Of a DNA stretch of 64,000 bases, positions 1 through 64,000 are shown in pieces. Each line of letters starts with the position of its first letter. Within the stretch, counting starts at the first letter, position 1. The translations under genes were made by a program, and so were the position numbers. The stretch is from a bacterium (GTDB lineage: Bacteria; Zhuqueibacterota; QNDG01; JAFGCO01). The DNA is taken from positions 5,901 through 69,900 of the forward strand of contig JAFGCO010000063.1 of the NCBI GenBank assembly GCA_016932575.1. The letters run 5' to 3'. The notes below the pieces were generated by a model. That model did no database searches and was not told the DNA's origin. It was given only the letters and a program-made list of their open reading frames with translations.

Positions 1-435
1 AGCAGCCCTCTGCAGGAATTTGAAGAACTTGACGGAGATCCGATTCAGGCCGATGCCTATTATACCCTTATTGAAGGCGGTGAAATTCAATTATTGTCCT
101 CACAAATGACAGAGGTTCAATCGAACAATAACCATGCAGGTGAATTTGAACTCTATCAGAATTTTCCCAATCCGTTCAATCCGGATACAAAAATAGCCTA
201 TCAGCTGCCCGAAGAAGCGGACGTGACGCTTAAAATTTATGATATGCAGGGCAGAGAGATTTGGAGACAGTTTAGAAAACATCAGTCCGCAGGTCATCAC
301 CGGATTGTCTGGAACGGATTGGATCGATTCGGAAACAGAGTGGCTTCAGGCGTGTATGTGTACAGAATTGAATTGAAGACCGGAGCGGAAAAAATGCGGT
401 ATATCAACGCCAGAAAATTGATTTTAATTAAATAA
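1..435 (+). CDS. Secreted protein, 3' part only (FlgD-Ig / T9SS-type C-terminal domain)
   Basis: Frame is open from base 1. Motifs LYQNFPNPFNP, WNGLDRFG and VASGVYVYRI, ending KLILIK. Confidence 0.85.
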   Translation, partial: SSPLQEFEELDGDPIQADAYYTLIEGGEIQLLSSQMTEVQSNNNHAGEFELYQNFPNPFNPDTKIAYQLPEEADVTLKIYDMQGREIWRQFRKHQSAGHHRIVWNGLDRFGNRVASGVYVYRIELKTGAEKMRYINARKLILIK

Positions 436-488
436 TGACAAATGGTATTTGTCTGCTGAGGATGTTAATGAATCAACGGGAGAGAATC

Positions 489-3400
489 ATGAAAACAGAA
501 ATTCTGCAAATTGTTATCCTATTGCTGATTGCCAACTGCATCTGCCTGGCGGGCGTGACCTCGCCCAATGGCGGGGAGCAGATATGTTCGGGCTCTACAT
601 ATACCATTACCTGGACCATTGACAATCCCATGACGTTGCCGCCGCTTTTTCTCAACAAGGCGACCATCTATTTTTCAAAGTATGCACCTGTTCCTATTTG
701 GCAACCGATTGCGGAAGATGTGAACAATAACGGATCATGGGACTGGAACGTGCCGGTATATACATCGGATGAAACCCATTGCAGAATCCGGGTGAAAACA
801 CCGGAATATGACGATGTCTGCGATGCGGTGTTTACGATCAAAGCACCGGATATTGAGGTTACGGCACCGGGGAGTGGAGAGGGGTTATGGCCGGGTGAGA
901 CATTTATAATTCAATGGGATTCAGAATGTATTAGCGGAGCGGTTGAAATTGCTTTAAAATGCAATAAAGCAACTACTATTATTGATGCTTCTGCTGCCAA
1001 TACAGGATCGTATAACTGGGTTGTGCCAGATTTTCCGTCCACTTTTTGCAGAATACAGATTACGGACACGGAAAGCGGCGTATCTGATATAAGCGATAGT
1101 TTTACAATCATGGAACCCTATATCACAGTGACCTATCCCAACGGCGGAGAAATTATCCGGGTCGATGATCCATGCACGATTACCTGGGATTCCAGAGGCA
1201 CCAGCGGAAAGGTGAGAATTTTGCATGATCAGGGGTCAGGAGGCGCATCATGGGGATGGAGAAGTATTGCAAGCGATATCGATGCTGCTGACGGAATGCA
1301 TGACTGGACCCCTGATATTTTTCAATTTGATCCCAATTATTTGATCAAGATTGTTGATATGGATGGTAACCCCTCGGATATATCGGACGGCAGTTTTTTA
1401 CTGCAGGGTATCCGCCTGGTCTATGGCCATCTCTATCATTGTTCGGGTTCAGAATGGATGATTAAATGGAGGTCAAGTGCAACAAGCGGCCATCTGAATC
1501 TGTATTCTTCAAGTACCGGTGAGGCTCCCTGGAATTTTGAAAGCGAGCTTGAATCAGATGCTGGTGATACATCAACACAAACCTTTGTATGGACGGCTCC
1601 GGATGAACCTTCTGATCATTTTCGGATTAAAATCGAAGATGCTGAAGATCCGACTTTGTTCACAGTCAGTAATGAATATGTTGTTCTGCCATCACCAGGA
1701 TTTCATGTTTACGGTCCCGGAGCAGGAGAACGATTTACCAAATGCACATATTATTCAGTACCGAATATCGGATGGATATCGTGCGGTATGAGCAGTGAGG
1801 TGGTCCTCGAATATTCCATTGACAACGGAGATCATTGGCACGAGATTGAAACTGTTGAAAACGAAGATGGTTATAATGAATACCTGCCCTGGTACATACC
1901 GGATGATATAACATCCACATCACATCAATGTAAAATAAGAGTTACGGATCAGACAACCGGTATTTTTGGTGAAGGTGAAAATTTTTCAATTTATATTCCT
2001 GCATTACAGTTATTGACTCCAAATGGCGGGGATATCTGGCCGATTGGTTCCACACAGGAGATATCATGTATAGTCACAGATTATCAGCCTATTTTTGGAT
2101 ATTTGATATTTTCGTATTCGATTGATTCAGGTGAGCATTGGGAGGATATTGAAATATTACCACCATATGATTCTGATTATTGGGAATGTTCATATGAATG
2201 GCACATTGAAGAAGACATTGATCCCTCAGATCAATGTTTGATAAAAGCGTACCTTGCCGGAATGGCTTACCCGGATGAGAACTGTACGACAAGTGACACA
2301 AGTGATGTATTTACCCTGTGCCAACCTCATATTGAGTTTGTCAAACCCGAAATGAATGAAAATCTTCTTGCTGATGAAAACTACACCATCCGCTGGGATG
2401 TATGCGGCACAAGCGGCCTTTTGAAAATCGAATTCCTGCAGGCAGGTGCCGGAGAGCTTGAGCTGCTTGGCGAAAACATACCGGCTGACCAGTGCACACT
2501 TTCCTGGTCCGTACCGGATTTGAATGGCATGAATCATCGTCTTACAATTACAGATATGGCTTCGCCGGATTATTTTGATTGGGTATATTTTAATATCCGG
2601 GGAAGCTGCGAAGCGCCTGCTGTCTGGATTCCAGATTATACGGTATGCGGCCTGGATACGATTATTGTGGATGTGATGCTTTCAGGTAATGAAGATCCAA
2701 TTGATTCATTTGAATTCACTCTGAACGCCAGCAACTGGGAAATGGTTGATTTTCTTTACGTTCAAAGAGGTGATTTAACCGAACATTTTGATAACTTTGA
2801 TTTTACGATTCCCGATCCGGACAATGAAGTGGATATTTCCGCGTCCTCAGCAATATCAATTCCTTCAAACAGTCAGGGCAGCCTTGCAAGGGTACTCACA
2901 CGTGTTTATTGTTTTGAGGGTTCAGCCTATGAGCCGAACTCAAATTTAACTTTGATCAACAGAGTAGGCGACATCAGTACATACAATCACTGTGCCGGTC
3001 TTATTGAAGGCGAATTTTGTTCCAAGGGCGACATCAACTGCGATCATATTATTGATGACAAGGATTATCACTGGGTCATTGATTATTTTATGAGCCATTA
3101 CACTTACGGTTATCCGGAATGCTGCGGTCAATGCCAGCTGGATGTGCTTGATGTGGTGTACGACGAAAGGATCACGCTGGCCGATGCGCGTGTGCTTTAT
3201 ACAGCCTGGGAAAACAGTGCTCTGCCTCCTGTGGATGTGGAGTCGCCTGTTTCTCCTGAAGAGGGTATCGAGGTTATTTTTACACAGCTTGAATGTCAGC
3301 CCGGCGATGATGTGGACATTGAAGTCACGCTCGATAATCCTCTCAATCTCAGTGAATTCGGATTGTATGTATCTTACAGACCTGGATTTATGTCATTTGA

Positions 3401-3986
3401 AGGGATTACTGCAGGCAGCCTGACCGGCGGATGGGATTTCCTGGATGCGAATCCGATTCCCACTTCTGAAGGACCTCCGGAAAGCAGCGGATTACTGATG
3501 TTAGGAGGCTTCAACTCGGAGAGCATCACAAGCGGTACAGAAGGCACACTGATGGTATTGCATTTTCACGTTCATGAAGATGCAGAAGGATACAGCACCA
3601 TTGATGTGCTTGATTATTTTGATGGATTGCGCCGGGCTGGATACAGGGTGGGTCATGTCGGGATCGCTGAATCAACTGCAATGAAACTGAAAGATAGCCG
3701 GATCCCTCAGGAGTACAGTCTGGGCAAAGCGTATCCCAATCCGTTCAATCAGAACATGCGTTTTGATTTTCATCTGCCGGAAAGAACGGATGTGCATGTC
3801 GAGATATTTGACACACGCGGCACACTGGTCAGAACGCTCATATCCAAAACCCTGTCGCCGGGTGTGTATCAGGCGGAATGGAACGGACTGGATGATCAAT
3901 ACCGGGCGGTCGCATCCGGGCAGTATGTGTACCGGTTGAAGAGCGATGCGTTTACGGCCATGGAGAAGTGTATTCTGCTGAAATAG
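489..3986 (+). CDS. Large secreted protein: repeated 'TxPNGGE' Ig-like modules, cohesin-dockerin-cohesin, C-terminal FlgD-Ig/T9SS-like domain
   Basis: Start moved to ATG 489 (RBS gggaga, signal peptide MKTEILQIVILLLIANC). Repeats VTSPNGGE/VTYPNGGE/LTPNGGD, dockerin-like KGDINCDHIIDDKD, tail AYPNPFN...KCILLK. Confidence 0.8.
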   Translation: MKTEILQIVILLLIANCICLAGVTSPNGGEQICSGSTYTITWTIDNPMTLPPLFLNKATIYFSKYAPVPIWQPIAEDVNNNGSWDWNVPVYTSDETHCRIRVKTPEYDDVCDAVFTIKAPDIEVTAPGSGEGLWPGETFIIQWDSECISGAVEIALKCNKATTIIDASAANTGSYNWVVPDFPSTFCRIQITDTESGVSDISDSFTIMEPYITVTYPNGGEIIRVDDPCTITWDSRGTSGKVRILHDQGSGGASWGWRSIASDIDAADGMHDWTPDIFQFDPNYLIKIVDMDGNPSDISDGSFLLQGIRLVYGHLYHCSGSEWMIKWRSSATSGHLNLYSSSTGEAPWNFESELESDAGDTSTQTFVWTAPDEPSDHFRIKIEDAEDPTLFTVSNEYVVLPSPGFHVYGPGAGERFTKCTYYSVPNIGWISCGMSSEVVLEYSIDNGDHWHEIETVENEDGYNEYLPWYIPDDITSTSHQCKIRVTDQTTGIFGEGENFSIYIPALQLLTPNGGDIWPIGSTQEISCIVTDYQPIFGYLIFSYSIDSGEHWEDIEILPPYDSDYWECSYEWHIEEDIDPSDQCLIKAYLAGMAYPDENCTTSDTSDVFTLCQPHIEFVKPEMNENLLADENYTIRWDVCGTSGLLKIEFLQAGAGELELLGENIPADQCTLSWSVPDLNGMNHRLTITDMASPDYFDWVYFNIRGSCEAPAVWIPDYTVCGLDTIIVDVMLSGNEDPIDSFEFTLNASNWEMVDFLYVQRGDLTEHFDNFDFTIPDPDNEVDISASSAISIPSNSQGSLARVLTRVYCFEGSAYEPNSNLTLINRVGDISTYNHCAGLIEGEFCSKGDINCDHIIDDKDYHWVIDYFMSHYTYGYPECCGQCQLDVLDVVYDERITLADARVLYTAWENSALPPVDVESPVSPEEGIEVIFTQLECQPGDDVDIEVTLDNPLNLSEFGLYVSYRPGFMSFEGITAGSLTGGWDFLDANPIPTSEGPPESSGLLMLGGFNSESITSGTEGTLMVLHFHVHEDAEGYSTIDVLDYFDGLRRAGYRVGHVGIAESTAMKLKDSRIPQEYSLGKAYPNPFNQNMRFDFHLPERTDVHVEIFDTRGTLVRTLISKTLSPGVYQAEWNGLDDQYRAVASGQYVYRLKSDAFTAMEKCILLK

Positions 3987-4046
3987 CAGCCGGACAGCTG
4001 ATTAACAGCCTGGCCTGTGATCTATTCAGGAAGGCCGATAAAAATC

Positions 4047-4083
4047 AACCCTGTCAGAGCATTGAGCTCTGGCGGGGTTTTTT
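4047..4083 (+). terminator. Intrinsic terminator
   Basis: aaccctgtcagagc-attga-gctctggcggggtt followed by a T run. Confidence 0.8.
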
Positions 4084-4204
4084 AGTGATATCCGGGATCG
4101 TTGTTATTTTACCTGCAATGAATCTAAAAATGAATTGATTTTAAATTCTGTAATTTTTATACTCATTTATAGAACTTTGATTCAACCATTGATCAGGAGT
4201 ATGC

Positions 4205-4687
4205 ATGAAGATTAAAATACTGACTTGTGGCGGCACCATTGATAAAATCTATTTTGACGCCAAGAGTGAATTTCAGGTTGGCGAACCGCAGGTGGGCGCA
4301 TTTTTAAAAGAAGCGCAGGCCGGATTTGATTTTAATGTACATAAAATGATTCAAAAAGACAGCCTCGACATGAATGATGAAGACCGTGACCGGATCAGGA
4401 GAGCTGTCGAGACTGCGGAAGAAGATAAAATTCTGATTACACATGGCACGGACACCATGGTCGAAACTGCCAAAGCGTTAAAGGGAATTCCAGAGAAGAC
4501 CATTGTGTTAACCGGAGCGCTGGCCCCGGCCCGGTTCCGGGAAACCGACGCGATCTTTAATATCGGATGCGCGGTGATTGCGGTTCAGTGCCTGGCCGAG
4601 GGAGTCTATATTGTGATGAACGGACGCGTGTTCCTTCCGGACCGTGTAAAGAAAAATACGAAAAAAAATTGTTTTGAGGATATTTAA
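4205..4687 (+). CDS. Short single-domain L-asparaginase/glutaminase family protein
   Basis: TCGGTIDK and THGTDTM catalytic Thr motifs; 160 aa, no C-terminal domain. Confidence 0.85.
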   Translation: MKIKILTCGGTIDKIYFDAKSEFQVGEPQVGAFLKEAQAGFDFNVHKMIQKDSLDMNDEDRDRIRRAVETAEEDKILITHGTDTMVETAKALKGIPEKTIVLTGALAPARFRETDAIFNIGCAVIAVQCLAEGVYIVMNGRVFLPDRVKKNTKKNCFEDI

Positions 4688-4735
4688 AAATTATTAATAT
4701 TTTTAAATGGGAAATATTATCCGGGAGGCATTTCT

Positions 4736-5629
4736 ATGAGACCCAATCATTATTGTTCCTTTTTAATTTTTATTATTTTGTGCGCTGTGCTGCGATCTTT
4801 GCATGGGCAAGGTATTACAGATTCAAAAGCAGATAAAGATAACCGCTCCGCCATTGTTGAAGTGGACGGATACGCCTATCTCTCCGAAGACAAGACCATC
4901 AAAGAAATCCGAGAGGAGGCTTTGAGCAATGCCAAGCGTATGGCTCTGGAACAAGCCCACACGTTTATCTCGAGTCAGTCCAAAGTGAAGAATTTTCAGC
5001 TCGAATATGATATTGTGATCAGTGAGGCGGAAGGTGCTGTCTGTGTGCTGGACAGCAAAGACCACGGCATTACAGACGATAACCGGTATCATACCTGGAT
5101 CAAGGCAGAGGTGACTTATTCGTTAAAACCGCCGGAAGGTAAAGCCGATCTGTCCGCAGAATTGGTGAAGAATCCGGACGCACCACTGACCGTTCATGTC
5201 TGGACAGAAAAATCCGAATATAAAGCCGGAGAACGGATCCGTGTCTTTTTACAGGGCAATAAGGATTTTTACGCGAGGGTGGTGTACCGGGATGTACAGG
5301 GAAATCTGCTTCAGATGCTGCCCAATCCACATCGCAGGGATAACTTTTTCAGGGGTGGCAAAGTGATCAGCATTCCCGGCAAGGGCGACCGGTTCGACCT
5401 GGAAGTCGGCCCGCCATTCGGCATCGAAAATATCATTGTGTATGCTTCCAGCGCCGAGATGGGGGATGCGGATGTCACCGCTGTGGGCAATGCCCTGTAC
5501 AGTGTACAGGACGATCTAAAAGCTTACGGAATGAAGACGCGGGGCGTGAAAATTGTTCAGAGTGAGGGAGATCGTTCCTCGGGTGCCGAGTTTTATGAAG
5601 CGAAGTGCGAGGTGAAGACGAGGATGTAA
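4736..5629 (+). CDS. Exported protein: FlgT-N/LPP20-like domain plus DUF4384-like domain
   Basis: Signal peptide; EEALSNAKRMALEQ helix; VHVWTEKSEYKAGERI...LPN...F.VGPPFGIENIIVYAS pattern typical of DUF4384. Confidence 0.65.
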   Translation: MRPNHYCSFLIFIILCAVLRSLHGQGITDSKADKDNRSAIVEVDGYAYLSEDKTIKEIREEALSNAKRMALEQAHTFISSQSKVKNFQLEYDIVISEAEGAVCVLDSKDHGITDDNRYHTWIKAEVTYSLKPPEGKADLSAELVKNPDAPLTVHVWTEKSEYKAGERIRVFLQGNKDFYARVVYRDVQGNLLQMLPNPHRRDNFFRGGKVISIPGKGDRFDLEVGPPFGIENIIVYASSAEMGDADVTAVGNALYSVQDDLKAYGMKTRGVKIVQSEGDRSSGAEFYEAKCEVKTRM

Positions 5630-5647
5630 AAACCGGGTTAGGGAAAA

Positions 5648-5796
5648 TAAGCAAGATACAAGAAGCAAGAATCAAGATTAAAGACTAAAGAAAAAGAACA
5701 AGGATAAAAATTATCAAAAATCCGAAATTCAAATCACGAAACCAAAAACCTTTTACCCTTTACCCTACTAATAGCTGAGGGCTGAATACTGACAGC
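5648..5796. repeat. Degenerate ~7-nt tandem repeats
   Basis: aagcaag-atacaag-aagcaag-aatcaag-attaaag-actaaag; tttaccc-tttaccc. Confidence 0.6.
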
Positions 5797-5830
5797 AATT
5801 CGAAATATCACACCTTTTAGGGCAAATTTT

Positions 5831-5860
5831 ACAAGTCACCACCTTAGGTGGTGGTCGTTG
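5831..5860. mobile_element. IS200/IS605-like terminal hairpin remnant
   Basis: acaagt-caccacc-tta-ggtggtg-gtcgttg resembles HUH-transposon end hairpins; no transposase nearby. Confidence 0.4.
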
Positions 5861-5880
5861 GCTTTTAATGATGAAGGAGT

Positions 5881-8800
5881 ATGATCATGAAATATCTCAA
5901 ATCACCTATTGGTCTTAAAGTCATTGGATTATTTTTGATTTTCTGTTTGGCAGTTCCTTTGTTGGCCCAGGAAACCATTCAGATTAAAGTTGAAAATTTA
6001 TTTGGAAGTACCGGATCCATGACTTACAGCCCGGATAAAAAATATGCCTTGAAAATTTTTCAAAGATCAGGAATATTAATTTGGAATTTGGAACAGGGAA
6101 AACTGGAACGCTTCACAGGCAATAAAGGACTGGACATCCGATTGATTACATTTAATCCTGATGGCAAAACATTTGTCACTTATAGTTCAATCACGGGAAT
6201 TGGAGGTGAGTTGCTGTGTTGGGATTTTAAGACAGGTAAAATCATTAAAGAATATCATTGTGATTTGGCATCTGTCAGAGAGATTGTTTTTTCAAGAGAT
6301 GGCAAGAAGATGCTTCTTCCCGGTGAGTACAGGTATGAAAATAATGTGAATGTAAGCTACAATGGATTACTGCTGATGGATGTGGAAACCGGAAATGTAC
6401 TTTTCCAAATAAAGGGTGGAGAGGGATGGTCCAGGAATCGGGGTTTAAGTCAGGCTGCCATACACCCGGATGGGAAACGGATTTTATTAGCAGATTCCGG
6501 CAATGAATTAAAACTGATCGATAGTGAATCGGGTAAGATTCTGCAGAATTTTCACGCGGATTTTGAGAACATAGAGGACGTTGTTATCACGGAAGATGGG
6601 AAATATGGAATTGTCACTTATTTAAGCGGGTCAACCCGTATTTGGGATTTGGAATCGTTTTTATGTGTTCGCACTTTGGTGAATCCCAAACATGCAGATT
6701 ATAAGGAAGGGAAAGAAATTGCCGCGGCTTCTGAGGTGGTTGTGAGTCCTGACGGGGAAAAGATATTAACGGAAAACTGGGATCACTATTTACGGCTTTG
6801 GGATATGAAATCAGGAGAACTCTTAAAGGAAATACGGACAAGTGACTATCCCAGTGATATTTCATTTTCTTCGGATGGTCGTCGAGTGACCTGTAATACA
6901 CATGGAATAGAATGTTGGGATCTGATATCCGGAATAAGAATTTTTAAAGCGGCCTTATTACAAGAGGGTGAGTGGGTGTTTGCCACTTATAAAGGATATT
7001 TTAATGGATCGGCCAATGCAAAAAAATTCATCAAAGCGGTGGTTAATGGAAAGGAAAAGAGTATTAATAAATATGTGTCGCATTATATGAGTCCGGATAA
7101 GGTTGTTGAAACTCTCAATGCGAAGGATGAAGAGACACGTTTGGCGTTTAAGAAAACGGATAAGCAAAGTAGTGATTCAGATGATCAATATGCCCAGTAT
7201 GCCCGCAGCCTGCCTGTGGATTTTGAGCCAGTCATTCAGCAGGGGCATTTGCAGGAGTGCAAGGTCTGGTTCGATCCTACGGGTCAGCGTGTGATCAGCA
7301 GTACCGGATTTGATGGAGAGATCAAAGTCTGGTCCTTAAAGACCGGGACCTTGTTAAAAACGTTTAACAAGCAGATGATCAATAAAGAATCCGTCGGCAC
7401 TGTCAGAGCGATCAGTCCCGATGGAAATTTGCTGGTTTCAAGTTTTCTAAAGGAAGTGCTGGTGTGGGATTTGGTCTCCTTTGAACTGTTGAAGACATTC
7501 AAGGTCACTGACTCTGATGAGGTAAAACAAGTTGCTTTCCATGCAAACGGGAAAGAAATTGTGACCGATGGATCGCGGATCTGGACTGCGAGAACAGGAG
7601 AATTTATCCGTATGGCGACAGGGGATGATGACTGGTTTCAACTGGACCGTCCCGATAGCGAAGCCACTATGGATAAAGATACACAAATTCTCACCTATGG
7701 TAACAAATCTCTGTGGACCGGATCGTTACCTTCAAAAGAACTGACTGACGCTTGTCAGGAACGGCGATTGAATATGAAATATTACGAGGATGGTCATATT
7801 TTGGCCTTCCCTGTAAATAACAGCATTTTTTTGGCTGATTTGAATACAGGTAAAATCCTTCGAAAGCTTGAGGGTAAGCACCCTGCAAGTGTTCCCTTTG
7901 GAGTACATCCTGACGGTAAATCTCTTCTTTTAAGCGGACGGGGCGGCCATGTTGATCTCTTGCCTTTCGAGACATTTCATTTCAAGTCAAGTCCAACCGG
8001 TTATCCCGACCAAATCGGTGAATTCGTTTTTGATCCCACGGGCCGTTTCATTGTATCCACCAGATCTCCCATTAAAATCTGGGATCGCCTGCAGAAGAAA
8101 TGGACTGGGACTATTCAACCGGAAGTTTATCCTCAAATATCAAAAGATCAGTGGCCTGACCATTTTCTTAAGGGATTTGATCCAAAAAATAATGGATTGG
8201 TGACATGTTATGAAGATAAAACGGATGCTTCCGAAGACAAATGGGATCCGAGAATGGTGAAGTGGTCTCTAGAAACCGGGAAAAAGCTCAGGACCGGCGG
8301 TAAAAACAGATACTACGGCACCGGGGGCCCATGGGCATCCGATCTTTCCGGTAAATATATGGCTACTGCTATGTATGAGGATATTGAGCTATGGAATGTT
8401 AATACGATGAGCAAAATTCATAGTGTAGACCTGCCCTGGCAATTTTCAAAATATTACGAAATGAAATCCTTTGCTTTTAATTCCACAGGAACCCTGTTTG
8501 CCGCTGGCGGTCAGGATGCCAAGATTCGGATCTGGACAACCCAGGGGAAAGGATCGGTTTTTAAGGGTAAGAATCCGCCGGTCAAGTATCTTCTCTCCGG
8601 GCATTGGTGGAGTGTTACAGCCATGGCTTTTGATCCCACAGGTCAAACGTTGGTTTCCGGTGATGCATTCGGAAATGTGATTCTCTGGGATATGAAAACC
8701 GGCAGTCAAAAGAAAAAGCTTTTGGGCCATTCAGGGATGATTTCACAAGTGGCCTTTTCTAAAGACGGTAACTATATTTTTACCCGCGGTGGGGCTGATG

Positions 8801-10233
8801 GTGTTCTCAATATGTGGCGGGCGGATAATTATGAGCGGGTTTCCATCCTCATTTCCGGGGAGGATTGGATCATGTTCACACCCGATGGTTTTTTTGATGC
8901 TTCCCGCAATGGGGGTGATCTTATTCGTCTACGAAAAGAATTAACCTCTTTTGGTGTGGATCAGTTTGCCCTGCGTACCAACCGTCCGGATATTATTATG
9001 AAGCGAATGGGAATCGGAAGTGAAGAAACGATTCAGCATTATTATGCCATGTTCCAGCGCCGCCTTCGCAGATCCGGATTTTCTGAGGAAAAATTGTCAG
9101 AGAAATTTGAAGTGCCGGAAGCAGAGATAATCAAAACACAGCAACAGGGTAAGTTTGTGAATCTCCAATTCCAATTAAAAGACGATTTATATAAAATACG
9201 ACGATACAATATTTTTATCAATGATGTGCCTCTGTTCGGCGGATATGGGAAAGAGGTGGATGGCAAACATATGAAAATTGACGAGAGAGTCGAGTTGACA
9301 TCCGGGGATAATAAAATTGAAGTCTCCTGTTTTAATGAGATTGGGGCTGAATCTTTCCGATCACTGGTTTCTGTTGAGTATAAAGAGGAGGTGATACCCC
9401 ATCTCTACTATCTCGGTTTCGGAGTTTCCCAATACCGCAAGGCGGATCTGAATCTCAATTACGCCCATAAAGACGCTTTGGATCTGGCCAAGGCATTTGA
9501 AGGCTATTCTGGTAGGTTCGGAAAAATCAATGTGAAGACGTTTACAGACGATCAGGTCACAGTCCAGAATATCAGGGATGCCAAAGCTTTCCTGAAAAAT
9601 GCCAGGGTGGATGATATTTTCATCCTCTTCATTGCCGGTCACGGTATGTACTCTCAAGGTGAAGATGCAACCTATTATTACCTGACATACAATGCGGATC
9701 CCATGAACCTATCCCAAACAGCAGCCAATTTCGATTTGATTGAAGATCTGTTGCAGGGCATAAAACCCCGTAAAAAGCTCTTTCTCATGGATACCTGCGA
9801 ATCCGGCGAGGTGGAAGAGGAAGCCCAAAATACTTTTTACGCCATGGCTGACGCCCGGGGCATCAAGGCACGCACCACAAGAGGTGTTGCCATCACACAG
9901 CGAAAAGAAAAATCCAAACGTTCTTACCTGTACCAGAAAGACCGGTTTATTTACAATGATCTGATACGCCGGTCCGGTGCCATTGTTTTTTCATCTTCCC
10001 GTGGCGGTGAGTTATCTTACGAGAGCGATGCGGTGCAGAACGGGTTGTTCACAGAGGAGATTATTAACTGTATCACCAAGGGTTACGGAGATATGAACCG
10101 GGACGGTGTAGTCACTACGGATGAACTCCGTGTTCATGTATCCAAAGCAGTGGCCCAGGCCACTGACAATGCCCAGCATCCCACGGTGGACAGGGATAAT
10201 ATTTATCAGAAATTTGGTTTCCCGGTGAAGTGA
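5881..10233 (+). CDS. Exported WD40-repeat protein with C-terminal caspase-like (peptidase C14) domain
   Basis: Signal peptide, many WD repeats, His/Cys dyad FIAGHG...MDTCESG, EF-hand-like DMNRDGVVTTDEL. Confidence 0.9.
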   Translation: MIMKYLKSPIGLKVIGLFLIFCLAVPLLAQETIQIKVENLFGSTGSMTYSPDKKYALKIFQRSGILIWNLEQGKLERFTGNKGLDIRLITFNPDGKTFVTYSSITGIGGELLCWDFKTGKIIKEYHCDLASVREIVFSRDGKKMLLPGEYRYENNVNVSYNGLLLMDVETGNVLFQIKGGEGWSRNRGLSQAAIHPDGKRILLADSGNELKLIDSESGKILQNFHADFENIEDVVITEDGKYGIVTYLSGSTRIWDLESFLCVRTLVNPKHADYKEGKEIAAASEVVVSPDGEKILTENWDHYLRLWDMKSGELLKEIRTSDYPSDISFSSDGRRVTCNTHGIECWDLISGIRIFKAALLQEGEWVFATYKGYFNGSANAKKFIKAVVNGKEKSINKYVSHYMSPDKVVETLNAKDEETRLAFKKTDKQSSDSDDQYAQYARSLPVDFEPVIQQGHLQECKVWFDPTGQRVISSTGFDGEIKVWSLKTGTLLKTFNKQMINKESVGTVRAISPDGNLLVSSFLKEVLVWDLVSFELLKTFKVTDSDEVKQVAFHANGKEIVTDGSRIWTARTGEFIRMATGDDDWFQLDRPDSEATMDKDTQILTYGNKSLWTGSLPSKELTDACQERRLNMKYYEDGHILAFPVNNSIFLADLNTGKILRKLEGKHPASVPFGVHPDGKSLLLSGRGGHVDLLPFETFHFKSSPTGYPDQIGEFVFDPTGRFIVSTRSPIKIWDRLQKKWTGTIQPEVYPQISKDQWPDHFLKGFDPKNNGLVTCYEDKTDASEDKWDPRMVKWSLETGKKLRTGGKNRYYGTGGPWASDLSGKYMATAMYEDIELWNVNTMSKIHSVDLPWQFSKYYEMKSFAFNSTGTLFAAGGQDAKIRIWTTQGKGSVFKGKNPPVKYLLSGHWWSVTAMAFDPTGQTLVSGDAFGNVILWDMKTGSQKKKLLGHSGMISQVAFSKDGNYIFTRGGADGVLNMWRADNYERVSILISGEDWIMFTPDGFFDASRNGGDLIRLRKELTSFGVDQFALRTNRPDIIMKRMGIGSEETIQHYYAMFQRRLRRSGFSEEKLSEKFEVPEAEIIKTQQQGKFVNLQFQLKDDLYKIRRYNIFINDVPLFGGYGKEVDGKHMKIDERVELTSGDNKIEVSCFNEIGAESFRSLVSVEYKEEVIPHLYYLGFGVSQYRKADLNLNYAHKDALDLAKAFEGYSGRFGKINVKTFTDDQVTVQNIRDAKAFLKNARVDDIFILFIAGHGMYSQGEDATYYYLTYNADPMNLSQTAANFDLIEDLLQGIKPRKKLFLMDTCESGEVEEEAQNTFYAMADARGIKARTTRGVAITQRKEKSKRSYLYQKDRFIYNDLIRRSGAIVFSSSRGGELSYESDAVQNGLFTEEIINCITKGYGDMNRDGVVTTDELRVHVSKAVAQATDNAQHPTVDRDNIYQKFGFPVK

Positions 10234-10272
10234 AACACACCTGTGGTTCTCTCAAGGGGGATAAAAAAGGCG

Positions 10273-10310
10273 AACCTCCCGATTCCCGATTAATCGAGAA
10301 TCGGGAGGTT
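10273..10310. repeat. Palindrome/hairpin (REP-like or terminator)
   Basis: aacctcccgattc-c-cgattaatcg-a-gaatcgggaggtt. Confidence 0.7.
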
Positions 10311-10329
10311 ATTCAAATAAAACAGATAG

Positions 10330-10409
10330 TGTCATCTCGAAGGAGTGAAGCGACTGAGAGATCTTAAAAACGCAAGGTTATAAGATCTCTCCCTTCGGTC
10401 GAGATGACA
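10330..10409. repeat. Dispersed palindromic element, copy 1
   Basis: tgtcatctcga...tcgagatgaca terminal inverted repeat with inner gagagatctta/taagatctctc stem; second copy at 19343-19430. Confidence 0.85.
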
Positions 10410-10447
10410 GTTTTGGATTTTATTAGAGTTTTGTGGAGATTAATCAC

Positions 10448-12529
10448 ATGCGAAAAATGATACTTTTATTTGGAATTCTTTTACTGATTCTCCCATGGAT
10501 TGCTTACGCCCAGGTGCAACCAATCGTCAATATTGGGCACAGTACGGGTTGGATTAATGACATTACCATTGATTCAGGTGGTCAGTATACCGCAACATGC
10601 TGTAAGGATCAGACGATTATGATCAGAGACCTGAAAACAGGAAAATTAATAAAAATTCTGAGCGGGGCAAAAGGAGAAATCCGGACGCTTATTTTTCATC
10701 CCAATGGGAAATATGTGATTGCGGGCAGCGGAGAAAATCCTCCCATACTGGTTTGGGATCTTGAAAGCGGTGAGCTTATCAGAAAGTTTAATCCTGAAAG
10801 GAATTCTGCTGTTGCGTTGGCTATGGACCCTGACGGCAAATACCTGGCTGCCGGAGGTTATATTTGGGAGTTTGAAACAGGCGCTATTATTCAGAAATTG
10901 GATATGAAAGTAGGAACTGTCTGGTCTCTTGCTTTTGATAAAACAGGAAAATCGATTATTGCCGGTGGCTATGGCATCAATGTCTTCAGTGTCAATACAG
11001 GGAAATTGATAAGGAATTTCTTTGAACGAAAATTCGCAAAAATTATTTCAATTGATCATCAGAACGAAACATTGATCGCTACTGTATCTGAAAGTGGTAT
11101 CTATCAAATGGATTTGAAAACAGGAGATCAACTGCATTTTATTCCCGATGATTCTGAGACTGCTTATTCTCCTAATAAAAACATCGTGGTTTATGGCCGA
11201 TATCCAATCATTTATGATTTGTCCCTGAAAAAAGAACTGTGTAAAATTGACTATGAGACCATTGGTCATATGGCCATCGATCCTGAGGGAGACATATTGG
11301 TGTCTACCGATGATGGTGCTTTTTGTTTAAAAGACGGTTCACAGTTGTATTCTTCTCCAAATTGTAATAAAGAGACCAACAGCATGGTTTACGATTCCAG
11401 GCAAAATGTGTTGGTTTGTGCCAGTAATATTAAAGACTGGAATGGATACAGACGGGTTGAAGTCTTGGACCTGGATTCAGGATTATTAAAAAATGCCATT
11501 CATTTTAACGAAGTAGGCTCATTGCAAAGCTTAATGATTGGCGCCAATGTATTGCCTGATGGAAAAAGAGTGGTTTCTGTGTTTGACAAGGGGAAAATCA
11601 CTTTATGGAATCTGGAAAATGGAGAGCCAATTATAACCTCATATCTTCGTGAAGAAAATGCGTATATGAATGGATCGAGTATGACATCGGATGGGAACTG
11701 TTTGTTCATGTATGGCGATTGGTGGTTGGCTTCCTGGAAAATAGGTCAGGATAATCAGCTATCCCTTATTAGCAGAGTCAATATTGAAGAGACCTATTGG
11801 AAAACAGCGGATTTAACCTCCAGCGGGAATTTTGTGGTGACCGGGAACCGGCAAAATCATAAGAAATATGATGAAGTGGTGACACTCTGGAAGTTTCCCT
11901 CCCTGAAAAAGTCTAAAACCCTAAAAGTGAACGCTCAGGGGTGGGATCCCCATCCTTTAGATCTGGAAGTGGATGAAAAGGAAACCTATATTATTGCTGC
12001 ATGTGAGGATTATAAAATTCGTGTTTGGGATTTTAAAAGTAAAAAACTGATTGTGACTCTGAGTTCAAATATTGATGGTTTGGTCACTTCGGTTACCATA
12101 GATCCACAGGCCAGGTATTTTGCAGCTGGGGGGAAGGAAGACGGAAATATCCGCATTCTCTCTCTTCCCTATGGGGATTTAATCCGGACATTGGAAGGTC
12201 CTGCTGATAAAATAAAAAATATGGTTTTTGTGAATAATGGAGAAATATTACTCGCTTCGGGTGAATTGCATCCTGATATTACAGTTTGGCGTGTCAATGA
12301 TGGTAAGCATTTAGCGACATTGTACTGGTTTGCTGATGCCTCGGTAACCATGACACCTGAAGGCTATTTTGCAGGGACTGGTAATTACAGGGATTATGTC
12401 CATTTTGTGAAAGGGATGAAAGTTTATCAGAATCAAGAATTGTATGATCACTATGATAGACCTGATTTAATGGGGGATGTACTGGCAGGAAAAGATATGC
12501 CTTATATGTGGGCGCCGGATGTGGAGTAA
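10448..12529 (+). CDS. Exported WD40-repeat protein without caspase domain
   Basis: Signal peptide MRKMILLFGILL, WD repeats; ends just after the TPEGYF...RPD cap motif. Confidence 0.88.
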   Translation: MRKMILLFGILLLILPWIAYAQVQPIVNIGHSTGWINDITIDSGGQYTATCCKDQTIMIRDLKTGKLIKILSGAKGEIRTLIFHPNGKYVIAGSGENPPILVWDLESGELIRKFNPERNSAVALAMDPDGKYLAAGGYIWEFETGAIIQKLDMKVGTVWSLAFDKTGKSIIAGGYGINVFSVNTGKLIRNFFERKFAKIISIDHQNETLIATVSESGIYQMDLKTGDQLHFIPDDSETAYSPNKNIVVYGRYPIIYDLSLKKELCKIDYETIGHMAIDPEGDILVSTDDGAFCLKDGSQLYSSPNCNKETNSMVYDSRQNVLVCASNIKDWNGYRRVEVLDLDSGLLKNAIHFNEVGSLQSLMIGANVLPDGKRVVSVFDKGKITLWNLENGEPIITSYLREENAYMNGSSMTSDGNCLFMYGDWWLASWKIGQDNQLSLISRVNIEETYWKTADLTSSGNFVVTGNRQNHKKYDEVVTLWKFPSLKKSKTLKVNAQGWDPHPLDLEVDEKETYIIAACEDYKIRVWDFKSKKLIVTLSSNIDGLVTSVTIDPQARYFAAGGKEDGNIRILSLPYGDLIRTLEGPADKIKNMVFVNNGEILLASGELHPDITVWRVNDGKHLATLYWFADASVTMTPEGYFAGTGNYRDYVHFVKGMKVYQNQELYDHYDRPDLMGDVLAGKDMPYMWAPDVE

Positions 12530-12618
12530 AAAAGAATTAAAAATTATGAATTATGAATTAAGAATTGGGGGGAAAGAAGCAGAAACAAGATTAAAGATTA
12601 GAGAAAAAGATAATAGAG

Positions 12619-12717
12619 CTCAAACCCCGGATGTTCGAGCGAAGCAAGATCTCCGGGTATTTGAGAATAGTCATGAAATTTCACACACCCGGGGACCTTC
12701 GGACACCCGGGGTGTGA
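12619..12717. repeat. Pair of related imperfect hairpins (REP-like)
   Basis: ctcaaaccccgga...tccgggtatttgag and tcacacacccggg...cccggggtgtga. Confidence 0.65.
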
Positions 12718-12800
12718 TAAAGATAAAGTCCCTAGATGCTGGTCAGTTGCTAACCGACAGCAGCCAAATTTACAATGCCATTGTATTATAATTTGGGAGG

Positions 12801-15689
12801 ATGATGATAATGAGAAAATGCATGATTCCTGTTTTTTTCTGCATCATTTCATATTCTCTTTGCTTCGGCTCTGAAAAACCTGAAATTTTTGTACAGATGG
12901 GGCATACAGAAGAAGTAGAAGCCATGGATTTAAGCCCCGATGGCAGATATGCTTTATCCGCGATACATAAGACAATCTATATATGGGAGGTTGAAACAGG
13001 GCGATTGGTGAACCTGTTTGACAAACATAAAGGATCGGTCAGATCAATCCAATTTAGTCCTGACGGAGAAAAGGTGTTATCTCTGGGTCAATATATCTAT
13101 TTGTGGGATTTTCATAGCAGAGAAGTCATTCATCTGTTTAAAGTAGAGGCCTTTAAAAAATTCTATTGTGCCTTTTTCAGCCCTGATGGTGATAAGATAT
13201 TGGCTCCCAATAACGAAGGTGACATGGCTCCGAAAGTCTGGGATGTCGAATCCGGGCAGGAATTAAAACCCTGGAAAGGCTATGAGGATGTGATGTCAAT
13301 ATATTATGATCCTGCCAGGAAATGGCTCATTACCAAATATAACCGCCAGATAAAGATAATGAATTGTGCAAGCAGACAAGTTATCCATTCATTTGATGAA
13401 CCTTTTTTCATACTGGATGTCTCACAAAATGACCAATTATTAAGACTGGATGGATTATGGGATATTGATACATGGAAGCAACTGCATAAACTTGAATTCA
13501 ATCGAAGTCAATTCCGTGACTTTAAAGGATATTCCACCGGATGTTTCAGCGCAGACGGAAACTCTATTATCCTGTGTGCGTCGGTAGGTTTTACAACTGG
13601 ACGTAATGCTGTCGTTCAAAATAAAGGTTATATTTTTGTATATGATGTGAATACGCTGGAACTCACAAGTGCTGTCCCTGTTCGTGATTGTGCAATTAGT
13701 CATATCAGGCCTGCATCTGATGGACGCCGTGTGCTTGTGAGCGGATATGGAAGGATGAATACCGGACTGATGCTCTTGGTGGACCTGAAAACGGGTCAGG
13801 TAGTGAGCCGTTTTGATGGTGCCAGTCATAAATCTCGAGCAATTTCCATCAGCTCCGATAGCCGATTGATGGCAACAGGCGGTGATGATGGGTTTATTCA
13901 TCTTTGGAGTCTGGAGAGTGGGCAGAAACTGAATAGCAAGGAAATGGTCCATCAATTCGGGATTTATATGATCAGTGATCTGGCTTTCTCATCTGACGGG
14001 AGTCAAATATTTTGGGATGCACTGGCTTCAAACTGGGGTTCATGGGATTTATACGAGAACAGTGAGATTCTTAAATATAAAAATAACAAGTTATTTGAAA
14101 AAAATCTAAAACAAAATCAGAAGTTGTTCAGATATCAAAGCCGTGTTGTGAATAAAAGAGAACGGAATGTAAAAAAAGGTTTAAAGCTTCAAGTATGGCC
14201 CCAGGATGTTTTAAGAATTAAATACACAAAAACCGAGAAAGAGACACTATTAAAACAATGGGGAGGCGTTTCTTGTGCACAATTTTATCCGGCCGGTGAT
14301 AAAATTATAACAGGAAGTCAGTCTGGTGCAACCATAAAACTCTGGGATGCAAAATCAGGCCAGGAGTTGGTAACCTTTTATGTCCTGCCTGATGGCGAAT
14401 GGGTATCCATGACGCCCGAGGGATATTTTAATGCGTCTGAAAACGGTTCAAAATATATTCACTGCAGGATTGGTGATAAACTCTACAGCATCGATCAGTT
14501 TTTCGAACAGTTCTACAGGCCGGATATTGTGGCCGAAGTACTGGAGAAAGGGAAACAGGCGCCCCAAATCGCAGAAATTCCCCAGGCGGATCCGGATAAA
14601 CTGGTCACTCTGGATAAACCAGTCAGGCTGCCGCCTGAGGTACGCATCGTTTCCCCCCATGTTGGGGATGTTTTCGAAAAGCAGGAAGTCGATGTCACGG
14701 TGGAGGTGAGGGATATGGGAGGCGGCATTGATGAAGTGCGCTTGTTTCAGAACGGCAAGTGGGTGGCCGGCGAAGAACGCGGCATACGGGTCACGCCTCA
14801 GTCGGATGTGCTCATAAAAACCTGTCGGCTTTTATTGCTGGAAGGAGAGAATCGAATCAGGGTTTTGGCTTTCAGCAGTGACCGTATTGAGAGCAATGCC
14901 GATAATATCACCATCCTGCTCAAGGGACCGGAGAGAACCACGGATTTGTGGCTGTTGACTGTGGGCATTAATGCCTATCAGAATTCAGCACTGAATCTGA
15001 ATTACGCCGAACCCGATGCACACGCGATTCATTCGTATTTTGAAACCAAAGCGGAAAAGCTGTTTCGATCCTTTCATCCGCTTGTCTGTTTAAATCAGCA
15101 GGCCACCAGACAGGGTATTCTGTCGCAGTTTGAAATGCTTGAATCCCGGAGCCGGCCGGAGGATCTGGTCATCGTCTATCTGGCCGGTCACGGTGATGCG
15201 CTTGGTGAGGAGTGGTACTTTATTCCTCATGATCTGGTTTATCCCGAGAATGGAGATCAGCTCAGGGCAACAGGCCTTTCAGCCTCTGAAATTTCGGACA
15301 TCATGACACGGATCAGGGCGCAGAAGATCCTGATGCTGGTGGATGCATGTAAATCAGGGCAGGTGCTGGTTGCTTTCCGCGGACTGACCGAACGTAAGGC
15401 CCTGCTGCAGCTGGCCCGTTCTTCGGGGACCTATGTGGTGGCAGCCACGACCAGTGAGCAACTGGCTACGGAGTTTCAGGAGCTCGGGCATGGTGTGTTT
15501 ACCTATACACTGCTGCAAGGGCTGAAGGGCGAAGCGGATGGAAGTCCCAAGGACGGACGGGTGACTGTTGAAGAGCTTTCTGCGTATATCAAGGGCACCC
15601 TGCCCGAATTGACGCAGAAATACCGGGGCCAGGCCCAGTATCCGACGAGCAAGGGAACAGGCATGGATTTTCCGCTGATGGTGGAGTAA
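12801..15689 (+). CDS. Exported WD40-repeat protein with Ig-like linker and caspase-like (C14) domain
   Basis: Signal peptide, VQMGH start, YLAGHG...VDACKSG dyad, GHGVFTYTLLQGL. Confidence 0.9.
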   Translation: MMIMRKCMIPVFFCIISYSLCFGSEKPEIFVQMGHTEEVEAMDLSPDGRYALSAIHKTIYIWEVETGRLVNLFDKHKGSVRSIQFSPDGEKVLSLGQYIYLWDFHSREVIHLFKVEAFKKFYCAFFSPDGDKILAPNNEGDMAPKVWDVESGQELKPWKGYEDVMSIYYDPARKWLITKYNRQIKIMNCASRQVIHSFDEPFFILDVSQNDQLLRLDGLWDIDTWKQLHKLEFNRSQFRDFKGYSTGCFSADGNSIILCASVGFTTGRNAVVQNKGYIFVYDVNTLELTSAVPVRDCAISHIRPASDGRRVLVSGYGRMNTGLMLLVDLKTGQVVSRFDGASHKSRAISISSDSRLMATGGDDGFIHLWSLESGQKLNSKEMVHQFGIYMISDLAFSSDGSQIFWDALASNWGSWDLYENSEILKYKNNKLFEKNLKQNQKLFRYQSRVVNKRERNVKKGLKLQVWPQDVLRIKYTKTEKETLLKQWGGVSCAQFYPAGDKIITGSQSGATIKLWDAKSGQELVTFYVLPDGEWVSMTPEGYFNASENGSKYIHCRIGDKLYSIDQFFEQFYRPDIVAEVLEKGKQAPQIAEIPQADPDKLVTLDKPVRLPPEVRIVSPHVGDVFEKQEVDVTVEVRDMGGGIDEVRLFQNGKWVAGEERGIRVTPQSDVLIKTCRLLLLEGENRIRVLAFSSDRIESNADNITILLKGPERTTDLWLLTVGINAYQNSALNLNYAEPDAHAIHSYFETKAEKLFRSFHPLVCLNQQATRQGILSQFEMLESRSRPEDLVIVYLAGHGDALGEEWYFIPHDLVYPENGDQLRATGLSASEISDIMTRIRAQKILMLVDACKSGQVLVAFRGLTERKALLQLARSSGTYVVAATTSEQLATEFQELGHGVFTYTLLQGLKGEADGSPKDGRVTVEELSAYIKGTLPELTQKYRGQAQYPTSKGTGMDFPLMVE

Positions 15690-15714
15690 ATCGTGAAATA
15701 AATGGGGGTGTCTG

Positions 15715-18700
15715 ATGTGTTTTAGAAAAATTTTGATCATCAGCCTTTTTATTTTTCAGATTGTCTGTGCAGGACAATCAATACCGGTTCATCGGGAAAA
15801 GGTTCCTTTTGATCTGGTTGTTCAACATGGTCACAGCGAGTTGGTGAAAAAGATGGCTATTGGACCGAATGGTCGTATAACAGTAACTGCCAGTGATGAT
15901 GGTACCATTAAACAATGGGATATTCAAACTGGCAAAATGTTGCGTACCTACATCGTGAATGAAAAGGAATTTTCTGCCTATGATGTGGTTATTGATCCAA
16001 AAGGGAAATACATCATTTCACCGGCGAGAAGAGAAAGTTATGAGTATTATCTAAAAAAATGGGATCTGAAAACAGGGAAGCTTTTATACCCTTTAAATCC
16101 TGATGGTATTGAATTTCAAAATGATATTGATCAAATAAGTATTTCCCCCGATGGAAATTTTATCATAATCTATAGTATTTCAAAGTACTTAAAGATATTA
16201 GACATTGAAACATGCAAATCCCTTTGGGAAATAGGGATGGACGATAAAACTAAAAATGTTTATGGTTTTTCAGTCGACCCAAGCGGACAATATATAATAA
16301 CTAACCTTTATCTTCATGGCAAGAAATCAATACAAATCAGAGAATTGGCGACAGGTAAACTATCTCATACAATAGAATCAAACATCGAAGAACTCAACAA
16401 TATTGATATTAAATTTGATCCCTCAGGCAAATACTTTATCGTTTCAGGTACAATAGATAGGTATCTTCCCGAAAATGACATATTATCCATTTCTGTATGG
16501 AATTTTCAAGATGTTAAAAGACTATATTCAATCGATTTGGAATTCGCCGGAAATGCGCCTGTTGTTTTTCACCCATCACAGGAAATGATGATTGTGCCTG
16601 ATGTAAAGAACAGTGAATTCATGGTAGTAGAAATCGGTAATGGAGAAGTGAAAAGAAAGTGGAAATACGAGAAGAAACTAAAGACGCTTTATTTCGATAA
16701 AAGTGGTCACTATTTGATGTCCAATTGTACCACTACCAGTAATCGGTATATGAGGCTTTGGGATTATACAACGGGTGATCTGTTAATAATATCCCCCATC
16801 CAAAATTATTATGATCCATTTGAGGAAGCTCTGTTTGATCCCACAGGAGAATACATCCTCTATAGAGGGAATAAATCGCTGACGGTAATTAGGTTGACAG
16901 ATCTTAAAATAATAAAACAAATAAGAATAATACCCGCATGGCTGCACCATATAGCAGCCAGAGACACCAGCGGTCAGTTTTTATATTCATATTTTACACC
17001 AGGACACGTCGGTGAAGATTTTTTGAATAAATGGGAATTGCCGTCTTTAAAAATGGTTAAAAGTATGAGATCAAGATGGTTTCGGACAGATCACCTTCCT
17101 GTTGATCCTGATGCAGAAACTGTATTCACATATGCTGAATTGTATGATTCTGCTCTGGTTTATAACCTGGAATCGGGAGAAATAGTGAAAAAATTGGGTG
17201 GAAACCTAAGGGAAAAGGGATCCTGGATAGGTGATGGTTTGGTAGAAGTCGATCCATTAGGTGAGTTTGTTTTCTGCGCATTTGAAGACCGTATTTATAA
17301 ATGGCATATTGATACGGGTGAATTGGTCAAGACGATAAAACTGCCCGAAAAAGTAAAAATTCCAGGTTATAAAAAACCACAGAAACGATATAACAATTGT
17401 CTCGCAATTGATCCGACGAGAAAATGGATTATACTCACATATTCAGATGTTATAGATATTTATAAGTTTAAATCAGGTAAATTACACAAAAGAATTTTTA
17501 CTTATTTTGAACCTGTTTCCCACTCCAACAATTGTCTTGCCATTGATCCTAATGGCGAATTTATTGTGACTTCTTCAGGATCCCACAATCTTCGATCATG
17601 GCGTTTAAACGATGGCCAAATCATGAATTCAAAATATTTTAAAGGATTTAGTTCTATCAAGCAAATGGCTATTGATTCATCTGGTCAATTACTTATTGCC
17701 GGACATGATGATGGCATTATTTCGATATGGGATGCAAATACACTCGAACATGTAAACACTAAATTTGAACATACAGATCTAATAGGATCGATTCTATTTA
17801 TACAAAATACAAATATCATGATTACAACAAGTGATGATCAAACAGCCAAAATGTGGAATTTAAATACATGGGAACATGTGACATTAATTGGTAATCAAGC
17901 AGGCTGGATTGTTTACACCCCAGACGGTTATTTCGACGCCTCCCCACATGGGGGTGATATGGTAGCTATGGTCAGTGGTTTGGAAGCCTTTGGTGTAGAC
18001 CAGTTCGCGGTGCGAAATAACCGGCCGGATATTATTCTCAAAAGGATGGGCATGGGCAGTCAGGAACTGATCGACCACTATTACGCCCAATACAAACGCC
18101 GTATCCGCCGATTAGGGATTACAGAAGAACAACTCAGCAGTGATCTGCACGTGCCCGAAGCGGAGATACTGGAATCCAAACAAGACGGAAAATTCGTTTC
18201 TGTTCGATTTGCATTGAATGATGACCAATACCCTATCAAACGCTACAATATTTATGTCAACGACGTCCCTCTCTTTGGAGGTTACGGAAAAGAGGTCTCC
18301 GGCCGTTCAGTCCAGAAAACCGAAAGTGTGGAACTCACAACCGGCACAAATAAAATCGAAGTGAGCTGTTTCAATACAGCAGGCGCGGAATCATTCCGGG
18401 CCATCACATATGCCGAGCATCAGGAAGAAGTGCAGCCGGATTTGTACTTCCTTGCTTTCGGCGTCTCCCAATATCAAAATTCCGATCTGAATTTGAGTTA
18501 TGCCCACAAAGATGCGCTGGATCTGGCAGACGCATTTCAGGGCTTGTCTGGCCAATTCGGAACGGTGAATGTCAAAACATACACAGACGATCAGGTCACT
18601 GTTCAGAATATCCAAAATGCAAAAGATTTCCTGAAAGGTGCCAAAACCGATGACATATTCGTGCTTTTTATCGCCGGTCACGGTATGTATTCTCAGGGTG

Positions 18701-19281
18701 ATGATGCCACCTACTACTACCTGACCCACAACACCGATATTGCCAATCTGTCCCAAACGGCAGCCGATTTTGATCTGATTGAGGGTCTGCTGCAGGGCAT
18801 CAAATCCAGAAAGAAGCTGTTTTTGATGGATACCTGCGAATCGGGTGAAATTGATGAGGAGAAACAGAGTACTTATTATGCGCTGGCAGATTCCAGAGGA
18901 ATCAAGGCCAGAACGTCCAGAGCCGTGGTGTTTAAGGAAAGAACCGAACAACACAAACGCTCGTATCTGTACCAGAAAGACCGGTACATCTACAACGATC
19001 TGATCCGCCGATCCGGAGCCATTGTATTTTCATCTTCACGTGGCGGCGAGTTTTCCTATGAGAGCGATGCTGTACAGAACGGGCTGTTTACCGAAGAAAT
19101 TCTTAAGTGTCTGACTGAGGGCGTTGGAGATTCGGATGGCAACGGAATCGTGTCCACCGATGAACTCCGGGATCATGTATCCAGAGCCGTAGCAGAATCC
19201 ACAGAAGACGCTCAGCATCCCACCGTGGACCGGGATAATATTTATCAGAAATTCGGATTTCCAGTGAGTAAAGAAAAATGA
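15715..19281 (+). CDS. Exported WD40-repeat protein with caspase-like (C14) domain; paralog of 5881-10233
   Basis: FIAGHG...MDTCESG; C-terminal part closely matches that of 5881-10233. Confidence 0.9.
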   Translation: MCFRKILIISLFIFQIVCAGQSIPVHREKVPFDLVVQHGHSELVKKMAIGPNGRITVTASDDGTIKQWDIQTGKMLRTYIVNEKEFSAYDVVIDPKGKYIISPARRESYEYYLKKWDLKTGKLLYPLNPDGIEFQNDIDQISISPDGNFIIIYSISKYLKILDIETCKSLWEIGMDDKTKNVYGFSVDPSGQYIITNLYLHGKKSIQIRELATGKLSHTIESNIEELNNIDIKFDPSGKYFIVSGTIDRYLPENDILSISVWNFQDVKRLYSIDLEFAGNAPVVFHPSQEMMIVPDVKNSEFMVVEIGNGEVKRKWKYEKKLKTLYFDKSGHYLMSNCTTTSNRYMRLWDYTTGDLLIISPIQNYYDPFEEALFDPTGEYILYRGNKSLTVIRLTDLKIIKQIRIIPAWLHHIAARDTSGQFLYSYFTPGHVGEDFLNKWELPSLKMVKSMRSRWFRTDHLPVDPDAETVFTYAELYDSALVYNLESGEIVKKLGGNLREKGSWIGDGLVEVDPLGEFVFCAFEDRIYKWHIDTGELVKTIKLPEKVKIPGYKKPQKRYNNCLAIDPTRKWIILTYSDVIDIYKFKSGKLHKRIFTYFEPVSHSNNCLAIDPNGEFIVTSSGSHNLRSWRLNDGQIMNSKYFKGFSSIKQMAIDSSGQLLIAGHDDGIISIWDANTLEHVNTKFEHTDLIGSILFIQNTNIMITTSDDQTAKMWNLNTWEHVTLIGNQAGWIVYTPDGYFDASPHGGDMVAMVSGLEAFGVDQFAVRNNRPDIILKRMGMGSQELIDHYYAQYKRRIRRLGITEEQLSSDLHVPEAEILESKQDGKFVSVRFALNDDQYPIKRYNIYVNDVPLFGGYGKEVSGRSVQKTESVELTTGTNKIEVSCFNTAGAESFRAITYAEHQEEVQPDLYFLAFGVSQYQNSDLNLSYAHKDALDLADAFQGLSGQFGTVNVKTYTDDQVTVQNIQNAKDFLKGAKTDDIFVLFIAGHGMYSQGDDATYYYLTHNTDIANLSQTAADFDLIEGLLQGIKSRKKLFLMDTCESGEIDEEKQSTYYALADSRGIKARTSRAVVFKERTEQHKRSYLYQKDRYIYNDLIRRSGAIVFSSSRGGEFSYESDAVQNGLFTEEILKCLTEGVGDSDGNGIVSTDELRDHVSRAVAESTEDAQHPTVDRDNIYQKFGFPVSKEK

Positions 19282-19334
19282 GAAACGGAGTTTCTCTGAA
19301 AAATCTCGTTCCCAAACCGGAGTTTGGGAACGAG
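19280..19334. repeat. REP-like double hairpin
   Basis: gagaaac-gga-gtttctc and ctcgttcccaaac-cgga-gtttgggaacgag. Confidence 0.75.
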
Positions 19335-19342
19335 GGGAATCG

Positions 19343-19430
19343 GTCATCTCGAAGGAGTCTACCAAGGGTGGACGACTGAGAGATCTGAAAATGCTTACCT
19401 TAAAAGAACTCTCGCTCCGCTCGAGATGAC
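19343..19430. repeat. Dispersed palindromic element, copy 2
   Basis: gtcatctcgaaggagt...cgactgagagatct...tcgagatgac, matching 10330-10409. Confidence 0.85.
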
Positions 19431-19571
19431 ACTTTTTATATAATACAAATGAATGCCATCTTGATTCCGATGTATCTGAAGAGAAATCTTTAAACAAAAA
19501 CAATACCTGTTTCGATGTCTTGTCAGCGGTTCTGAATTCCGGCGAAATCAAATGTGATATTCAAATCCATC

Positions 19572-20549
19572 TTATTTATTGAATCGCCGTATAAACTCCC
19601 TCGCTTTCACCCCCGATTCCGAAAGCTTATCCAAAGACCAGCCGCCTTTGGGATCCGCACCGGGTCTGAGAGCCGAACAGGTCTCCTGTTTATCCGAAAT
19701 CGACCATTTGACCCAGCTGATCTGATTTTTTCCCATCCAGTCGATCCAGAGATTCCATTCTTCCATATCCAGTTTATCCTGTCCGGATGAGTTGCAGCCG
19801 TCCGATTCAGAAACGAAAATAGGAATCCCTTTCGACAAAGCATAATCTCCCCGGTCTCTTAACCATTGCCGGTGAGTTACAGCGTAAAAATGCAAGGTAT
19901 ACATTAAATTTATATGTTCCCTGATCGGATCATCAGCCACAATATGCACATCCTGATCCCAGTGAGGATTTCCGATTAAAATAATATTGTCCGGATCATA
20001 CTGACGAATCGCTGTGATGAGTGTGTCAGAATAGGCTTTCACAAGGGCCCAATCCTGTCTGACAGGTTCATTATAAATTTCATAAATTATATTCGGATGC
20101 TCTCCATATGCCTTTGCCATGTCAATGAAGAAGGCTTTGGCTTCTTCTATATGATTTTCAGCGTGATGATCGTGCCAGTCGATGATCACATAAATTCCCT
20201 GGTCGATGCATGCTTCCACCACGGTTTTCATCAGGCCTTTGGCATGTTCCGGCATGTCCAGATAAGCGCTGTCCGGCTCAATGCCCATGGCTGCGCGAAG
20301 AACGGTAATCTTCCAATCATCCCGAAGCCATTTTACCGCATCCGCATTCCAGAATTTCGGCCACCAGTTATGCCAGCCCAAACTGACACCGCGCAGTACA
20401 ACCGGGTCGCCATTAGCATTCAACAGCCGGGTGCCTTTGACTGAAAGCCGGCCGTGCTGCTTGACAACCGACTTTTCATGGCAGAAGTTCAATATCAAAC
20501 CTCCGGTGATAAACAGTACTAAAAAGATAATGGGATAGTTATTTTTCAT
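19572..20549 (-). CDS. Glycoside hydrolase family 5 (endoglucanase-like)
   Basis: LRGVS, YVIIDWH, YEIYNEP (acid/base), LHFY, IFVSE (nucleophile). Confidence 0.92.
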   Translation of the reverse strand: MKNNYPIIFLVLFITGGLILNFCHEKSVVKQHGRLSVKGTRLLNANGDPVVLRGVSLGWHNWWPKFWNADAVKWLRDDWKITVLRAAMGIEPDSAYLDMPEHAKGLMKTVVEACIDQGIYVIIDWHDHHAENHIEEAKAFFIDMAKAYGEHPNIIYEIYNEPVRQDWALVKAYSDTLITAIRQYDPDNIILIGNPHWDQDVHIVADDPIREHINLMYTLHFYAVTHRQWLRDRGDYALSKGIPIFVSESDGCNSSGQDKLDMEEWNLWIDWMGKNQISWVKWSISDKQETCSALRPGADPKGGWSLDKLSESGVKAREFIRRFNK

Positions 20550-20918
20550 TTAAGTCTCTTTTTTAAATCAGCGCCTTAAAAACGTTGGGTCATTGTATCT
20601 TTGGACTATCGGGTTCCATAGATATTAGAATATTATCTCAATAAATATAAAATAAACAAAGTTTTTTCAGCAGGCAAATTAAAATTGCAATTTAACAAAT
20701 TTTAACATAATCAATATCTGATCAAAACAAATAATTTTCAACATAAGAAAAATAAAAAAAAATGATTTTTTGCTTGTAAATTTTAACGGGAATTTGTATT
20801 CTTGGATCGATTATCAATCAATTTGAGAACAGCAGATTCTGAGTGATCAATGCAATTTGAAATTTTATTATCAGAGGAGTATTATCGAGTTTAAAGGAAG
20901 CAGGAATTTTAAAAAATC

Positions 20919-21530
20919 ATGACGCAATATTTTAAAATACACAATATCACTCCTCAGAATCGGCTAATTGAAAAAGCTGTGGATATTGTGCGTAACGGTG
21001 GTGTGATTGTATATCCAACAGATTCCACATATGCTTTAGGCTGTCATATGGAAGACAAGACTGCTTTACATCGCATCATCCGGATTCGCCATCTTGATGC
21101 AAAACATCATTTTACTCTGGTTTGCCGGGATTTATCTGAATTGTCAACATATGCCAGATTTGATACACCGGCGTATCGGTTTTTAAAATTTCATACACCG
21201 GGGCCCTATACGTTTATCCTTCCTGCAACCAGAGAAGTGCCAAGGCGATTGCTTCATCCCAAACAGAAAACCGTTGGCCTCAGGGTGCCTGATCATCCCA
21301 TTACTCATGCGCTGCTGGAATGTCTTAATGAACCCATGATGACTACCACACTGCTTCTTCCGGGAGAAGAGTATCCATTGAATGACGGAGAAATGATTCG
21401 GGACCGTTTGTTTCTGCAAGTTGATTTGGTGATTGACGGAGGGGCGTGCGGTACAGTACCGACAACACTTGTGGATCTTACAGGAGAAACTCCAATTCTG
21501 TTACGGGTAGGTAAGGGGGAGTTGGGATAA
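20919..21530 (+). CDS. yciO: Sua5/YciO/YrdC family protein (YciO-like)
   Basis: VYPTDSTYALGC, TPGPYTFIL, VGLRVPD, LRVGKG. Confidence 0.85.
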   Translation: MTQYFKIHNITPQNRLIEKAVDIVRNGGVIVYPTDSTYALGCHMEDKTALHRIIRIRHLDAKHHFTLVCRDLSELSTYARFDTPAYRFLKFHTPGPYTFILPATREVPRRLLHPKQKTVGLRVPDHPITHALLECLNEPMMTTTLLLPGEEYPLNDGEMIRDRLFLQVDLVIDGGACGTVPTTLVDLTGETPILLRVGKGELG

Positions 21531-21540
21531 AGGACCAGGA

Positions 21541-21690
21541 ATCGGAATTGAAGAATTGATATTGGTATTGGGGAAAGATGGTAATAGGGTAATTGGGTAA
21601 TAGAGTAATTGGATAATTGGGTAACAATATATTGAATAAGTCGTTGTGTCATTGAGTCTTAGAGTCAAAAGTGGAAGAGTAGACAAATAA
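21541..21690. repeat. Degenerate 7-8-nt tandem repeats
   Basis: ggtaatag-ggtaattg-ggtaatag-agtaattg-gataattg-ggtaac. Confidence 0.65.
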
Positions 21691-21763
21691 TCATAGAAAA
21701 AATTAATTCCTCATTTAAAGTAAATCAGCGGGATGTTGTTAACAATATTAAAGGATTGATTTT

Positions 21764-23173
21764 ATGAGACAGATTCTTGTCTGTTCGGCGATGAATCGTG
21801 CCATTCAGATGATTCGTGACAGTTTTAAAAAGCCGGACCGTGTGACGGCATTGAATGATTTTAAGGTGTGCCATGAAGCGTTAAATGAAAAAAGATACGA
21901 CTTTTTGTTTATTGATGCCGGATTTTTCTCTCCAGCAGAAAATATCAAAGGATATCAGGAACAGCTGAATCCCTTTTGGGAAAAAAATCCAACACTGGAA
22001 ATTGTTATTTTAACAACCAAGGAAACCATACGCCGTACTGTTCATCTTGTGAAAGCCGGTGCAAGCGATTACCTGACATTTCCTCTTGATCCTGTGGAAA
22101 TCCATTACGTCATGGATTCCATTTCACAAGATCTGCAAATTTACTCGGAAATCAAGTACCTCAGGGATCAGTTCTGGCACCGGGATTCTTACGCAATTCT
22201 GAAAACGAAAAATTCAAAAATGCAGGATGTTTTTGAGAAAGTAAGGGCTGTGGCACCTACTGAAAGCACAGTGCTTTTGCTGGGAGAAACCGGAACAGGA
22301 AAGGGCGTGATTGCAAACCTTATTCATCGGCACAGTCCACGCAGTGATAAGCAATTTATCCAGATTCATTGCGGTGCAATTTCAGATTCTATTTTGGAAA
22401 GCGAAATGTTTGGTCATGAGAAGGGTGCATTTACCGGAGCGACTCGTAGAAAACTGGGAAAGTTTGAAATAGCCAATGGGGGAACACTGTTTCTTGATGA
22501 AATCGGTACCATCTCTCCTAATATGCAGGTAAATTTGCTTCATGTATTGCAGGAACGGTCTTTTCAGCGCGTTGGCGGTGAATTGGATATCCATGTCAAT
22601 GTCCGCCTGATTGCTGCCACCAATTCTAATTTATATCAGTTGTCTCAGGAGGGACAGTTCCGTCAGGATCTGTATTTCAGGTTGAATGTCTTTCCGATCA
22701 TGATTCCGCCTCTTCGTGAGCGCAAGGAAGATATCCCTATTCTGGTTCGGACATTTTTGGATACCCTGAATCAGGCTTCTGCGAAAAAAGTAAGAGAGTG
22801 TGATCCGGCTGTATTCGAGGCCTTGCATAATTATAACTGGCCGGGTAATATTCGTGAACTTGAAAATGTGATTGAACGGGCTTTTGTTCTTGCCGAAAAA
22901 GATCATTTAACCGTAGAGTGCCTTCCTGCAGAACTGGCTATGGTTTCTGATCCAAATTCTGTTTTTTCCTTCCAGAATTCAGATACTTTGGAAAGTGCAA
23001 GAAACCGTGCTGTGCAACTGGTTGAGAAAGCTTATCTTACCGAGTTACTCACACGGTACCATGGGCGAATTAACCGATCTGCGTCCGCAGCCGGCATTGG
23101 CGTTCGGCAGCTTCATAAACTCATGACAAAGTATGGACTCGATAAATCTCAATTTAAAGAAATTCATTTTTAA
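21764..23173 (+). CDS. Sigma54-dependent activator (NtrC-like) with atypical receiver domain
   Basis: GETGTGK, ESEMFGHEKGAFTGA, LFLDEI, WPGNIREL, C-terminal HTH. Confidence 0.93.
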   Translation: MRQILVCSAMNRAIQMIRDSFKKPDRVTALNDFKVCHEALNEKRYDFLFIDAGFFSPAENIKGYQEQLNPFWEKNPTLEIVILTTKETIRRTVHLVKAGASDYLTFPLDPVEIHYVMDSISQDLQIYSEIKYLRDQFWHRDSYAILKTKNSKMQDVFEKVRAVAPTESTVLLLGETGTGKGVIANLIHRHSPRSDKQFIQIHCGAISDSILESEMFGHEKGAFTGATRRKLGKFEIANGGTLFLDEIGTISPNMQVNLLHVLQERSFQRVGGELDIHVNVRLIAATNSNLYQLSQEGQFRQDLYFRLNVFPIMIPPLRERKEDIPILVRTFLDTLNQASAKKVRECDPAVFEALHNYNWPGNIRELENVIERAFVLAEKDHLTVECLPAELAMVSDPNSVFSFQNSDTLESARNRAVQLVEKAYLTELLTRYHGRINRSASAAGIGVRQLHKLMTKYGLDKSQFKEIHF

Positions 23174-23183
23174 TCCATAATTC

Positions 23184-23386
23184 GGAACTAAAAGTTCCTG
23201 TTTAATAACAATCGGTCCTGCAAATTCCTTTTTTTTATTTCACATCATTTGATAATCTTATAATATCATAAATAACAAATAATTAAAACTATATCCATTT
23301 GTTAAATTTAAACAATTGTCCCCATATTTGAACTCAATATATATCAAGATTTTTCTTCCGTATTGAAATTCGGGCTTCAGAGTTCC
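23184..23386 (+). promoter_or_regulatory. Three candidate enhancer sites, GGAACT-N3-AGTTCC
   Basis: 23184-23198 ggaact-aaa-agttcc (perfect palindrome); 23214-23228 ggtcct-gca-aattcc; 23372-23386 gggctt-cag-agttcc. Each is preceded by 'tc'. Confidence 0.6.
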
Positions 23387-23444
23387 GGTCTGCGATTTTT
23401 TTATCAAGCGATATAATATCATTAAAATTAAGCAATTAAGATAT

Positions 23445-23460
23445 TTGGCATTTCTTTTGC
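23445..23460 (+). promoter_or_regulatory. Sigma54 -24/-12 promoter
   Basis: tTGGCAtttctTTTGC with GG-N10-GC spacing, just downstream of the activator gene. Confidence 0.8.
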
Positions 23461-23483
23461 CTTGATGTTTCTGTGAATCAATT

Positions 23484-23852
23484 ATGCACGGAAACGGAAT
23501 GTCAAAAGCCAAAGAGATTGTCCGTCTGACAGGTGTCATTACAGTCACGGAAAGTGATCGTAAAGGAAAACCTCTTGAGATTGGGATTGAGACCGATGAT
23601 TTTTTGACTTATGTGATCACCTGTAAGAGAAAAGGCCGGGAGCTGTTTAAACACATCTCAAAAAGAGTCTCGATCACCTGTAAGATTGAAGGTAAAAATT
23701 ATTTTGGAAACGCGCTGATTTCGGTTATCGACTATTTACTTTTAAAAGAAGGCAATTCTTCGGTATATCGAATGAATATCCAGGACAATCATATTAAAAA
23801 TCAAATAGAAAACAAAAAGGAGATGGATCATGAGAGAAAGAAACGCGTTTGA
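23484..23852 (+). CDS. Hypothetical small beta-rich (possibly OB-fold-like) protein
   Basis: First ORF after the sigma54 promoter; the start may be ATG 23499. Confidence 0.6.
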   Translation: MHGNGMSKAKEIVRLTGVITVTESDRKGKPLEIGIETDDFLTYVITCKRKGRELFKHISKRVSITCKIEGKNYFGNALISVIDYLLLKEGNSSVYRMNIQDNHIKNQIENKKEMDHERKKRV

Positions 23853-23988
23853 TGAAGATGAGGATTGGAATTCATCAAAGAGAAAAAAAAAGAATGTGCG
23901 GGATGACTGGGATGATAAGCATTGGGAAGAGGATGAATACGATCAGGAAGAGGATGATGAATGGGAAGACGCGCAGGAAGATTTTTAG
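23830..23988 (+). CDS. 52-aa Asp/Glu/Trp-rich peptide, absent from the ORF track
   Basis: RBS aaggag at 23817-23822; MRERNAFDEDEDWNSSKRKKKNVRDDWDDKHWEEDEYDQEEDDEWEDAQEDF, TAG at 23986. Confidence 0.7.
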   Translation: MRERNAFDEDEDWNSSKRKKKNVRDDWDDKHWEEDEYDQEEDDEWEDAQEDF

Positions 23989-24137
23989 TTTATCGCGGTG
24001 GGGGTTTTGAAATTCGCTGTATTTTCACCCATCCGGTATCAATGTAAAAAATATTATTGAATAATGATATTCTTTATTTTAATAGCGGGATATCAATAGA
24101 AAACACCTGATTGTTCAATGAAACACAGGAGAATTTG

Positions 24138-25208
24138 ATGAAAATCGCAGTGGCTTACAGCAGTAAAAAGGGCCTTATTCAGGAATACCGTAAACGAAAA
24201 CAAATTCAAAAAATACCCGGCGATGAATATTTTGCCGAAGGGGATTCCATTAAAACGATTCAGGCTGTGATAGAAACCCTTTTAAAGATGGGCCATCAGG
24301 CTGTGGGCATTGAGGCGGATAATAATGCTTTTCAGAAATTGTCTGCAGAAGAACCGGATCTTGTTCTGAATATATCTGAAGGATTGACCGGAGATTTTCG
24401 CGAGTCTTATATTCCAATGCTCTGCGAACGTCTGAATTTGCCTTATACCGGTTCGGATCCGCTGACACTTGGTTTATGTCTGAATAAAATGCGAACCAAG
24501 GAGATCCTGGGATTCTATCAAATCCCTACGCCTGCCTTTCAGGTGTTTTATTCTGATAATGCTATGGCAACAGAACATCTTATTTATCCGGTCATTGTCA
24601 AGCCCATTGCAGAGGGCAGCAGTAAAGGAATAAACAATCGATCCGTGGTGAATGATCCGACTGCAGCCAAGTCCGTCATTGCAGAAAAATTATTGAAGTA
24701 TGAACAGCCGGTGATCGTTGAATCCTTTTTGACAGGAGCCGAGTTTACAGTGGCACTTTGGGGCAACGGTGAAGAAGTTGAAGCCCTGCCCATTGTGGAA
24801 ATCTGTTTTGAGGAATTACCCGAAGGCGCCTGGCCCATGTATTCCTATGAAGCCAAATGGGTCTGGGATTCACCTGACAAGCCGCTTCAAATTTTTCAGT
24901 GTCCGGCAAAAATTGATGCGAAATTAAATCAGGAAATTGTCTCAGTAGCCAAACGCGCTTATTATATTTTGGGCATTCGGGACTGGTGTCGCATTGATAT
25001 CCGGCTCGACCAGGAAGGGGTTCCCAATATTCTCGAATTGAATCCATTGCCAGGCATTCTGCCGGACCCGAAAGAAAATTCCTGTTTTCCCAAATCTGCC
25101 CGAACTGCCGGATATTCGTATTCGGACATGATCGGGCGGCTCATTTCTATTGCCTGCCGACGTGTCGGCTTGATTGAGAATATCAATGCGCCTGTTTATC
25201 GTTCATAG
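24138..25208 (+). CDS. D-Ala-D-Ala ligase-like ATP-grasp enzyme 1
   Basis: PYTGSDP, VKPIAEGSSKG, YSYEAKW, RIDIR, LELNPLPG; non-canonical N-terminus. Confidence 0.88.
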   Translation: MKIAVAYSSKKGLIQEYRKRKQIQKIPGDEYFAEGDSIKTIQAVIETLLKMGHQAVGIEADNNAFQKLSAEEPDLVLNISEGLTGDFRESYIPMLCERLNLPYTGSDPLTLGLCLNKMRTKEILGFYQIPTPAFQVFYSDNAMATEHLIYPVIVKPIAEGSSKGINNRSVVNDPTAAKSVIAEKLLKYEQPVIVESFLTGAEFTVALWGNGEEVEALPIVEICFEELPEGAWPMYSYEAKWVWDSPDKPLQIFQCPAKIDAKLNQEIVSVAKRAYYILGIRDWCRIDIRLDQEGVPNILELNPLPGILPDPKENSCFPKSARTAGYSYSDMIGRLISIACRRVGLIENINAPVYRS

Positions 25209-26184
25209 TGCCCCGGAGGAATCCGGGACGGATGACGATCCCGACTTGATATCCTCGGTTGCGATTCTTGACCAGGCAAGGGCGGTTCATCAGGCTGCGA
25301 TTGAATTGGGTTATCAGTCCCGCTGTTATCCCGTCATTGAAATCACTGAAACCATCCATGACATTATTCATGCAAAACCGGATGTAATATTCAACCTCTG
25401 TGAAGAGTATCAGGGGAGGACCCGTTATGAGTTGAACATCGCCTCTCTGTGGGAACTTATAGGGATTCCTTATACGGGTAATCCTCCACTGACATTGGGA
25501 CTTGCCCAGGATAAAGTGATGACAAAACGTCTGCTCCAGGGCAAAAACATCCGGACTCCCGCCTATCAGGTTTTTAAATCTGTCCCTGAAAATGTAATGC
25601 TCGAGTTTCCTCTGATCGCCAAGCCATCCTGCGAAGATGCCAGCCTGGGGATCATCAGTACACGCGCAGTCAGTTATTCACTTTCTGAATTAAAGAAAAA
25701 TGTGGAAATTCTGCTCGAAAAATACCGTCAACCGATTCTGGTAGAACGGTATATTTCGGGACGTGAATTCAACATCAGTGTTTTTGGAATGCCGCCCAAA
25801 GTCCTGGCAGTCTCGGAGCTTGATTTTTCTGAACTTTCTGACACAGAAGCAAAAATCGCCAGTTATGAAGCGAAATGGATGCCGGATCATCCTGCTTATC
25901 AAAAAACACCGGTTCACTGTCCTGCTGATATTCCTGATGAGCTCAGAATCAAAATTGAAGATGTTGCTACTCAGGTTTTTACTTTACTGGGGGGGCGGGA
26001 TTACGGACGGGTGGATATGCGGATGGATCTGCAAGGAAGACTGTATGTGCTCGAATTTAATCCAAATCCGGACATATCACCGGATGCAGGATTCATCAAA
26101 GCGGTCCGGGCATCGGGATTATCCTATTCTGATTTTGTCGAAGAACTGATCCAGGTTGCTTTTCTCAGGGAGAAAAATGATTAG
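25186..26184 (+). CDS. D-Ala-D-Ala ligase-like ATP-grasp enzyme 2
   Basis: PYTGNPP, AKPSCEDASLG, SYEAKW, RVDMR, LEFNPNPD. Confidence 0.88.
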   Translation: MRLFIVHSAPEESGTDDDPDLISSVAILDQARAVHQAAIELGYQSRCYPVIEITETIHDIIHAKPDVIFNLCEEYQGRTRYELNIASLWELIGIPYTGNPPLTLGLAQDKVMTKRLLQGKNIRTPAYQVFKSVPENVMLEFPLIAKPSCEDASLGIISTRAVSYSLSELKKNVEILLEKYRQPILVERYISGREFNISVFGMPPKVLAVSELDFSELSDTEAKIASYEAKWMPDHPAYQKTPVHCPADIPDELRIKIEDVATQVFTLLGGRDYGRVDMRMDLQGRLYVLEFNPNPDISPDAGFIKAVRASGLSYSDFVEELIQVAFLREKND

Positions 26185-26662
26185 ATTACGGGACATACGG
26201 CCTGAAGACCGATTGCTGATTAAGCAGATGCTGAAATCCACCCGGCATTTTACGGGGACTGAAATAGAGACTGCACTTGAATTGGTTGATGCTTTTATTC
26301 AAAAGACAGATCTTAGCTATCAGTTCATTGTTGCTGAAAACACGGGAGGTGACTTTGTCGGATATGGATGCTGGGGTCAGGCGCCATTTACTTACGGAAC
26401 GTATAATATTTACTGGATAGCGGTTTCACCCGAAAGCCAGAAGAAAGGTGTGGGCAGCAAAATTCTATCTTACATGGAAACTCAAATTATGAATGCACAC
26501 GGGAGATTAATTTTAATCGAAACCTCTTCAAGTAAAGCGTACCGGGATGCCCGTGCTTTTTATGAAAAGAAGGGATATACAATGGAATCCCGGATTAGAG
26601 ATTTTTACAAGCCGAAAGACGACCGGTATATTTATGTTAAACGATTCGACGTTTTCTACTAG
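26177..26662 (+). CDS. GNAT N-acetyltransferase
   Basis: YWIAVSPESQKKGVG motif A; ARAFYEKKGY. Confidence 0.9.
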   Translation: MIRLRDIRPEDRLLIKQMLKSTRHFTGTEIETALELVDAFIQKTDLSYQFIVAENTGGDFVGYGCWGQAPFTYGTYNIYWIAVSPESQKKGVGSKILSYMETQIMNAHGRLILIETSSSKAYRDARAFYEKKGYTMESRIRDFYKPKDDRYIYVKRFDVFY

Positions 26663-26674
26663 GAGAATTAATCC

Positions 26675-27772
26675 ATGGAATCATGGCAATTGCAATTACG
26701 TCGTAGTCTTACTGAAGTAAAAGATCTTCCGGATCATTTCAATATGTCTGTGGAAGATTTGTTTGGTGTGACGCAGGTGTTCAGTATGAAAATTACACCC
26801 TATTATCTTTCTCTGATTCAAACTGTCGGAGATCCGCTGTTCAAGCAGGTGGTTCCGGATTGCCGCGAACTTGAGAATCATGGTCTGTATACGGATCCTT
26901 TATCAGAGGACCGAGATTCACCTGTTGCGAATATTGTCCATCGATATCCGGACCGATGTCTGTTTTTAATTTCCGCAGAATGTGCCAGTTACTGCAGGTT
27001 TTGTACGCGTAAGCGTAAGGTCGGGGATTCGAAAAAAATTAATCGGAATCTGATTCATGAAGGGATTCGTTACATTCGTGATCATTCGGAAATTCGAGAC
27101 GTGATTCTATCCGGAGGAGATCCGCTGATATTGTCGGATCAGCGGCTGGAAAGCATTCTGCGGGAAATTCGGGCGATTCCTCATGTGGAAATCATCCGTA
27201 TCGGATCGCGAGTCCCCTGTTTTCTGCCGCATCGCATCACGCCTGAAATGACGCAGATGCTGCGAAAGTACCATCCGTTATATATGAATGTGCACTTTAA
27301 TCATCCGGCTGAGCTCACTCCGTTGGCAATAGAAGCCCTGGGACGTCTGGCCGATGCGGGTATTCCCCTGGGCAATCAGACAGTTCTTTTAAAGGGTGTG
27401 AATGATAATCCTCAGGTCATGCGGCTTTTGATGCAGAAACTGCTCATGGCACGGGTACGTCCTTATTATATTTACCAGGCGGATATGGTGTTCGGCACTG
27501 AACATTTCAGAACCACAATCCGTAAAGGCCTTGATATTGTACGCGCACTGCGAGGATGGACGTCCGGGCTGGCTGTGCCTCATTATGTCATCGACGCACC
27601 GGGCGGAGGCGGAAAAATTCCTTTATTACCGGAATATGTCAAGAAAATAACGGATGATTCTGTGGTTCTTCGCAATTATCGTGGTAAAACATATGTTTAT
27701 AAGCAAACCGGGGATGTCTCTCAGCATCAGTTGTTGAATGAGGATGCTTGTTTTTTAAAAAGGGAGCAATAA
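26675..27772 (+). CDS. kamA: Lysine 2,3-aminomutase family radical SAM enzyme
   Basis: CASYCRFC, SGGDPL, YYIYQAD, IDAPGGGGKIP (PLP lysine). Confidence 0.9.
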   Translation: MESWQLQLRRSLTEVKDLPDHFNMSVEDLFGVTQVFSMKITPYYLSLIQTVGDPLFKQVVPDCRELENHGLYTDPLSEDRDSPVANIVHRYPDRCLFLISAECASYCRFCTRKRKVGDSKKINRNLIHEGIRYIRDHSEIRDVILSGGDPLILSDQRLESILREIRAIPHVEIIRIGSRVPCFLPHRITPEMTQMLRKYHPLYMNVHFNHPAELTPLAIEALGRLADAGIPLGNQTVLLKGVNDNPQVMRLLMQKLLMARVRPYYIYQADMVFGTEHFRTTIRKGLDIVRALRGWTSGLAVPHYVIDAPGGGGKIPLLPEYVKKITDDSVVLRNYRGKTYVYKQTGDVSQHQLLNEDACFLKREQ

Positions 27773-27967
27773 TAAATAGGCGGGTATTTCCATGTCTCTG
27801 GTTCTTTCAATATATATACAAAGAATCAATGATTTAAAGTTCGATGTTTTTACTTTTTTCTTGATTGTTGATTCAGGATTTTTTTATTTGACATTTCTCT
27901 GCATCTTACCGGTTAACCAAAGCACTTTTTTTAATTTTAATTCAATGATTTAACCGATTGTCATCCT

Positions 27968-29713
27968 ATGTTTCGAATCCGACGTATATACGATGATGCA
28001 TTGCCGGTGAACCGGGCCGCGATCAGTCAGGTTCAGGAGATCCTGAGAATTCAATTTCCATTGGTGAGTGAAAAAGAAGTTCGTCTATTGCCGGACAAAT
28101 TGCGGAATCCAATGAAACACGGATTTCGTGCAGTGCTTCTGGTCGCTGAGGATGGTCGGGGACGAGTCAAAGGATTTGCACTTCTTTATCATGAGCCTAT
28201 TCTCAGGTTTTGTTATCTTGATTATATTTCCTCGACCAGAAAACTGACAGGACACGGTATTGGCGGCGCATTATATGAACGGATTCGCCAGGAAGCCGCG
28301 TCTCTGGGTACGATAGGCCTTTTTTTTGAATGCCTGCCCGATGATCCCAGATTATGCGGGGATCCTGAGATATGCAGGCAGAATCGGGCACGTCTGAAAT
28401 TCTATGAACGATACGGAGCATATCCAATCGTTGGAACAAAGTATGAAACGCCGGTTCAGCCAGGTGATGATAATCCGCCCTATCTGATATATGATGCTTC
28501 AGGATACGGCAAACCCTTAAGAAAGCGGCATATCAGGCAAATTGTCCGCGCCATATTGGAACGTAAATATCATGATATTTGTCCCGTATCCTATATCGAT
28601 ATGGTCGTTAATTCGTTTCAGGATGATCCGGTTCGGATGAGGGAACCACGATATATTCGGATTCTGATGCCTTTGCCGGTGAAGGCAGAAATCACAGATG
28701 ACCGGAAGATATTACTTATCATAAGCGATGTTCATGAAAATCATTATATTCATGAGCGTGGATATGTGGAAGCACCGGTCCGTATAGGGGCGATTTTAAA
28801 GGGTATTGAATCCTCAGGATTATTTAAACAACAAAGAGCAGGACATTTCTCTGAATTTCATATTCGGGCGGTGCATCATCCGGGTTTTGTGGAATATCTG
28901 CGCCGGGTATGCCGTCATATTGAATCCGGGCAATCTGTATATCCGTATGTCTTTCCTTTGCGCAATCAGACCCGTCCGCCTGTGGATTTGCCGATTCGTG
29001 CGGGGTACTATTGCATGGATACATTCACTCCGATTCATAAGGATGCATTCCGCGTAGCCAAACGTGCTGTGGACTGCGCATTAACCGGGGCAAGGGCGCT
29101 TCTGGAAGGTTATCAGATTGCTTATGCTCTGGTACGCCCCCCCGGGCATCATGCGGAAAAAGCCGCATTTGGCGGATTCTGTTATTTTAATTCAAATGCG
29201 GTCGCTGCCAATTATCTCAGTGCGCATGGCAGAGTGGCTATTCTGGATATCGATTACCATCATGGCAACGGCCAGGAGGATATTTTTTATGAGCGTGCAG
29301 ATGTGCTTACTGTGTCCATTCACGGAAATCCGAAATTCGCGTTTCCTTATTTTACAGGATTCAGGGATTCCAGGGGGCTGGGATACGGAGATAAATTCAA
29401 TGTCAATTTTCCGCTTCCGGAAATAGTGGACGGTCAGGTATATCGAATCACTCTCGAAAAGGCCCTGCGAAGCGTGAGGCGATATAAGCCCGCTTTTCTT
29501 ATCATTGCTTTGGGGCTGGATACCAGTCAAGGGGATCCGACCGGCTCATGGTCGTTAAAAACATCAGATTTTGAGAAAAACGGAAAAATGATTGGCGACA
29601 TGAAGCTTCCGGTTCTTGTGGTCCAGGAAGGCGGATACAACACAAGGAAGCTTGGTGCGAATGCACGCGCGTTTTTTACCGGTCTCTGGAAAGGGATTTA
29701 CGGTTTTACCTGA
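27968..29713 (+). CDS. GNAT-like domain fused to HDAC/acetylpolyamine amidohydrolase domain
   Basis: N-terminal YLDYI...GHGIGGALY...FYERYG; C-terminal RPPGHHA, GGFCYFN, DIDYHHGNG, QEGGY. Confidence 0.9.
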   Translation: MFRIRRIYDDALPVNRAAISQVQEILRIQFPLVSEKEVRLLPDKLRNPMKHGFRAVLLVAEDGRGRVKGFALLYHEPILRFCYLDYISSTRKLTGHGIGGALYERIRQEAASLGTIGLFFECLPDDPRLCGDPEICRQNRARLKFYERYGAYPIVGTKYETPVQPGDDNPPYLIYDASGYGKPLRKRHIRQIVRAILERKYHDICPVSYIDMVVNSFQDDPVRMREPRYIRILMPLPVKAEITDDRKILLIISDVHENHYIHERGYVEAPVRIGAILKGIESSGLFKQQRAGHFSEFHIRAVHHPGFVEYLRRVCRHIESGQSVYPYVFPLRNQTRPPVDLPIRAGYYCMDTFTPIHKDAFRVAKRAVDCALTGARALLEGYQIAYALVRPPGHHAEKAAFGGFCYFNSNAVAANYLSAHGRVAILDIDYHHGNGQEDIFYERADVLTVSIHGNPKFAFPYFTGFRDSRGLGYGDKFNVNFPLPEIVDGQVYRITLEKALRSVRRYKPAFLIIALGLDTSQGDPTGSWSLKTSDFEKNGKMIGDMKLPVLVVQEGGYNTRKLGANARAFFTGLWKGIYGFT

Positions 29714-30649
29714 ATGAAATCAGAGACTGACAAGAAAATCCTGATTGCCGCAGATTGGGAATATGACACGGATTTTATCAGTTTTCTGGATGCATCTCTC
29801 CATGAATATTGTGTTCATTCGGCGGTTGTACGTGCAGACAATTTAACTTCAGTGATACGTGATATTCAATCCGGACAACTGAAGGTCCTGGCGCTGATTG
29901 ATCGTGCTTCTGATACGAATTCTGCATTTATTCAGCTTCAATCGCTTCTGCATGAAAATGGAGTTCCGATTATTGATCCTGTCGAACAGGTTCACTGGGT
30001 ATCGGACAAAGCGACAATGCATCTCGAATTCCTGGCTGCGGATATTCCCACACCGTATACATTGATCTTGCCTCCGTATGAGGAAAAGAACACACCTGCA
30101 TTGCATGTGGATGATCTGGCAATTCTTGGCCGGCCATTTGTGATTAAGCCGGCCAATACGACCGGAGGGGGGATTGGTGTGGTGGATGGTGCGGAATCCC
30201 TTCAGGAAGTTTTGCATGCGAGAACTGAATTCAGGTCGGATAAATATCTTATTCAGGAAAAGATAATACCAATTGAAAAAGAAGGGTATCGATTCTGGTT
30301 CCGGTCTTTTTATGCGGGAGGGCAAATTTTCTCAGCCTGGTGGCACGATGAAACGCACAGGTATATGGTGATTGATCATATGCTTATCGAACCGTTCGGA
30401 TTACATGCGATCTCACGAATTATGCGAAAAATTGCCAGGGTGGCAATGCTGACTCTTTTTTCAAGTGAGTTGGTCTGCTGTGCAGATGGCCGATGGGTTG
30501 TGGTTGATTATGTCAATGAATCCTGTGATATGCGTATTCAGTCAAAACATTGGGATGGTGTGCCGGACAACCTCGTAAAACAGATTGCTGCGGCAATTGC
30601 AAAACATGTGGTCTGTGTTTCACGGTCCAAGATTGATACACTTTCGTGA
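29714..30649 (+). CDS. Divergent ATP-grasp fold protein
   Basis: SDKATMH, IPTPYT, PFVIKPANTTGGGIGV, LIQEKI, VDYVNE. Confidence 0.75.
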   Translation: MKSETDKKILIAADWEYDTDFISFLDASLHEYCVHSAVVRADNLTSVIRDIQSGQLKVLALIDRASDTNSAFIQLQSLLHENGVPIIDPVEQVHWVSDKATMHLEFLAADIPTPYTLILPPYEEKNTPALHVDDLAILGRPFVIKPANTTGGGIGVVDGAESLQEVLHARTEFRSDKYLIQEKIIPIEKEGYRFWFRSFYAGGQIFSAWWHDETHRYMVIDHMLIEPFGLHAISRIMRKIARVAMLTLFSSELVCCADGRWVVVDYVNESCDMRIQSKHWDGVPDNLVKQIAAAIAKHVVCVSRSKIDTLS

Positions 30650-30713
30650 AAACGGCATGGGTGGATTATTATAATATTTTCTCTAACTTTTTTTGAATTA
30701 AAAACGGAGGTGC

Positions 30714-30920
30714 ATGATGAGTAAGATTAAAATCATTCTCATTTCGGTGATTGTTATTTTATCACTGATCATTATTCTGCAAAATATGAAGGCAGTTGAG
30801 ACAAAAATACTGTTTTTCACAATCATCATGCCGAGGATTGTGTTTTTGCTTTTCATGATGGGGGTCGGCTTTATTTTGGGAATTATTTATATGAAGAAGA
30901 AAGGGCAGATAACTGAATAA
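30714..30920 (+). CDS. Small membrane protein, LapA/DUF1049-like
   Basis: IIILQN...V...LF...MP between two hydrophobic helices. Confidence 0.7.
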   Translation: MMSKIKIILISVIVILSLIIILQNMKAVETKILFFTIIMPRIVFLLFMMGVGFILGIIYMKKKGQITE

Positions 30921-30927
30921 TACTGTA

Positions 30928-31851
30928 TTGCTCATTATCGGACTCGGTTTACTGATACTGGGAGCTGAGGCACTTGTGCGCGGCAGTTCAGCCCTGGCCC
31001 TTCATCTTGGCATGCGGCCTTTGCTGATCGGCATGACCGTGGTGGCCTTTGGGACCAGCATGCCAGAGATGGTCGTGAGTGTGCAAGCTGTATTCTCCGG
31101 ACAGGCAGGGATCGCGCTCGGCAATGTCATTGGCTCGAATATTTGCAATCTGGGATTGATCCTGGGATTGTCTGCTGTCATTCGTCCGCTTGCAGTTCAA
31201 TCTCAAACGATACGGCTGGATGTACCCGTGATGATTGTTAGTGCGATTATTTTGATTCTTTTTCTTTTTTCCTCGGGATTATCACGACTGGAAGGGATTG
31301 TTCAACTTGCATTCATGGGACTGTTTCTCGGATATTCGATTGTAAATGCAGGCAAGGATTGTATTCATATCCATTCTGCAGATCTGGGTGTGGGTGATAT
31401 CCGGCACTGGTCGTTCATCAGGATCATTTCATATATTCTCTGCGGTCTTGTCGGACTCATTCCGGGTGCACATTTATTGATTCGCGGTGCTGTCGGACTG
31501 GCTAGATCGTGGGGTGTTTCGGAAACTGTCATCGGATTGACGCTTGTGGCTGTGGGGACAAGTCTGCCGGAACTGGCGACTTCACTGCTGGCTGCATTTC
31601 GAAGAGAATCGGATATTGCGGTAGGTAATGTGATCGGATCCAATATTTTTAATACACTGGCAATACTTGGTGTGGCCTCAATCATTAAGCCGTTTCCAGA
31701 TTTGAATATATCATGGTCAAGTCTTGGAAGTATGCTGATACTTTCATTGTTATGCTTGCCTTTTTTTAAATCGGGATTTAGGTTAAGCCGTATCGAAGGA
31801 TTTATTTTAATTATCATTTACGGATTATATTCATTTATCATGTTTTATTGA
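30928..31851 (+). CDS. Calcium/sodium antiporter (YrbG-like, CaCA family)
   Basis: Two alpha repeats: GTSMPE...GNVIGSNI and GTSLPE...GNVIGSNI. Confidence 0.92.
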   Translation: MLIIGLGLLILGAEALVRGSSALALHLGMRPLLIGMTVVAFGTSMPEMVVSVQAVFSGQAGIALGNVIGSNICNLGLILGLSAVIRPLAVQSQTIRLDVPVMIVSAIILILFLFSSGLSRLEGIVQLAFMGLFLGYSIVNAGKDCIHIHSADLGVGDIRHWSFIRIISYILCGLVGLIPGAHLLIRGAVGLARSWGVSETVIGLTLVAVGTSLPELATSLLAAFRRESDIAVGNVIGSNIFNTLAILGVASIIKPFPDLNISWSSLGSMLILSLLCLPFFKSGFRLSRIEGFILIIIYGLYSFIMFY

Positions 31852-32207
31852 ATTTTTATACAAAAAAATATAACAGTATTATAATTTTTATTGCATAAAA
31901 TTCATTTGATTTATTATATTTATATAATTACATTTTTTCTTGTTTTTTACCTATACCCTACAGCCTAATATTCAGCGACCGACAGGGAGAACAGCAGAGG
32001 CTTATATCGGGATACCATGTGTGTCATTAGGTTATCTTATCAAGATAAAAATGTACTACCATCACCTTTTACCTGAAATTCCTTTTTATCTGCTGTTTTA
32101 ACATTTTTCCATATTTAGAATCAGGAAAACGCATAATTCGTTTTCAATGTGTTCTCCAGCCTTAGGGGAAGTGTTGTCGAATTTTGCATCAAGGATGGAA
32201 GAACCGA

Positions 32208-32888
32208 ATGATAGCGAATATATTGAATAACGTGCAGGATCAATACCCGAGACTGGCATTTGCCGAACAAGCGATTCATTCAGTAAAGGGAACCCTGTTT
32301 CCCCAGGAACAAGTTTTTATTCAAAATGCGGTTTTTAAAAGGCAGAGCGAATTTATTGCGGGGAGGATTCTTGCACGACAGGCAATGAAGCAATTGGGAT
32401 ATCCGGAATTTTCTCTGCCTGCAGACACTCAGCGTTGTCCGGTCTGGCCCGAGGATATTGTCGGTTCTATTTCACATACAGATCATTATTGCGGCGCCGT
32501 TGTCGGGGCCTCTTCACACTATCGAAGTATTGGTTTGGATATTGAACAGATCTCCAGGATAAATAAAGCGCTTTGGCCGGTCTTCTGCACCCGGAATGAA
32601 TTGAACAATTTATCCAAACTGCCAGTATTAAAACAACAAAAGCATGCTGCCCTTGTGTTCAGTGCCAAAGAAAGTTTTTATAAATGCCACTTTTATCTCC
32701 ACCGCGTTTTTTTTGTTTTTCAAGATATTGAAATTGCCTGGAATTGGAAGCGTTCACGATTTTATGTTTCTGTTCTCAATAAGGCTGTTCCTTTATTGCC
32801 TTTTAGTTGTCCGGTTGGATTTTTTACCCTGGCTCGGGATGAAGTATTTACTTTGACGATTCAAAAAACAAATATGACGACCTGTTAA
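32208..32888 (+). CDS. 4'-phosphopantetheinyl transferase (EntD/Sfp type)
   Basis: RQSEFIAGR, PVWP...GSISHT, IGLDIE, FSAKESFYK. Confidence 0.9.
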   Translation: MIANILNNVQDQYPRLAFAEQAIHSVKGTLFPQEQVFIQNAVFKRQSEFIAGRILARQAMKQLGYPEFSLPADTQRCPVWPEDIVGSISHTDHYCGAVVGASSHYRSIGLDIEQISRINKALWPVFCTRNELNNLSKLPVLKQQKHAALVFSAKESFYKCHFYLHRVFFVFQDIEIAWNWKRSRFYVSVLNKAVPLLPFSCPVGFFTLARDEVFTLTIQKTNMTTC

Positions 32889-32911
32889 TATCATTGGAGA
32901 AATAGAGTATA

Positions 32912-35900
32912 ATGAATTCTCAGTTAAAAATGTATCCGCTCACTCATGCGCAAAAACGCATTTGGTACGCTGAAAAAAAATATTCGGATTCGAATTTATG
33001 GAATATCATTTTTACACATGATTTTTTGGGTGCGGTTGATGTGGATTTAATGAGAAGGGCCATTATGACCTGTATCCGATCGAACGATGGCCTGCGTTTG
33101 CAGTTTAATGAAGCCAATGGAAATGTGCAGCAGTATGTCAGCGAGGTGGAACCGGAATGTATTGAAATATTTGAATTTGAGAATGAAGTCGAGAAGGATC
33201 TCTTTTTAAACAATCTTTCTGCCAAACCTTTCCATGTCATGGATTCGAATCTTTATTATTTTTGTATTTATAAAGTGAAGTTTCATATCGGTTTTTATAT
33301 GAAGCTGCATCATATTATCTGTGATGCCTGGACAGTTCGCCTCATTTGTGAACAAATCTGGGGCAATTATCAGCAATTTGTCACTGGTGAGTATCATACC
33401 GAATCCTATCCATCCTATATTGATTATTTGACCAGCGAAGCAAAATATTTACATTCACCGGTCATGGAAAAAAATCGCTGTTACTGGCTGGATCTGTTAA
33501 GAAATATGCCTGCCAGCCTCAAACTCAGTCGTCTAACCGTAAAAAAAGGAACTATCGATTCTCAGCGACTGAATTTTTACCTGTCTGAAGACATGACTGA
33601 TGCCATCCGTGATTTCTGTGCAGAACAGACTATGCAGCCTTTCCACTTTTTATTTTCAGCATTTCTTTGCTGTTTAAGTAAATGTTCCCTTCAGAAGGAG
33701 TTTGTGTTAGGGACTGTGGTACATAACAGAACCGGACGGAAAGAAAAAAAGACAGTGGGTATGTTTGTAAACACAGTACCCTTTCGTGCTTCGTTGAATG
33801 ATTTAAATTCATTTATTGACCTGGTTCAATCAGTCACAAAAAATATTAAAAGTCATTTGAGACATCAAAAATATCCTTTTGATTTATTATTGACGGATTT
33901 AAAAGACACCTACGGTTATTCCACAGACTGGATGGAAGTGGTGTTTTCTTATGACACCTTCACTCACCCTCTGCCCAATCAATGGCACGCGAATGACAAA
34001 GAAATTGTCCCTCTGGTGCTTCATGTGACAGAGCGGGAATCGAAGACCAAATTAAAGTTCGAATTTGATTTTCATACGGCGGTTTATTCTGAAAAGGAAG
34101 TATCCCGGATTTTCGAATTCATCAAAAATATTATCAGTGAAGTGATCAAAACACCTCAGATTCAATTGAGTGAAATTGAAATGATCAGCAAAGAAGAAAA
34201 GACATGCCTGCTGTCGCATTTTAATCATGAAACACGGCCTCTGGATGACTTTCAACCCATCCATCAGCTCATCTCGAAGCAGGTCAGATTAAATCCGGAT
34301 CAGAGAGCAATTGTCACTCACGATCAAGAGATCACATTCAGGGAATTGGATCAACGGGCGAATTGGATTGCAAACTCAATAAGGCAAAAGGGAATCGGTC
34401 CGGGAGATTGTGTGGGTTGCCTGTTCGATCGGTCTGTTGAATTGATTGTCACTTTACTGGGAATTATGAAGTCAGGAGCCGCATATGTGCCTATCGATCC
34501 CTCCTATCCTTCGGCACGCATTCTGCATATGATTAAAGCCAGCAGTATGACATGTCTTGTTACTGATGCAGGGCATCGCAATGCCATTGGATCCCGGGTT
34601 GAAATAATTGAATATCCCTCCGATCCCCAGTCGCAGATTCTTGCTTATTTTCAGGCGCATGAGCCGGATCCGCATGACTTATTATATGTTGTTTTTACGT
34701 CCGGCTCAACCGGAGAGCCCAAAGGCGTGATGGTCGAACACCTGGGATTTTTCAACCTTCTCAAAGTGCACCAGGAAACTTTCTGCACGGCTTCCAGCGA
34801 CCGGATGACTCAGGTTGCCAGTCCCGGATTCGATGCTATGGCATTTGAGATTTGGCCCTGTCTTTCAAGAGGAGCAACGTTGTATATTGTCCCGGATATC
34901 ATTCGAACGGATCCCTATTATTTAAAATCCTGGATGATTGATCACAAGATTACTTTCACTTATCAACCGACAGCTATCGCTGAGTTTTTAATTCATGAGG
35001 AGTGGCCCGACAAAACATATTTAAGATGCCTGACCACTGCAGGGGAGAGATTGAAGAAATATCCAAAATCCGAATTGCCATTTCGATTTTTCAATTTGTA
35101 CGGACCTACCGAGGATTCTGTTTGGACTTCGATTGCAGAAATTAAAACCGACAACAAACAATCTGAAAGATATCCTTCTATTGGAAATCCAATTATGAAT
35201 CATCAGATTTATATTACAGATCATGAATTACATTTACAACCCATTGGCATATCGGGCGAACTTTGTATTTCGGGCACCGGATTGGCTCGTGGATATATCA
35301 ACCGGTCCGAATTGACGGATGAACGTTTTATTTCCAATCCTTTCGAACCGGGAGCCCGTCTTTACAGGACGGGTGATTTGGCTTACAGGACATGGGATGG
35401 ATCCATTCAGTTTATCGGGCGGAAGGACAATCAGGTACAAATTCGCGGATTCCGTGTGGAATTGGGAGAAATTGAACATCATTTGCAGAATATGCCCGGT
35501 GTCCGCGATGCAGCCGTACTTGCAGATACAGATAAAAGAAAACAATCCCGGCTTTTGGCTTATCTTGTAGGAGATAATGCTTTGACCGAGCAGCACATCC
35601 GCCAGTATTTGCATCATCATTTGCCGGATTATATGATTCCAGCCTTCATTCGGCTGTTGGATGAACTGCCCAGAAACGAACATGGCAAATTGAATGTGCA
35701 AGCACTTCCGGCACCGGACAACAGACAAAAGAGCCGGCACATTGCTGCTCCGGAAAATAACATTCAACGTCACCTGGTATCCGCATTTAAAAAATATTTA
35801 GATGTCCCTGAGATCAGCATTCTGGATCATTATTTTGAATTGGGCGGGGATTCCATCAAAGCCATTCAAATCTCTTATGAAATGCAGAAACTGGGCTATG

Positions 35901-37402
35901 AAATGCATGTGGCTGACTTATATGAACATCCGACGATCGAGTCAATCAGCCGCAAGATCGTACACTTAAAGAAAACAATTCATAAGAAGCATAAGTATCA
36001 GGAAATTCCTCTGACTCCGATCCAATGCTGGTTTTTTCAACAGAATTTAAAAGATCAGCATCAATGGAATCAGACATTGACCCTTCGTTCAATCCGCCGT
36101 CTTCATCCCGAAATGGTACAAATCGTGATGATAGATCTGATTCGTCATCACCAGACACTGCAATATATTTATTATCAGGATCACAATAAATGGATTCAGG
36201 AATTATCCAAAGAAGGCCACCAGCTCTTTGATTATTTTTTTGAAGATCTCCGTTATACAGATGCTTATGTAGATCATATGCAGGTTCATGTCCATGAGTT
36301 ACAAAGAAGCATGAATATTAAAACAGGCCCTCTGGTAAAATTGGGACATTTTCGTACTTCAGACGGAGATTTGCTGGTTTTTATCATTCATCATCTTGCC
36401 GTGGATGGCATTTCATGGCGAATCCTTTTGGAGGATTTTATAGAAGGCTATGAGCATGAAATTCAAGGCTTGTATGATCAATATCGACTGCAGACATTGC
36501 CGTTCGCGGATTGGTCTCATCACTTAACGGATTACGCTAAAAATCCATTATTATTTAAGGAATTATCTTACTGGCAGGGCATCGGGTCGGCCCATTCGGC
36601 TGTGTTGAGTAAAGATCAAATTGTTGGATCCCGGCTGGCGAAAGATATGCTCACGAAAAAAATTATTCTATCAGAATCGGACACCGGGCAGCTTTTAAAA
36701 GAGGTTCATCGTGCCTTTCATACCAATGTCGAGGATATTTTACTGGCATGTCTTGGTTTATCTCTCTATAAATGGCAGGGAATTGAACAGATACGGTTGC
36801 ATTTGGAGGGTCACGGCAGGCACCCAACATTTACCGAACTCACAGTATCAAGAACCATTGGCTGGTTTACTTCCATATATCCGGTTCTACTATCAGTGAA
36901 AGAGCCGGATAATATCGCCTATCATATCAAATCCACAAAAGAAACACTTCGGCAGGTTCCAAATCATGGAATGGGTTACGGAATTCTGAATTATTTGACG
37001 CCATCTGACTTGAAACGCAACTGGCAAATAGTTAAAATACCAGAAATATGCTTTAATTATCTGGGTGAGCTGGATGCTTCTCTGAAGGACAATTCTCTTG
37101 ATTTATCTCTGGTGCTATTTGAGTTGTTCACAAGTCCCGAATCTGAAAAAAGGTACGCTTTGGAAGTCAACAGTATGGTGAGGAATGGTCAACTGGAGAT
37201 ATGGTTCGAATATCACAATCAGGAGTTCCGCGAAAAGAACATACAATATCTGACGGATATTTTTTATGACAACTTAATTCGAATGATTTGCTTTTGTCTG
37301 GATAAACACGAGACTGAGTGGACGCCCAGTGATTTTGGAGATGCCACACTGTCTATTGATGATCTTGATACAATCAATCAAATGATTGATTGTATTGAAT
37401 AG
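32912..37402 (+). CDS. NRPS module 1: C(starter)-A-T-E
   Basis: HHIICDA, FTSGSTGEPKG, YGPTE, LGGDSI, E-domain HHLAVDGISW and LEGHGR, COM donor TPSDF. Confidence 0.93.
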   Translation: MNSQLKMYPLTHAQKRIWYAEKKYSDSNLWNIIFTHDFLGAVDVDLMRRAIMTCIRSNDGLRLQFNEANGNVQQYVSEVEPECIEIFEFENEVEKDLFLNNLSAKPFHVMDSNLYYFCIYKVKFHIGFYMKLHHIICDAWTVRLICEQIWGNYQQFVTGEYHTESYPSYIDYLTSEAKYLHSPVMEKNRCYWLDLLRNMPASLKLSRLTVKKGTIDSQRLNFYLSEDMTDAIRDFCAEQTMQPFHFLFSAFLCCLSKCSLQKEFVLGTVVHNRTGRKEKKTVGMFVNTVPFRASLNDLNSFIDLVQSVTKNIKSHLRHQKYPFDLLLTDLKDTYGYSTDWMEVVFSYDTFTHPLPNQWHANDKEIVPLVLHVTERESKTKLKFEFDFHTAVYSEKEVSRIFEFIKNIISEVIKTPQIQLSEIEMISKEEKTCLLSHFNHETRPLDDFQPIHQLISKQVRLNPDQRAIVTHDQEITFRELDQRANWIANSIRQKGIGPGDCVGCLFDRSVELIVTLLGIMKSGAAYVPIDPSYPSARILHMIKASSMTCLVTDAGHRNAIGSRVEIIEYPSDPQSQILAYFQAHEPDPHDLLYVVFTSGSTGEPKGVMVEHLGFFNLLKVHQETFCTASSDRMTQVASPGFDAMAFEIWPCLSRGATLYIVPDIIRTDPYYLKSWMIDHKITFTYQPTAIAEFLIHEEWPDKTYLRCLTTAGERLKKYPKSELPFRFFNLYGPTEDSVWTSIAEIKTDNKQSERYPSIGNPIMNHQIYITDHELHLQPIGISGELCISGTGLARGYINRSELTDERFISNPFEPGARLYRTGDLAYRTWDGSIQFIGRKDNQVQIRGFRVELGEIEHHLQNMPGVRDAAVLADTDKRKQSRLLAYLVGDNALTEQHIRQYLHHHLPDYMIPAFIRLLDELPRNEHGKLNVQALPAPDNRQKSRHIAAPENNIQRHLVSAFKKYLDVPEISILDHYFELGGDSIKAIQISYEMQKLGYEMHVADLYEHPTIESISRKIVHLKKTIHKKHKYQEIPLTPIQCWFFQQNLKDQHQWNQTLTLRSIRRLHPEMVQIVMIDLIRHHQTLQYIYYQDHNKWIQELSKEGHQLFDYFFEDLRYTDAYVDHMQVHVHELQRSMNIKTGPLVKLGHFRTSDGDLLVFIIHHLAVDGISWRILLEDFIEGYEHEIQGLYDQYRLQTLPFADWSHHLTDYAKNPLLFKELSYWQGIGSAHSAVLSKDQIVGSRLAKDMLTKKIILSESDTGQLLKEVHRAFHTNVEDILLACLGLSLYKWQGIEQIRLHLEGHGRHPTFTELTVSRTIGWFTSIYPVLLSVKEPDNIAYHIKSTKETLRQVPNHGMGYGILNYLTPSDLKRNWQIVKIPEICFNYLGELDASLKDNSLDLSLVLFELFTSPESEKRYALEVNSMVRNGQLEIWFEYHNQEFREKNIQYLTDIFYDNLIRMICFCLDKHETEWTPSDFGDATLSIDDLDTINQMIDCIE

Positions 37403-37591
37403 AGAATGTTTGCACTTATATGATGCATCGTTTGGAAGACTAAAATCAAAGAAGTTAAATTCGGTCCTATCAATGATTGGCTTATCGGTTTATAAATGCA
37501 ACATTTTTATGCGGTCTTTTTTATTCGGAGAACTGATAATTTTCTGAGCTTTTTTGGTGATATCTGACAAATTATCTATATCAGGAATCAG

Positions 37592-40500
37592 ATGAACAAT
37601 TCAGCAAAAATACAGCATATATTGCCCTTGACGCCGATGCAGGAAGGTATCCTGTTTAATTATCTGCAATCGCCGAATTCTGAAGCTTATTTTGAGCAGA
37701 CGGCTTTTAATATTCATGGCGATATTGATATGGAAACTGTATTTCACAGCTTTGAAATATGGGTGAAACGGCATGATATTTTCAGGACGCTGTTTATATA
37801 CAGGGATGTGGAAAAACCAAAACAGATCGTGCTTCATCATCGGAAATGCACTGTATTTTTTAACGATCTTTCGTCGGAAGATGAAACAGGCATCGGCGCC
37901 CTCATCGAGGCCTATCAAAAACAGGACAGAAAGCGGGGTTTTGATTTAAGCCGCGATATGCCTATTCGTCTGGCTGTATTCAGAATCGGAAAAGAAATTT
38001 ACCGCTTCATTTTCAGTTTTCATCATATAATTTTGGATGGCTGGAGTTTCGGGCTTTTGATGAGTGAATTTTTTGAGATTTATCAACCGTTGCGTCAGAA
38101 TCAGAAAGTCCATTGTGAAAAGAATCATTCGTTCAGGCAGTATGTCTTGTGGCTGCAAAAACAGAACTTCAATCATGCCTATGCTTATTGGACCCGTTAT
38201 TTGAATGATTATGAGAATCCAGTGAAATTACCCGGCAGAATGACAACCAGGTATTCCTCTTCTTCATACGACAGGCAGGTGAAAGACATTGCATTTACAA
38301 GGGCTGTTTGTCAATCGATTCAAGAGCTGACAAGAACAAACCAGATTACCCTGAATACCTTCATTCAGGCCATCTGGGGAATTCTTCTGCAGCGATATAA
38401 TAATACAGACGATGTGGTTTTTGGTACGGTCGTGTCGGGCCGGCATGCCGAGATAGACAATATTGATCGTACTGTCGGGCTGCTGATCAATGCGGTTCCT
38501 GTTCGGGTTACAGCTTCACCGCAAATGACGGTTACCGACCTGTTTCAAGCTATACACACGCGATATGCCGCTTCCAGCCAATATGATTTTTGCAGCTTGT
38601 CAGAGATACAATCGCGGTCTGGTTTTTCAGGCGATTTGATCAATCATGTACTGGTTTTTGAAAACTACATGAAGGCAGATGTAGTGAAAGCATTCCTGGG
38701 TGATACACATGAATTTCCTTTTTATATCAGCGATGTGTCCTTATTCGAACAGACCAATTATGATTTTAATCTGCTTGTGATTCCTGGTGAGCGGTTGCAG
38801 ATTAAAATTATTTTTAATGCGAAGATTTTTTCTTCACAGACTATTGAACGCATCCTGGGACATTTCCGAAAGACGGTTCAGGAAGTGCTGAAGAATCCGA
38901 AAATCAAGATTCATATGCTGGATATTCTTCCTGATACAGAAAAGAAGCAATTGATGCAGAATTTTCAGGCAGAAACCGTAAACATGCCTCCTTTTAAACC
39001 GCTTCAATGCTGGTTTGAGGAGCAGGCAGAGAAATCGCCTGACAGAACGGCTGTTTGCGATGAATCAGGAGAAATCACCTACGGCGAGCTTAATACCCTC
39101 GCCAATCAATGGGCCTGGTATTTGAAAGAGCTGGGTATCGGTCCCGAGGTGATTGCCGGTGTTTTCATGGAGCGCTCCATTGATCTTATTGTCGGAATGC
39201 TGGCCGTTCTGAAAGCGGGCGGCGCTTATTTGCCTCTGGATATCAGTACACCCAAGGCGCGTGTAAAAAAGATCCTTCGGTCCAGCCGCATGAAGTGCAT
39301 GCTGACGCAAGCGTCGCATGTTGATAAGATATCTTCTGAGATTCCAATAGTGATTATTGATCATGTGAAAGATATTTCCGGGTATTCTGTTGAAAACCCT
39401 CCGGTTTCTGCTGAAGCCGGTCATCTGATGTATGTGATCTATACATCCGGCTCCACAGGCGAGCCCAAAGGGGTAATGGTCGAGCATGGCGGATTTCATA
39501 ATTTGCTTTGCAACCTTAATTATCTTTTTCATCTTTCTCCTGAGGATCGATGCTCGCAAGTTGCCAGTCCTTCATTTGACGCGATGGGATTTGAAATTTG
39601 GCCTTGTTTTACCAATGGCTCAGAACTATATTTTGTGCCAGGCCATATATGTAAAGATCCTATTCAAATATTTCAATGGATCAAAGACAATAATATAACA
39701 TTTTCATTTCAAGTCACAGCCATTTCTGAATTATTAATTTCAATGGATTGGCCTGATTCATCATGTCTGCGTATTTTATGCACAGGGGGTGATCGTTTGA
39801 AAAAATATCCTCCAAGAAATTTACCCTTTAAATTATATAATGTATATGGACCTACGGAAGATTCTGTTGTCACATCCTGTTGTGAAATTCATGCCTGTGA
39901 TTCTAAATTTTATACACCGCCCATTGGATATCCTTTAAATGATCATTTTATATATATATTGGATAATTTTAAAAGAATACAACCGATTGGCTGTGAAGGT
40001 GAGTTGTTTATAGGCGGCGCTGGATTGGCGAGAGGATATATTAATGATGAAAAGCTGACAAAGCAGAAATTTATTCAGATCCCCATTTTTAAAAATGGAC
40101 GATTATATAAAACAGGGGATATTGTCAGCTGGCTTGAAAATGGTGCCCTTGAATATATTGGAAGAAAAGATTTTCAGGTGAAGATAGGCGGCCATCGTAT
40201 TGAATTGGGAGAAATTGAATCACTTCTTATGAACATGCCCGGAATCCAAGATTGTGTTGCACATGTTATGCAAAATGATTCAGGCATTGTTTCTCTTGGC
40301 GCCTATTACAGCGCAGATCGGATTTATGAATACAAAGATCTAAAATCATATTTACAAAAAGAACTTCCTATTTATATGGTTCCTGATTATTTTTTTCAAC
40401 TTGAGCAATTGCCTTATAACACGAATGGGAAAATCGACCGGAAAATGCTGCCTAAACCCCGGAGATTATCCTCCGGTCCTAAGAATCGGCAAGGACCCCG

Positions 40501-41974
40501 CAATGCTGTTGAAGCCACGCTGTGCAACCAGTGGAAAGCAGTTTTGATTATCGATGCTCCGAGTATTAACGATGATTTTTTTAAATGCGGAGGCAATTCC
40601 GTTAAAGCCATACAGCTGCAGGCGCGTCTATCGGCGCAATATCATATGAAGATTCAGGATATATATGACTGCCCCACAATTGCTCTCCTGGCTGAAAGAG
40701 TCACAAAAAAGCCGGAAGATTTCACTGTCTCTGCCAAATCGATAGCAAATAAGCTTGAAAGCATAGACCGGGAATCCCTGCAGTCATCTCTGGGACCAGC
40801 CATACGGCAATATAAAAACAAAGTGCATCAGGAACTCCCCGATAAAATGACGAAACCTGATTATCCGGAAAATATTTTCTTTACGGGTGCCACAGGATTT
40901 TTAGGGGCACATCTGTTTTATGACTTGCTTCATTTCACCCGGGCGAATATTTATTGTCTTATTCGGGGGCCGGAGGAGAAGGTAATTGAACAACGCTTGA
41001 AAGACACATTGGCTTTTTATTTTAATACAAATATCGGCTCTCAGTTCAGCAGTCGTATTAAGCTATTTGCAGGAGATATAGGGCAAGAAAAGTTCGGACT
41101 GGATTTGGATCAATATCATCGGGTGGCTTCGGATGTGGATTGTATTATCAATACTGCGGCCAATGTCAAGCACTTCGGTCCGGTCGAATCGTTTTCAGGA
41201 CCCAATGTGGCTGGCGTGTCAGAATTGCTGCGGCTAATGTCAATGGGACGTTCAAAGATTCTGCATCATATATCGACAACAAGTGTGGGCATGGCCTATT
41301 CGGATCGCGATCAAAGCATACTTTTTACGGAATACCATGAAAATGAACAGTTATCTCATGAGAACCCATATATCCATTCCAAGCTTCAGGCGGAAAATCT
41401 GATATTTCAGGCAAGAAAAAACAATCTGGATGCAAGAATCTACCGTGTTGGCAATCTGGTCTTTCATTCCAAAACCGGGCAATTTCAGAAAAATATTCAA
41501 GACAATGCCTTTTACCAGGCCATACGGGCATTATTACTTTTGGGTATGATTCCCGATATTCCCCGTCTGCCGCTTGAATTTTCTCCTATTGATGCTGTCA
41601 GCAGTGCATTAATGAAGCTGTTTTTTCAAAAAGCATATTTTCAAAAGACCTTTCATGTTTATCATCCTGATATGATAGAAATTGGAAAACTGGGGAACTG
41701 GTTCAATCAATGGAATCCGGACATCCGTGTTTTACCCGGAAAATTATTTTTCGATGAATTGTATCGGATGATCGAGAAGAATGGTCAATCTCTCTCTTTT
41801 CATGCAATCCTTCAATATTTTCAAATATTAATCCGTAATGACGTGACTCATTGTATCCCCAGTAACTATAAAACGAATGTCATTTTGAAAAATTTGAATT
41901 TTCAATGGCCTGTCATCTGTGAGGACCATGTTTTCAGAATGCTCAAGCATGGGCGTTCTGTTAATTTTTGGTGA
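37592..41974 (+). CDS. NRPS module 2: C-A-T-thioester reductase (R)
   Basis: PLTPMQEG, HHIILDGWS, YTSGSTGEPKG, GGNSV, TGATGFLG and YIHSK. Confidence 0.93.
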   Translation: MNNSAKIQHILPLTPMQEGILFNYLQSPNSEAYFEQTAFNIHGDIDMETVFHSFEIWVKRHDIFRTLFIYRDVEKPKQIVLHHRKCTVFFNDLSSEDETGIGALIEAYQKQDRKRGFDLSRDMPIRLAVFRIGKEIYRFIFSFHHIILDGWSFGLLMSEFFEIYQPLRQNQKVHCEKNHSFRQYVLWLQKQNFNHAYAYWTRYLNDYENPVKLPGRMTTRYSSSSYDRQVKDIAFTRAVCQSIQELTRTNQITLNTFIQAIWGILLQRYNNTDDVVFGTVVSGRHAEIDNIDRTVGLLINAVPVRVTASPQMTVTDLFQAIHTRYAASSQYDFCSLSEIQSRSGFSGDLINHVLVFENYMKADVVKAFLGDTHEFPFYISDVSLFEQTNYDFNLLVIPGERLQIKIIFNAKIFSSQTIERILGHFRKTVQEVLKNPKIKIHMLDILPDTEKKQLMQNFQAETVNMPPFKPLQCWFEEQAEKSPDRTAVCDESGEITYGELNTLANQWAWYLKELGIGPEVIAGVFMERSIDLIVGMLAVLKAGGAYLPLDISTPKARVKKILRSSRMKCMLTQASHVDKISSEIPIVIIDHVKDISGYSVENPPVSAEAGHLMYVIYTSGSTGEPKGVMVEHGGFHNLLCNLNYLFHLSPEDRCSQVASPSFDAMGFEIWPCFTNGSELYFVPGHICKDPIQIFQWIKDNNITFSFQVTAISELLISMDWPDSSCLRILCTGGDRLKKYPPRNLPFKLYNVYGPTEDSVVTSCCEIHACDSKFYTPPIGYPLNDHFIYILDNFKRIQPIGCEGELFIGGAGLARGYINDEKLTKQKFIQIPIFKNGRLYKTGDIVSWLENGALEYIGRKDFQVKIGGHRIELGEIESLLMNMPGIQDCVAHVMQNDSGIVSLGAYYSADRIYEYKDLKSYLQKELPIYMVPDYFFQLEQLPYNTNGKIDRKMLPKPRRLSSGPKNRQGPRNAVEATLCNQWKAVLIIDAPSINDDFFKCGGNSVKAIQLQARLSAQYHMKIQDIYDCPTIALLAERVTKKPEDFTVSAKSIANKLESIDRESLQSSLGPAIRQYKNKVHQELPDKMTKPDYPENIFFTGATGFLGAHLFYDLLHFTRANIYCLIRGPEEKVIEQRLKDTLAFYFNTNIGSQFSSRIKLFAGDIGQEKFGLDLDQYHRVASDVDCIINTAANVKHFGPVESFSGPNVAGVSELLRLMSMGRSKILHHISTTSVGMAYSDRDQSILFTEYHENEQLSHENPYIHSKLQAENLIFQARKNNLDARIYRVGNLVFHSKTGQFQKNIQDNAFYQAIRALLLLGMIPDIPRLPLEFSPIDAVSSALMKLFFQKAYFQKTFHVYHPDMIEIGKLGNWFNQWNPDIRVLPGKLFFDELYRMIEKNGQSLSFHAILQYFQILIRNDVTHCIPSNYKTNVILKNLNFQWPVICEDHVFRMLKHGRSVNFW

Positions 41975-42119
41975 TTTTTGTTCGTGTATGATAAAAATTC
42001 TCATCGTTATTGCATATTTGACTTGCAATTTTCAATAAATTTTATTAATAAATAAATAATATTATCGATCTTCCTTGATCAGCATAGCAATTTTAAATCA
42101 TCATCGGAAGGAGGGGAAG

Positions 42120-44300
42120 ATGGAGCGTAAGAAATATTTTGCGGGATTATTTGCTCTGATAATGTTTTTTACGGGATTTATCTTCTTTGCAAGAGCCGGA
42201 TGGAAAGATAGCGTTCAGCCGGAGGAGCTCTTTGCCATGTCTCTCAGAGAGCTGATGGATGTAGAAATGGAAATTGTAACTGCAGGAAAAATCCCTGAGA
42301 AAATCGGAGAAGTACCGGCCAGTGTTGTTCTGATCGAAAGGGAAGATATTGAAGCCACCGGTTTTCAAACTCTGGCCGATGTGTTGAGCCATATTCCCGG
42401 GCTTTTCCCCATTGATGATTATTCCTATGACGGTGTCAATTTCGGAGTGCGGGGATTCTGGACCGGTGTTGTCAACCGCAATATTATTATTCTGGTAAAC
42501 GGAGTCAATCAATTGTCGGATTACGGTGCCAATTTTCCCCTGAATAAAATCAATGTACCAGTGGAGGCCATTGACCGGATTGAAGTGATCCGGGGTCCAA
42601 TGTCCGTGGTTTACGGTACAGGCGCGTTTTTCGGTGTGATCAATATAGTCACAAATGAAATCAATAAAGGCAATACTGTCAGTCTGTTTTCGGTTTCAGG
42701 CGGTTCGCAGGGTCAAAAAAAGGCGGTTTTGAGGATTTCGGATAAAATTGAAAGTTTTCAATATGTGGTCAATGCATCGATTTATCAAACAGAGGGTCCG
42801 GACGTTCCTTTTACAAAATTAATGAATCATCCAGAAAGTTTGGTGAATTATAATCTGTCAAAAGATCATACCACTCACAAACAACTGGAGAATGTTAAAA
42901 AATATTTCAATGTTTCCGGAAGATCGGATCAAATATTTTTTGATTTCAGTTTTGCTCAGACGGATAAAGAAATATATATGGTATATCCGTCCTATTCCGA
43001 CGGATCACTGTTTACTTCGACGGCTGTGAACATGGCTATCGGATATAAAAGACCATTTAATAAGTTCATTTCACTGAATTCAAGATTGAGTTATCATTAT
43101 GCGCGGTATGGAGTTGACTGGAATTTTTTTATGGATCATTTTGATATGCAGCAATTCCTTGGAGAATCCGCATATGAGTTCGAATGCAATATCAATTATC
43201 ATGCAAATGACAAACTCGATATTACCACCGGCCTGCAATACCGCTCTTCTTTAGATATTGATAATACAGTGAGCGCTCCTTCCATAGGTGACCCGGGTAT
43301 GTTGCATACGCGATTTTATCTATATGACGACTCGAAAATAATCACACGCGCTTTGTTTTCTCAAGCCAATTTCACACCAATCAGCCGGCTCAAAGTCGTT
43401 GGGGGACTCCGGTTGGAACAAATGCCGGATCACAGTATCGGATACAGCCTGGCCCCTTCAGAAGCCGGCCAGCCGGCTTCTGTCAGTCAGCTCAAATACA
43501 GCTATAATACATGGGAAGCCATTCCCAGAGCGGCAGTGCTTTACAATATCAATAAAAACAATATTGTCAAATTGTTGTATGGCGAAGCGATCAACCGGCC
43601 TTCATTCCAGCAGTACATCGATAATTTCTTGGGCATTCAAAAAAGTCTCAAACCAGAAAAGATTAAAACCTATGAAATAAATTACATGGTATCGTTGTTC
43701 TCAGGTTTTACCGCAGGCATTAATATCTTCAGAAATGAAATGACGGACCTGCTCAGCCGTGATCAGGGTTTCAACCCAGGCTATTACTCCTTCTTTTCAA
43801 ATGTGGGTAAAATGAGAACACATGGCACTGAAATCACAATTATCGCGGAATCCGTCGATAAAAAACTCAATGTTGAAGCCAGCATTACATATCAGCAAAC
43901 CGAAGATCAACGACAGCCGGATATTGATGTGGCCTATTCGCCCAACTGGCTGGGATATCTCAAGGCCACGTACAAACCGATGGAAAATTATACATTCTCC
44001 CTGACTGCCCGATATGTGGACCGCATGCTGCCGTACTGGGATTCAAGTCCGTTGGATACATCAAATTCTGAAAGTCCGCCTGTAGGCCGCATAGGAGATT
44101 CCGTCAAAGGGTATGTCAATGTGGGTGCGAATTTCCGTGTGGATCATTTATTGAATACGAAATGTTATTTGAATATTCGCGGTTCAAATCTTCTGAATAC
44201 TGAGATCTATTATCCTACCTTTACAAACAACCGATGGGCAGATCGGGGGACTTTAGGAGAACCGCGAACATTTCTGGTTACGTTCGGAATACAATATTAA
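42120..44300 (+). CDS. TonB-dependent receptor
   Basis: Plug IDRIEVIRGPMSVVYG, N-terminal LFAMSLRELMDVE, C-terminal NLLN...PRTFLVTFGIQY; RBS ggagg. Confidence 0.92.
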   Translation: MERKKYFAGLFALIMFFTGFIFFARAGWKDSVQPEELFAMSLRELMDVEMEIVTAGKIPEKIGEVPASVVLIEREDIEATGFQTLADVLSHIPGLFPIDDYSYDGVNFGVRGFWTGVVNRNIIILVNGVNQLSDYGANFPLNKINVPVEAIDRIEVIRGPMSVVYGTGAFFGVINIVTNEINKGNTVSLFSVSGGSQGQKKAVLRISDKIESFQYVVNASIYQTEGPDVPFTKLMNHPESLVNYNLSKDHTTHKQLENVKKYFNVSGRSDQIFFDFSFAQTDKEIYMVYPSYSDGSLFTSTAVNMAIGYKRPFNKFISLNSRLSYHYARYGVDWNFFMDHFDMQQFLGESAYEFECNINYHANDKLDITTGLQYRSSLDIDNTVSAPSIGDPGMLHTRFYLYDDSKIITRALFSQANFTPISRLKVVGGLRLEQMPDHSIGYSLAPSEAGQPASVSQLKYSYNTWEAIPRAAVLYNINKNNIVKLLYGEAINRPSFQQYIDNFLGIQKSLKPEKIKTYEINYMVSLFSGFTAGINIFRNEMTDLLSRDQGFNPGYYSFFSNVGKMRTHGTEITIIAESVDKKLNVEASITYQQTEDQRQPDIDVAYSPNWLGYLKATYKPMENYTFSLTARYVDRMLPYWDSSPLDTSNSESPPVGRIGDSVKGYVNVGANFRVDHLLNTKCYLNIRGSNLLNTEIYYPTFTNNRWADRGTLGEPRTFLVTFGIQY

Positions 44301-44324
44301 TTATTAAATTAATAATGAGAAGGG

Positions 44325-44903
44325 ATGAGCAGAAGATTTAATTACAAGTCACAAAGCAGAAAACGGGTGATTCTCTGCTTTTTGTTTATGCTGTTTGGTG
44401 AAATCATACCCGGTTTCTCACAGCCGAGTGAGTATTTGTTAAAAGCTGTTTTTATTGAGAAATTTACTCGTTTTATTGAATGGCCTGAGTGTCATCAATT
44501 GGAAGATTCCTCAAAATCATTCATTATCGGCATTTTGGGTGAGAATCCTTTTGACGTGAATTTGGCAGCGCTGTATAAAAACCAGAAAATTAAAAATAAA
44601 CCTGTTGAAATCCGGCATTTTAGGCAAGTTGACAATATACGTGGATGTGATTTGCTGTTTATCTCAAAGTCGGAAAAAAACCATATTCAGCAGATTGTGG
44701 ATTATCTGGACGAAAAACCAGTACTGACAGTGGGTGATTCGGATGCTTTATCTGGAAAAGGTGTGATTATCAACATGTTTGTTTCTGATAACAAGATACG
44801 TTTTGAAATCGACGAGAGGGCGATGAACAGAGCAGGATTTCGTGTAAGTTATTTGTTGCTGAAAGAAGCGGTTATTGTCAATTCAAATCGAGACATGAGA
44901 TGA
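44325..44903 (+). CDS. YfiR family periplasmic protein
   Basis: [35 protein letters not shown]. Confidence 0.88.
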
Positions 44904-46243
44904 GAATTCTGCATAATATCCCGATCAAGTATAAAATTGTGATTATCATTCTGTCCATTACCTTACTGGTTATTGGGTTGGGTTTTTACATCGGGATGTT
45001 TCATTATGAGCGGAATTTAAAAACCGATCTGATTCATAATATGGAAGTGAATGCCAAGCTGATCGGGGAATATTGTGTCACACCTCTGGCATTTAATGAT
45101 TCTAACGGCGCGGAAAGAGTGCTAAGTAAGCTTCAAGCCATTCCTTTTGTTGTTTACGGCGGAATATTTAATGAACAGGAAGACATATTTGCTTCCTATA
45201 AAAAATTGGAAGAAATTACTGATCCTCCGTTTCCGGTGTACGGTAATAAACATATCTTTGACGGTCGTTATCTTCATGTGATTCAACCCATTGAATATGA
45301 AAATATATTATATGGTCATATTTATCTGGTCGGCTCGTTGGCTTCACTGAACAAAAAAATTCAAGAAGCAAAAACCTTTATGATTGCTCTTTTCGGTGTT
45401 TTAATCCTCTTTAGTTTTATCCTGGCGATCAAACTGCAAAATTTGATCTCTCAACCGATATTAAAGCTTGCGCAGGTTACTGAGCAGATCTCCAATGAAG
45501 CGGATTTATCCATGCGGGTCAAGAAAAAAGGATCCGATGAATTGGGGCTTCTTTATGACGGTTTTAATGCCATGATGGAACAGTTACATCAGCGGGAATT
45601 GGAGCGTGATCGAGCAGAGGAGGAGATTAAATCATCTTTGAGAGAGAAAGAGGTGATGCTCAAAGAAATTCATCATCGGGTAAAAAATAATTTACAGATA
45701 ATTTCAAGCCTGCTCAGCCTTCAATCCAATCATGTTCATGATGATAATGCATTGGCCATGTTTATCGATTGCCAGAATCGTGTGCGATCCATGGCTCTTG
45801 TGCATGAGAAACTTTATCATGCTCCCGATCTGGCCAGCATCAATTTTTCCGATTATGTTGAAACGCTGATTATGGGTCTGCAAACCACCTATCGTTCTGA
45901 TTTTCACCGTATTCAATTTGATATTGATATCATTGATGTCGCGCTGGCCATAGACCAGGCCGTACCATGCGGATTATTGATACATGAACTGGTGTCAAAT
46001 TCAATCAAACATGCTTTCAATTCGCATGCTGAAGGGCTTATTCAAGTGAAGCTTCGCAAGAATGACAACGGCGATTTATGTTTGTCTGTCCGGGATAATG
46101 GAGAGGGGATTCCGGAGGATATGGATTTCAGGAATACGGATTCTCTGGGATTGCGATTGGCAGTTGTACTGGCGGAAAAACAGCTTAAAGGTTCCATTAC
46201 ATTGGATAGAACCAGCGGAACGGCGTTTTATATACATTTTTAA
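44900..46243 (+). CDS. Membrane sensor histidine kinase (HAMP + HisKA_2 type)
   Basis: Two TM helices, [43 protein letters not shown]. Confidence 0.92.
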
Positions 46244-49200
46244 AAATTCCATCCCTTTCTGACACGTACTGTCGCAGTAATACTCATTAGTAGCTGCAAA
46301 CCCATAATGATATAAATGACATTTGGCAGCGGTGATGCTTCACCTGCGGCATAAGAATGAATGCCGGACAAGTAGAAATTAACGCCAATATAGGTCATCA
46401 GAACGGTCCAGATACCGAGTGTCGAACCAATATTTATTGAGAGAACTACGGATATTCCCGATATCAGTCTTAGATGCAGAATGATTGCATAAGTCAGAAT
46501 CACGATCAATGTCCAGGTTTCTTTTGGATCCCAGCCCCAATAGCGTCCCCAGGATTCATTTGCCCATATCGCGCCCAGTAAATTTCCAATCGTGACCAAT
46601 GTTAAGCCTATGATCATCGATCGTTCATTGATCCAGGTCAGTCGCTGAATCAACCGAGTTGAATAATTGTTTTTTTCTGAAAAGCTGATCATTGTTAGGG
46701 TAAACATGCCCAGTATGGCGGATAGACTGAAAAATCCGTAACTTGCGGTGATGACGGAAACATGTGTAAGCAGCCAGTGTGATTTTAAAACCGGTATGAG
46801 GTTGGTGATTCCGGGATCGGCCCATGGCATATGTGCAGCCCTGAGAACACCACTCGAAAGAACAGCCGCCAAGGATATTGGAAACCGGCTATTTTTTAGA
46901 AAAATTACACCGGAAAACATGATGGTCCAGGTGATATAGATCATGGATTCATATTTATTGGTCCAAGGCGCGTGTGCTGAGGCAATCCATCTCAGGATAA
47001 GTCCTGTCGTTTGTAAACCGAATCCGATAAGCAACAATCCGGTCAGGATCTTACTGACGGTTTCGATGCGCCACTCCGGTTTTATTATGATGATGGTCAT
47101 CCAAACAAACAAGAGTATGCCGGACCATAGAAAATACGGAGAGAGCCGTTGAAATATATTTATTTCATTGTAAAAAATTTCTACGTCACGCCTAAGAATC
47201 GAGGGCAGGATGGCTTTTCCGTGTTTCTGCTGGTAAATGTCAATTTTATTAAGCAGCTGATCCGCCATAGACCATTGGGACGATCTGATGGCTTGTTTAT
47301 AGTCGTGGATCAGTGAACCGGTCAAAGGCTCCAGTCTTTCGTCTGTATCAGAAATCCATCGGTCCGGGTTTTTTGGCATGGGAAATAATCGAAATAGGCC
47401 GCCTGCTCTAATATACTGAATTAACTTTAACTGATCTTGAGTCTTTAAAACTGCTTTGTCCAAATTTGACCGGGAATGCTTTGAAACTGATTCGGCACGG
47501 CGAACCCAATTTTCCAACAGGAATTTCCCATTTTTTGAATAAAAAACCGATGGCGGAGCGAATTTTGATTTTGAAGATATTCCCAACCGGTTATTGATTT
47601 CAGTATGCACCAGAGGTATCATGGGTAAATTTTGAATTGATTCAGGGTGGGTATATACGAAGAGAATCCATTGACTCGGGGACAGACTTAATGCTTGCTC
47701 CGGATGATCAAGATCCCTAAGCAATTCCTTCGCCATTGAATGAACAGGTTTCATGCGGCCTCGTTCATCCTGAACCATGAGTTTTGTAAATTGACCGGCA
47801 TGGTGCGGATTGATGTAGAAATTGAAATCGACAGAATTTCGGGCATACAGATGATTAAGCGGGAACAGCAGAACAATCAATGTAAGCATAAAAACTGTAC
47901 GAAGAAGGCATCCTATTTTTTGAAATCGACTTTTTGGATTGAAGAGGTTGAGGAATAAACAGATCATCAGGATTGCATAACCGACATAGGTCATCGGCGT
48001 ACCCGGATCCCTTGCTACAGAAAGAATGGAGCCTTTTTCGTCTTCATCATAAGACGTCTGGTAAAAACGGAATCCATGATATTTCAGTATATGATTCATA
48101 TAGATACGGTAAGACTTTTCAACTTCGGATTCAGAATCGATTATGGTAACCTGACTTTCATATGTAGAGGGCATTCGGGATCCGGGATATCGTTCGATGA
48201 TGAAATCGTTTAATCGAAGCTGGAATGGCAATGTTGTGACTAGGGATCCGTAGGTGAAAGCAAATTCTGTCCCATCAATAATAATTTTCTCAGGCACCCC
48301 TTCCATGTCAGGTCCTCCGAAAAGGGTGACCTGATGCGTTTTTGATTTTCCCGAAATGTTCAGGATAATTGCGCTGTAAGATTCAGTACCCGAAAAATTA
48401 TTTTCAACGGGCACAGCAGTAATCATGCCATGAGGAGTGTATGAATGCAATGCAAAGCGCACATTTTTCTGCTGAAACAGCAGTCCAGATTCCAGCATAG
48501 TCGATTGATTGACCGGAAGAAACATATGTTTTCTGTTTTTCATGTCGATCACGGAAAGTGCTTCGTTCGATCGGATTGTGGGCTGATTGTTTATTAAGGT
48601 TATAGAAATATATGTATCTTGAAATGTCTTTGGTTCTTCAAATGCGAATAAAATTTGATCGATTTTTTCATGCTCTCCGGGGCGGAGATATAGCGGGACA
48701 GGCCGATCATCGTCCAAGCTGACTGTCAATGTGATCACAGGACCGCCTTGAAGGTTTTCGACAACATTCGGAACCGCTTTTGGCAGATATTGATTGAGAT
48801 GAATATGCAGGGATTTAGATCCGGTTTTGATTGATTTTTGCCAGGGATTGTCAGTCATGGCAGAAAGCATGAGTGGAAAAGTATTTGTTTCTGTTTTATC
48901 ACCCTTGGTTGCTTGAATGCTTAAATAGGCTTTATCTGATAGAAGCCTGCCTGTTGTTTCGCCTTCACGGAAATGCAGGAGTCCCCGGTATCCTGAATAT
49001 CTTGTGATCGCGGCTCCGATCAGGATGAGTATAAATGCCGTATGAAATAATCCGATAAGCCATTTTTCCCTGCGCCATAATCGAAAACGGATGATGTTGG
49101 CAATAAGATTTGTTAACAGGAACAGATACAGCACTTCCAGCCATCGGGAATTGTAAATCAGGGCACGGGCAGTTTGTGTATCATATGTATCTTCTATAAA

Positions 49201-49284
49201 TGTGGCAGCTCCAAGTGCAACTGCATAAATTCCCGAGAGTATGATCATGAACTGCATCGAAAAGAAAAAACGGATTATTTTCAT
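46240..49284 (-). CDS. ccsA: Fused system II cytochrome c biogenesis protein CcsBA
   Basis: [18 protein letters not shown] tryptophan-rich motif, TM His (FHTAF, THVS, GIHSY), ResB-like N-terminus. Confidence 0.92.
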
Positions 49285-49344
49285 AATGACTCGCAGTGAT
49301 ATTATACAGAATTATATTTTCAAATCATGATCCCCTGGCTGGTT

Positions 49345-49911
49345 CTATTCTTCCTGCAGACATCGCTTCAGCATTTCGCGGGCGCGAAAGATGCGTGCTT
49401 TAACAGTGCCCAGCGGGATTTTCATCATTTCACTGATCTCTTCGTAGGATCGTTCTTCCTTGTGCCTCAATATAATCACTTGTTTATATCTTTCAGGCAA
49501 GCACCCAATGGCCTCATTGATCTGTTTTCGTTTTTCTGCAAATAGTATTTCCTTTTCAGGGCTGGTGGAATCGTCCCTGATTTCCTGCTGAACCTGACCT
49601 TCTTTGGTCTTGATAGGTTTGTCAAGGGGATAGGTTTTTAATTTCTTTTTCCGGATGGAATCGATGCAGTTGTTGAAGGCAATTTTATAAAGCCACGTGG
49701 AAAATGCGAATTGGTCATTATAACTGTCCAGTGCATTGAATGCTTTAATAAATGTTTCCTGGACAAGATCTTCAGTTTCCTCCCTGTTCTTGACCATCTG
49801 ATATATCATGTTGTATATACCGCGCTCGTATCGCTTGAGAAGAGCTTTATATGCTTTTTCATCGCCCTGTATGGCGCGTTTTATATTTTTCTGAATTTCT
49901 TCCGTTTGCAC
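49345..49911 (-). CDS. ECF RNA polymerase sigma factor
   Basis: EDLVQETFIKA, FSTWLYKIA, SYEEIS...GTVKARIFRAR. Confidence 0.93.
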   Translation of the reverse strand: MQTEEIQKNIKRAIQGDEKAYKALLKRYERGIYNMIYQMVKNREETEDLVQETFIKAFNALDSYNDQFAFSTWLYKIAFNNCIDSIRKKKLKTYPLDKPIKTKEGQVQQEIRDDSTSPEKEILFAEKRKQINEAIGCLPERYKQVIILRHKEERSYEEISEMMKIPLGTVKARIFRAREMLKRCLQEE

Positions 49912-50157
49912 AATGCGTCCTGAAATAAATTCAACTGGTTACCCTTTGATAATCAGATACAGGGATTCCTGAATGATTGATTTCGTAATAAATGATAATC
50001 TTTTGAAAATACAGGAAATTTATCCGGGAATCAAGAATTTTTTCTTGCAAATCGCATAAGAATTGATTTTATTGATTTAAATGTCATTCAACGACATGTT
50101 TATATAAAGTGTTCCAGCTGGTTTTTTAATGATTTGATTTTTAACAGGTTACTTATT

Positions 50158-50529
50158 ATGATCCGTGGTGTTGGTGTTGATCTTGTCGAAAAATCAAGAG
50201 TCGAACGTGCATTAGAGCGTTTCGGAGACCGTTTTGCCCGCCGGGTTCTGACAGAACTGGAGTGGTCGCTTTGTCAAAACAAAGGGGATTCAACCGGATC
50301 TGTTGCGGCGCGAATTGCTGCCAAAGAAGCAGTGTTTAAAGCGCTGGGAACTGGCTGGGCAAAAGGTGTTGGCTGGCATGATGTCGAGGTAGTCAATGAC
50401 AGTCAGGGCAAACCTCTGATCCGGCTTTACGGTGAGGCAAGCCGGCGAGCCGACGGATTCAGATTGCATTTGTCGATTTCTCATGCACGGGAATCAGCCG
50501 TTGCATTTGCAGTCATGGAGGAAGTTTAA
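50158..50529 (+). CDS. acpS: Holo-ACP synthase
   Basis: GVGVDLVE, AAKEAVFKALGTG, LSISH. Confidence 0.93.
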   Translation: MIRGVGVDLVEKSRVERALERFGDRFARRVLTELEWSLCQNKGDSTGSVAARIAAKEAVFKALGTGWAKGVGWHDVEVVNDSQGKPLIRLYGEASRRADGFRLHLSISHARESAVAFAVMEEV

Positions 50530-50583
50530 TTGGCGGCTGAAATATGTAATCGGTGATCGCGTGTTTGATTCAGGAGAATTCAT

Positions 50584-52131
50584 ATGGAAATGCTATTAAC
50601 AACTGCAGAAATGCGGGAGATGGATCGGAAAACCATTGAGGAAGTTCATATTCCGGGACTCTTGCTGATGGAACATGCAGGAGCAGCTTTAGCTGAATGT
50701 GTTTTAGAGATTCTGGAAGAAACAGACGGACAACATGTGGGCGTTGTCTGCGGTAAAGGGAATAACGGGGGAGATGGGTTTGTAGCGGCAAGACTGCTTT
50801 TTACACAGGGATGGGCCGTATCAGTTTTTTTAGCTGGAAATCCGAAGGAGATCCGAGGAGACGCGTTGGTTAATTTTCAGGCACTGAAAGGTTTAGAGAT
50901 TGATATATTTCCGTTAGAATCAAAAAAAGATCTGTCAAAGCTGCACCATCTGGATTTGGTGATCGATGCATTACTGGGTACTGGAATCAGCGGTGAAGTT
51001 ACCGGCTTTATTGCGGAAATCATCGATACTTTGAACCAAATCGATGTGCCAGTCGTGTCTGTTGATGTACCGTCGGGTTTGCATTGTGATGACGGGCAAG
51101 TTTCAGGAGCATGTATTGAGGCAGATGCCACCGTTACTTTTGGGCATCTGAAACGGGGCCTGGTTGTTCCGCCGGGGCGCGATCTTGCAGGAATTGTTGA
51201 TGTTGCTGATATTGGGATTCCTTCCAGTGTTACTGATTCTGTTGATATTAAAACCTGGTTATTTGAATTGACTGATTGTTTGGAGAGTCTCCCCTCACGT
51301 CCAGCATCCGCACATAAAGGCAATTTTGGCAAAGCAGCGGTTTTGGCTGGTTCGAGAGGTTTGACCGGTGCTGCTGCGTTGGCCTCATTGGCTGCACTAA
51401 AAGCGGGTGGCGGTCTTGTGGTTCTTGGCTGCCCGGTTGGTGTCAATGCTATTCTGGAAAGCAAACTCACTGAAGTGATGACACGGCCGCTTCCAGAAAC
51501 CGAACAGGGCACTCTTTCATTGTCCGCAGAGGTTGAAGTTCAGCATTTACTGGATTGGTCGGATGTTCTGGCCATTGGTCCCGGTTTGTCGCAGGAAATG
51601 GAAACCCAGGCTTTGATACGCAAGACCATTGTCGATTTTAAAAGGCCAGCAGTGGTGGATGCGGATGGATTAAACGCAATTGCCGGACATACTGATCTGT
51701 TCAAGGATTGTCAGTCGCCATTGATTATTACACCGCATCCAGGTGAACTGGCCCGTCTCACGGATGTTCATATTTCTGATATTGTCAGTAATCCTATTGA
51801 AGTTGCCAGGAAATGGTCGGTGGAATGGCAATGTGTGCTTGTTCTGAAAGGTGCTCCGACTGTAATAGGTCTTCCGGACGAACACGTGTATGTCAACAAT
51901 TCCGGAAATTCTGGGATGGCGACGGCAGGTTCGGGAGATGTGCTGACAGGCCTGATAGCCGGTTTGCTGGCACAGGGGTGTTCCGTTCGTGAGGCCAGTC
52001 TTTGCGGTGTATATTTACATGGACTGGCCGGAGATTTAGCAGCCGAGCATATTACAGGTCGAGCAATGGTTGCCGGAGATATCATTGCTGAAATCGGTGC
52101 GGCTTTTAAAAAGATCGAGGCCTGTGTATGA
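50584..52131 (+). CDS. nnr: Bifunctional NAD(P)HX epimerase/dehydratase
   Basis: LMEHAG, GKGNNGGDG, DALLGTG, HKGNFG, ITPHPGE, TAGSGDVLTG. Confidence 0.95.
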   Translation: MEMLLTTAEMREMDRKTIEEVHIPGLLLMEHAGAALAECVLEILEETDGQHVGVVCGKGNNGGDGFVAARLLFTQGWAVSVFLAGNPKEIRGDALVNFQALKGLEIDIFPLESKKDLSKLHHLDLVIDALLGTGISGEVTGFIAEIIDTLNQIDVPVVSVDVPSGLHCDDGQVSGACIEADATVTFGHLKRGLVVPPGRDLAGIVDVADIGIPSSVTDSVDIKTWLFELTDCLESLPSRPASAHKGNFGKAAVLAGSRGLTGAAALASLAALKAGGGLVVLGCPVGVNAILESKLTEVMTRPLPETEQGTLSLSAEVEVQHLLDWSDVLAIGPGLSQEMETQALIRKTIVDFKRPAVVDADGLNAIAGHTDLFKDCQSPLIITPHPGELARLTDVHISDIVSNPIEVARKWSVEWQCVLVLKGAPTVIGLPDEHVYVNNSGNSGMATAGSGDVLTGLIAGLLAQGCSVREASLCGVYLHGLAGDLAAEHITGRAMVAGDIIAEIGAAFKKIEACV

Positions 52132-52505
52132 AGCATTCCTTGGTTAGGATCTATGGACCAGCAGCCATGTATATGATCCTGATTTTTATTTTGTCTTCAA
52201 TACCTTCGGTGAAACCACCCGATCTGGGAATTAATGCTGAAGATAAAATTGCGCACGTGCTGGAATATGCAGTGCTGGGCACTTTGCTTGCCCGGACTGC
52301 TCATTTCAAATACCCTTTTTCTTTCCGGCTTTTTTTAATGATATTTTTCATTGGTGCGCTGTATGGAATCAGCGATGAAATCCATCAGGCGTTTGTTCCT
52401 AACCGGTTTTCTTCTCCATGGGATGCACTGGCTGACGCGGTGGGAGTATTCGTGGGGCAAGCGATATACTGGAAATGGAAAATGCGCCGTTCCAGTATGC
52501 AATAA
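52128..52505 (+). CDS. VanZ family membrane protein
   Basis: DKIAHVLEY, SDEIHQAFVPNR, DALAD. Confidence 0.88.
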   Translation: MKHSLVRIYGPAAMYMILIFILSSIPSVKPPDLGINAEDKIAHVLEYAVLGTLLARTAHFKYPFSFRLFLMIFFIGALYGISDEIHQAFVPNRFSSPWDALADAVGVFVGQAIYWKWKMRRSSMQ

Positions 52506-52624
52506 TATATTTTCTTATTGACTTTTTTACTGCTTTTATTAATTTAATAAGTGCATTTTTGGATACGGTTATTCCAGGGATTATTTATGAAATTCGAATT
52601 ATCTTACCAGTCAGGAGGAGAGTT

Positions 52625-53839
52625 ATGACAACACTTCATTTTAATTTCAAAGATATGTTTCGTTCGGTGAGACTGGCTTTCAGTCTGCAAAGGATCTGGA
52701 TTCAATTTGTCGGACTATTGGGAGCTTATATCGGTTATTTCATTTTAACTTATCTGGCTTTCCTGATTTCTGGAGAGGGGATAGTTGGTGTATGGCACCG
52801 GTATGGTTTGCTGCCTGTAATTCCAGGGACATATGTACCTGTTCAGGGAATTATTGTCTATGGCCTGGCTGTTTTTGTCCTTGTATATGGTTATATGATT
52901 ACGGCTACTGGAGTCGCCAGAGCTGTTTATATGAACCTGAAGGGAAATACATTTTATACCTGGAAAGAGGCATTGGCCTTTGCTTTTAAAAAGAAATTGT
53001 CCATTTTGGGAACCCCTTTTTCCTTAGCTGTTATGATAATGTTATTTGTATTGGGAGGCGGTTTAATGGGGCTGATTGGGAAAATACCCTATGCCGGTGA
53101 ATTGTTTATGTCCGTATTTTCGATTTTCTGGATTTTAGCAACGCTGTTTTTGGTGTTCGTTGGCATTGCTTTGATTGTTTCACTGTTTCTAACACCGGCC
53201 ATTCTGGCCACAACGGACGATGACGCATTTGAAGGTATTTTTCAAAGTTTTTCGATTGCATTTACCCAGCCCTGGCGTCTGTTGATTTATCAAATTCTCA
53301 ATGTTGTCACATCTGTTTTTGGATTGATTACATTTACATTGCTGATTAAATATTCCTGGAAATTGTTGAATATTATTTTTACCTGGAGTATGGGGGATAA
53401 ATTTGTACGTGTCGCCACTGCAGCTTCCTATTACGTACAAAGCTTGACGTATCCCTTTGTTCTCTTTTATAAAGATGTTTTAGGAGATTACGGCAATATT
53501 TTCTTTTATACGCATCGTTTTACGAGTGAGGCTCTTGAAGCACTTCACTCATGGTCGGAGGGAACATCGGCGATTATTCTTGCAATTGTATTAATAATTC
53601 TGGGTGGATATGTCATGTCATTTCCCTTGGCTGTTTTCAATACGGGACATACACTTGGTTTTTTAGTGATTAAGAAATTCAAGGATGATGAAAATTTGCT
53701 GGAACGTAAAGACAGGGAGGAAGAAGATGATGAGGAGGACGAGGAAGTGAAATCCATTGAAGAAGAAAAACCGGCAGAAGAAGTAAAAAAGAAAACAGAA
53801 GCCAAGAAAAGCAAGGGCAAAAAGAAGAAGGAAGAATAG
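52625..53839 (+). CDS. Multi-pass membrane protein with charged C-terminal tail
   Basis: RBS aggaggag before ATG 52625; several TM segments; acidic then Lys-rich tail. Confidence 0.75.
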   Translation: MTTLHFNFKDMFRSVRLAFSLQRIWIQFVGLLGAYIGYFILTYLAFLISGEGIVGVWHRYGLLPVIPGTYVPVQGIIVYGLAVFVLVYGYMITATGVARAVYMNLKGNTFYTWKEALAFAFKKKLSILGTPFSLAVMIMLFVLGGGLMGLIGKIPYAGELFMSVFSIFWILATLFLVFVGIALIVSLFLTPAILATTDDDAFEGIFQSFSIAFTQPWRLLIYQILNVVTSVFGLITFTLLIKYSWKLLNIIFTWSMGDKFVRVATAASYYVQSLTYPFVLFYKDVLGDYGNIFFYTHRFTSEALEALHSWSEGTSAIILAIVLIILGGYVMSFPLAVFNTGHTLGFLVIKKFKDDENLLERKDREEEDDEEDEEVKSIEEEKPAEEVKKKTEAKKSKGKKKKEE

Positions 53840-53883
53840 TCAATATTCAAAGAAAAATCATCATGAATATTGAGTGGTTTTTG

Positions 53884-53913
53884 ATAAACGCCGGGCTGTC
53901 GCCCGGCGTTTAT
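53884..53913. terminator. Hairpin, probable terminator
   Basis: ataaacgccgggc-tgtc-gcccggcgtttat, 13-bp perfect stem. Confidence 0.75.
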
Positions 53914-54357
53914 TGTTATGGATATAGTCTTTGCTTATCGATATTCGGACAGCATATTCAACCAGCTGTTTGGGGATCGATAATATCAGATTTTTTGATA
54001 TTTTTAATTACCCTGTTTCCGCGGATTGGGAGTGCCGAATCAATCAAATATTTGCAAAAAATCCGGGATCGAAAACCATCTGCCCAGGATTTAGTGCTTC
54101 AGATTGTACACATGGTTGCGGCGGCCATTTAATACATATGAAATTTGATTATTGTCACTTTCTCAGCGGGTGTGTTTTGTTATATAACTTACTTTTAATA
54201 TATGCCAATTGTCCGAAGAGCCATATACTGGGTGTAGGATTGACGTGCACAGCGATTTTTTTATGAAAAACCGGTTGATTTGAACGCCCTGGTTTGCTAA
54301 ATTGCAAATAGTTAATTTCGAAAATCTTTGATGTTTATCCAACCTGAAGATGAATTC

Positions 54358-54951
54358 ATGCGCAACGGACTTGTCGTTTTCATATTGATGATTTTTTGCA
54401 TCACTGCCTGTGAGCATCCGTTTTCATCACGCAAGCCGGAATTTCCCAATACGAGTCAGTCTTTGTGGTTTCCTCCGCATACGCCTGAAGAAGTTCTTAC
54501 CAATTTGAATTATGCCATTCAGGAAAGAAATTCTGAAAATTATATGCGTTGCTTTTTAAATGAACCGGAATCACAGAGATCATTTCGATTTATTCCGGAT
54601 CCGGAAGGTGCCGCACTATATCCGCATCTTGTTCAATGGACATGGAACCAGGAAGAAACCATGATTCAGGAAACCTTTTCTCTTGTACCGGAAGATTCCA
54701 GTATATTACTTCAATTCACGGAGAATATTCGGGATGTCATTGCCGCTGACAGTGCTGCCCTTGTTCGTCAATACCACTGGGTGATCCATCATAACGATCC
54801 TTCACTGCCCAGAGAGCTGGAAGGGCAGGTGGAATTACGGATGGCTGAAAATGCTGTTGGGGAATGGGGTATCTATCAATGGATTGATAACAGTATTTCT
54901 GAAACGCCTTCATTCAGCATATGGAAAGCAGATTTGGGAGCGGCGCAATGA
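54358..54951 (+). CDS. Putative lipoprotein
   Basis: Lipobox-like ITAC after a hydrophobic stretch. Confidence 0.7.
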   Translation: MRNGLVVFILMIFCITACEHPFSSRKPEFPNTSQSLWFPPHTPEEVLTNLNYAIQERNSENYMRCFLNEPESQRSFRFIPDPEGAALYPHLVQWTWNQEETMIQETFSLVPEDSSILLQFTENIRDVIAADSAALVRQYHWVIHHNDPSLPRELEGQVELRMAENAVGEWGIYQWIDNSISETPSFSIWKADLGAAQ

Positions 54952-56069
54952 AGTTATCCTCTCCTTCCGATCAATCGCAAATACGCCTGTTTTTTGAAAG
55001 CGTTTGGGCGCCTTTTTTGGCTGGTGGATTGATTATTCTGTTTTTAATTGCAGGCCGTATTATTATGGATGCCTGGATTGAAAAGTCTCATGAACCAACC
55101 CTCCAGGCAGGTCCACCTCTGAAAGAAATAAAGCAGCGGGTTAGCGATGTTCTTGTGGCACATGAAGTGCAGTGGAAAGAAATCTCAAATCCTGCCGGTT
55201 CATTGCAACACTGGGAGGTTAAGATCCCGGCCGATCTTCCAGAAAGTGATCTGTATGTTTCATTACAGGGGGGATTATTCGATATTGGGGCTGAAGTGAT
55301 TTATTCACATCATGATCCCAGATCCGGACAACTTCGATTAAATCTGGGATGGGCCGATTCCTGTCTGCTGGTTCTGCAGTTGGTTCCGGCAGCCTATAAG
55401 CGACGAGCAGGACATATTGCCATTTTAATAGATGATTTTGGCGATCGGTGTGATACATTTACAAAATCCTTTCTCGATTTGGATGCGGATATTACTATTT
55501 CTATTATTCCCGGACTGTCGCACAGCAGAGAGATGGCAAATCAAGCGTTTTTGCAGGGATGCGAATTTGTTATGCACCTGCCCATGGAACCCCTAAACGG
55601 CGATTATCCGGATTATGGATATACCCTGATCACAGAAATGTCTCAAAAACAGGTGGAAGAAATATTTGAAAAATCGATGAGAAATCTACCTCAAGCGGCA
55701 GGTGTGAATAATCATATGGGATCTAAAGTGACATCGGATCGTCGGATTATGGGGTATTTGATGAATGCCATTAAGCCGAAAAATCTTTATTTTTTAGACA
55801 GCCGTACGACGGCTGCCAGCGTAGCCTATGATGTGGCACTTTTCACAGGATTGCGATGTGCCAAGCGGGACGTGTTTTTAGATACAGATTCTGAAAAACA
55901 AGCTATCCGACGAAAGCTGATTGAGCTGGCTCAGAAAGCGGAAGATAAAGGAACTGGTATTGGTATAGGACATTGTTATCGTAATACACTGGAAGTACTT
56001 CGAGAAGAGATCCCTGAACTTCAGAAACAGGGATTTCAGTTTATTCATTTATCGCAGGCTGTAAGATAA
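54948..56069 (+). CDS. Divergent polysaccharide deacetylase (YibQ-like)
   Basis: IAILIDDFG, HLPMEP, GVNNHMGS, FLDSRT, RDVFLD, IGH. Confidence 0.9.
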   Translation: MKLSSPSDQSQIRLFFESVWAPFLAGGLIILFLIAGRIIMDAWIEKSHEPTLQAGPPLKEIKQRVSDVLVAHEVQWKEISNPAGSLQHWEVKIPADLPESDLYVSLQGGLFDIGAEVIYSHHDPRSGQLRLNLGWADSCLLVLQLVPAAYKRRAGHIAILIDDFGDRCDTFTKSFLDLDADITISIIPGLSHSREMANQAFLQGCEFVMHLPMEPLNGDYPDYGYTLITEMSQKQVEEIFEKSMRNLPQAAGVNNHMGSKVTSDRRIMGYLMNAIKPKNLYFLDSRTTAASVAYDVALFTGLRCAKRDVFLDTDSEKQAIRRKLIELAQKAEDKGTGIGIGHCYRNTLEVLREEIPELQKQGFQFIHLSQAVR

Positions 56070-56194
56070 ATCAAATATTAAATATCAAATATCTAAAAGA
56101 AAAAAAATCAAAAATCAAGACAACTGCATTTGTATTTTTAATTTGTCATTTATGATATTTACATTTTGCTTTTTCATTTTTTATGGGAGGTGCT

Positions 56195-56905
56195 ATGGCG
56201 CGATTGGGCGTGAATCTTGAAGCGATTGCAATTCTCCGTGAGAATGGTGTCAGCGGTGCTGATCCGTTGATGACTGCGATGCTGGCTGAACTGGGCGGTG
56301 CAGATGGTATTGTATGTTCGTTGCGGGAGGATTTGCCTTATATTAAGGAAAGGGATTTACAATTATTAAAAGAATTGGTCAAAACACATCTGAATATTCA
56401 AACACCTGTGGATGAATCCCTGATTAACCAAGTTCTCTCGATACATCCGGATATGATTACTTTGGTTCCCGGAAACAAACCAGGCAGCACACCAGGTGGC
56501 GGACTGGATGTTCTGGGTCAGGGAAGCAAATTGGTAAAATTGATGCAGGAGCTTCGTGATCAAGACGTCGTGATCTGTATGCTGATAGAACCAAATATTC
56601 ATCAGATCAAAGCAGCCGCGAAAATCGGTGTGGATTATGTGGAATTACATCTGGGGCTTTATGCCAAAGCAGACGATTTAAATGAACGCAATGATCATCT
56701 TGAAAATATCAGCAGTGTGAGTCTGGCTGCCCAGAAACTGGGACTGGGTGTGGCAGCAGGTCAGTATGCGGATTATCAAAATGTGATGGCGATTTCTGCG
56801 ATTAACTCTATTGAGGAAATCAATGTAGGACGCGCTATTATAAGCAGAGCCCTAAGTATAGGGATGGAGTCAGCCGTCCGGGATATGGTGGCGCTGGTAC
56901 ATTGA
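56195..56905 (+). CDS. pdxJ: PdxJ-fold protein with degenerate active site
   Basis: Full-length similarity (LGVN, GADGI, LRED, GGLDV, VELH, AIISRA), but most catalytic residues are replaced. Confidence 0.75.
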   Translation: MARLGVNLEAIAILRENGVSGADPLMTAMLAELGGADGIVCSLREDLPYIKERDLQLLKELVKTHLNIQTPVDESLINQVLSIHPDMITLVPGNKPGSTPGGGLDVLGQGSKLVKLMQELRDQDVVICMLIEPNIHQIKAAAKIGVDYVELHLGLYAKADDLNERNDHLENISSVSLAAQKLGLGVAAGQYADYQNVMAISAINSIEEINVGRAIISRALSIGMESAVRDMVALVH

Positions 56906-57086
56906 TGGAAAAATGATGATACAGAAAAATGAAGGCGCAAATATAACAACAAATATTCATGAGATTTAAGACAATGATTTGACAGGCTCAGGATAAAACT
57001 TGACTCAAAATCATGACAGGTGATGGAAAGAAAGACCGTATAAAAAGTCAGTTCGGATGAATATTGGATGATGCATACAAATCCAT

Positions 57087-58124
57087 ATGAAAAAAAAATA
57101 CAACATTGGTATTATCGGTATGGGCATGATCGGGGATGTGCATCTGGAATGCATCCGGAAGGATGGCAGGGGAGAAGTGACCTGGATAGCAGCACGATCG
57201 GAAGAAACGCTCAATAAGAAATTGAATAAATATCGTGTGCCCCATGGCACTACGGACTATCATGATATGCTTAAAGATCCATCTGTCAGTGCGGTAATCA
57301 TTGCCAGCCCGCCGTTTACGCATCTGGAAATAACCAAATCTGCTTTAAAAGCCGGAAAACACATACTACTTGAAAAACCCATGGTTGTAAGTCCGGACGA
57401 ATTGGATACACTGCTAAAGCTCATTAAAAGATATCCAGATCTATTGGTATTGGAATGCTCTTGCAGGCATGCGCGACTGCAGCCCAAGTTTAAATATGTC
57501 CGAAAAATAATCAGAGACGGCGTACTGGGAGAAATTTATCATATCCATCATCAGCACTTAACAAGGTCCACATTTATCGAGTACAATCCGGCAGGGATCT
57601 GGGCACACCAGAAGGCGCTGGCCGGGGGCGGACCATTGATCGACTGGGGTGTCTATGATCTGTCTTTTCATCTGGGTATTCTGGATGATGTTCCGAATCC
57701 AGTCACGGTTGAATCTTTTACCCGGAATGATTTAAAAGAATACGACCTTTGTGATTTTAAATCTGATATTGAGGAACACGGTGCGGCTTTTATGACCTTT
57801 GATACTGGACTTACCTACTATTATGAACGGGGTGCGGGTGTGCATTTTGAAGCGCCCAACCAAACGAGGATTCATGGAAGCCGAGGAGGGCTGCAATTCT
57901 CCTTTTGTACCTGGGATGCTCCTGAAGTTACGCTGTTTTATTTGGATGCTTCCGGAAATGAAGCAAAAACAGTTATTATTCCGGAAGGCTTAGCTGATCA
58001 CGATGATAATCTGGCTTTAACCTCACATTTTCTGGATTTTCTAGAAGGCAGAGTGAAACCTCAGATGACTGTATCCTTGGCAGCCAAGTATCTGCGGATT
58101 CTGTTTAGGATTATCAAAAATTGA
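57087..58124 (+). CDS. Gfo/Idh/MocA oxidoreductase
   Basis: IGIIGMGMIG, AGKHILLEKP, GGGPLIDWGVY. Confidence 0.9.
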   Translation: MKKKYNIGIIGMGMIGDVHLECIRKDGRGEVTWIAARSEETLNKKLNKYRVPHGTTDYHDMLKDPSVSAVIIASPPFTHLEITKSALKAGKHILLEKPMVVSPDELDTLLKLIKRYPDLLVLECSCRHARLQPKFKYVRKIIRDGVLGEIYHIHHQHLTRSTFIEYNPAGIWAHQKALAGGGPLIDWGVYDLSFHLGILDDVPNPVTVESFTRNDLKEYDLCDFKSDIEEHGAAFMTFDTGLTYYYERGAGVHFEAPNQTRIHGSRGGLQFSFCTWDAPEVTLFYLDASGNEAKTVIIPEGLADHDDNLALTSHFLDFLEGRVKPQMTVSLAAKYLRILFRIIKN

Positions 58125-58319
58125 AAGAATGAAGCAGAAACAAGAAATATGATATGAGAGTGTCATAGGGTCGTTGGGTCTTTTGAATCGTCGGTTGAGA
58201 GACTGAAATGGAGCACGGGGGGATCGGAGAAACGGAGAAGAAGTAAGAAAAAAGAAACAAAACAAGACAAAGCAAAAAACAAAGAAGATGGTCAAGAAAC
58301 GATTGGACATTAAAAATAC

Positions 58320-58348
58320 TTGACAAAATGGAAACGATTCCGTATTTT
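58320..58348 (+). promoter_or_regulatory. Sigma70-like promoter with palindrome in the spacer
   Basis: TTGACA-17 nt-TATTTT; spacer contains tggaaacgattccg. Confidence 0.55.
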
Positions 58349-58442
58349 AAACAATCAAAAAAGGAGGTTTCTATAAGCTCTTGGTAATGGTTGATGGGTG
58401 ATACTTATATTTGTACAGGAGAGCATATAGAGATCATGTTTG

Positions 58443-58489
58443 CCGAATCATTGTGGATTGTTATATCCATGGGAAGATTCGGTTTTTTT
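58443..58489 (+). terminator. Intrinsic terminator
   Basis: ccgaatc...tggat-tgttat-atcca...gattcgg followed by T7. Confidence 0.65.
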
Positions 58490-58528
58490 ATGCCTATTTT
58501 TACAAATGGTGAGTGAAGGAATGCGATT

Positions 58529-59683
58529 ATGAGGTTGAAAATATTTATCGTGACAACTGCTCTGTTGGGGATTGTACTGTGCTTTCAATACTGTGAAGTC
58601 CGCAATCCTGCTGATGAGAGATATTTTTATCCGGAAATTGATAATATAACAACTCCTCGAACAGTCGCCCTTCAGGGGGATATGCTATATTCCATCTATG
58701 TCACTGTATCAGATCCACAAGGTCTGGAGGATATCGCATATGTTCAATTTTCATTATCGGACAGTCTGGAGGATTTCAATTTACATGATAACGGACATGA
58801 CGGAGATTTAATTCCTAAGGATGGATCATACAGTGGCCGGTTTTTACCTGAGTTATTTAGTGGAAAGCAAGGGGCTTATCAGTTACAAATCACTGCTCAG
58901 GATCATGAGGGAAATATGACAATGGCATTCAGTGATACGATTTGGGTGGAAGATACCGTGCCAGATCAAGCTCCGGTTCTCCATCATCCGGTTGTGTCTG
59001 ATACTGTGGCAGTAGAAGAACTGACGAATTTTTATCTTTCCATTCATGCCTATGATGGTCAAGGTCTGGATGATATTGATTCGCTGGTGTATCAGATTTA
59101 TCCGCCTCTGAGCACAAAGCCAATATACCAGAGCATATTAAGAGATGACGGAACCGGCGGAGACATAGCGGCAGGAGACAGCGTCTTCAGTATTTGCGCT
59201 GATCTTTCAGATACACTGAAAGGACTGGGACCGCATCAAATTCGTTTTCAGGCAAAAGATATTCATGGCAATCAAAGTGTGCCTTTGGTTGTTACGTTTT
59301 TCATCGCAGGTATCAACGATGAACCGATACTGTCTAATTTAAACGCTCCAGTTGTAATCAACAGGCTTGATCCGACCCCAATTGTCATTACAATTCAAGT
59401 AACGGATCCACAAGGTCCTGCGGATGTCCGTAAGGTCTATTTCAACAGCATCAAGCCAAATGGATTTCCTGCAAGGGGAAATCCATTTATTTTACGGGAT
59501 GACGGAAGTGAAGACTGGGGTGATGAGAAAGCTGGAGACGGGATATACTCAATCGCGATTGTGATTTCATCAGACAATCAATTGGGAAGATATACATTTT
59601 CGTTCTATGCTCAGGATCTTGCAGGAGATCTCAGTGAACCCAGGGTGCATTATTTGGTCGTTATGGAAGAGGAACTTAATTGA
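58529..59683 (+). CDS. Putative lipoprotein with three choice-of-anchor-X-like Ig repeats
   Basis: Three repeats of DPQG..DI...L.DDG..GD..AGDG.YS; Cys after signal peptide. Confidence 0.7.
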   Translation: MRLKIFIVTTALLGIVLCFQYCEVRNPADERYFYPEIDNITTPRTVALQGDMLYSIYVTVSDPQGLEDIAYVQFSLSDSLEDFNLHDNGHDGDLIPKDGSYSGRFLPELFSGKQGAYQLQITAQDHEGNMTMAFSDTIWVEDTVPDQAPVLHHPVVSDTVAVEELTNFYLSIHAYDGQGLDDIDSLVYQIYPPLSTKPIYQSILRDDGTGGDIAAGDSVFSICADLSDTLKGLGPHQIRFQAKDIHGNQSVPLVVTFFIAGINDEPILSNLNAPVVINRLDPTPIVITIQVTDPQGPADVRKVYFNSIKPNGFPARGNPFILRDDGSEDWGDEKAGDGIYSIAIVISSDNQLGRYTFSFYAQDLAGDLSEPRVHYLVVMEEELN

Positions 59684-61152
59684 TGAAAAGATTGATATTT
59701 TTATATTGGATTATTATGTCGGTGAGTGTGACTGCCGGACAGTGGCATGAGAATAGCTATCGGTTATCCCACAATGTATCCCAAGGACCTGCGGGAAATG
59801 GTATTATTAATCTTTTAATTCGGGATGATGTGCTGTATGTCGGCGGGGATGAAGGGATGGCTATGACAGAGGATTTAGGGCAAACCTGGTTTCGTTCGAC
59901 GCATGAGAACGGCATTGGCAAAGGCGGTGTGAGCGCTCTGGATGTCCGTGATGATATCATCTGGATAGCGACTGGATTTGATACATTAATCGATCAGGAA
60001 TATTTGCCTGCCGGCGGTGGCGTTGGTTATTCTGAAGATCGCGGAGAATCCTGGTATTGGTTTAAACAGCCAAAGGATTTAAAAATCGAAGAATCCTACA
60101 AACCCACGACCACCCATGTACAAAACATCACTTACGATTTGGCTGTTACTGAAGATGCGGTCTGGATCGCCAGTTTTGGCGGCGGATTGAGAAAATTTAT
60201 CAGTGACGAAAACAGATGGCAGGTGGTAACCGTGGATGGATATCCGTTTGATGCGCTGGGTAATTTATCGCATCGGGCATTTTCTGTGATTTACGACGGA
60301 GAGGCGCTATGGGCAGGAACAGCCGGAGGTGTTCATAAGTCCTATGACGGCGGCTTGAACTGGGTTACTTTCAGTCATCAGAATCAGGATCAGCCGATTT
60401 CAGGTAACTTTATTGTGGCGATGGCCAAACAAAAAACGGCCACTCGTGAACTGATTTGGGCAGCGACATGGCCAACAACCACGGAATCAGGAGATGAAAC
60501 CGAATTCAAAGCAGTCAGCAAGTCGGAAGATGGCGGATTGACATGGACGACAATACTGAAAAATGAATCCGCCCACAATTTTGCATTCCGTGATTCGATT
60601 GCATATATCGCCACAGATAATGGAGTTTTCATGTCTCCTGACTATGGAAAAACCTGGGCGATTTATCCTATTATTTATGATGCCAAAATCAATCGAACCC
60701 TTTATGACAATGAAATTAATTGTGTGGCTGCAGGACCGAGTGAATCATTATGGATAGGCACTTCTGATGGCCTGGGGATGACACTTGACAATGGATTGAC
60801 ATGGTCTATTTTTCAGGCACATGTAATTCCGGGAGAGGCAGGAGAGCCCAAGACCTATGCCTGCCCCAATCCGTTTGCTTCGCTGCCCCATGGCGAGTCC
60901 TCCGATGATCTCCGATGCCGGTTTGTTTATCATGCGAATCATGTTACAAAGGTGAAGGTTTCTATCTATGATTTTGGTTTGAACCTGGTCAAAACGCTCA
61001 ATTACGACGTGGCCTCACCCGGATTGCAGGCGGAACCGGCGTGGAACGGCACAAATGATCTTGGAGACCGGGTATCCAACGGTGTGTATTTTTATTGCGT
61101 GAAAGTCACAGGTGAAGGGGAGTATTGGGGTAAAGTGATGTTGGTCAACTAA
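59683..61152 (+). CDS. Exported BNR/Asp-box beta-propeller protein with FlgD-Ig C-terminal domain
   Basis: Repeated SxDxGxxW; YACPNPF...WNGTND...VSNGVYFY. Confidence 0.82.
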   Translation: MKRLIFLYWIIMSVSVTAGQWHENSYRLSHNVSQGPAGNGIINLLIRDDVLYVGGDEGMAMTEDLGQTWFRSTHENGIGKGGVSALDVRDDIIWIATGFDTLIDQEYLPAGGGVGYSEDRGESWYWFKQPKDLKIEESYKPTTTHVQNITYDLAVTEDAVWIASFGGGLRKFISDENRWQVVTVDGYPFDALGNLSHRAFSVIYDGEALWAGTAGGVHKSYDGGLNWVTFSHQNQDQPISGNFIVAMAKQKTATRELIWAATWPTTTESGDETEFKAVSKSEDGGLTWTTILKNESAHNFAFRDSIAYIATDNGVFMSPDYGKTWAIYPIIYDAKINRTLYDNEINCVAAGPSESLWIGTSDGLGMTLDNGLTWSIFQAHVIPGEAGEPKTYACPNPFASLPHGESSDDLRCRFVYHANHVTKVKVSIYDFGLNLVKTLNYDVASPGLQAEPAWNGTNDLGDRVSNGVYFYCVKVTGEGEYWGKVMLVN

Positions 61153-61266
61153 ATGCTTGACATGCAACGAAATGAATATCAATGCCGAACGGCTGATTGC
61201 TTCATTGTGATAGACAGGCTGTCAGCAGATGAATAATTTACCTGTAAAATTTGGAATAAAATTAAT

Positions 61267-62241
61267 ATGATTAATCGAAAAAAGATACTCGTCAGTTTGA
61301 TCGTTTTATTCACCATTCAGGGCATGGCGACTGATATTGGCAGAGGCGGTATGGCAGGCAGTTTTTTACGCATGGGGATCGGAGCACGTATGCTGGGTAT
61401 GGGGGGTGGCTCTGCTGCCTTGACCGACGATGGTCATACTTTGTATTACAATCCTGCTGGCCTGGTCTTTCTGCAGGATCGCTGGATCACCCTGGCACTG
61501 CATAATATGGCGCTGGACCGCCATCTGATGTTTTTAGGATACGCTCAGTCTATCGGTCGTGAAGAACAGTCAAAACGCGGTATGCTGCGCGGTGGATTTG
61601 GCCTGGGATGGCTTTCGGCTGGTGTAAATGACATAGACCAACGGGATGAAAACGGAACACACCAAGGGACACTGTCGCACGGAGAGCACTGTTTTTATTT
61701 TTCATTTGCCGTGAATCCACATTCCAGATTTTCAGTCGGATTAAGCGGAAAACTTCTTTACAGCCGTTTTCCGGATATTGCAAAAAAAGGGGGAGCGTTT
61801 TCGTCCGCGGGATTTGGCTTTGATTTTGGAGTGGTTTTTCGTCCGTTAAGTACAGTGACTTTCGGCGCCGCCCTGCGTGATGTGAGGACCAGATTGACAT
61901 GGAATTCGCAGGAAGTGTATGATCAGGGGATTCAGGTGACGGATTATTTTCCGAAAGTGATGCAACTGGGCCTGGCCTGGCGCGGATTGTCAGAAAAAAT
62001 GATACTGCATGCAGATTATCAAAAAATTGAAGACATGCCGGGTATTGTATTATCCGGTATGGAATATACAATTTTGTCTCAATTTTTTCTTCGAATGGGC
62101 ATAGATGACAAAGAACCCGCCTTTGGTTTGGGTTGTTGCGGGGAAGTGTTTTCAAAAGGATTCAGGCTGGACTATGCTTATGTTTCGGACCCTGTCGCAC
62201 CAAGAAACAATCACGTAATGACCTGTGCGTTTTATTTTTAA
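61267..62241 (+). CDS. PorV/PorQ-like outer-membrane beta-barrel
   Basis: FLRMGIGARMLGMG, YYNPAGL, GFDFG, RLDYAY, terminal F. Confidence 0.82.
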   Translation: MINRKKILVSLIVLFTIQGMATDIGRGGMAGSFLRMGIGARMLGMGGGSAALTDDGHTLYYNPAGLVFLQDRWITLALHNMALDRHLMFLGYAQSIGREEQSKRGMLRGGFGLGWLSAGVNDIDQRDENGTHQGTLSHGEHCFYFSFAVNPHSRFSVGLSGKLLYSRFPDIAKKGGAFSSAGFGFDFGVVFRPLSTVTFGAALRDVRTRLTWNSQEVYDQGIQVTDYFPKVMQLGLAWRGLSEKMILHADYQKIEDMPGIVLSGMEYTILSQFFLRMGIDDKEPAFGLGCCGEVFSKGFRLDYAYVSDPVAPRNNHVMTCAFYF

Positions 62242-62322
62242 TATATTCGTCCTTGCATTCCGTTTTCAATTGAGCGAACACGATATTTGAAAGTTTTTAT
62301 CATAATTCAACAGAGAGATCCC

Positions 62323-63204
62323 ATGAAAACAAATCGACAAATTTTTATTGCATTGTTATTCACTGTTGCTCAGCTTTCGGCAAGTGGATTTGCCACATTG
62401 AAAATGGGAAGTGATGCTAAGACTGGTGGTATGGGCATGGCTGCCACCGCTTTGGCCGGAGATGGATCAGCAACGTTTTATAATCCTGCATCTGCCGGCA
62501 TGGTTCGTGGTCACGATCTGGTACTATCCCTTCATCAATGGATGGATGACCTGCAAAGTGAGTTTGCCGGTTTGGTGATTGGAAGCGGAAATCAGGGTGT
62601 GGGATTATATGTTTTGTTTACTGAAATTGGTCAATTGGAACATCGATTGGTTCCATCAGAGACTCCACTTGGAACATTTTCAGCACATGAAATGTGCATC
62701 GCTTTATCGTACGGACGACGGATTGCATCAAATTTACGAATCGGTCTGTCCTTCAAGGGATATTATGAGAAAATTTTTATTGATGATACATGGGGGCTCG
62801 GTGGTGATATAGGTATTTTATACGATATACCGTTTTACAGTCTTCGAATCGGAGGTGTACTGCAAAACATGGGTGACACCGGACGATTTAATCATCAATC
62901 AATCCCGCTTCCACTGACAGGAAGACTGGGTTTTTTCCTTCCGGTCTCCCTTTACGGTGGATCTTGGATTATCACACTGGATGGAGTGAAGGAAGAAGGA
63001 TTCCCCGTACATGTCCACACCGGAACAGAATATTGCTGGCGTAAAACAATTGCTCTGCGCTTGGGTATGCAGACCGGATATGAAACAAGGAGTATATCAG
63101 GCGGTTTTGGAATTATTTATCATCGGTTCCGTCTGGATTACAGTCTGATGCCCCTTTCCATGTTGGGTGACAGCCATCGATTGTCACTTGGTATATCATG
63201 GTAA
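62323..63204 (+). CDS. PorV/PorQ-like outer-membrane beta-barrel
   Basis: DAKTGGMG, FYNPAS, GDIG, RLDYS, SHRLSLGISW. Confidence 0.82.
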   Translation: MKTNRQIFIALLFTVAQLSASGFATLKMGSDAKTGGMGMAATALAGDGSATFYNPASAGMVRGHDLVLSLHQWMDDLQSEFAGLVIGSGNQGVGLYVLFTEIGQLEHRLVPSETPLGTFSAHEMCIALSYGRRIASNLRIGLSFKGYYEKIFIDDTWGLGGDIGILYDIPFYSLRIGGVLQNMGDTGRFNHQSIPLPLTGRLGFFLPVSLYGGSWIITLDGVKEEGFPVHVHTGTEYCWRKTIALRLGMQTGYETRSISGGFGIIYHRFRLDYSLMPLSMLGDSHRLSLGISW

Positions 63205-63295
63205 AAGATATACAGAAACGGTTTCCAGGATTCCGCATTTTTTTATTAGACAGAATAATAGAAAGTCATCCATATTCAATAAGTTGAGGTAGGAT

Positions 63296-64000
63296 GTGAA
63301 AATTTATCTGGCCATTGGCATCCATAATCATCAGCCGGTCGGCAATTTTGATTTTGTCCTCGAGGAAGCCTATGAAAAATCTTATCTGCCATTTTTCGAG
63401 CTTATTGAAAAGTATCCCAACATTCGTTTGGCCATGCATTTTTCGGGCATTCTCCTGGAATGGATTGAAAAACATCATCCCGATTACATTGAGCGTATGA
63501 AAGCACGTGTTCATGCCGGTCAAATTGAGATGATGACAGGTGGCTATTACGAACCAATTTTATCAGTTATTCCTGAAAATGATTGTCAGGGGCAGATTGA
63601 AAAGTTGACTGCATATATAAAGAAAAAAACAGGTGATACACCACAGGGGCTTTGGTGCGCTGAACGTATCTGGGAGCCTCAACTGGCAGGTCGCCTTGCA
63701 AAAGCCGGTGTAGAATATTCAATTCTTGATGATACACATTTTAAATGTGCCGGATTGAGAGATGAACAGCTCTATGGCTATTTTATCACAGAGGAACTGG
63801 GAGCACCTCTGCGTCTTTTTCCAATCAGTGCAAAACTCAGATACACGATTCCTTTTCAGGATCCGTATGTTACCATTGATTATTGCCGGCATGTGGCTGA
63901 GACCAGGGATAATTTACTATTGGTTTTCGCTGATGATGGAGAAAAATTCGGAGTCTGGCCAAATACTTATGATCATGTTTTTACGAATGGCTGGCTTGAA
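63296..64000 (+). CDS. GH57 alpha-amylase/4-alpha-glucanotransferase, 5' part (absent from the ORF track)
   Basis: GTG start; IHNHQPVGN, GGYYEPIL, WCAERIWEP, DDGEKFGVWP; open to the window end. Confidence 0.92.
   Translation, partial: MKIYLAIGIHNHQPVGNFDFVLEEAYEKSYLPFFELIEKYPNIRLAMHFSGILLEWIEKHHPDYIERMKARVHAGQIEMMTGGYYEPILSVIPENDCQGQIEKLTAYIKKKTGDTPQGLWCAERIWEPQLAGRLAKAGVEYSILDDTHFKCAGLRDEQLYGYFITEELGAPLRLFPISAKLRYTIPFQDPYVTIDYCRHVAETRDNLLLVFADDGEKFGVWPNTYDHVFTNGWLE

Follow-up and report, generated by a model that had tools for sequence, protein, structure and literature searches.

The window, i.e. the whole stretch of 64,000 nucleotides that was analysed, contains between positions 4736 and 19281 an array of five co-oriented genes on the + strand, each with an N-terminal export signal as judged by a hydrophobicity heuristic (Table 1). 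The first gene codes for a DUF4384 protein and is followed by four genes for WD40-propeller proteins, three of which carry an Ig-like domain and an intact C14 (caspase-fold) protease at the C-terminal end. The host of the array is a sediment-type bacterium. All features described in the original prediction were recovered at this locus; its four exported, co-oriented genes correspond to the WD40 genes, but a fifth gene within the same coordinates, g4736, had been left undescribed. For g10433, the ATG at 10448 appears more likely to be the start than the GTG at 10433, since it is preceded by GGAG and agrees with a database entry of 693 aa. The gene g15715 starts 25 nt downstream of g12801. Alignment of the 3' flanks of g5881 and g15715 revealed a palindromic element common to both (family D12, 95% over 19 nt). 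Behind g5881, this element is about 85 nt long, has the ends GTCATCTCGA...TCGAGATGAC and is accompanied by a T run, and the RNA fold of this flank reaches -35 kcal/mol (z = -4.9).

Table 1 Genes and flanking elements of the array (positions within the window).
Feature	Position	Strand	Description
g4736	4736-5629	+	297 aa, exported DUF4384 protein (export by heuristic)
g5881	5881-10233	+	1450 aa, double-unit WD40-caspase
3' flank of g5881	10273-10411	+	GC-rich hairpin, then palindromic element
Hairpin in 3' flank of g5881	10273-10310		GC-rich, 17-bp stem
g10433	10433-12529	+	698 aa from GTG 10433, propeller-only
g12801	12801-15689	+	962 aa, WD40-caspase with second protease-module type
g15715	15715-19281	+	1188 aa, WD40-caspase
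3' flank of g15715	19305-19445	+	hairpin, then second copy of the palindromic element of the g5881 flank
Hairpin in 3' flank of g15715	19305-19334		13-bp stem

Domain organization of the WD40 proteins

Behind the predicted signal peptide, the modules are arranged in the order of WD40 propeller units (one or two, each ended by a junction), a helix, an Ig-like sandwich and the protease. The junction is a small, conserved domain with the motif W-x-x-x-TP(D/E)GYF that closes each propeller unit, and the strict form of this motif was found only in these four WD40 genes among the 2647 genomic ORFs with a length of 200 aa or more. The first unit of g5881 (aa ~30-410) consists of a propeller and, at aa 368, an internal junction that aligns to the junction of g12801; it is followed by a second propeller unit (aa ~450-985), a junction at aa 999, the helix, the Ig-like domain and C14. 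The ortholog of this protein, P0008/G018, is 41.5% identical over the N-terminal part and 68.6% over the C-terminal module (C-module), and the two are sisters in the C-module tree (support 100/99). The protein encoded by g12801 comprises a propeller (aa ~25-520), a junction (aa 537), a Big_7 Ig-like domain (aa 612-656) and C14 (aa 719-949). In g15715, an AT-rich orphan propeller region (aa 23-719), for which a search against 1.84 billion representatives returned generic multi-stretch WD40 matches only, precedes a C-module with junction (aa 734), helix, Ig-like sandwich, C14, an R/K-rich linker modelled with low confidence (SRGIK at aa 1060) and an EF-like loop. The remaining protein, g10433, has a signal peptide, about 14 WD40 blades and a junction domain (aa 640; 33% identical to that of g12801 over 94 aa), after which it stops without an Ig-like or caspase domain; the Pfam profile search gave no match to PF00656. 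A close homolog of g10433 was not found, the best non-self matches being 19-24% identical over more than half of the query.

The three proteases g5881, g12801 and g15715 matched Peptidase_C14 (PF00656) with 62.4, 47.2 and 66.6 bits, respectively (cut-off 21.4), and the intact His/Cys dyads expected for them were located at His1254/Cys1306, His797/Cys850 and His989/Cys1041, in the motifs (A/S)GHG for His and D(T/A)CxSG for Cys. In alignment A1 of the family, the Cys (C322) is present in 75/75 rows and the His (H270) in at least 90% of the rows, and in alignment A4 both residues are invariant (29/29 rows). The anticipated DxxxDG-type loop near the C-terminus was found in all three proteases, at aa 1404, 914 and 1139, respectively; we take the loops of g5881 and g15715 to fit the EF-hand pattern DxDxDGxIxxxE and that of g12801 to be degenerate. 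An AF2 model of g15715 aa 720-1188 (pLDDT 87.8, pTM 0.88) was compared to the PDB using Foldseek, which yielded 322 matches at E≤0.001, led by MALT1 (3v4o, 5.8e-10), GSU0716 (3bij, 9.1e-10), metacaspases 4 and 9 and caspases 9, 6 and 11. As modelled, the C-module shows the caspase/hemoglobinase alpha-beta fold. Profile and single-sequence searches of the PDB sequences gave no caspase match to align on. Asp214 (in KDA) and Asp320 (in DxC), which are invariant in 75/75 rows of alignment A1, may be the counterparts of the metacaspase S1 residues, whose acidic pocket confers Arg/Lys specificity. Based on such motif equivalences, the protease is probably Ca2+-dependent and Arg/Lys-specific like metacaspases. 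The catalytic Cys is followed by an R/K-rich inter-lobe linker of about 50 residues.

Export signals and cellular location

The N-termini of all five array proteins show K/R residues, a hydrophobic run of 10-15 residues and a small-residue site, with cleavage predicted, for example, between AYA and Q or between VCA and G. The Kyte-Doolittle mean of this run over 12 aa is 2.3-3.4, and no further 19-aa window above 1.8 was detected in the five proteins. By this heuristic, which underlies all our export calls, the five proteins match the pattern of a SPase I-type Sec signal (basic n-region, h-region of 10-15 residues, small residues at -3/-1 and no lipobox Cys). Hydrophobic N-terminal signals were likewise seen in 5/5 C14 genes of the genome, in 106/119 of the homologs listed and in 51/64 metagenome homologs with a complete 5' end, and the signal peptides of the original prediction are thus supported. 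Family-wide, the first WD40 blade ('QxGH' motif) begins about 10 residues or fewer past the predicted site.

The C14 domain ends 6-13 aa before the stop in the array proteases, which leaves no room for a T9SS C-terminal domain, and the T9SS sorting domain Por_Secre_tail was absent from the array proteins among the best 25 Pfam families listed per large protein. The upstream neighbours at 1-435 and 435-3986 do carry this domain. Since the array proteins lack a sorting domain that the neighbour at 435-3986 has, their location is likelier to be the periplasm than the extracellular space. The location had been given as periplasmic or extracellular; export holds, whereas the extracellular option is disfavoured because the proteins end inside the caspase domain without a T9SS sorting domain.

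Propeller and protease modules

Sliding-window comparison of g5881 and g15715 confirmed closely matching C-terminal ends next to unalike propellers: the C-modules are 69.7% identical over 465 aa, compared to about 20% for the propellers. The identity per 30-aa window was 0.5-0.9 and fell to 0.13-0.30 upstream of aa ~985/720, and the best propeller match amounted to 19.9% over 583 aa with 49.7 bits, compared to self-scores of 1479-2029. The C-module of g12801 is 25-27% identical to those of g5881, g15715 and the C2 gene. The description of the array as one of conserved proteases is therefore accurate for two of the three (g5881 and g15715) but not for g12801, whose module is only 25-26% identical to those, and a common proteolytic output is not supported, the array having two unrelated protease module types that are 25% identical.

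The variable propeller on a constant protease module was seen both in the array (g5881/g15715) and in pairs family-wide. The homologs P0004 and G028a are 76.8% identical in the C-module and 22% in the propeller, and P0004 and P0006 share 70.7% in the C-module without any propeller match. Sixteen pairs across the family have C-modules at least 80% identical, and a recognisably related propeller is kept in only 44% of these. The reverse case is given by P0035/P0061, with 80% identity in the propeller and 71% in the C-module. The C-module tree contains a clade of seven proteins with support 100/99. Rather than congruent histories of propeller and protease, these comparisons demonstrate, at the level of sequence, that the similarities of the two parts are uncoupled family-wide, a finding that is new here.

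Also new are breaks in the GC content of synonymous sites (GC3) that coincide with the module joints of all three protease genes. The best split lies at codon 729 of g15715 (GC3 0.300 vs 0.503; rank 3 of 206 long ORFs), codon 560 of g12801 (0.375/0.596; rank 4 of 206) and codon 437 of g5881 (0.366/0.474; rank 13 of 206), with joints at 720, 523 and ~410-450, respectively, and the low GC3 belongs to the propeller parts. In six homologs from relatives, the GC3 differences are at most 0.07. The two largest GC3 breaks of the genome were found elsewhere, one in a T9SS CBM protein and the other in a hybrid two-component sensor that has Reg_prop propellers. Since larger breaks occur in other modular exported proteins, those in the array may stem from fast and slow modules generally being under different selection and not from an import of cassettes.

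Distribution of the family and variation of the array

The WD40-caspase family is large and common in environmental bacteria: 911 database matches at E≤0.001 from several phyla were obtained, with generic annotation. The C-module is 49-71% identical across proteins named from KSB1, Delongbacteria, Spirochaetales, Planctomycetota, Elusimicrobia and Bacteroidales. Our search of the literature for a biochemical study of exported WD40-caspase forms found none. The genome itself has five C14 genes. A C-module match at E≤1e-10 was present in 7/30 related genomes, and the g5881/g15715-type module only in G028 (two tandem genes) and G018 (one gene) among these 30. With one, two or four genes, or none, the content of the array is not invariant among relatives, and this patchy, variable content is a new observation that the genome comparison establishes. 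A second C14 gene within 4 kb was seen in 3/27 well-flanked metagenome loci.

The DUF4384 protein

The protein g4736, which the original prediction does not mention, belongs to the type of gene that is the most consistently linked component of the array. Behind its signal peptide lie an alpha/beta N-domain (aa 36-131) and a beta-sandwich of the DUF4384 type (aa ~150-260), followed by the motif TRGVK (aa 268-272, nt 5537-5551) within a flexible loop and by a strand at the C-terminus. Its match to PF14326 (DUF4384; 77.2 bits, cut-off 27) is the only one in the genome, and its AF2 model has a pLDDT of 86.0 and a pTM of 0.77 with low confidence at 271-280. Fusions of DUF4384 to WD40-caspases exist: P0023 matches the whole mature partner (41%) and P0076 its DUF4384 half (46%). 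The partner adjoins C14 genes in 4/5 loci in which the match spans the whole partner, and by our own reading of the match lists 21/24 DUF4384 matches in the order have a C14 match no more than 4 kb away on the contig that carries them. In metagenome C-module loci with enough flank, a partner-like gene was found upstream in 6/47 and downstream in 4/56; in the family as a whole, C-module genes do not generally have the partner next to them.

A motif [ST]RG[ILV]K, noted here for the first time, is common to the DUF4384 loop and the protease linker. In the linker (positions 341-345 of alignment A1, 75 rows) the counts are S38, R58, G69, I/L 60 and K43, and in the partner loop (positions 268-272, 48 rows) T40, R48, G44, I/V 45 and K24; R269 of g4736 is thereby kept in 48/48 homologs. 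Both sites fall in low-confidence stretches of the models and are probably flexible. At this place, g12801 has no more than FRGLT, and no similar motif is present in the C2 gene. The five-residue motif was found post hoc, and its sharing could be due to chance or structure. Fusion, adjacency and shared motif make g4736 a candidate, new here, for a dedicated partner or substrate of the WD40-caspases.

Discussion

The joint best explanation, to which we assign a probability of roughly 55%, is a lineage-specific tandem expansion of Sec-exported C14 proteases assembled from exchangeable modules, with the following mechanism. After export, the propeller would dock a protein or envelope ligand that differs for each paralog, and the protease would undergo self-processing at the conserved SRG(I/L)K site of its linker. 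It would also cut the DUF4384 partner in the matching TRG(I/V)K loop, or be restrained by this loop, and the partner would thus be a substrate, a bait-like regulator or an anchor. The protein g10433 may serve as a recognition subunit without protease or as a decoy, and swapping of propeller cassettes at the junction domain could give rise to new specificities. The exported, modular layout is supported by the predicted domains and signals, and the protease family of the array is widespread and uncharacterised, its members being most likely periplasmic. The physiological role is not settled, with defence, envelope surveillance and protein foraging as candidates.

A periplasmic immunity or conflict repertoire, in which propellers sense invader molecules (phage, bacteriocin or predator protein) and the caspase executes defence or suicide, is doubtful, though it has several features on its side. 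Patchiness, orphan and rapidly replaced parts, mosaic composition and likeness across phyla are typical of conflict genes, and the array resembles these in its patchy distribution in the order, the lineage-specific expansion to five C14 genes, the orphan propellers and the C-modules shared across phyla. WD40 is, in addition, the commonest partner of prokaryotic C14 domains in the survey cited below. However, no NTPase/STAND, EACC1, gasdermin, toxin or known defence gene was found among the array proteins and the ORFs of window positions 1-26 kb, the scores to NF047832 (65-76 bits) stay far under the cut-off of 140, PADLOC gave only a generic caspase model, on g12801, and none of 37 pattern matches was confirmed as a relative on a viral contig. 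Furthermore, nothing points to latency of the protease until ligand binding, and the genome (94.5% complete) has no reverse transcriptase (RVT_1). Receptors diversified by a diversity-generating retroelement were rejected as a candidate, since such an element is absent without a reverse transcriptase.

Next in our ranking, and unlikely, are accessory digestive or processing peptidases of a polymer-degrading bacterium, with propellers as substrate filters or docking platforms. The neighbours are exported and hydrolytic (the T9SS cargo at 435-3986 and a GH5 cellulase at 19572-20549), gingipains of the same superphylum provide a nutritional precedent of exported clan-CD Arg/Lys proteases with Ig-like domains, and most family members are single genes without defence context. 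On the other hand, proteins without a T9SS sorting domain are not surface-secreted like known foraging proteases, and neither a peptide transporter nor an operon for peptidases was found next to the array. The very high conservation of the C-module with its linker and junction (49-71% across phyla), together with the DUF4384 partner, suggests a specific regulated interaction that bulk digestion would not require.

More improbable is an extracytoplasmic immune-receptor-like repertoire, in which the propellers would survey the periplasm for foreign proteins, ligand and Ca2+ would free the metacaspase-type module, and the partner TRG(I/V)K loop would be cut, leading to envelope defence or suicide, with propeller cassettes imported at the junction domain. 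A set of decaying duplicates, with g10433 as a truncated pseudogene and propeller divergence due to relaxed selection, is very improbable: g10433 indeed lacks a protease and a close homolog, the propeller parts are low in GC3 and the second tandem copy of G028 has one in-frame TAA in a six-frame match, but none of the four long ORFs (698-1450 aa) is interrupted, the junction domain at the clean end of g10433 is complete and 12301-12900 contains no remnant of a protease, the WD40 profile scores are still 80-112 bits (cut-off 27), and the fused first unit of g5881 likewise combines propeller and junction, a layout retained in the ortholog P0008. The least probable reading, in which the N-terminal segments are uncleaved and the proteins cytoplasmic or membrane-anchored with the protease inside like classical WD40 orthocaspases, draws on the fact that hydrophobicity alone cannot separate a signal peptide from an N-terminal anchor and on a 2012 survey in which segments of this kind were counted as transmembrane helices, with the remark that they 'might in fact be' signal peptides (PMC3501461), but is opposed by the positive n-region, short h-region of 10-15 residues and small -1/-3 residues in all five proteins, by the first blade lying within about 10 residues of the predicted site family-wide, and by the topology of even an N-in anchor, which leaves the whole protein outside the cytoplasm.

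Returning to the exported, modular proteases as the preferred explanation, the locus represents a natural experiment in module exchange, with one protease, unrelated propellers and a change in composition where the modules meet. In most discussions, bacterial caspase homologs figure as suicide or defence effectors of the cytoplasm; in contrast, all five of this genome appear, by the heuristic, to be built for export. Module exchange, the candidate partner or substrate with a conserved Arg loop matching the linker of the protease itself, and the protease-less family member g10433 as a further handle reduce the question of what periplasmic caspases do to a few assays. Should the propellers act as sensors, the array would represent a modular receptor-protease system located outside the cytoplasm; otherwise, it would be a new class of envelope proteases with exchangeable targeting domains.

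Comparison with known systems

Gingipains are exported Arg/Lys-specific clan-CD proteases (C25) with Ig-like domains and a T9SS sorting domain from the same superphylum; the array proteases belong to another family (C14) and lack the sorting domain. In prolyl oligopeptidase, DPP-IV and tricorn, which are serine peptidases, beta-propellers select what reaches the active site. The protease family of the array is a different one, and its propellers need not lie over the active site. EACC1-associated caspases, reportedly described by Kaur et al. in 2020 as part of NTP-dependent conflict systems, also combine repeat-domain sensors with a caspase effector, and NF047832 is the best NCBIfam match of the three protease domains, with scores of 65.5, 75.6 and 70.9 bits that do not reach the cut-off of 140. 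These caspases are cytoplasmic, whereas the array is exported and without EACC1 domain or NTPase (five proteins; ORFs of window positions 1-26 kb). Among solved structures, the modelled protease is best matched by GSU0716 of Geobacter sulfurreducens (3BIJ) and the paracaspase domain of MALT1 (3V4O), with target TM-scores of 0.63-0.70 and only 15-17% identity, no solved chain being matched by sequence; the array proteins add the R/K-rich linker of ~50 residues past the catalytic Cys and the EF-hand-like loop.

The type III-E Craspase (Csx29/Csx30) likewise pairs a clan-CD-type protease with a DUF4384 protein: according to its authors, DUF4384 is often fused to protease domains, and it forms the C-terminal domain in one of seven groups of C-terminal domains of Csx30, the substrate of Csx29 (10.1101/2022.08.17.504292). 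Csx30 is described there as being cleaved in a flexible linker, whereas cleavage of g4736 would follow only from the shared motif, and Craspase is a cytoplasmic, RNA-guided system with a CHAT protease, in contrast to the array, which is without Cas genes. A further parallel is given by the orthocaspases with WD40 domains (MEROPS C14; PMC3501461, PMC5756287), which share the caspase fold and the His/Cys dyad. The survey of Asplund-Samuelsson et al. 2012 (PMC3501461) found WD40 to be the accessory domain that occurs most often in prokaryotic metacaspase-like proteins (73/671 sequences). The orthocaspase papers also report several paralogs per genome, mention domain swapping, regard N-terminal hydrophobic segments as probable signal peptides and discuss an extracellular role. 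The array differs from these proteins in having the WD40 part N-terminal and the protease C-terminal without NACHT or other NTPase, in the junction domain and Ig-like sandwich that link the two, and in its arrangement as a tandem array of copies that are all predicted to be exported, with a DUF4384 protein at its head.

Gene content of the array

Five co-oriented genes were found on the plus strand within window 4736-19281, each named here by its start in the window. The layout originally predicted, co-oriented WD40 genes with three intact His/Cys dyads, was found at the predicted positions, with the C14 domain terminal in three of the four WD40 proteins and the catalytic residues intact in all three. 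The remaining one, g10433, ends cleanly about 55 residues past a conserved junction motif, and no protease remnant was found downstream of it; its start is more likely the ATG at 10448, behind GGAG, than the GTG at 10433. The first four genes are separated by gaps of 199-271 nt, g12801 and g15715 by 25 nt. The genes around the array are housekeeping or hydrolytic, and the T9SS cargo protein encoded upstream marks the organism as a user of type IX secretion. A short ORF overlapping the end of g10433 and spanning the gap up to g12801 had no Pfam match and is probably not a gene.

Table. Features of the array and its surroundings (window positions; for the array genes, the start).
Feature	Position	Strand	Length	Description
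Upstream neighbour	435-3986		1183 aa	T9SS cargo; Kre9/KNH-like and Big_7 Ig repeats, cohesin-like stretch, Por_Secre_tail
g4736	4736	+	297 aa	DUF4384 protein; PF14326 77.2 bits (cut-off 27)
Purine-rich repeat	5668-5697		30 nt	Upstream of g5881; 90% identical to second copy
g5881	5881	+	1450 aa	WD40 protein; Peptidase_C14 62.4 bits (cut-off 21.4); His1254/Cys1306
3' element, copy 1	10273-10411			After g5881; GC-rich hairpin, then palindromic element, T run
g10433	10433 (GTG)	+	698 aa	WD40 protein, propeller-only
ORF	12477-12791		104 aa	K/E-rich low-complexity translation
Purine-rich repeat	12581-12610		30 nt	Upstream of g12801
g12801	12801	+	962 aa	WD40 protein; Peptidase_C14 47.2 bits (cut-off 21.4); His797/Cys850
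g15715	15715	+	1188 aa	WD40 protein; Peptidase_C14 66.6 bits (cut-off 21.4); His989/Cys1041
3' element, copy 2	19305-19445			After g15715; GC-rich hairpin, then palindromic element, T run

The same 3' arrangement stands behind both paralogs with the conserved C-terminal module (C-module), g5881 and g15715. Its palindromic element of about 85-100 nt has the ends GTCATCTCGA...TCGAGATGAC, and the RNA fold of the first copy reached -35 kcal/mol (z = -4.9). Rfam gave no match at E<=0.1 over window 4000-20000. Candidate explanations for the arrangement are a pair of terminators, an RNA with a 3' regulatory function and a small mobile element. A few other sites of the genome also contain short pieces of the intergenic regions.

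Predicted export

Judged by a heuristic of hydrophobicity and sequence features, not by SignalP, all five array proteins carry a signal peptide, with a basic n-region, a hydrophobic run of 10-15 residues and a small-residue site at the N-terminus; no other transmembrane-like segments were found in them. The predicted signal peptides are thus upheld by this heuristic on all five, in agreement with an N-terminal hydrophobic run in 106 of 119 listed homologs. The same run is present in 51 of the 64 5'-complete metagenome homologs, and most homologs lacking it look truncated or over-extended. The two further C14 genes of the genome, on contigs C2 (WD40-C14) and C50 (C14 plus FGE-sulfatase, 610 aa), have the same type of N-terminus. 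Since these two and the three of the array all begin with hydrophobic signals, five of five caspase homologs of this genome are, by their predicted N-termini, built for export. The array WD40-caspases end inside the caspase domain, and the array proteins have neither a lipobox nor the T9SS sorting domain present in upstream neighbours, which makes the periplasm their likeliest destination.

The C2 gene (within locus L035, C2:12006-17983) is a fourth WD40-caspase of 1151 aa with the variant junction 'WISWAPNGYFHGS', and its start overlaps the end of a gene for an 841-aa exported protein (TPR repeats, weak TraF_2-like match), possibly its envelope partner. The C50 gene (L036, C50:3805-5637) combines a signal peptide, an N-terminal C14 domain (64.4 bits) and a C-terminal FGE-sulfatase domain (199.1 bits) with a very low GC3 of 0.27-0.30; similar genes adjoin DUF4384 partners in two deltaproteobacterial MAG loci (L028, L029).

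Structure of the constant module

The C-module was modelled with AlphaFold2 for g15715 (aa 720-1188) from an alignment of 75 homologs, and the model was confident (pLDDT 87.8, pTM 0.88). It consists of a small beta/alpha junction domain containing 'W-I-V-Y-TPDGYFDAS', a long helix, a seven-strand Ig-like sandwich and a caspase-fold domain, in which a low-confidence, R/K-rich linker of about 50 residues directly follows the catalytic Cys. Foldseek neighbours of the protease model were MALT1 (3v4o, 5.8e-10) and GSU0716 (3bij, 9.1e-10), followed by plant metacaspases 4 and 9 and caspases. In sequence searches of the PDB, a single C-module gave just two chance-level ERp27 matches (E 0.2-0.27) and a profile of 29 C-modules none at E<=0.01, so there is no residue-level alignment with a solved caspase. 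Of the DxxxDG-type loops noted in the original prediction, those of g5881 and g15715 match the EF-hand pattern, and that of g12801 is degenerate.

Across the genome, 2647 ORFs reach 200 aa, and among them the strict junction motif is confined to the four WD40 genes of the array. In g5881 the motif appears internally as well, at aa 368, followed by a restart resembling a mature N-terminus ('EPVIQQGH'), and for these reasons g5881 looks like a g10433-like propeller-only unit fused to a WD40-caspase. This putative fusion would be old, as the ortholog of g5881 in a genome of the same order (P0008 in G018) aligns along its entire length.

Propellers and proteases evolve separately

The sliding identity of the paralogs revealed a constant C-module, a sharp step and propellers that are not alike. 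The C-modules of g5881 and g15715 are 69.7% identical over 465 aa, with the step at aa ~985 and 720, respectively. Third-codon identity in this shared module is just 0.3-0.67, which rules out recent gene conversion and indicates an old duplication. Between propellers of the WD40-caspase genes of the genome, the best HSPs were 20-39% identical over 44-583 aa and scored 29-67 bits, compared to self-scores above 1000 bits; none went beyond generic WD40 similarity. The protease modules of g12801 and the C2 gene are only 24-27% identical to the others. Since g12801 carries a different protease module, the claim of conserved proteases is true for two of the three array proteases, g5881 and g15715.

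As C-module identity is similar throughout, the decisive contrast is that between g5881 and its ortholog P0008, with propellers 41.5% identical over 1045 aa, and g15715 and its relatives. For g15715, the C-module and propeller identities were 76.8% and 22% with G028a (one of two tandem genes in G028), 70.7% and no propeller match with P0006, and 69.5% and 21.6% over 245 aa with P0007. In a maximum-likelihood C-module tree the seven compared proteins form one clade (support 100/99), within which g5881 and P0008 are sisters (100/99). Because propellers of about 20% identity with internal repeats are not reliably alignable, they were compared by normalised BLAST scores rather than a formal tree, for 103 proteins with sufficiently long N- and C-parts among the 119 listed homologs and the copies of the window's genome. 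A related propeller was kept in 44% of the 16 pairs with C-module identity of at least 80%, and one pair showed the reverse (propeller 80%, C-module 71%). Propeller and protease, expected to be incongruent, are uncoupled in similarity across the whole family. Close relatives were found neither for g10433, whose best non-self matches were 19-24% identical over most of the query, nor for the g15715 propeller, which gave only generic multi-stretch WD40 matches against 1.84 billion representatives. A diversity-generating retroelement was rejected, as no reverse transcriptase was found in the genome (94.5% complete).

Breaks in synonymous-site GC coincide with the module joints of three array genes. 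GC3 was 0.298 versus 0.511 in g15715 (best split at codon 729), 0.375 versus 0.596 in g12801 (codon 560) and 0.366 versus 0.474 in g5881 (codon 437, the fusion point), ranking 3, 4 and 13, respectively, among the 206 ORFs that reach 900 aa; the genome-wide mean is 0.454 (sd 0.067). The break is not built into the family, as GC3 differences in six homologs from related genomes were at most 0.07. We take it as evidence for propeller cassettes that may have been imported. Fast and slow modules may also differ in general, and this could play a part, since the two strongest within-gene breaks of the genome belong to other exported proteins of modular build: a hybrid two-component sensor (L033, C43:56659-61065; Reg_prop propellers 0.339, kinase/receiver/HTH part 0.615) and a T9SS CBM9/CARDB protein (L034, C27:478-4230). 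Sensor and binding modules seem generally AT-richer than catalytic ones in this genome.

Distribution among relatives

Within the order, 30 genomes were compared and 7 gave a C-module match at E<=1e-10; only two of these, G028 and G018, have this C-module type. The array is not invariant: the partner g4736 has its counterpart ahead of two tandem genes in G028 and of one gene, the g5881 ortholog, in G018, and the sole genome of the same family (92% complete) gave no match with the C-module query and one C14 match. C14 copies per genome range from 0 to 5 in the order. Of 80 metagenome loci, 27 have 4 kb or more of flank on either side, and just 3 of these have a second C14 gene within 4 kb. Given this rarity and the few relatives with the module type, the four-gene array is, as judged from these genomes, an unusual local expansion. 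Viral contigs gave 37 pattern matches, none confirmed.

In G018 (L022, contig C112), a 765-aa C14 gene at 7034-9331 (PF00656, 151 bits) immediately precedes the DUF4384 partner, which is therefore flanked by two different caspase genes. g12801-like WD40-caspases of 957-977 aa in three genomes of one genus (L023, G016:C242; L024, G011:C135; L025, G005:C27) lie in a conserved but different cluster. Upstream it has two small genes for exported or lipoprotein-like products and another two small genes that may, by eye, be a sigma/anti-sigma pair; downstream are genes for two exported proteins of about 500 aa, one of which matches DUF4384 weakly.

The DUF4384 partner

g4736 is the sole DUF4384 gene of the genome. 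Its homologs number at least 130, at 39-80% identity, with PF14326 in all 120 listed. The partner is fused ahead of a WD40-caspase in P0023 (whole mature protein matched, 41%) and P0076 (46%), and adjoins C14 genes of several architectures in four of five loci with a match over the whole partner. By our tally for the order, 21 of 24 DUF4384 matches have a C14 match no more than 4 kb away on their contig, and none of the 14 genomes with DUF4384 lacks C14. The link is weaker for the C-module family at large, with the partner upstream in 6 of 47 and downstream in 4 of 56 metagenome loci.

The g4736 model (pLDDT 86.0) has an alpha/beta N-domain, a beta-sandwich and a flexible loop, and its fold had no PDB match at E<=0.001. 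The best matches beyond this threshold were GbpA (1.5e-3) and the alpha2-macroglobulin MG domain 2p9r (6.1e-3, target TM 0.51), so that an MG-like sandwich is a lead only, as is the resemblance of the N-domain to FlgT_N, the best named ESM Atlas cluster (0.80, below the 0.9 mark). The flexible loop carries the motif T-R-G-(I/V)-K, whose Arg is invariant in the 48 homologs. The protease linker has S-R-G-(I/L)-K, its basic residue (R or K) being kept in 66 and its Gly in 69 of 75 sequences; this match, found post hoc, may serve as a lead. A preprint on type III-E CRISPR reports a C-terminal DUF4384 in one group of Csx30, the substrates of the caspase-like Csx29, and describes DUF4384 as a frequent fusion partner of proteases (10.1101/2022.08.17.504292). 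Fusions, adjacency, the matching motif and the Csx30 precedent suggest that g4736 could act as a substrate, bait-like regulator or anchor of the array proteases. Complex prediction for partner aa 31-297 with the C-module scored 0.00, uninformative either way.

Relation to known systems

The original prediction is partly supported as a whole: the exported, modular, variable-propeller layout stands, none of the three outcomes named beforehand as refuting it (unsupported signal peptides, congruent propeller and protease trees, an invariant array) having been found, but a uniform conserved protease does not, as g12801 differs; triggered signalling, a conflict role and one common proteolytic output are hypothetical. 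The array proteases scored far below the cut-off of the NCBIfam conflict-system caspase model, PADLOC reported no defined system, and no NTPase, EACC1 domain, gasdermin or Cas gene was present in the array proteins or the ORFs scanned in window 1-26 kb. Our literature search found no publication on the biochemistry of exported WD40-caspases, on such arrays or on g4736-type partners; tables supplementing PMC3501461 may list proteins of the signal-WD40-C14 layout. The databases name these proteins 'caspase family protein'. According to a 2012 survey, no domain accompanies prokaryotic C14 more often than WD40, N-terminal helices may be signal peptides, and some of the proteins may act extracellularly (PMC3501461). 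The array genes belong to this established C14/WD40 kind, to which they add new detail in their tandem arrangement, their mosaic joints, the existence of propeller-only and fused members, and the matching loop of the partner.

Follow-up and report, generated by a model that had tools for sequence, protein, structure and literature searches.

In the AblA/AblB pathway, a lysine 2,3-aminomutase and a GNAT acetyltransferase together make the osmolyte N-epsilon-acetyl-beta-lysine. Acetylation is combined with ligation in Ngg, an enzyme of N-acetylglutaminylglutamine amide synthesis in which a GNAT and an ATP-grasp function are joined. The ATP-grasp ligases LysX (acting on LysW) and RimK target a small acidic protein at its C-terminus, and those of the DdlB/VanA family include the cell-wall D-alanine--D-alanine ligase (Ddl). 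The genes described here lie in a 64-kb window (the whole stretch of bacterial DNA that was analysed), and they share features with each of these systems while departing from each of them. We hypothesize, with confidence a little above even, that they form a sigma-54-dependent biosynthetic operon whose product would be a small beta-lysine amide or peptide with switchable acetylation.

The original prediction described overlapping or abutting genes for two Ddl-like ligases, a GNAT and KamA, followed by further genes up to a Ca/Na antiporter. All of the genes that it named are present, and all reside on the + strand:

21764..23173, +: sigma-54 enhancer-binding protein gene (PF00158, E 1.5e-67, plus AAA_lid_14)
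23183..23386, +: three palindrome-like CGG..N..TTCC sites that may act as upstream activator sites (pattern matches)
23446..23460, +: predicted sigma-54-type promoter, TGGCAT-N5-TTGC, 24 nt 5' of the first ORF
23484..23852, +: 122-aa small ORF, the first gene behind the promoter, no family
23830..23988, +: 52-aa tiny acidic ORF, AGGAG on its 5' side
24138..25208, +: Ddl-like ATP-grasp ligase 1 (PF07478, E 5.4e-36)
25186..26184, +: Ddl-like ATP-grasp ligase 2 (PF07478, E 9.4e-29)
26177..26662, +: small GNAT acetyltransferase (PF13508, E 1.6e-13)
26675..27772, +: KamA, short-form lysine-type 2,3-aminomutase (TIGR00238, 297 bits)
27968..29713, +: GNAT::HDAC fusion (PF00850, E 1.1e-71)
29714..30649, +: third, divergent ATP-grasp ligase, abutting the GNAT::HDAC gene (faint LysX/RimK/Ddl matches)
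30714..30920, +: 68-aa hydrophobic ORF, weakly LapA-like (PF06305, below cut-off)
30928..31851, +: Ca2+/Na+ antiporter, perhaps the operon's final gene (PF01699, E 9e-66; TIGR00367)
32184-41974, +: PPTase-NRPS cluster, 332 nt 3' of the operon

Successive genes from Ddl-like ligase 1 to the antiporter are separated by -23, -8, +12, +195, 0, +64 and +7 nt, and therefore constitute two tightly coupled, co-oriented blocks that are 195 nt apart. Block 1 comprises the two Ddl-like ligases, the small GNAT and KamA, and block 2 begins with the GNAT::HDAC fusion followed by the third ATP-grasp. The 195-nt gap counts against reading the locus as a single transcript. Position 23484, at which the originally predicted region begins, is the start of the 122-aa ORF without a family, which that prediction left unnamed.

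In a neighbourhood survey, 60 of the 66 informative loci (those with enough DNA) carried the whole Ddl1-Ddl2-GNAT-KamA core, and because these four genes occur together so often, the arrangement is far beyond chance. Record names place the core in Calditrichota, Lentisphaerota, Marinimicrobia, Aminicenantes/Acidobacteriota and Ignavibacteriota, and further in Bacteroidota, Chlorobiaceae, Geobacteraceae and Planctomycetota. The recurrent neighbours that carry an annotation differ between clades and are for the most part housekeeping genes, and the four-gene core is therefore a self-contained module. Among the fetched loci, recurrence of the third ATP-grasp, of the antiporter and of the sigma-54 regulator is confined to this lineage and its closest relatives. 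The genes are thus strongly co-conserved, as expected, but the universal core consists of Ddl1-Ddl2-GNAT-KamA alone. The operon is real and widely conserved, and no paper on it was found in the literature searched.

Ligases 1 and 2 belong to the same fold family as DdlB and VanA, and they keep the residues that bind ATP, Mg and the transition state; DdlB K144, K215, R255, D257, E270 and N272 are all retained in alignments to 1iov and 4zqi. In contrast, the residues that we take to form the D-Ala pocket of DdlB (the E15 motif, H63, S150, Y216, S281 and L282) are not conserved. Ligase 1 carries Y216->W, H63->E and L282->C, and ligase 2 carries Y216->W, S150->A and A/G in place of S281/L282. The change of Y216 to W is invariant in both ligase families, as are W241 and E81 of ligase 1 in 28 of 28 sequences, with E81 located at the position of DdlB H63. 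Furthermore, the N-terminal GGxSxEhxVS motif of Ddl is replaced, and the omega loop carries insertions relative to Ddl. As had been noticed earlier, both proteins have a YEAKW loop, whereas the true Ddl of this genome has YNAKY.

Given these differences, the proposal that the two ligases make D-Ala-D-Ala, or a depsipeptide variant of it, for the cell wall is barely credible, even though Ddl is their nearest relative by Pfam and NCBIfam and the public annotation reads D-alanine--D-alanine ligase. The best Ddl models score 181.7 bits for ligase 1 and 132.1 bits for ligase 2 against a cut-off of 243, and the ligases are 37% identical to each other but only 26-27% identical to the true Ddl, which scores 429 bits and is encoded on another contig beside lptD and gatB. 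Because both fall below every Ddl cut-off, share so little identity with the true Ddl and leave that role to a gene on another contig, these comparisons support the earlier claim that they are not cell-wall Ddl enzymes. Unlike Ddl, they lack a cell-wall context, and KamA and a GNAT always accompany them. A quick tree places ligases 1 and 2 in one group each with mirrored branching (SH-aLRT 86 and 99), by which they are an old paralogue pair. Six natural Ddl2-GNAT fusion proteins were also found.

KamA passes the cut-off of TIGR00238 (297 bits versus 199.2) and aligns with the solved lysine 2,3-aminomutase 2A5H at E 6.5e-113. Its YQAD and VIDAP motifs align to D293 and D330 of 2A5H, which presumably bind the epsilon-amino group of lysine, and this agrees with the previous assignment of the enzyme as lysine-type. 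Each of the genome's three KamA paralogues keeps equivalents of D293 and D330. The operon enzyme also keeps R134, K337 and the CxxxCxxC 4Fe-4S cluster of 2A5H (equivalents of C125/C129/C132). For the small GNAT, the best solved relative is 2r7h, a 'putative D-alanine N-acetyltransferase of GNAT family' (149 residues matched at E 1e-31).

Although a lysine-type KamA and a GNAT in one operon recall the AblA/AblB pathway, there are several differences. KamA is a short form that scores 472.9 on TIGR03820 (AblA), below the cut-off of 525.4, and it lacks the C-terminal Cys-rich tail present in the AblA of the genome. The GNAT is not AblB, as TIGR03827 is absent from its matches at E<=0.01. In addition, the operon adds two or three ATP-grasp ligases and a deacetylase. 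A canonical AblA (784 bits) and AblB (327.6 bits) pair, accompanied by a Na/solute symporter, is encoded on contig C24, and therefore describing the operon as an extended AblAB is misleading. EpmA is likewise encoded elsewhere in the genome (340 bits), so a protein tag of the kind placed on EF-P appears to be covered already. With a true Ddl, AblA/AblB and EpmA all located elsewhere, three known roles are filled, and it is therefore unlikely that the operon serves cell-wall synthesis, the N-acetyl-beta-lysine osmolyte or EF-P.

The HDAC half of the GNAT::HDAC fusion scores 242 bits on PF00850 (cut-off 27.9). Its best solved relatives are four acetylpolyamine amidohydrolase (APAH) sequences (6phr at 3.9e-63, 9gkz, 3men and 3q9b), whereas bacterial HDAH structures (1zz0 and kin) are matched at only ~4e-33. 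On these matches, the HDAC half appears closest to the acetylpolyamine amidohydrolases. Alignment to 6phr reveals that the HH, DxH, D and EGGY motifs are kept, which we take to represent the tandem His, the zinc-binding Asp-x-His and Asp, and the catalytic Tyr. Thus, the acetylation-deacetylation pair that had been proposed is present, with the zinc and catalytic motifs of the HDAC half intact. Unlike APAH, this domain is fused to a GNAT-like domain and adjoins the beta-lysine cassette rather than polyamine genes. The N-terminal GNAT assignment is weak (E ~1e-3), and no solved relative of this ~260-aa domain was found.

The GNAT::HDAC family (~580 aa) is 62-64% identical across distant lineages and adjoins the cassette in 8 of 11 same-order loci. 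Several points concerning the fusion count against our preferred reading: it also occurs away from the cassette (L021-L023), it is present in two genomes in which no ligase-1 orthologue was found, and there is no clear logic in joining an acetyltransferase-like domain and a deacetylase in one protein. Spermidine-synthase-like domains are found in 126 of 151 phylum-sample genomes, cassette-bearing or not, and nspC is found in none of the 151. This distribution lends no gene-complementarity support to the idea that the product is possibly polyamine-like.

These comparisons are consistent with the following scheme for a small beta-lysine amide or peptide. KamA would convert L-lysine to beta-lysine, as its conserved substrate residues suggest. 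Each of the two Ddl-like ligases, whose catalytic residues are intact and whose substrates we infer, would form one amide bond via an acyl-phosphate, and the small GNAT would acetylate one amino group to yield a small amide or short peptide that contains beta-lysine. Given the two amines of beta-lysine, this product would probably be cationic and resemble a polyamine. The GNAT::APAH-type fusion would then remove or re-position the acetyl group, such that the product is deprotected or its charge is switched. In this lineage, a further residue may come from the RimK-like third ligase. This pathway would be distinct from three others, namely the N-acetyl-beta-lysine osmolyte route, EF-P beta-lysylation and cell-wall D-Ala-D-Ala synthesis. 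Taken as a whole, the original interpretation is partly supported.

Expression would be switched on by the adjacent enhancer-binding protein via the -24/-12 promoter. This protein is NtrC-type with a weak receiver domain (Response_reg 26.5 bits, under its cut-off), and it is the likely regulator of the operon. A homologue is found next to the cassette in 4 of the 11 same-order loci, and 5 of the 80 wider loci have one there too. The TGGCAT-N5-TTGC promoter sequence is the sole match on both strands of the window (0.37 expected), and TGGCA[CT]-N5-TTG[CA] occurs at the equivalent position in four relatives. Thus, the genome has an rpoN gene, and the locus combines an adjoining enhancer-binding protein with GG and GC elements in the -24/-12 arrangement. 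However, the -12 element is TTGA rather than the canonical TTGC in four of the five genomes compared, which counts against this reading. Three of the 13 matches in the window to the loose CGG..N..TTCC pattern fall inside the 200-bp stretch 23183..23386, and TCGGAA..TTCCGA-like palindromes were read by eye in the equivalent intergenic region of L013, L014, L016 and L017.

The third ligase, previously called ATP-grasp, has no Pfam match, but this class assignment is otherwise favored by faint similarities. Matches to LysX, RimK and Ddl models (E ~6e-6) reach ~25 bits versus cut-offs of 143-276, the RimK structure 5i47 is matched at E 0.008, and a weak profile alignment is in register. A language-model lead (Atlas) points to RimK/GSH-S clusters (0.96). 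A profile search retrieves 501 cluster representatives at E<=1e-3, and some relatives are fused to an M3 oligopeptidase or to a GNAT. Of the 11 same-order loci, 4 have this gene next to the cassette, and it is present in 5 of 80 wider loci. The ligase is clade-specific and, by these faint matches, may resemble RimK and glutathione synthetase.

The third ligase and the two small ORFs at the head of the operon raise the possibility that the ligases modify a protein or peptide, for example by beta-lysylating or end-extending the small head proteins in the manner of LysX-LysW or RimK-S6. The 52-aa acidic ORF (46% D+E, 4 Trp) has a same-length homologue in the closest relative (L013:16148-16306; 27 of 52 positions identical by manual count), and a third-ligase relative is fused to the M3 oligopeptidase. 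Unlike LysW, however, this ORF ends in Phe rather than Glu, lacks zinc-ribbon cysteines and occurs in two genomes only, with a composition filter finding a homologue in just 1 of 88 loci outside the window. The 122-aa ORF has no Pfam or NCBIfam match, and its Atlas matches are unnamed clusters of ~100 aa only. Homologues of 83-94 aa occupy the same place in L013, L014 and L017 (and L016 by eye), but tblastn finds none in 80 wider loci. Most cassette loci by far lack these ORFs, which rules them out as the core substrate. In addition, the core ligases belong to the Ddl type, of which the known members couple small molecules, and EF-P beta-lysylation has its own EpmA. We therefore consider protein modification to be improbable.

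The antiporter (TIGR00367, 246 bits versus a cut-off of 180) bears on a further alternative, in which the operon makes a salt-stress compatible solute, an N-acetylated beta-lysine dipeptide built by the logic of N-acetylglutaminylglutamine amide, with the antiporter belonging to the same response. We regard this as unlikely, although it ranks above protein modification. As with Ngg, where an acetyltransferase and an ATP-grasp ligase give an N-acetylated dipeptide, the Ddl2-GNAT fusions and those of third-ligase relatives to a GNAT mirror this architecture. KamA and a GNAT are the known osmolyte pair (by the names of TIGR03820 and TIGR03827), antiporter homologues stand beside the cassette here and in L013, L024 and L036, and the source run of the DNA is labelled sediment metagenome. 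However, the operon enzymes are of other ATP-grasp subfamilies than Ngg, and the operon includes an aminomutase, a second ligase and a deacetylase but no amidotransferase. The genome already has canonical AblA/AblB with the Na/solute symporter, a polyamine-type deacetylase would have no obvious role for a neutral solute, and the antiporter is found in only 2 of 80 wider loci. Record titles also place the cassette, among housekeeping genes, in groundwater bins, in bioreactor-type Aminicenantes and in a bin named Victivallis vadensis, presumably a gut bacterium.

On the same strand, 332 nt downstream, are a PPTase and an NRPS with two modules and a terminal reductase, followed by a TonB-dependent receptor. 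Some nonribosomal antibiotics contain beta-lysine, and the cassette might feed beta-lysine or a beta-lysyl dipeptide to this neighbour. This is very improbable, as tblastn detects no PPTase or NRPS homologue in the 11 same-order or 80 wider loci, and in almost every genome the cassette occurs by itself. Between the third ligase and the antiporter, the 68-aa ORF that had been called LapA-like scores 21.8 bits, under the cut-off of 28, and so falls short of a firm assignment, but it does match PF06305 (E 1.8e-4).

The four-gene core of the cassette (Ddl-like ligase 1, Ddl-like ligase 2, a small GNAT and KamA) belongs to a string of genes behind a sigma-54 enhancer-binding protein gene, with successive spacings of -23, +149, -23, -8, +12, +195, 0, +64 and +7 nt from the 122-aa ORF through the antiporter.

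Genes of the string and the activator gene ahead of it
21764-23173, + strand: sigma-54 enhancer-binding protein gene (PF00158, E 1.5e-67)
23484-23852, + strand: 122-aa ORF without a family, leading the string
23830-23988, + strand: 52-aa acidic ORF, overlapping the 122-aa ORF
24138-25208, + strand: Ddl-like ligase 1 (Pfam/NCBIfam)
25186-26184, + strand: Ddl-like ligase 2 (Pfam/NCBIfam)
26177-26662, + strand: small GNAT (Pfam/NCBIfam)
26675-27772, + strand: KamA (Pfam/NCBIfam)
27968-29713, + strand: GNAT::HDAC fusion (Pfam/NCBIfam)
29714-30649, + strand: third ligase (Pfam match absent)
30714-30920, + strand: 68-aa membrane ORF, LapA-like (below the model's cut-off)
30928-31851, + strand: Ca/Na antiporter (Pfam/NCBIfam)

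Pfam and NCBIfam bore out the family assignments of the original prediction for all named genes except the third ligase and the LapA-like ORF, and every sequence motif cited there was found in the window. The third ligase lacks a Pfam match, but its description as an ATP-grasp protein agrees with its nearest named relatives, which are RimK and glutathione-synthetase ATP-grasp proteins. The LapA-like ORF is present, but its score falls under the cut-off. The predicted range opened at 23484, which is the first base of the unnamed 122-aa ORF rather than of a named gene.

The core genes had been expected to be conserved together, and a neighbourhood survey agrees with this expectation. A genome-wide scan with ligase 1 yielded 345 confirmed stretches, from which the best 80 of 345 loci were retained; 66 of these 80 extend at least 3.7 kb past the ligase-1 start and are informative. 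Both ligases, the GNAT and KamA are co-oriented within 5.5 kb in 60 of the 66 informative loci, and the remaining six lack one or more parts of the core. Judged by record titles, carriers include Calditrichaceae, Victivallales/Lentisphaerae, Marinimicrobia, Aminicenantes/Acidobacteriota, KSB1, Ignavibacteriota, Bacteroidota, Chlorobiaceae, Geobacteraceae, Desulfuromonas and Planctomycetota. The annotated recurrent flanks (V-type ATPase subunits, RecG, DnaG, rpoA with ribosomal protein genes, and an HtrA-type protease) depend on the clade and are mostly housekeeping genes, and the four genes therefore form a self-contained module. Within the phylum of the window, a ligase-1 orthologue (E<=1e-60) occurs in 48 of 151 genomes, a count that takes in the unpublished genomes G087 and G144, and its presence is near all-or-none per family. 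A full-text search of openly available articles returned no paper on the cassette, and two passages of PMC12316311 have no bearing on it.

The two ligases share 37% identity, and each is 26-27% identical to the true Ddl of the same genome. Both score under every Ddl cut-off, in keeping with the earlier distinction between these proteins and true Ddl. When aligned to E. coli DdlB (1iov) and 4zqi, both ligases retain K144, K215, R255, D257, E270 and N272 of DdlB. In contrast, Y216 is replaced in both by Trp, which is shared by 28 of 28 sequences in either family; ligase 1 has an invariant Glu at the position aligned to H63, ligase 2 has Ala for S150, and S281/L282 are altered. Ligase 1 also carries insertions in the omega loop and in the loop preceding S281. 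Because catalytic residues are kept but pocket positions are changed, both ligases look catalytically competent, with substrate pockets that appear to have been re-made. A carboxylate replacing His63 would fit a cationic side chain, and the NLCEG motif of ligase 2 may be the equivalent of the position at which ligase 1 has Glu for H63. In a quick maximum-likelihood tree, ligase 1 and ligase 2 form one group each (SH-aLRT 86 and 99), and the groupings inside one mirror those inside the other, a pattern indicating that the pair is old and has travelled together. Six natural Ddl2-GNAT fusions were found.

KamA matches the solved Clostridium lysine 2,3-aminomutase 2A5H with an E value of 6.5e-113. 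The alignment shows conservation of R134, D293, D330, K337 and the cluster cysteines, and we take the functional roles of these four residues to be those known from 2A5H. The two Asp residues on which the lysine-type assignment was based, D293 and D330, are thus kept. At 365 aa, the protein is a short form without the Cys-rich C-terminal tail of the genome's AblA, and its score with the AblA equivalog model (472.9) is below the cut-off of 525.4.

The same genome encodes other systems of these kinds. A true Ddl (429 bits, above cut-off) adjoins lptD and gatB and retains GGRSPEHDVS and YDYNAKY. Canonical AblA (784 bits) and AblB (328 bits) are encoded elsewhere with a Na/solute symporter and a further sigma-54 activator, and EpmA/GenX (340 bits, above cut-off) is on contig C16. 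Since true Ddl, AblA/AblB and EpmA are all present, these proteins already cover the cell-wall, osmolyte and EF-P roles. The genome (G000) is a useful natural control: its cell-wall ligase and its routes to the osmolyte and to modified EF-P are each encoded apart from the cassette, and this separation narrows the range of possible cassette functions. At the ablA-ablB locus (G000:C24:30500-43500; 3301-8687 of locus L114), the symporter gene lies between the two genes and the sigma-54 activator gene is upstream, and this second beta-lysine system may therefore be sigma-54-controlled too. Contig C6 (5425-8722 of locus L115) encodes a third KamA, which is short and keeps both Asp residues of the lysine type. 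Its gene overlaps an unassigned 170-aa ORF, and genes for a PtsN-like IIA protein and for a protein resembling K+/H+ antiporters come next; this paralogue may act as EpmB together with the EpmA encoded on C16.

The small GNAT resembles the structural-genomics entry 2r7h (E 1e-31). This solved close relative is titled 'putative D-alanine N-acetyltransferase', a title that was probably derived from Ddl-like neighbours, and its source organism, probably a Desulfovibrio, could provide an experimental way in. Full-length homologues of the GNAT::HDAC fusion were present in 12 of 41 related genomes. The fusion gene adjoins KamA, the Ddl-like genes and the GNAT in eight of 11 fetched loci, and stands alone amid unrelated genes in the other three, one of which is a 5.8-kb contig. 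Conservation within this family is strong, with members of ~580 aa that are 62-64% identical in records titled Dehalococcoidales, Syntrophales and Deferrisomatales. The HDAC half retains its catalytic motifs, and its nearest structures are those of APAH enzymes (6phr at 3.9e-63, then 9gkz, 3men and 3q9b), compared with only ~4e-33 for bacterial HDAH structures. The N-terminal domain gives a weak GNAT signal, and a search for a solved relative of this domain found none. The small GNAT was considered as its paralogue, and this candidate was rejected when comparison revealed no similarity.

The family of the third ligase comprises ~500 cluster representatives, and some members carry a fused M3 oligopeptidase or GNAT. 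The third ligase is found with the cassette in four of 11 same-order loci and in five of the best 80 wider loci. A supposed triple fusion of third ligase and GNAT::HDAC was discarded, as the 908-aa relative in question actually carries an M3 peptidase.

A match to TGGCAY-N5-TTGC is located at 23446-23460, 24 nt ahead of the first ORF. It is the sole match in the window, with a chance expectation of 0.37 in 64 kb. Intergenic regions read by eye contain TGGCA[CT]-N5-TTG[CA] at the equivalent position in four relatives, and a strict sigma-54 motif search of 18 loci returned two exact matches only. Three palindrome-like CGG..TTCC sites are clustered 60-260 nt upstream of the match in the window, similar palindromes can be made out by eye in the relatives, and rpoN was found in the genome. 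From promoter to antiporter, the gaps between genes contain no terminator-like site on the + strand, and no Rfam match at E<=1 indicated a riboswitch or leader RNA in 21000-33000. With its own activator, the sigma-54 promoter would offer a means of inducing the pathway in experiments. Calditrichaceae-type loci have a PAS histidine kinase gene ahead of the sigma-54 activator gene; the activator gene of the window has no adjoining kinase gene.

The 52-aa ORF (46% Asp+Glu, four Trp) is preceded by AGGAG and overlaps the end of the 122-aa ORF. A homologue of the same length, with 27 of 52 residues identical by manual count, was found in the closest relative only (L013:16148-16306, - strand). This acidic protein could serve as a partner, either carrier-like or as a counter-ion. 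In L013, a 509-aa ORF that is PAS/sensor-kinase-like by eye (14592-16121, - strand) sits between the acidic ORF and ligase 1.

To our knowledge, the established cellular fates of beta-lysine are few; they include the N-acetyl-beta-lysine osmolyte, EF-P modification, lysine fermentation and some antibiotics. The cassette would represent one more such fate, spread over at least nine named bacterial lineages in the loci that were fetched. The most economical model for the cassette is a five-step biosynthetic pathway, proposed here. Beta-lysine would be made from lysine, two ATP-grasp amide ligations would follow one after the other, the GNAT would acetylate an amine, and the APAH-type enzyme would take off or shift the acetyl group; in the lineage of the window, an extra RimK-like ligation would be added. 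Because KamA is the sole dedicated precursor enzyme, the ligation partners would have to be common metabolites or beta-lysine itself. Such a product could be called polyamine-like, because it would be cationic unless acetylated.

We tentatively propose, while considering it rather unlikely in this full form, that the cassette makes an undescribed beta-lysine oligoamide, a polyamine-like cation of many anaerobes. A dedicated acetylase and an APAH-type deacetylase would switch the charge of this cation. To this, the lineage of the window would add a sigma-54 two-component switch, a RimK-like ligase and the 52-aa acidic carrier or counter-ion. The distribution of spermidine-pathway genes was dropped as support for the polyamine-like reading, since complementarity with the cassette is absent among the 151 genomes (G087 and G144 included): nspC occurs in 0, PF01564 in 126, with matches mostly partial and within long ORFs, and the cassette in 48. 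Identifying the product would give a function to relatives annotated 'D-alanine--D-alanine ligase' (at least 6,179 cluster representatives) and to those annotated 'histone deacetylase family protein' (at least 7,736).

Downstream of the cassette, 32184-44300 (+ strand) encodes an Sfp-type PPTase, a two-module NRPS and a TonB-dependent receptor. The NRPS order is C-A-T with a further condensation/epimerisation-like domain, then C-A-reductase, and the product may be a small dipeptide-aldehyde or siderophore-like compound. No PPTase/NRPS counterpart was found in the 11 same-order loci or the best 80 wider loci, and these genes were therefore treated as a cluster separate from the cassette. Elsewhere in the window, 15715-19281 (+ strand) encodes a protein of 1188 aa in which many WD40 repeats are combined with a caspase (Peptidase_C14) domain at the C-terminus.
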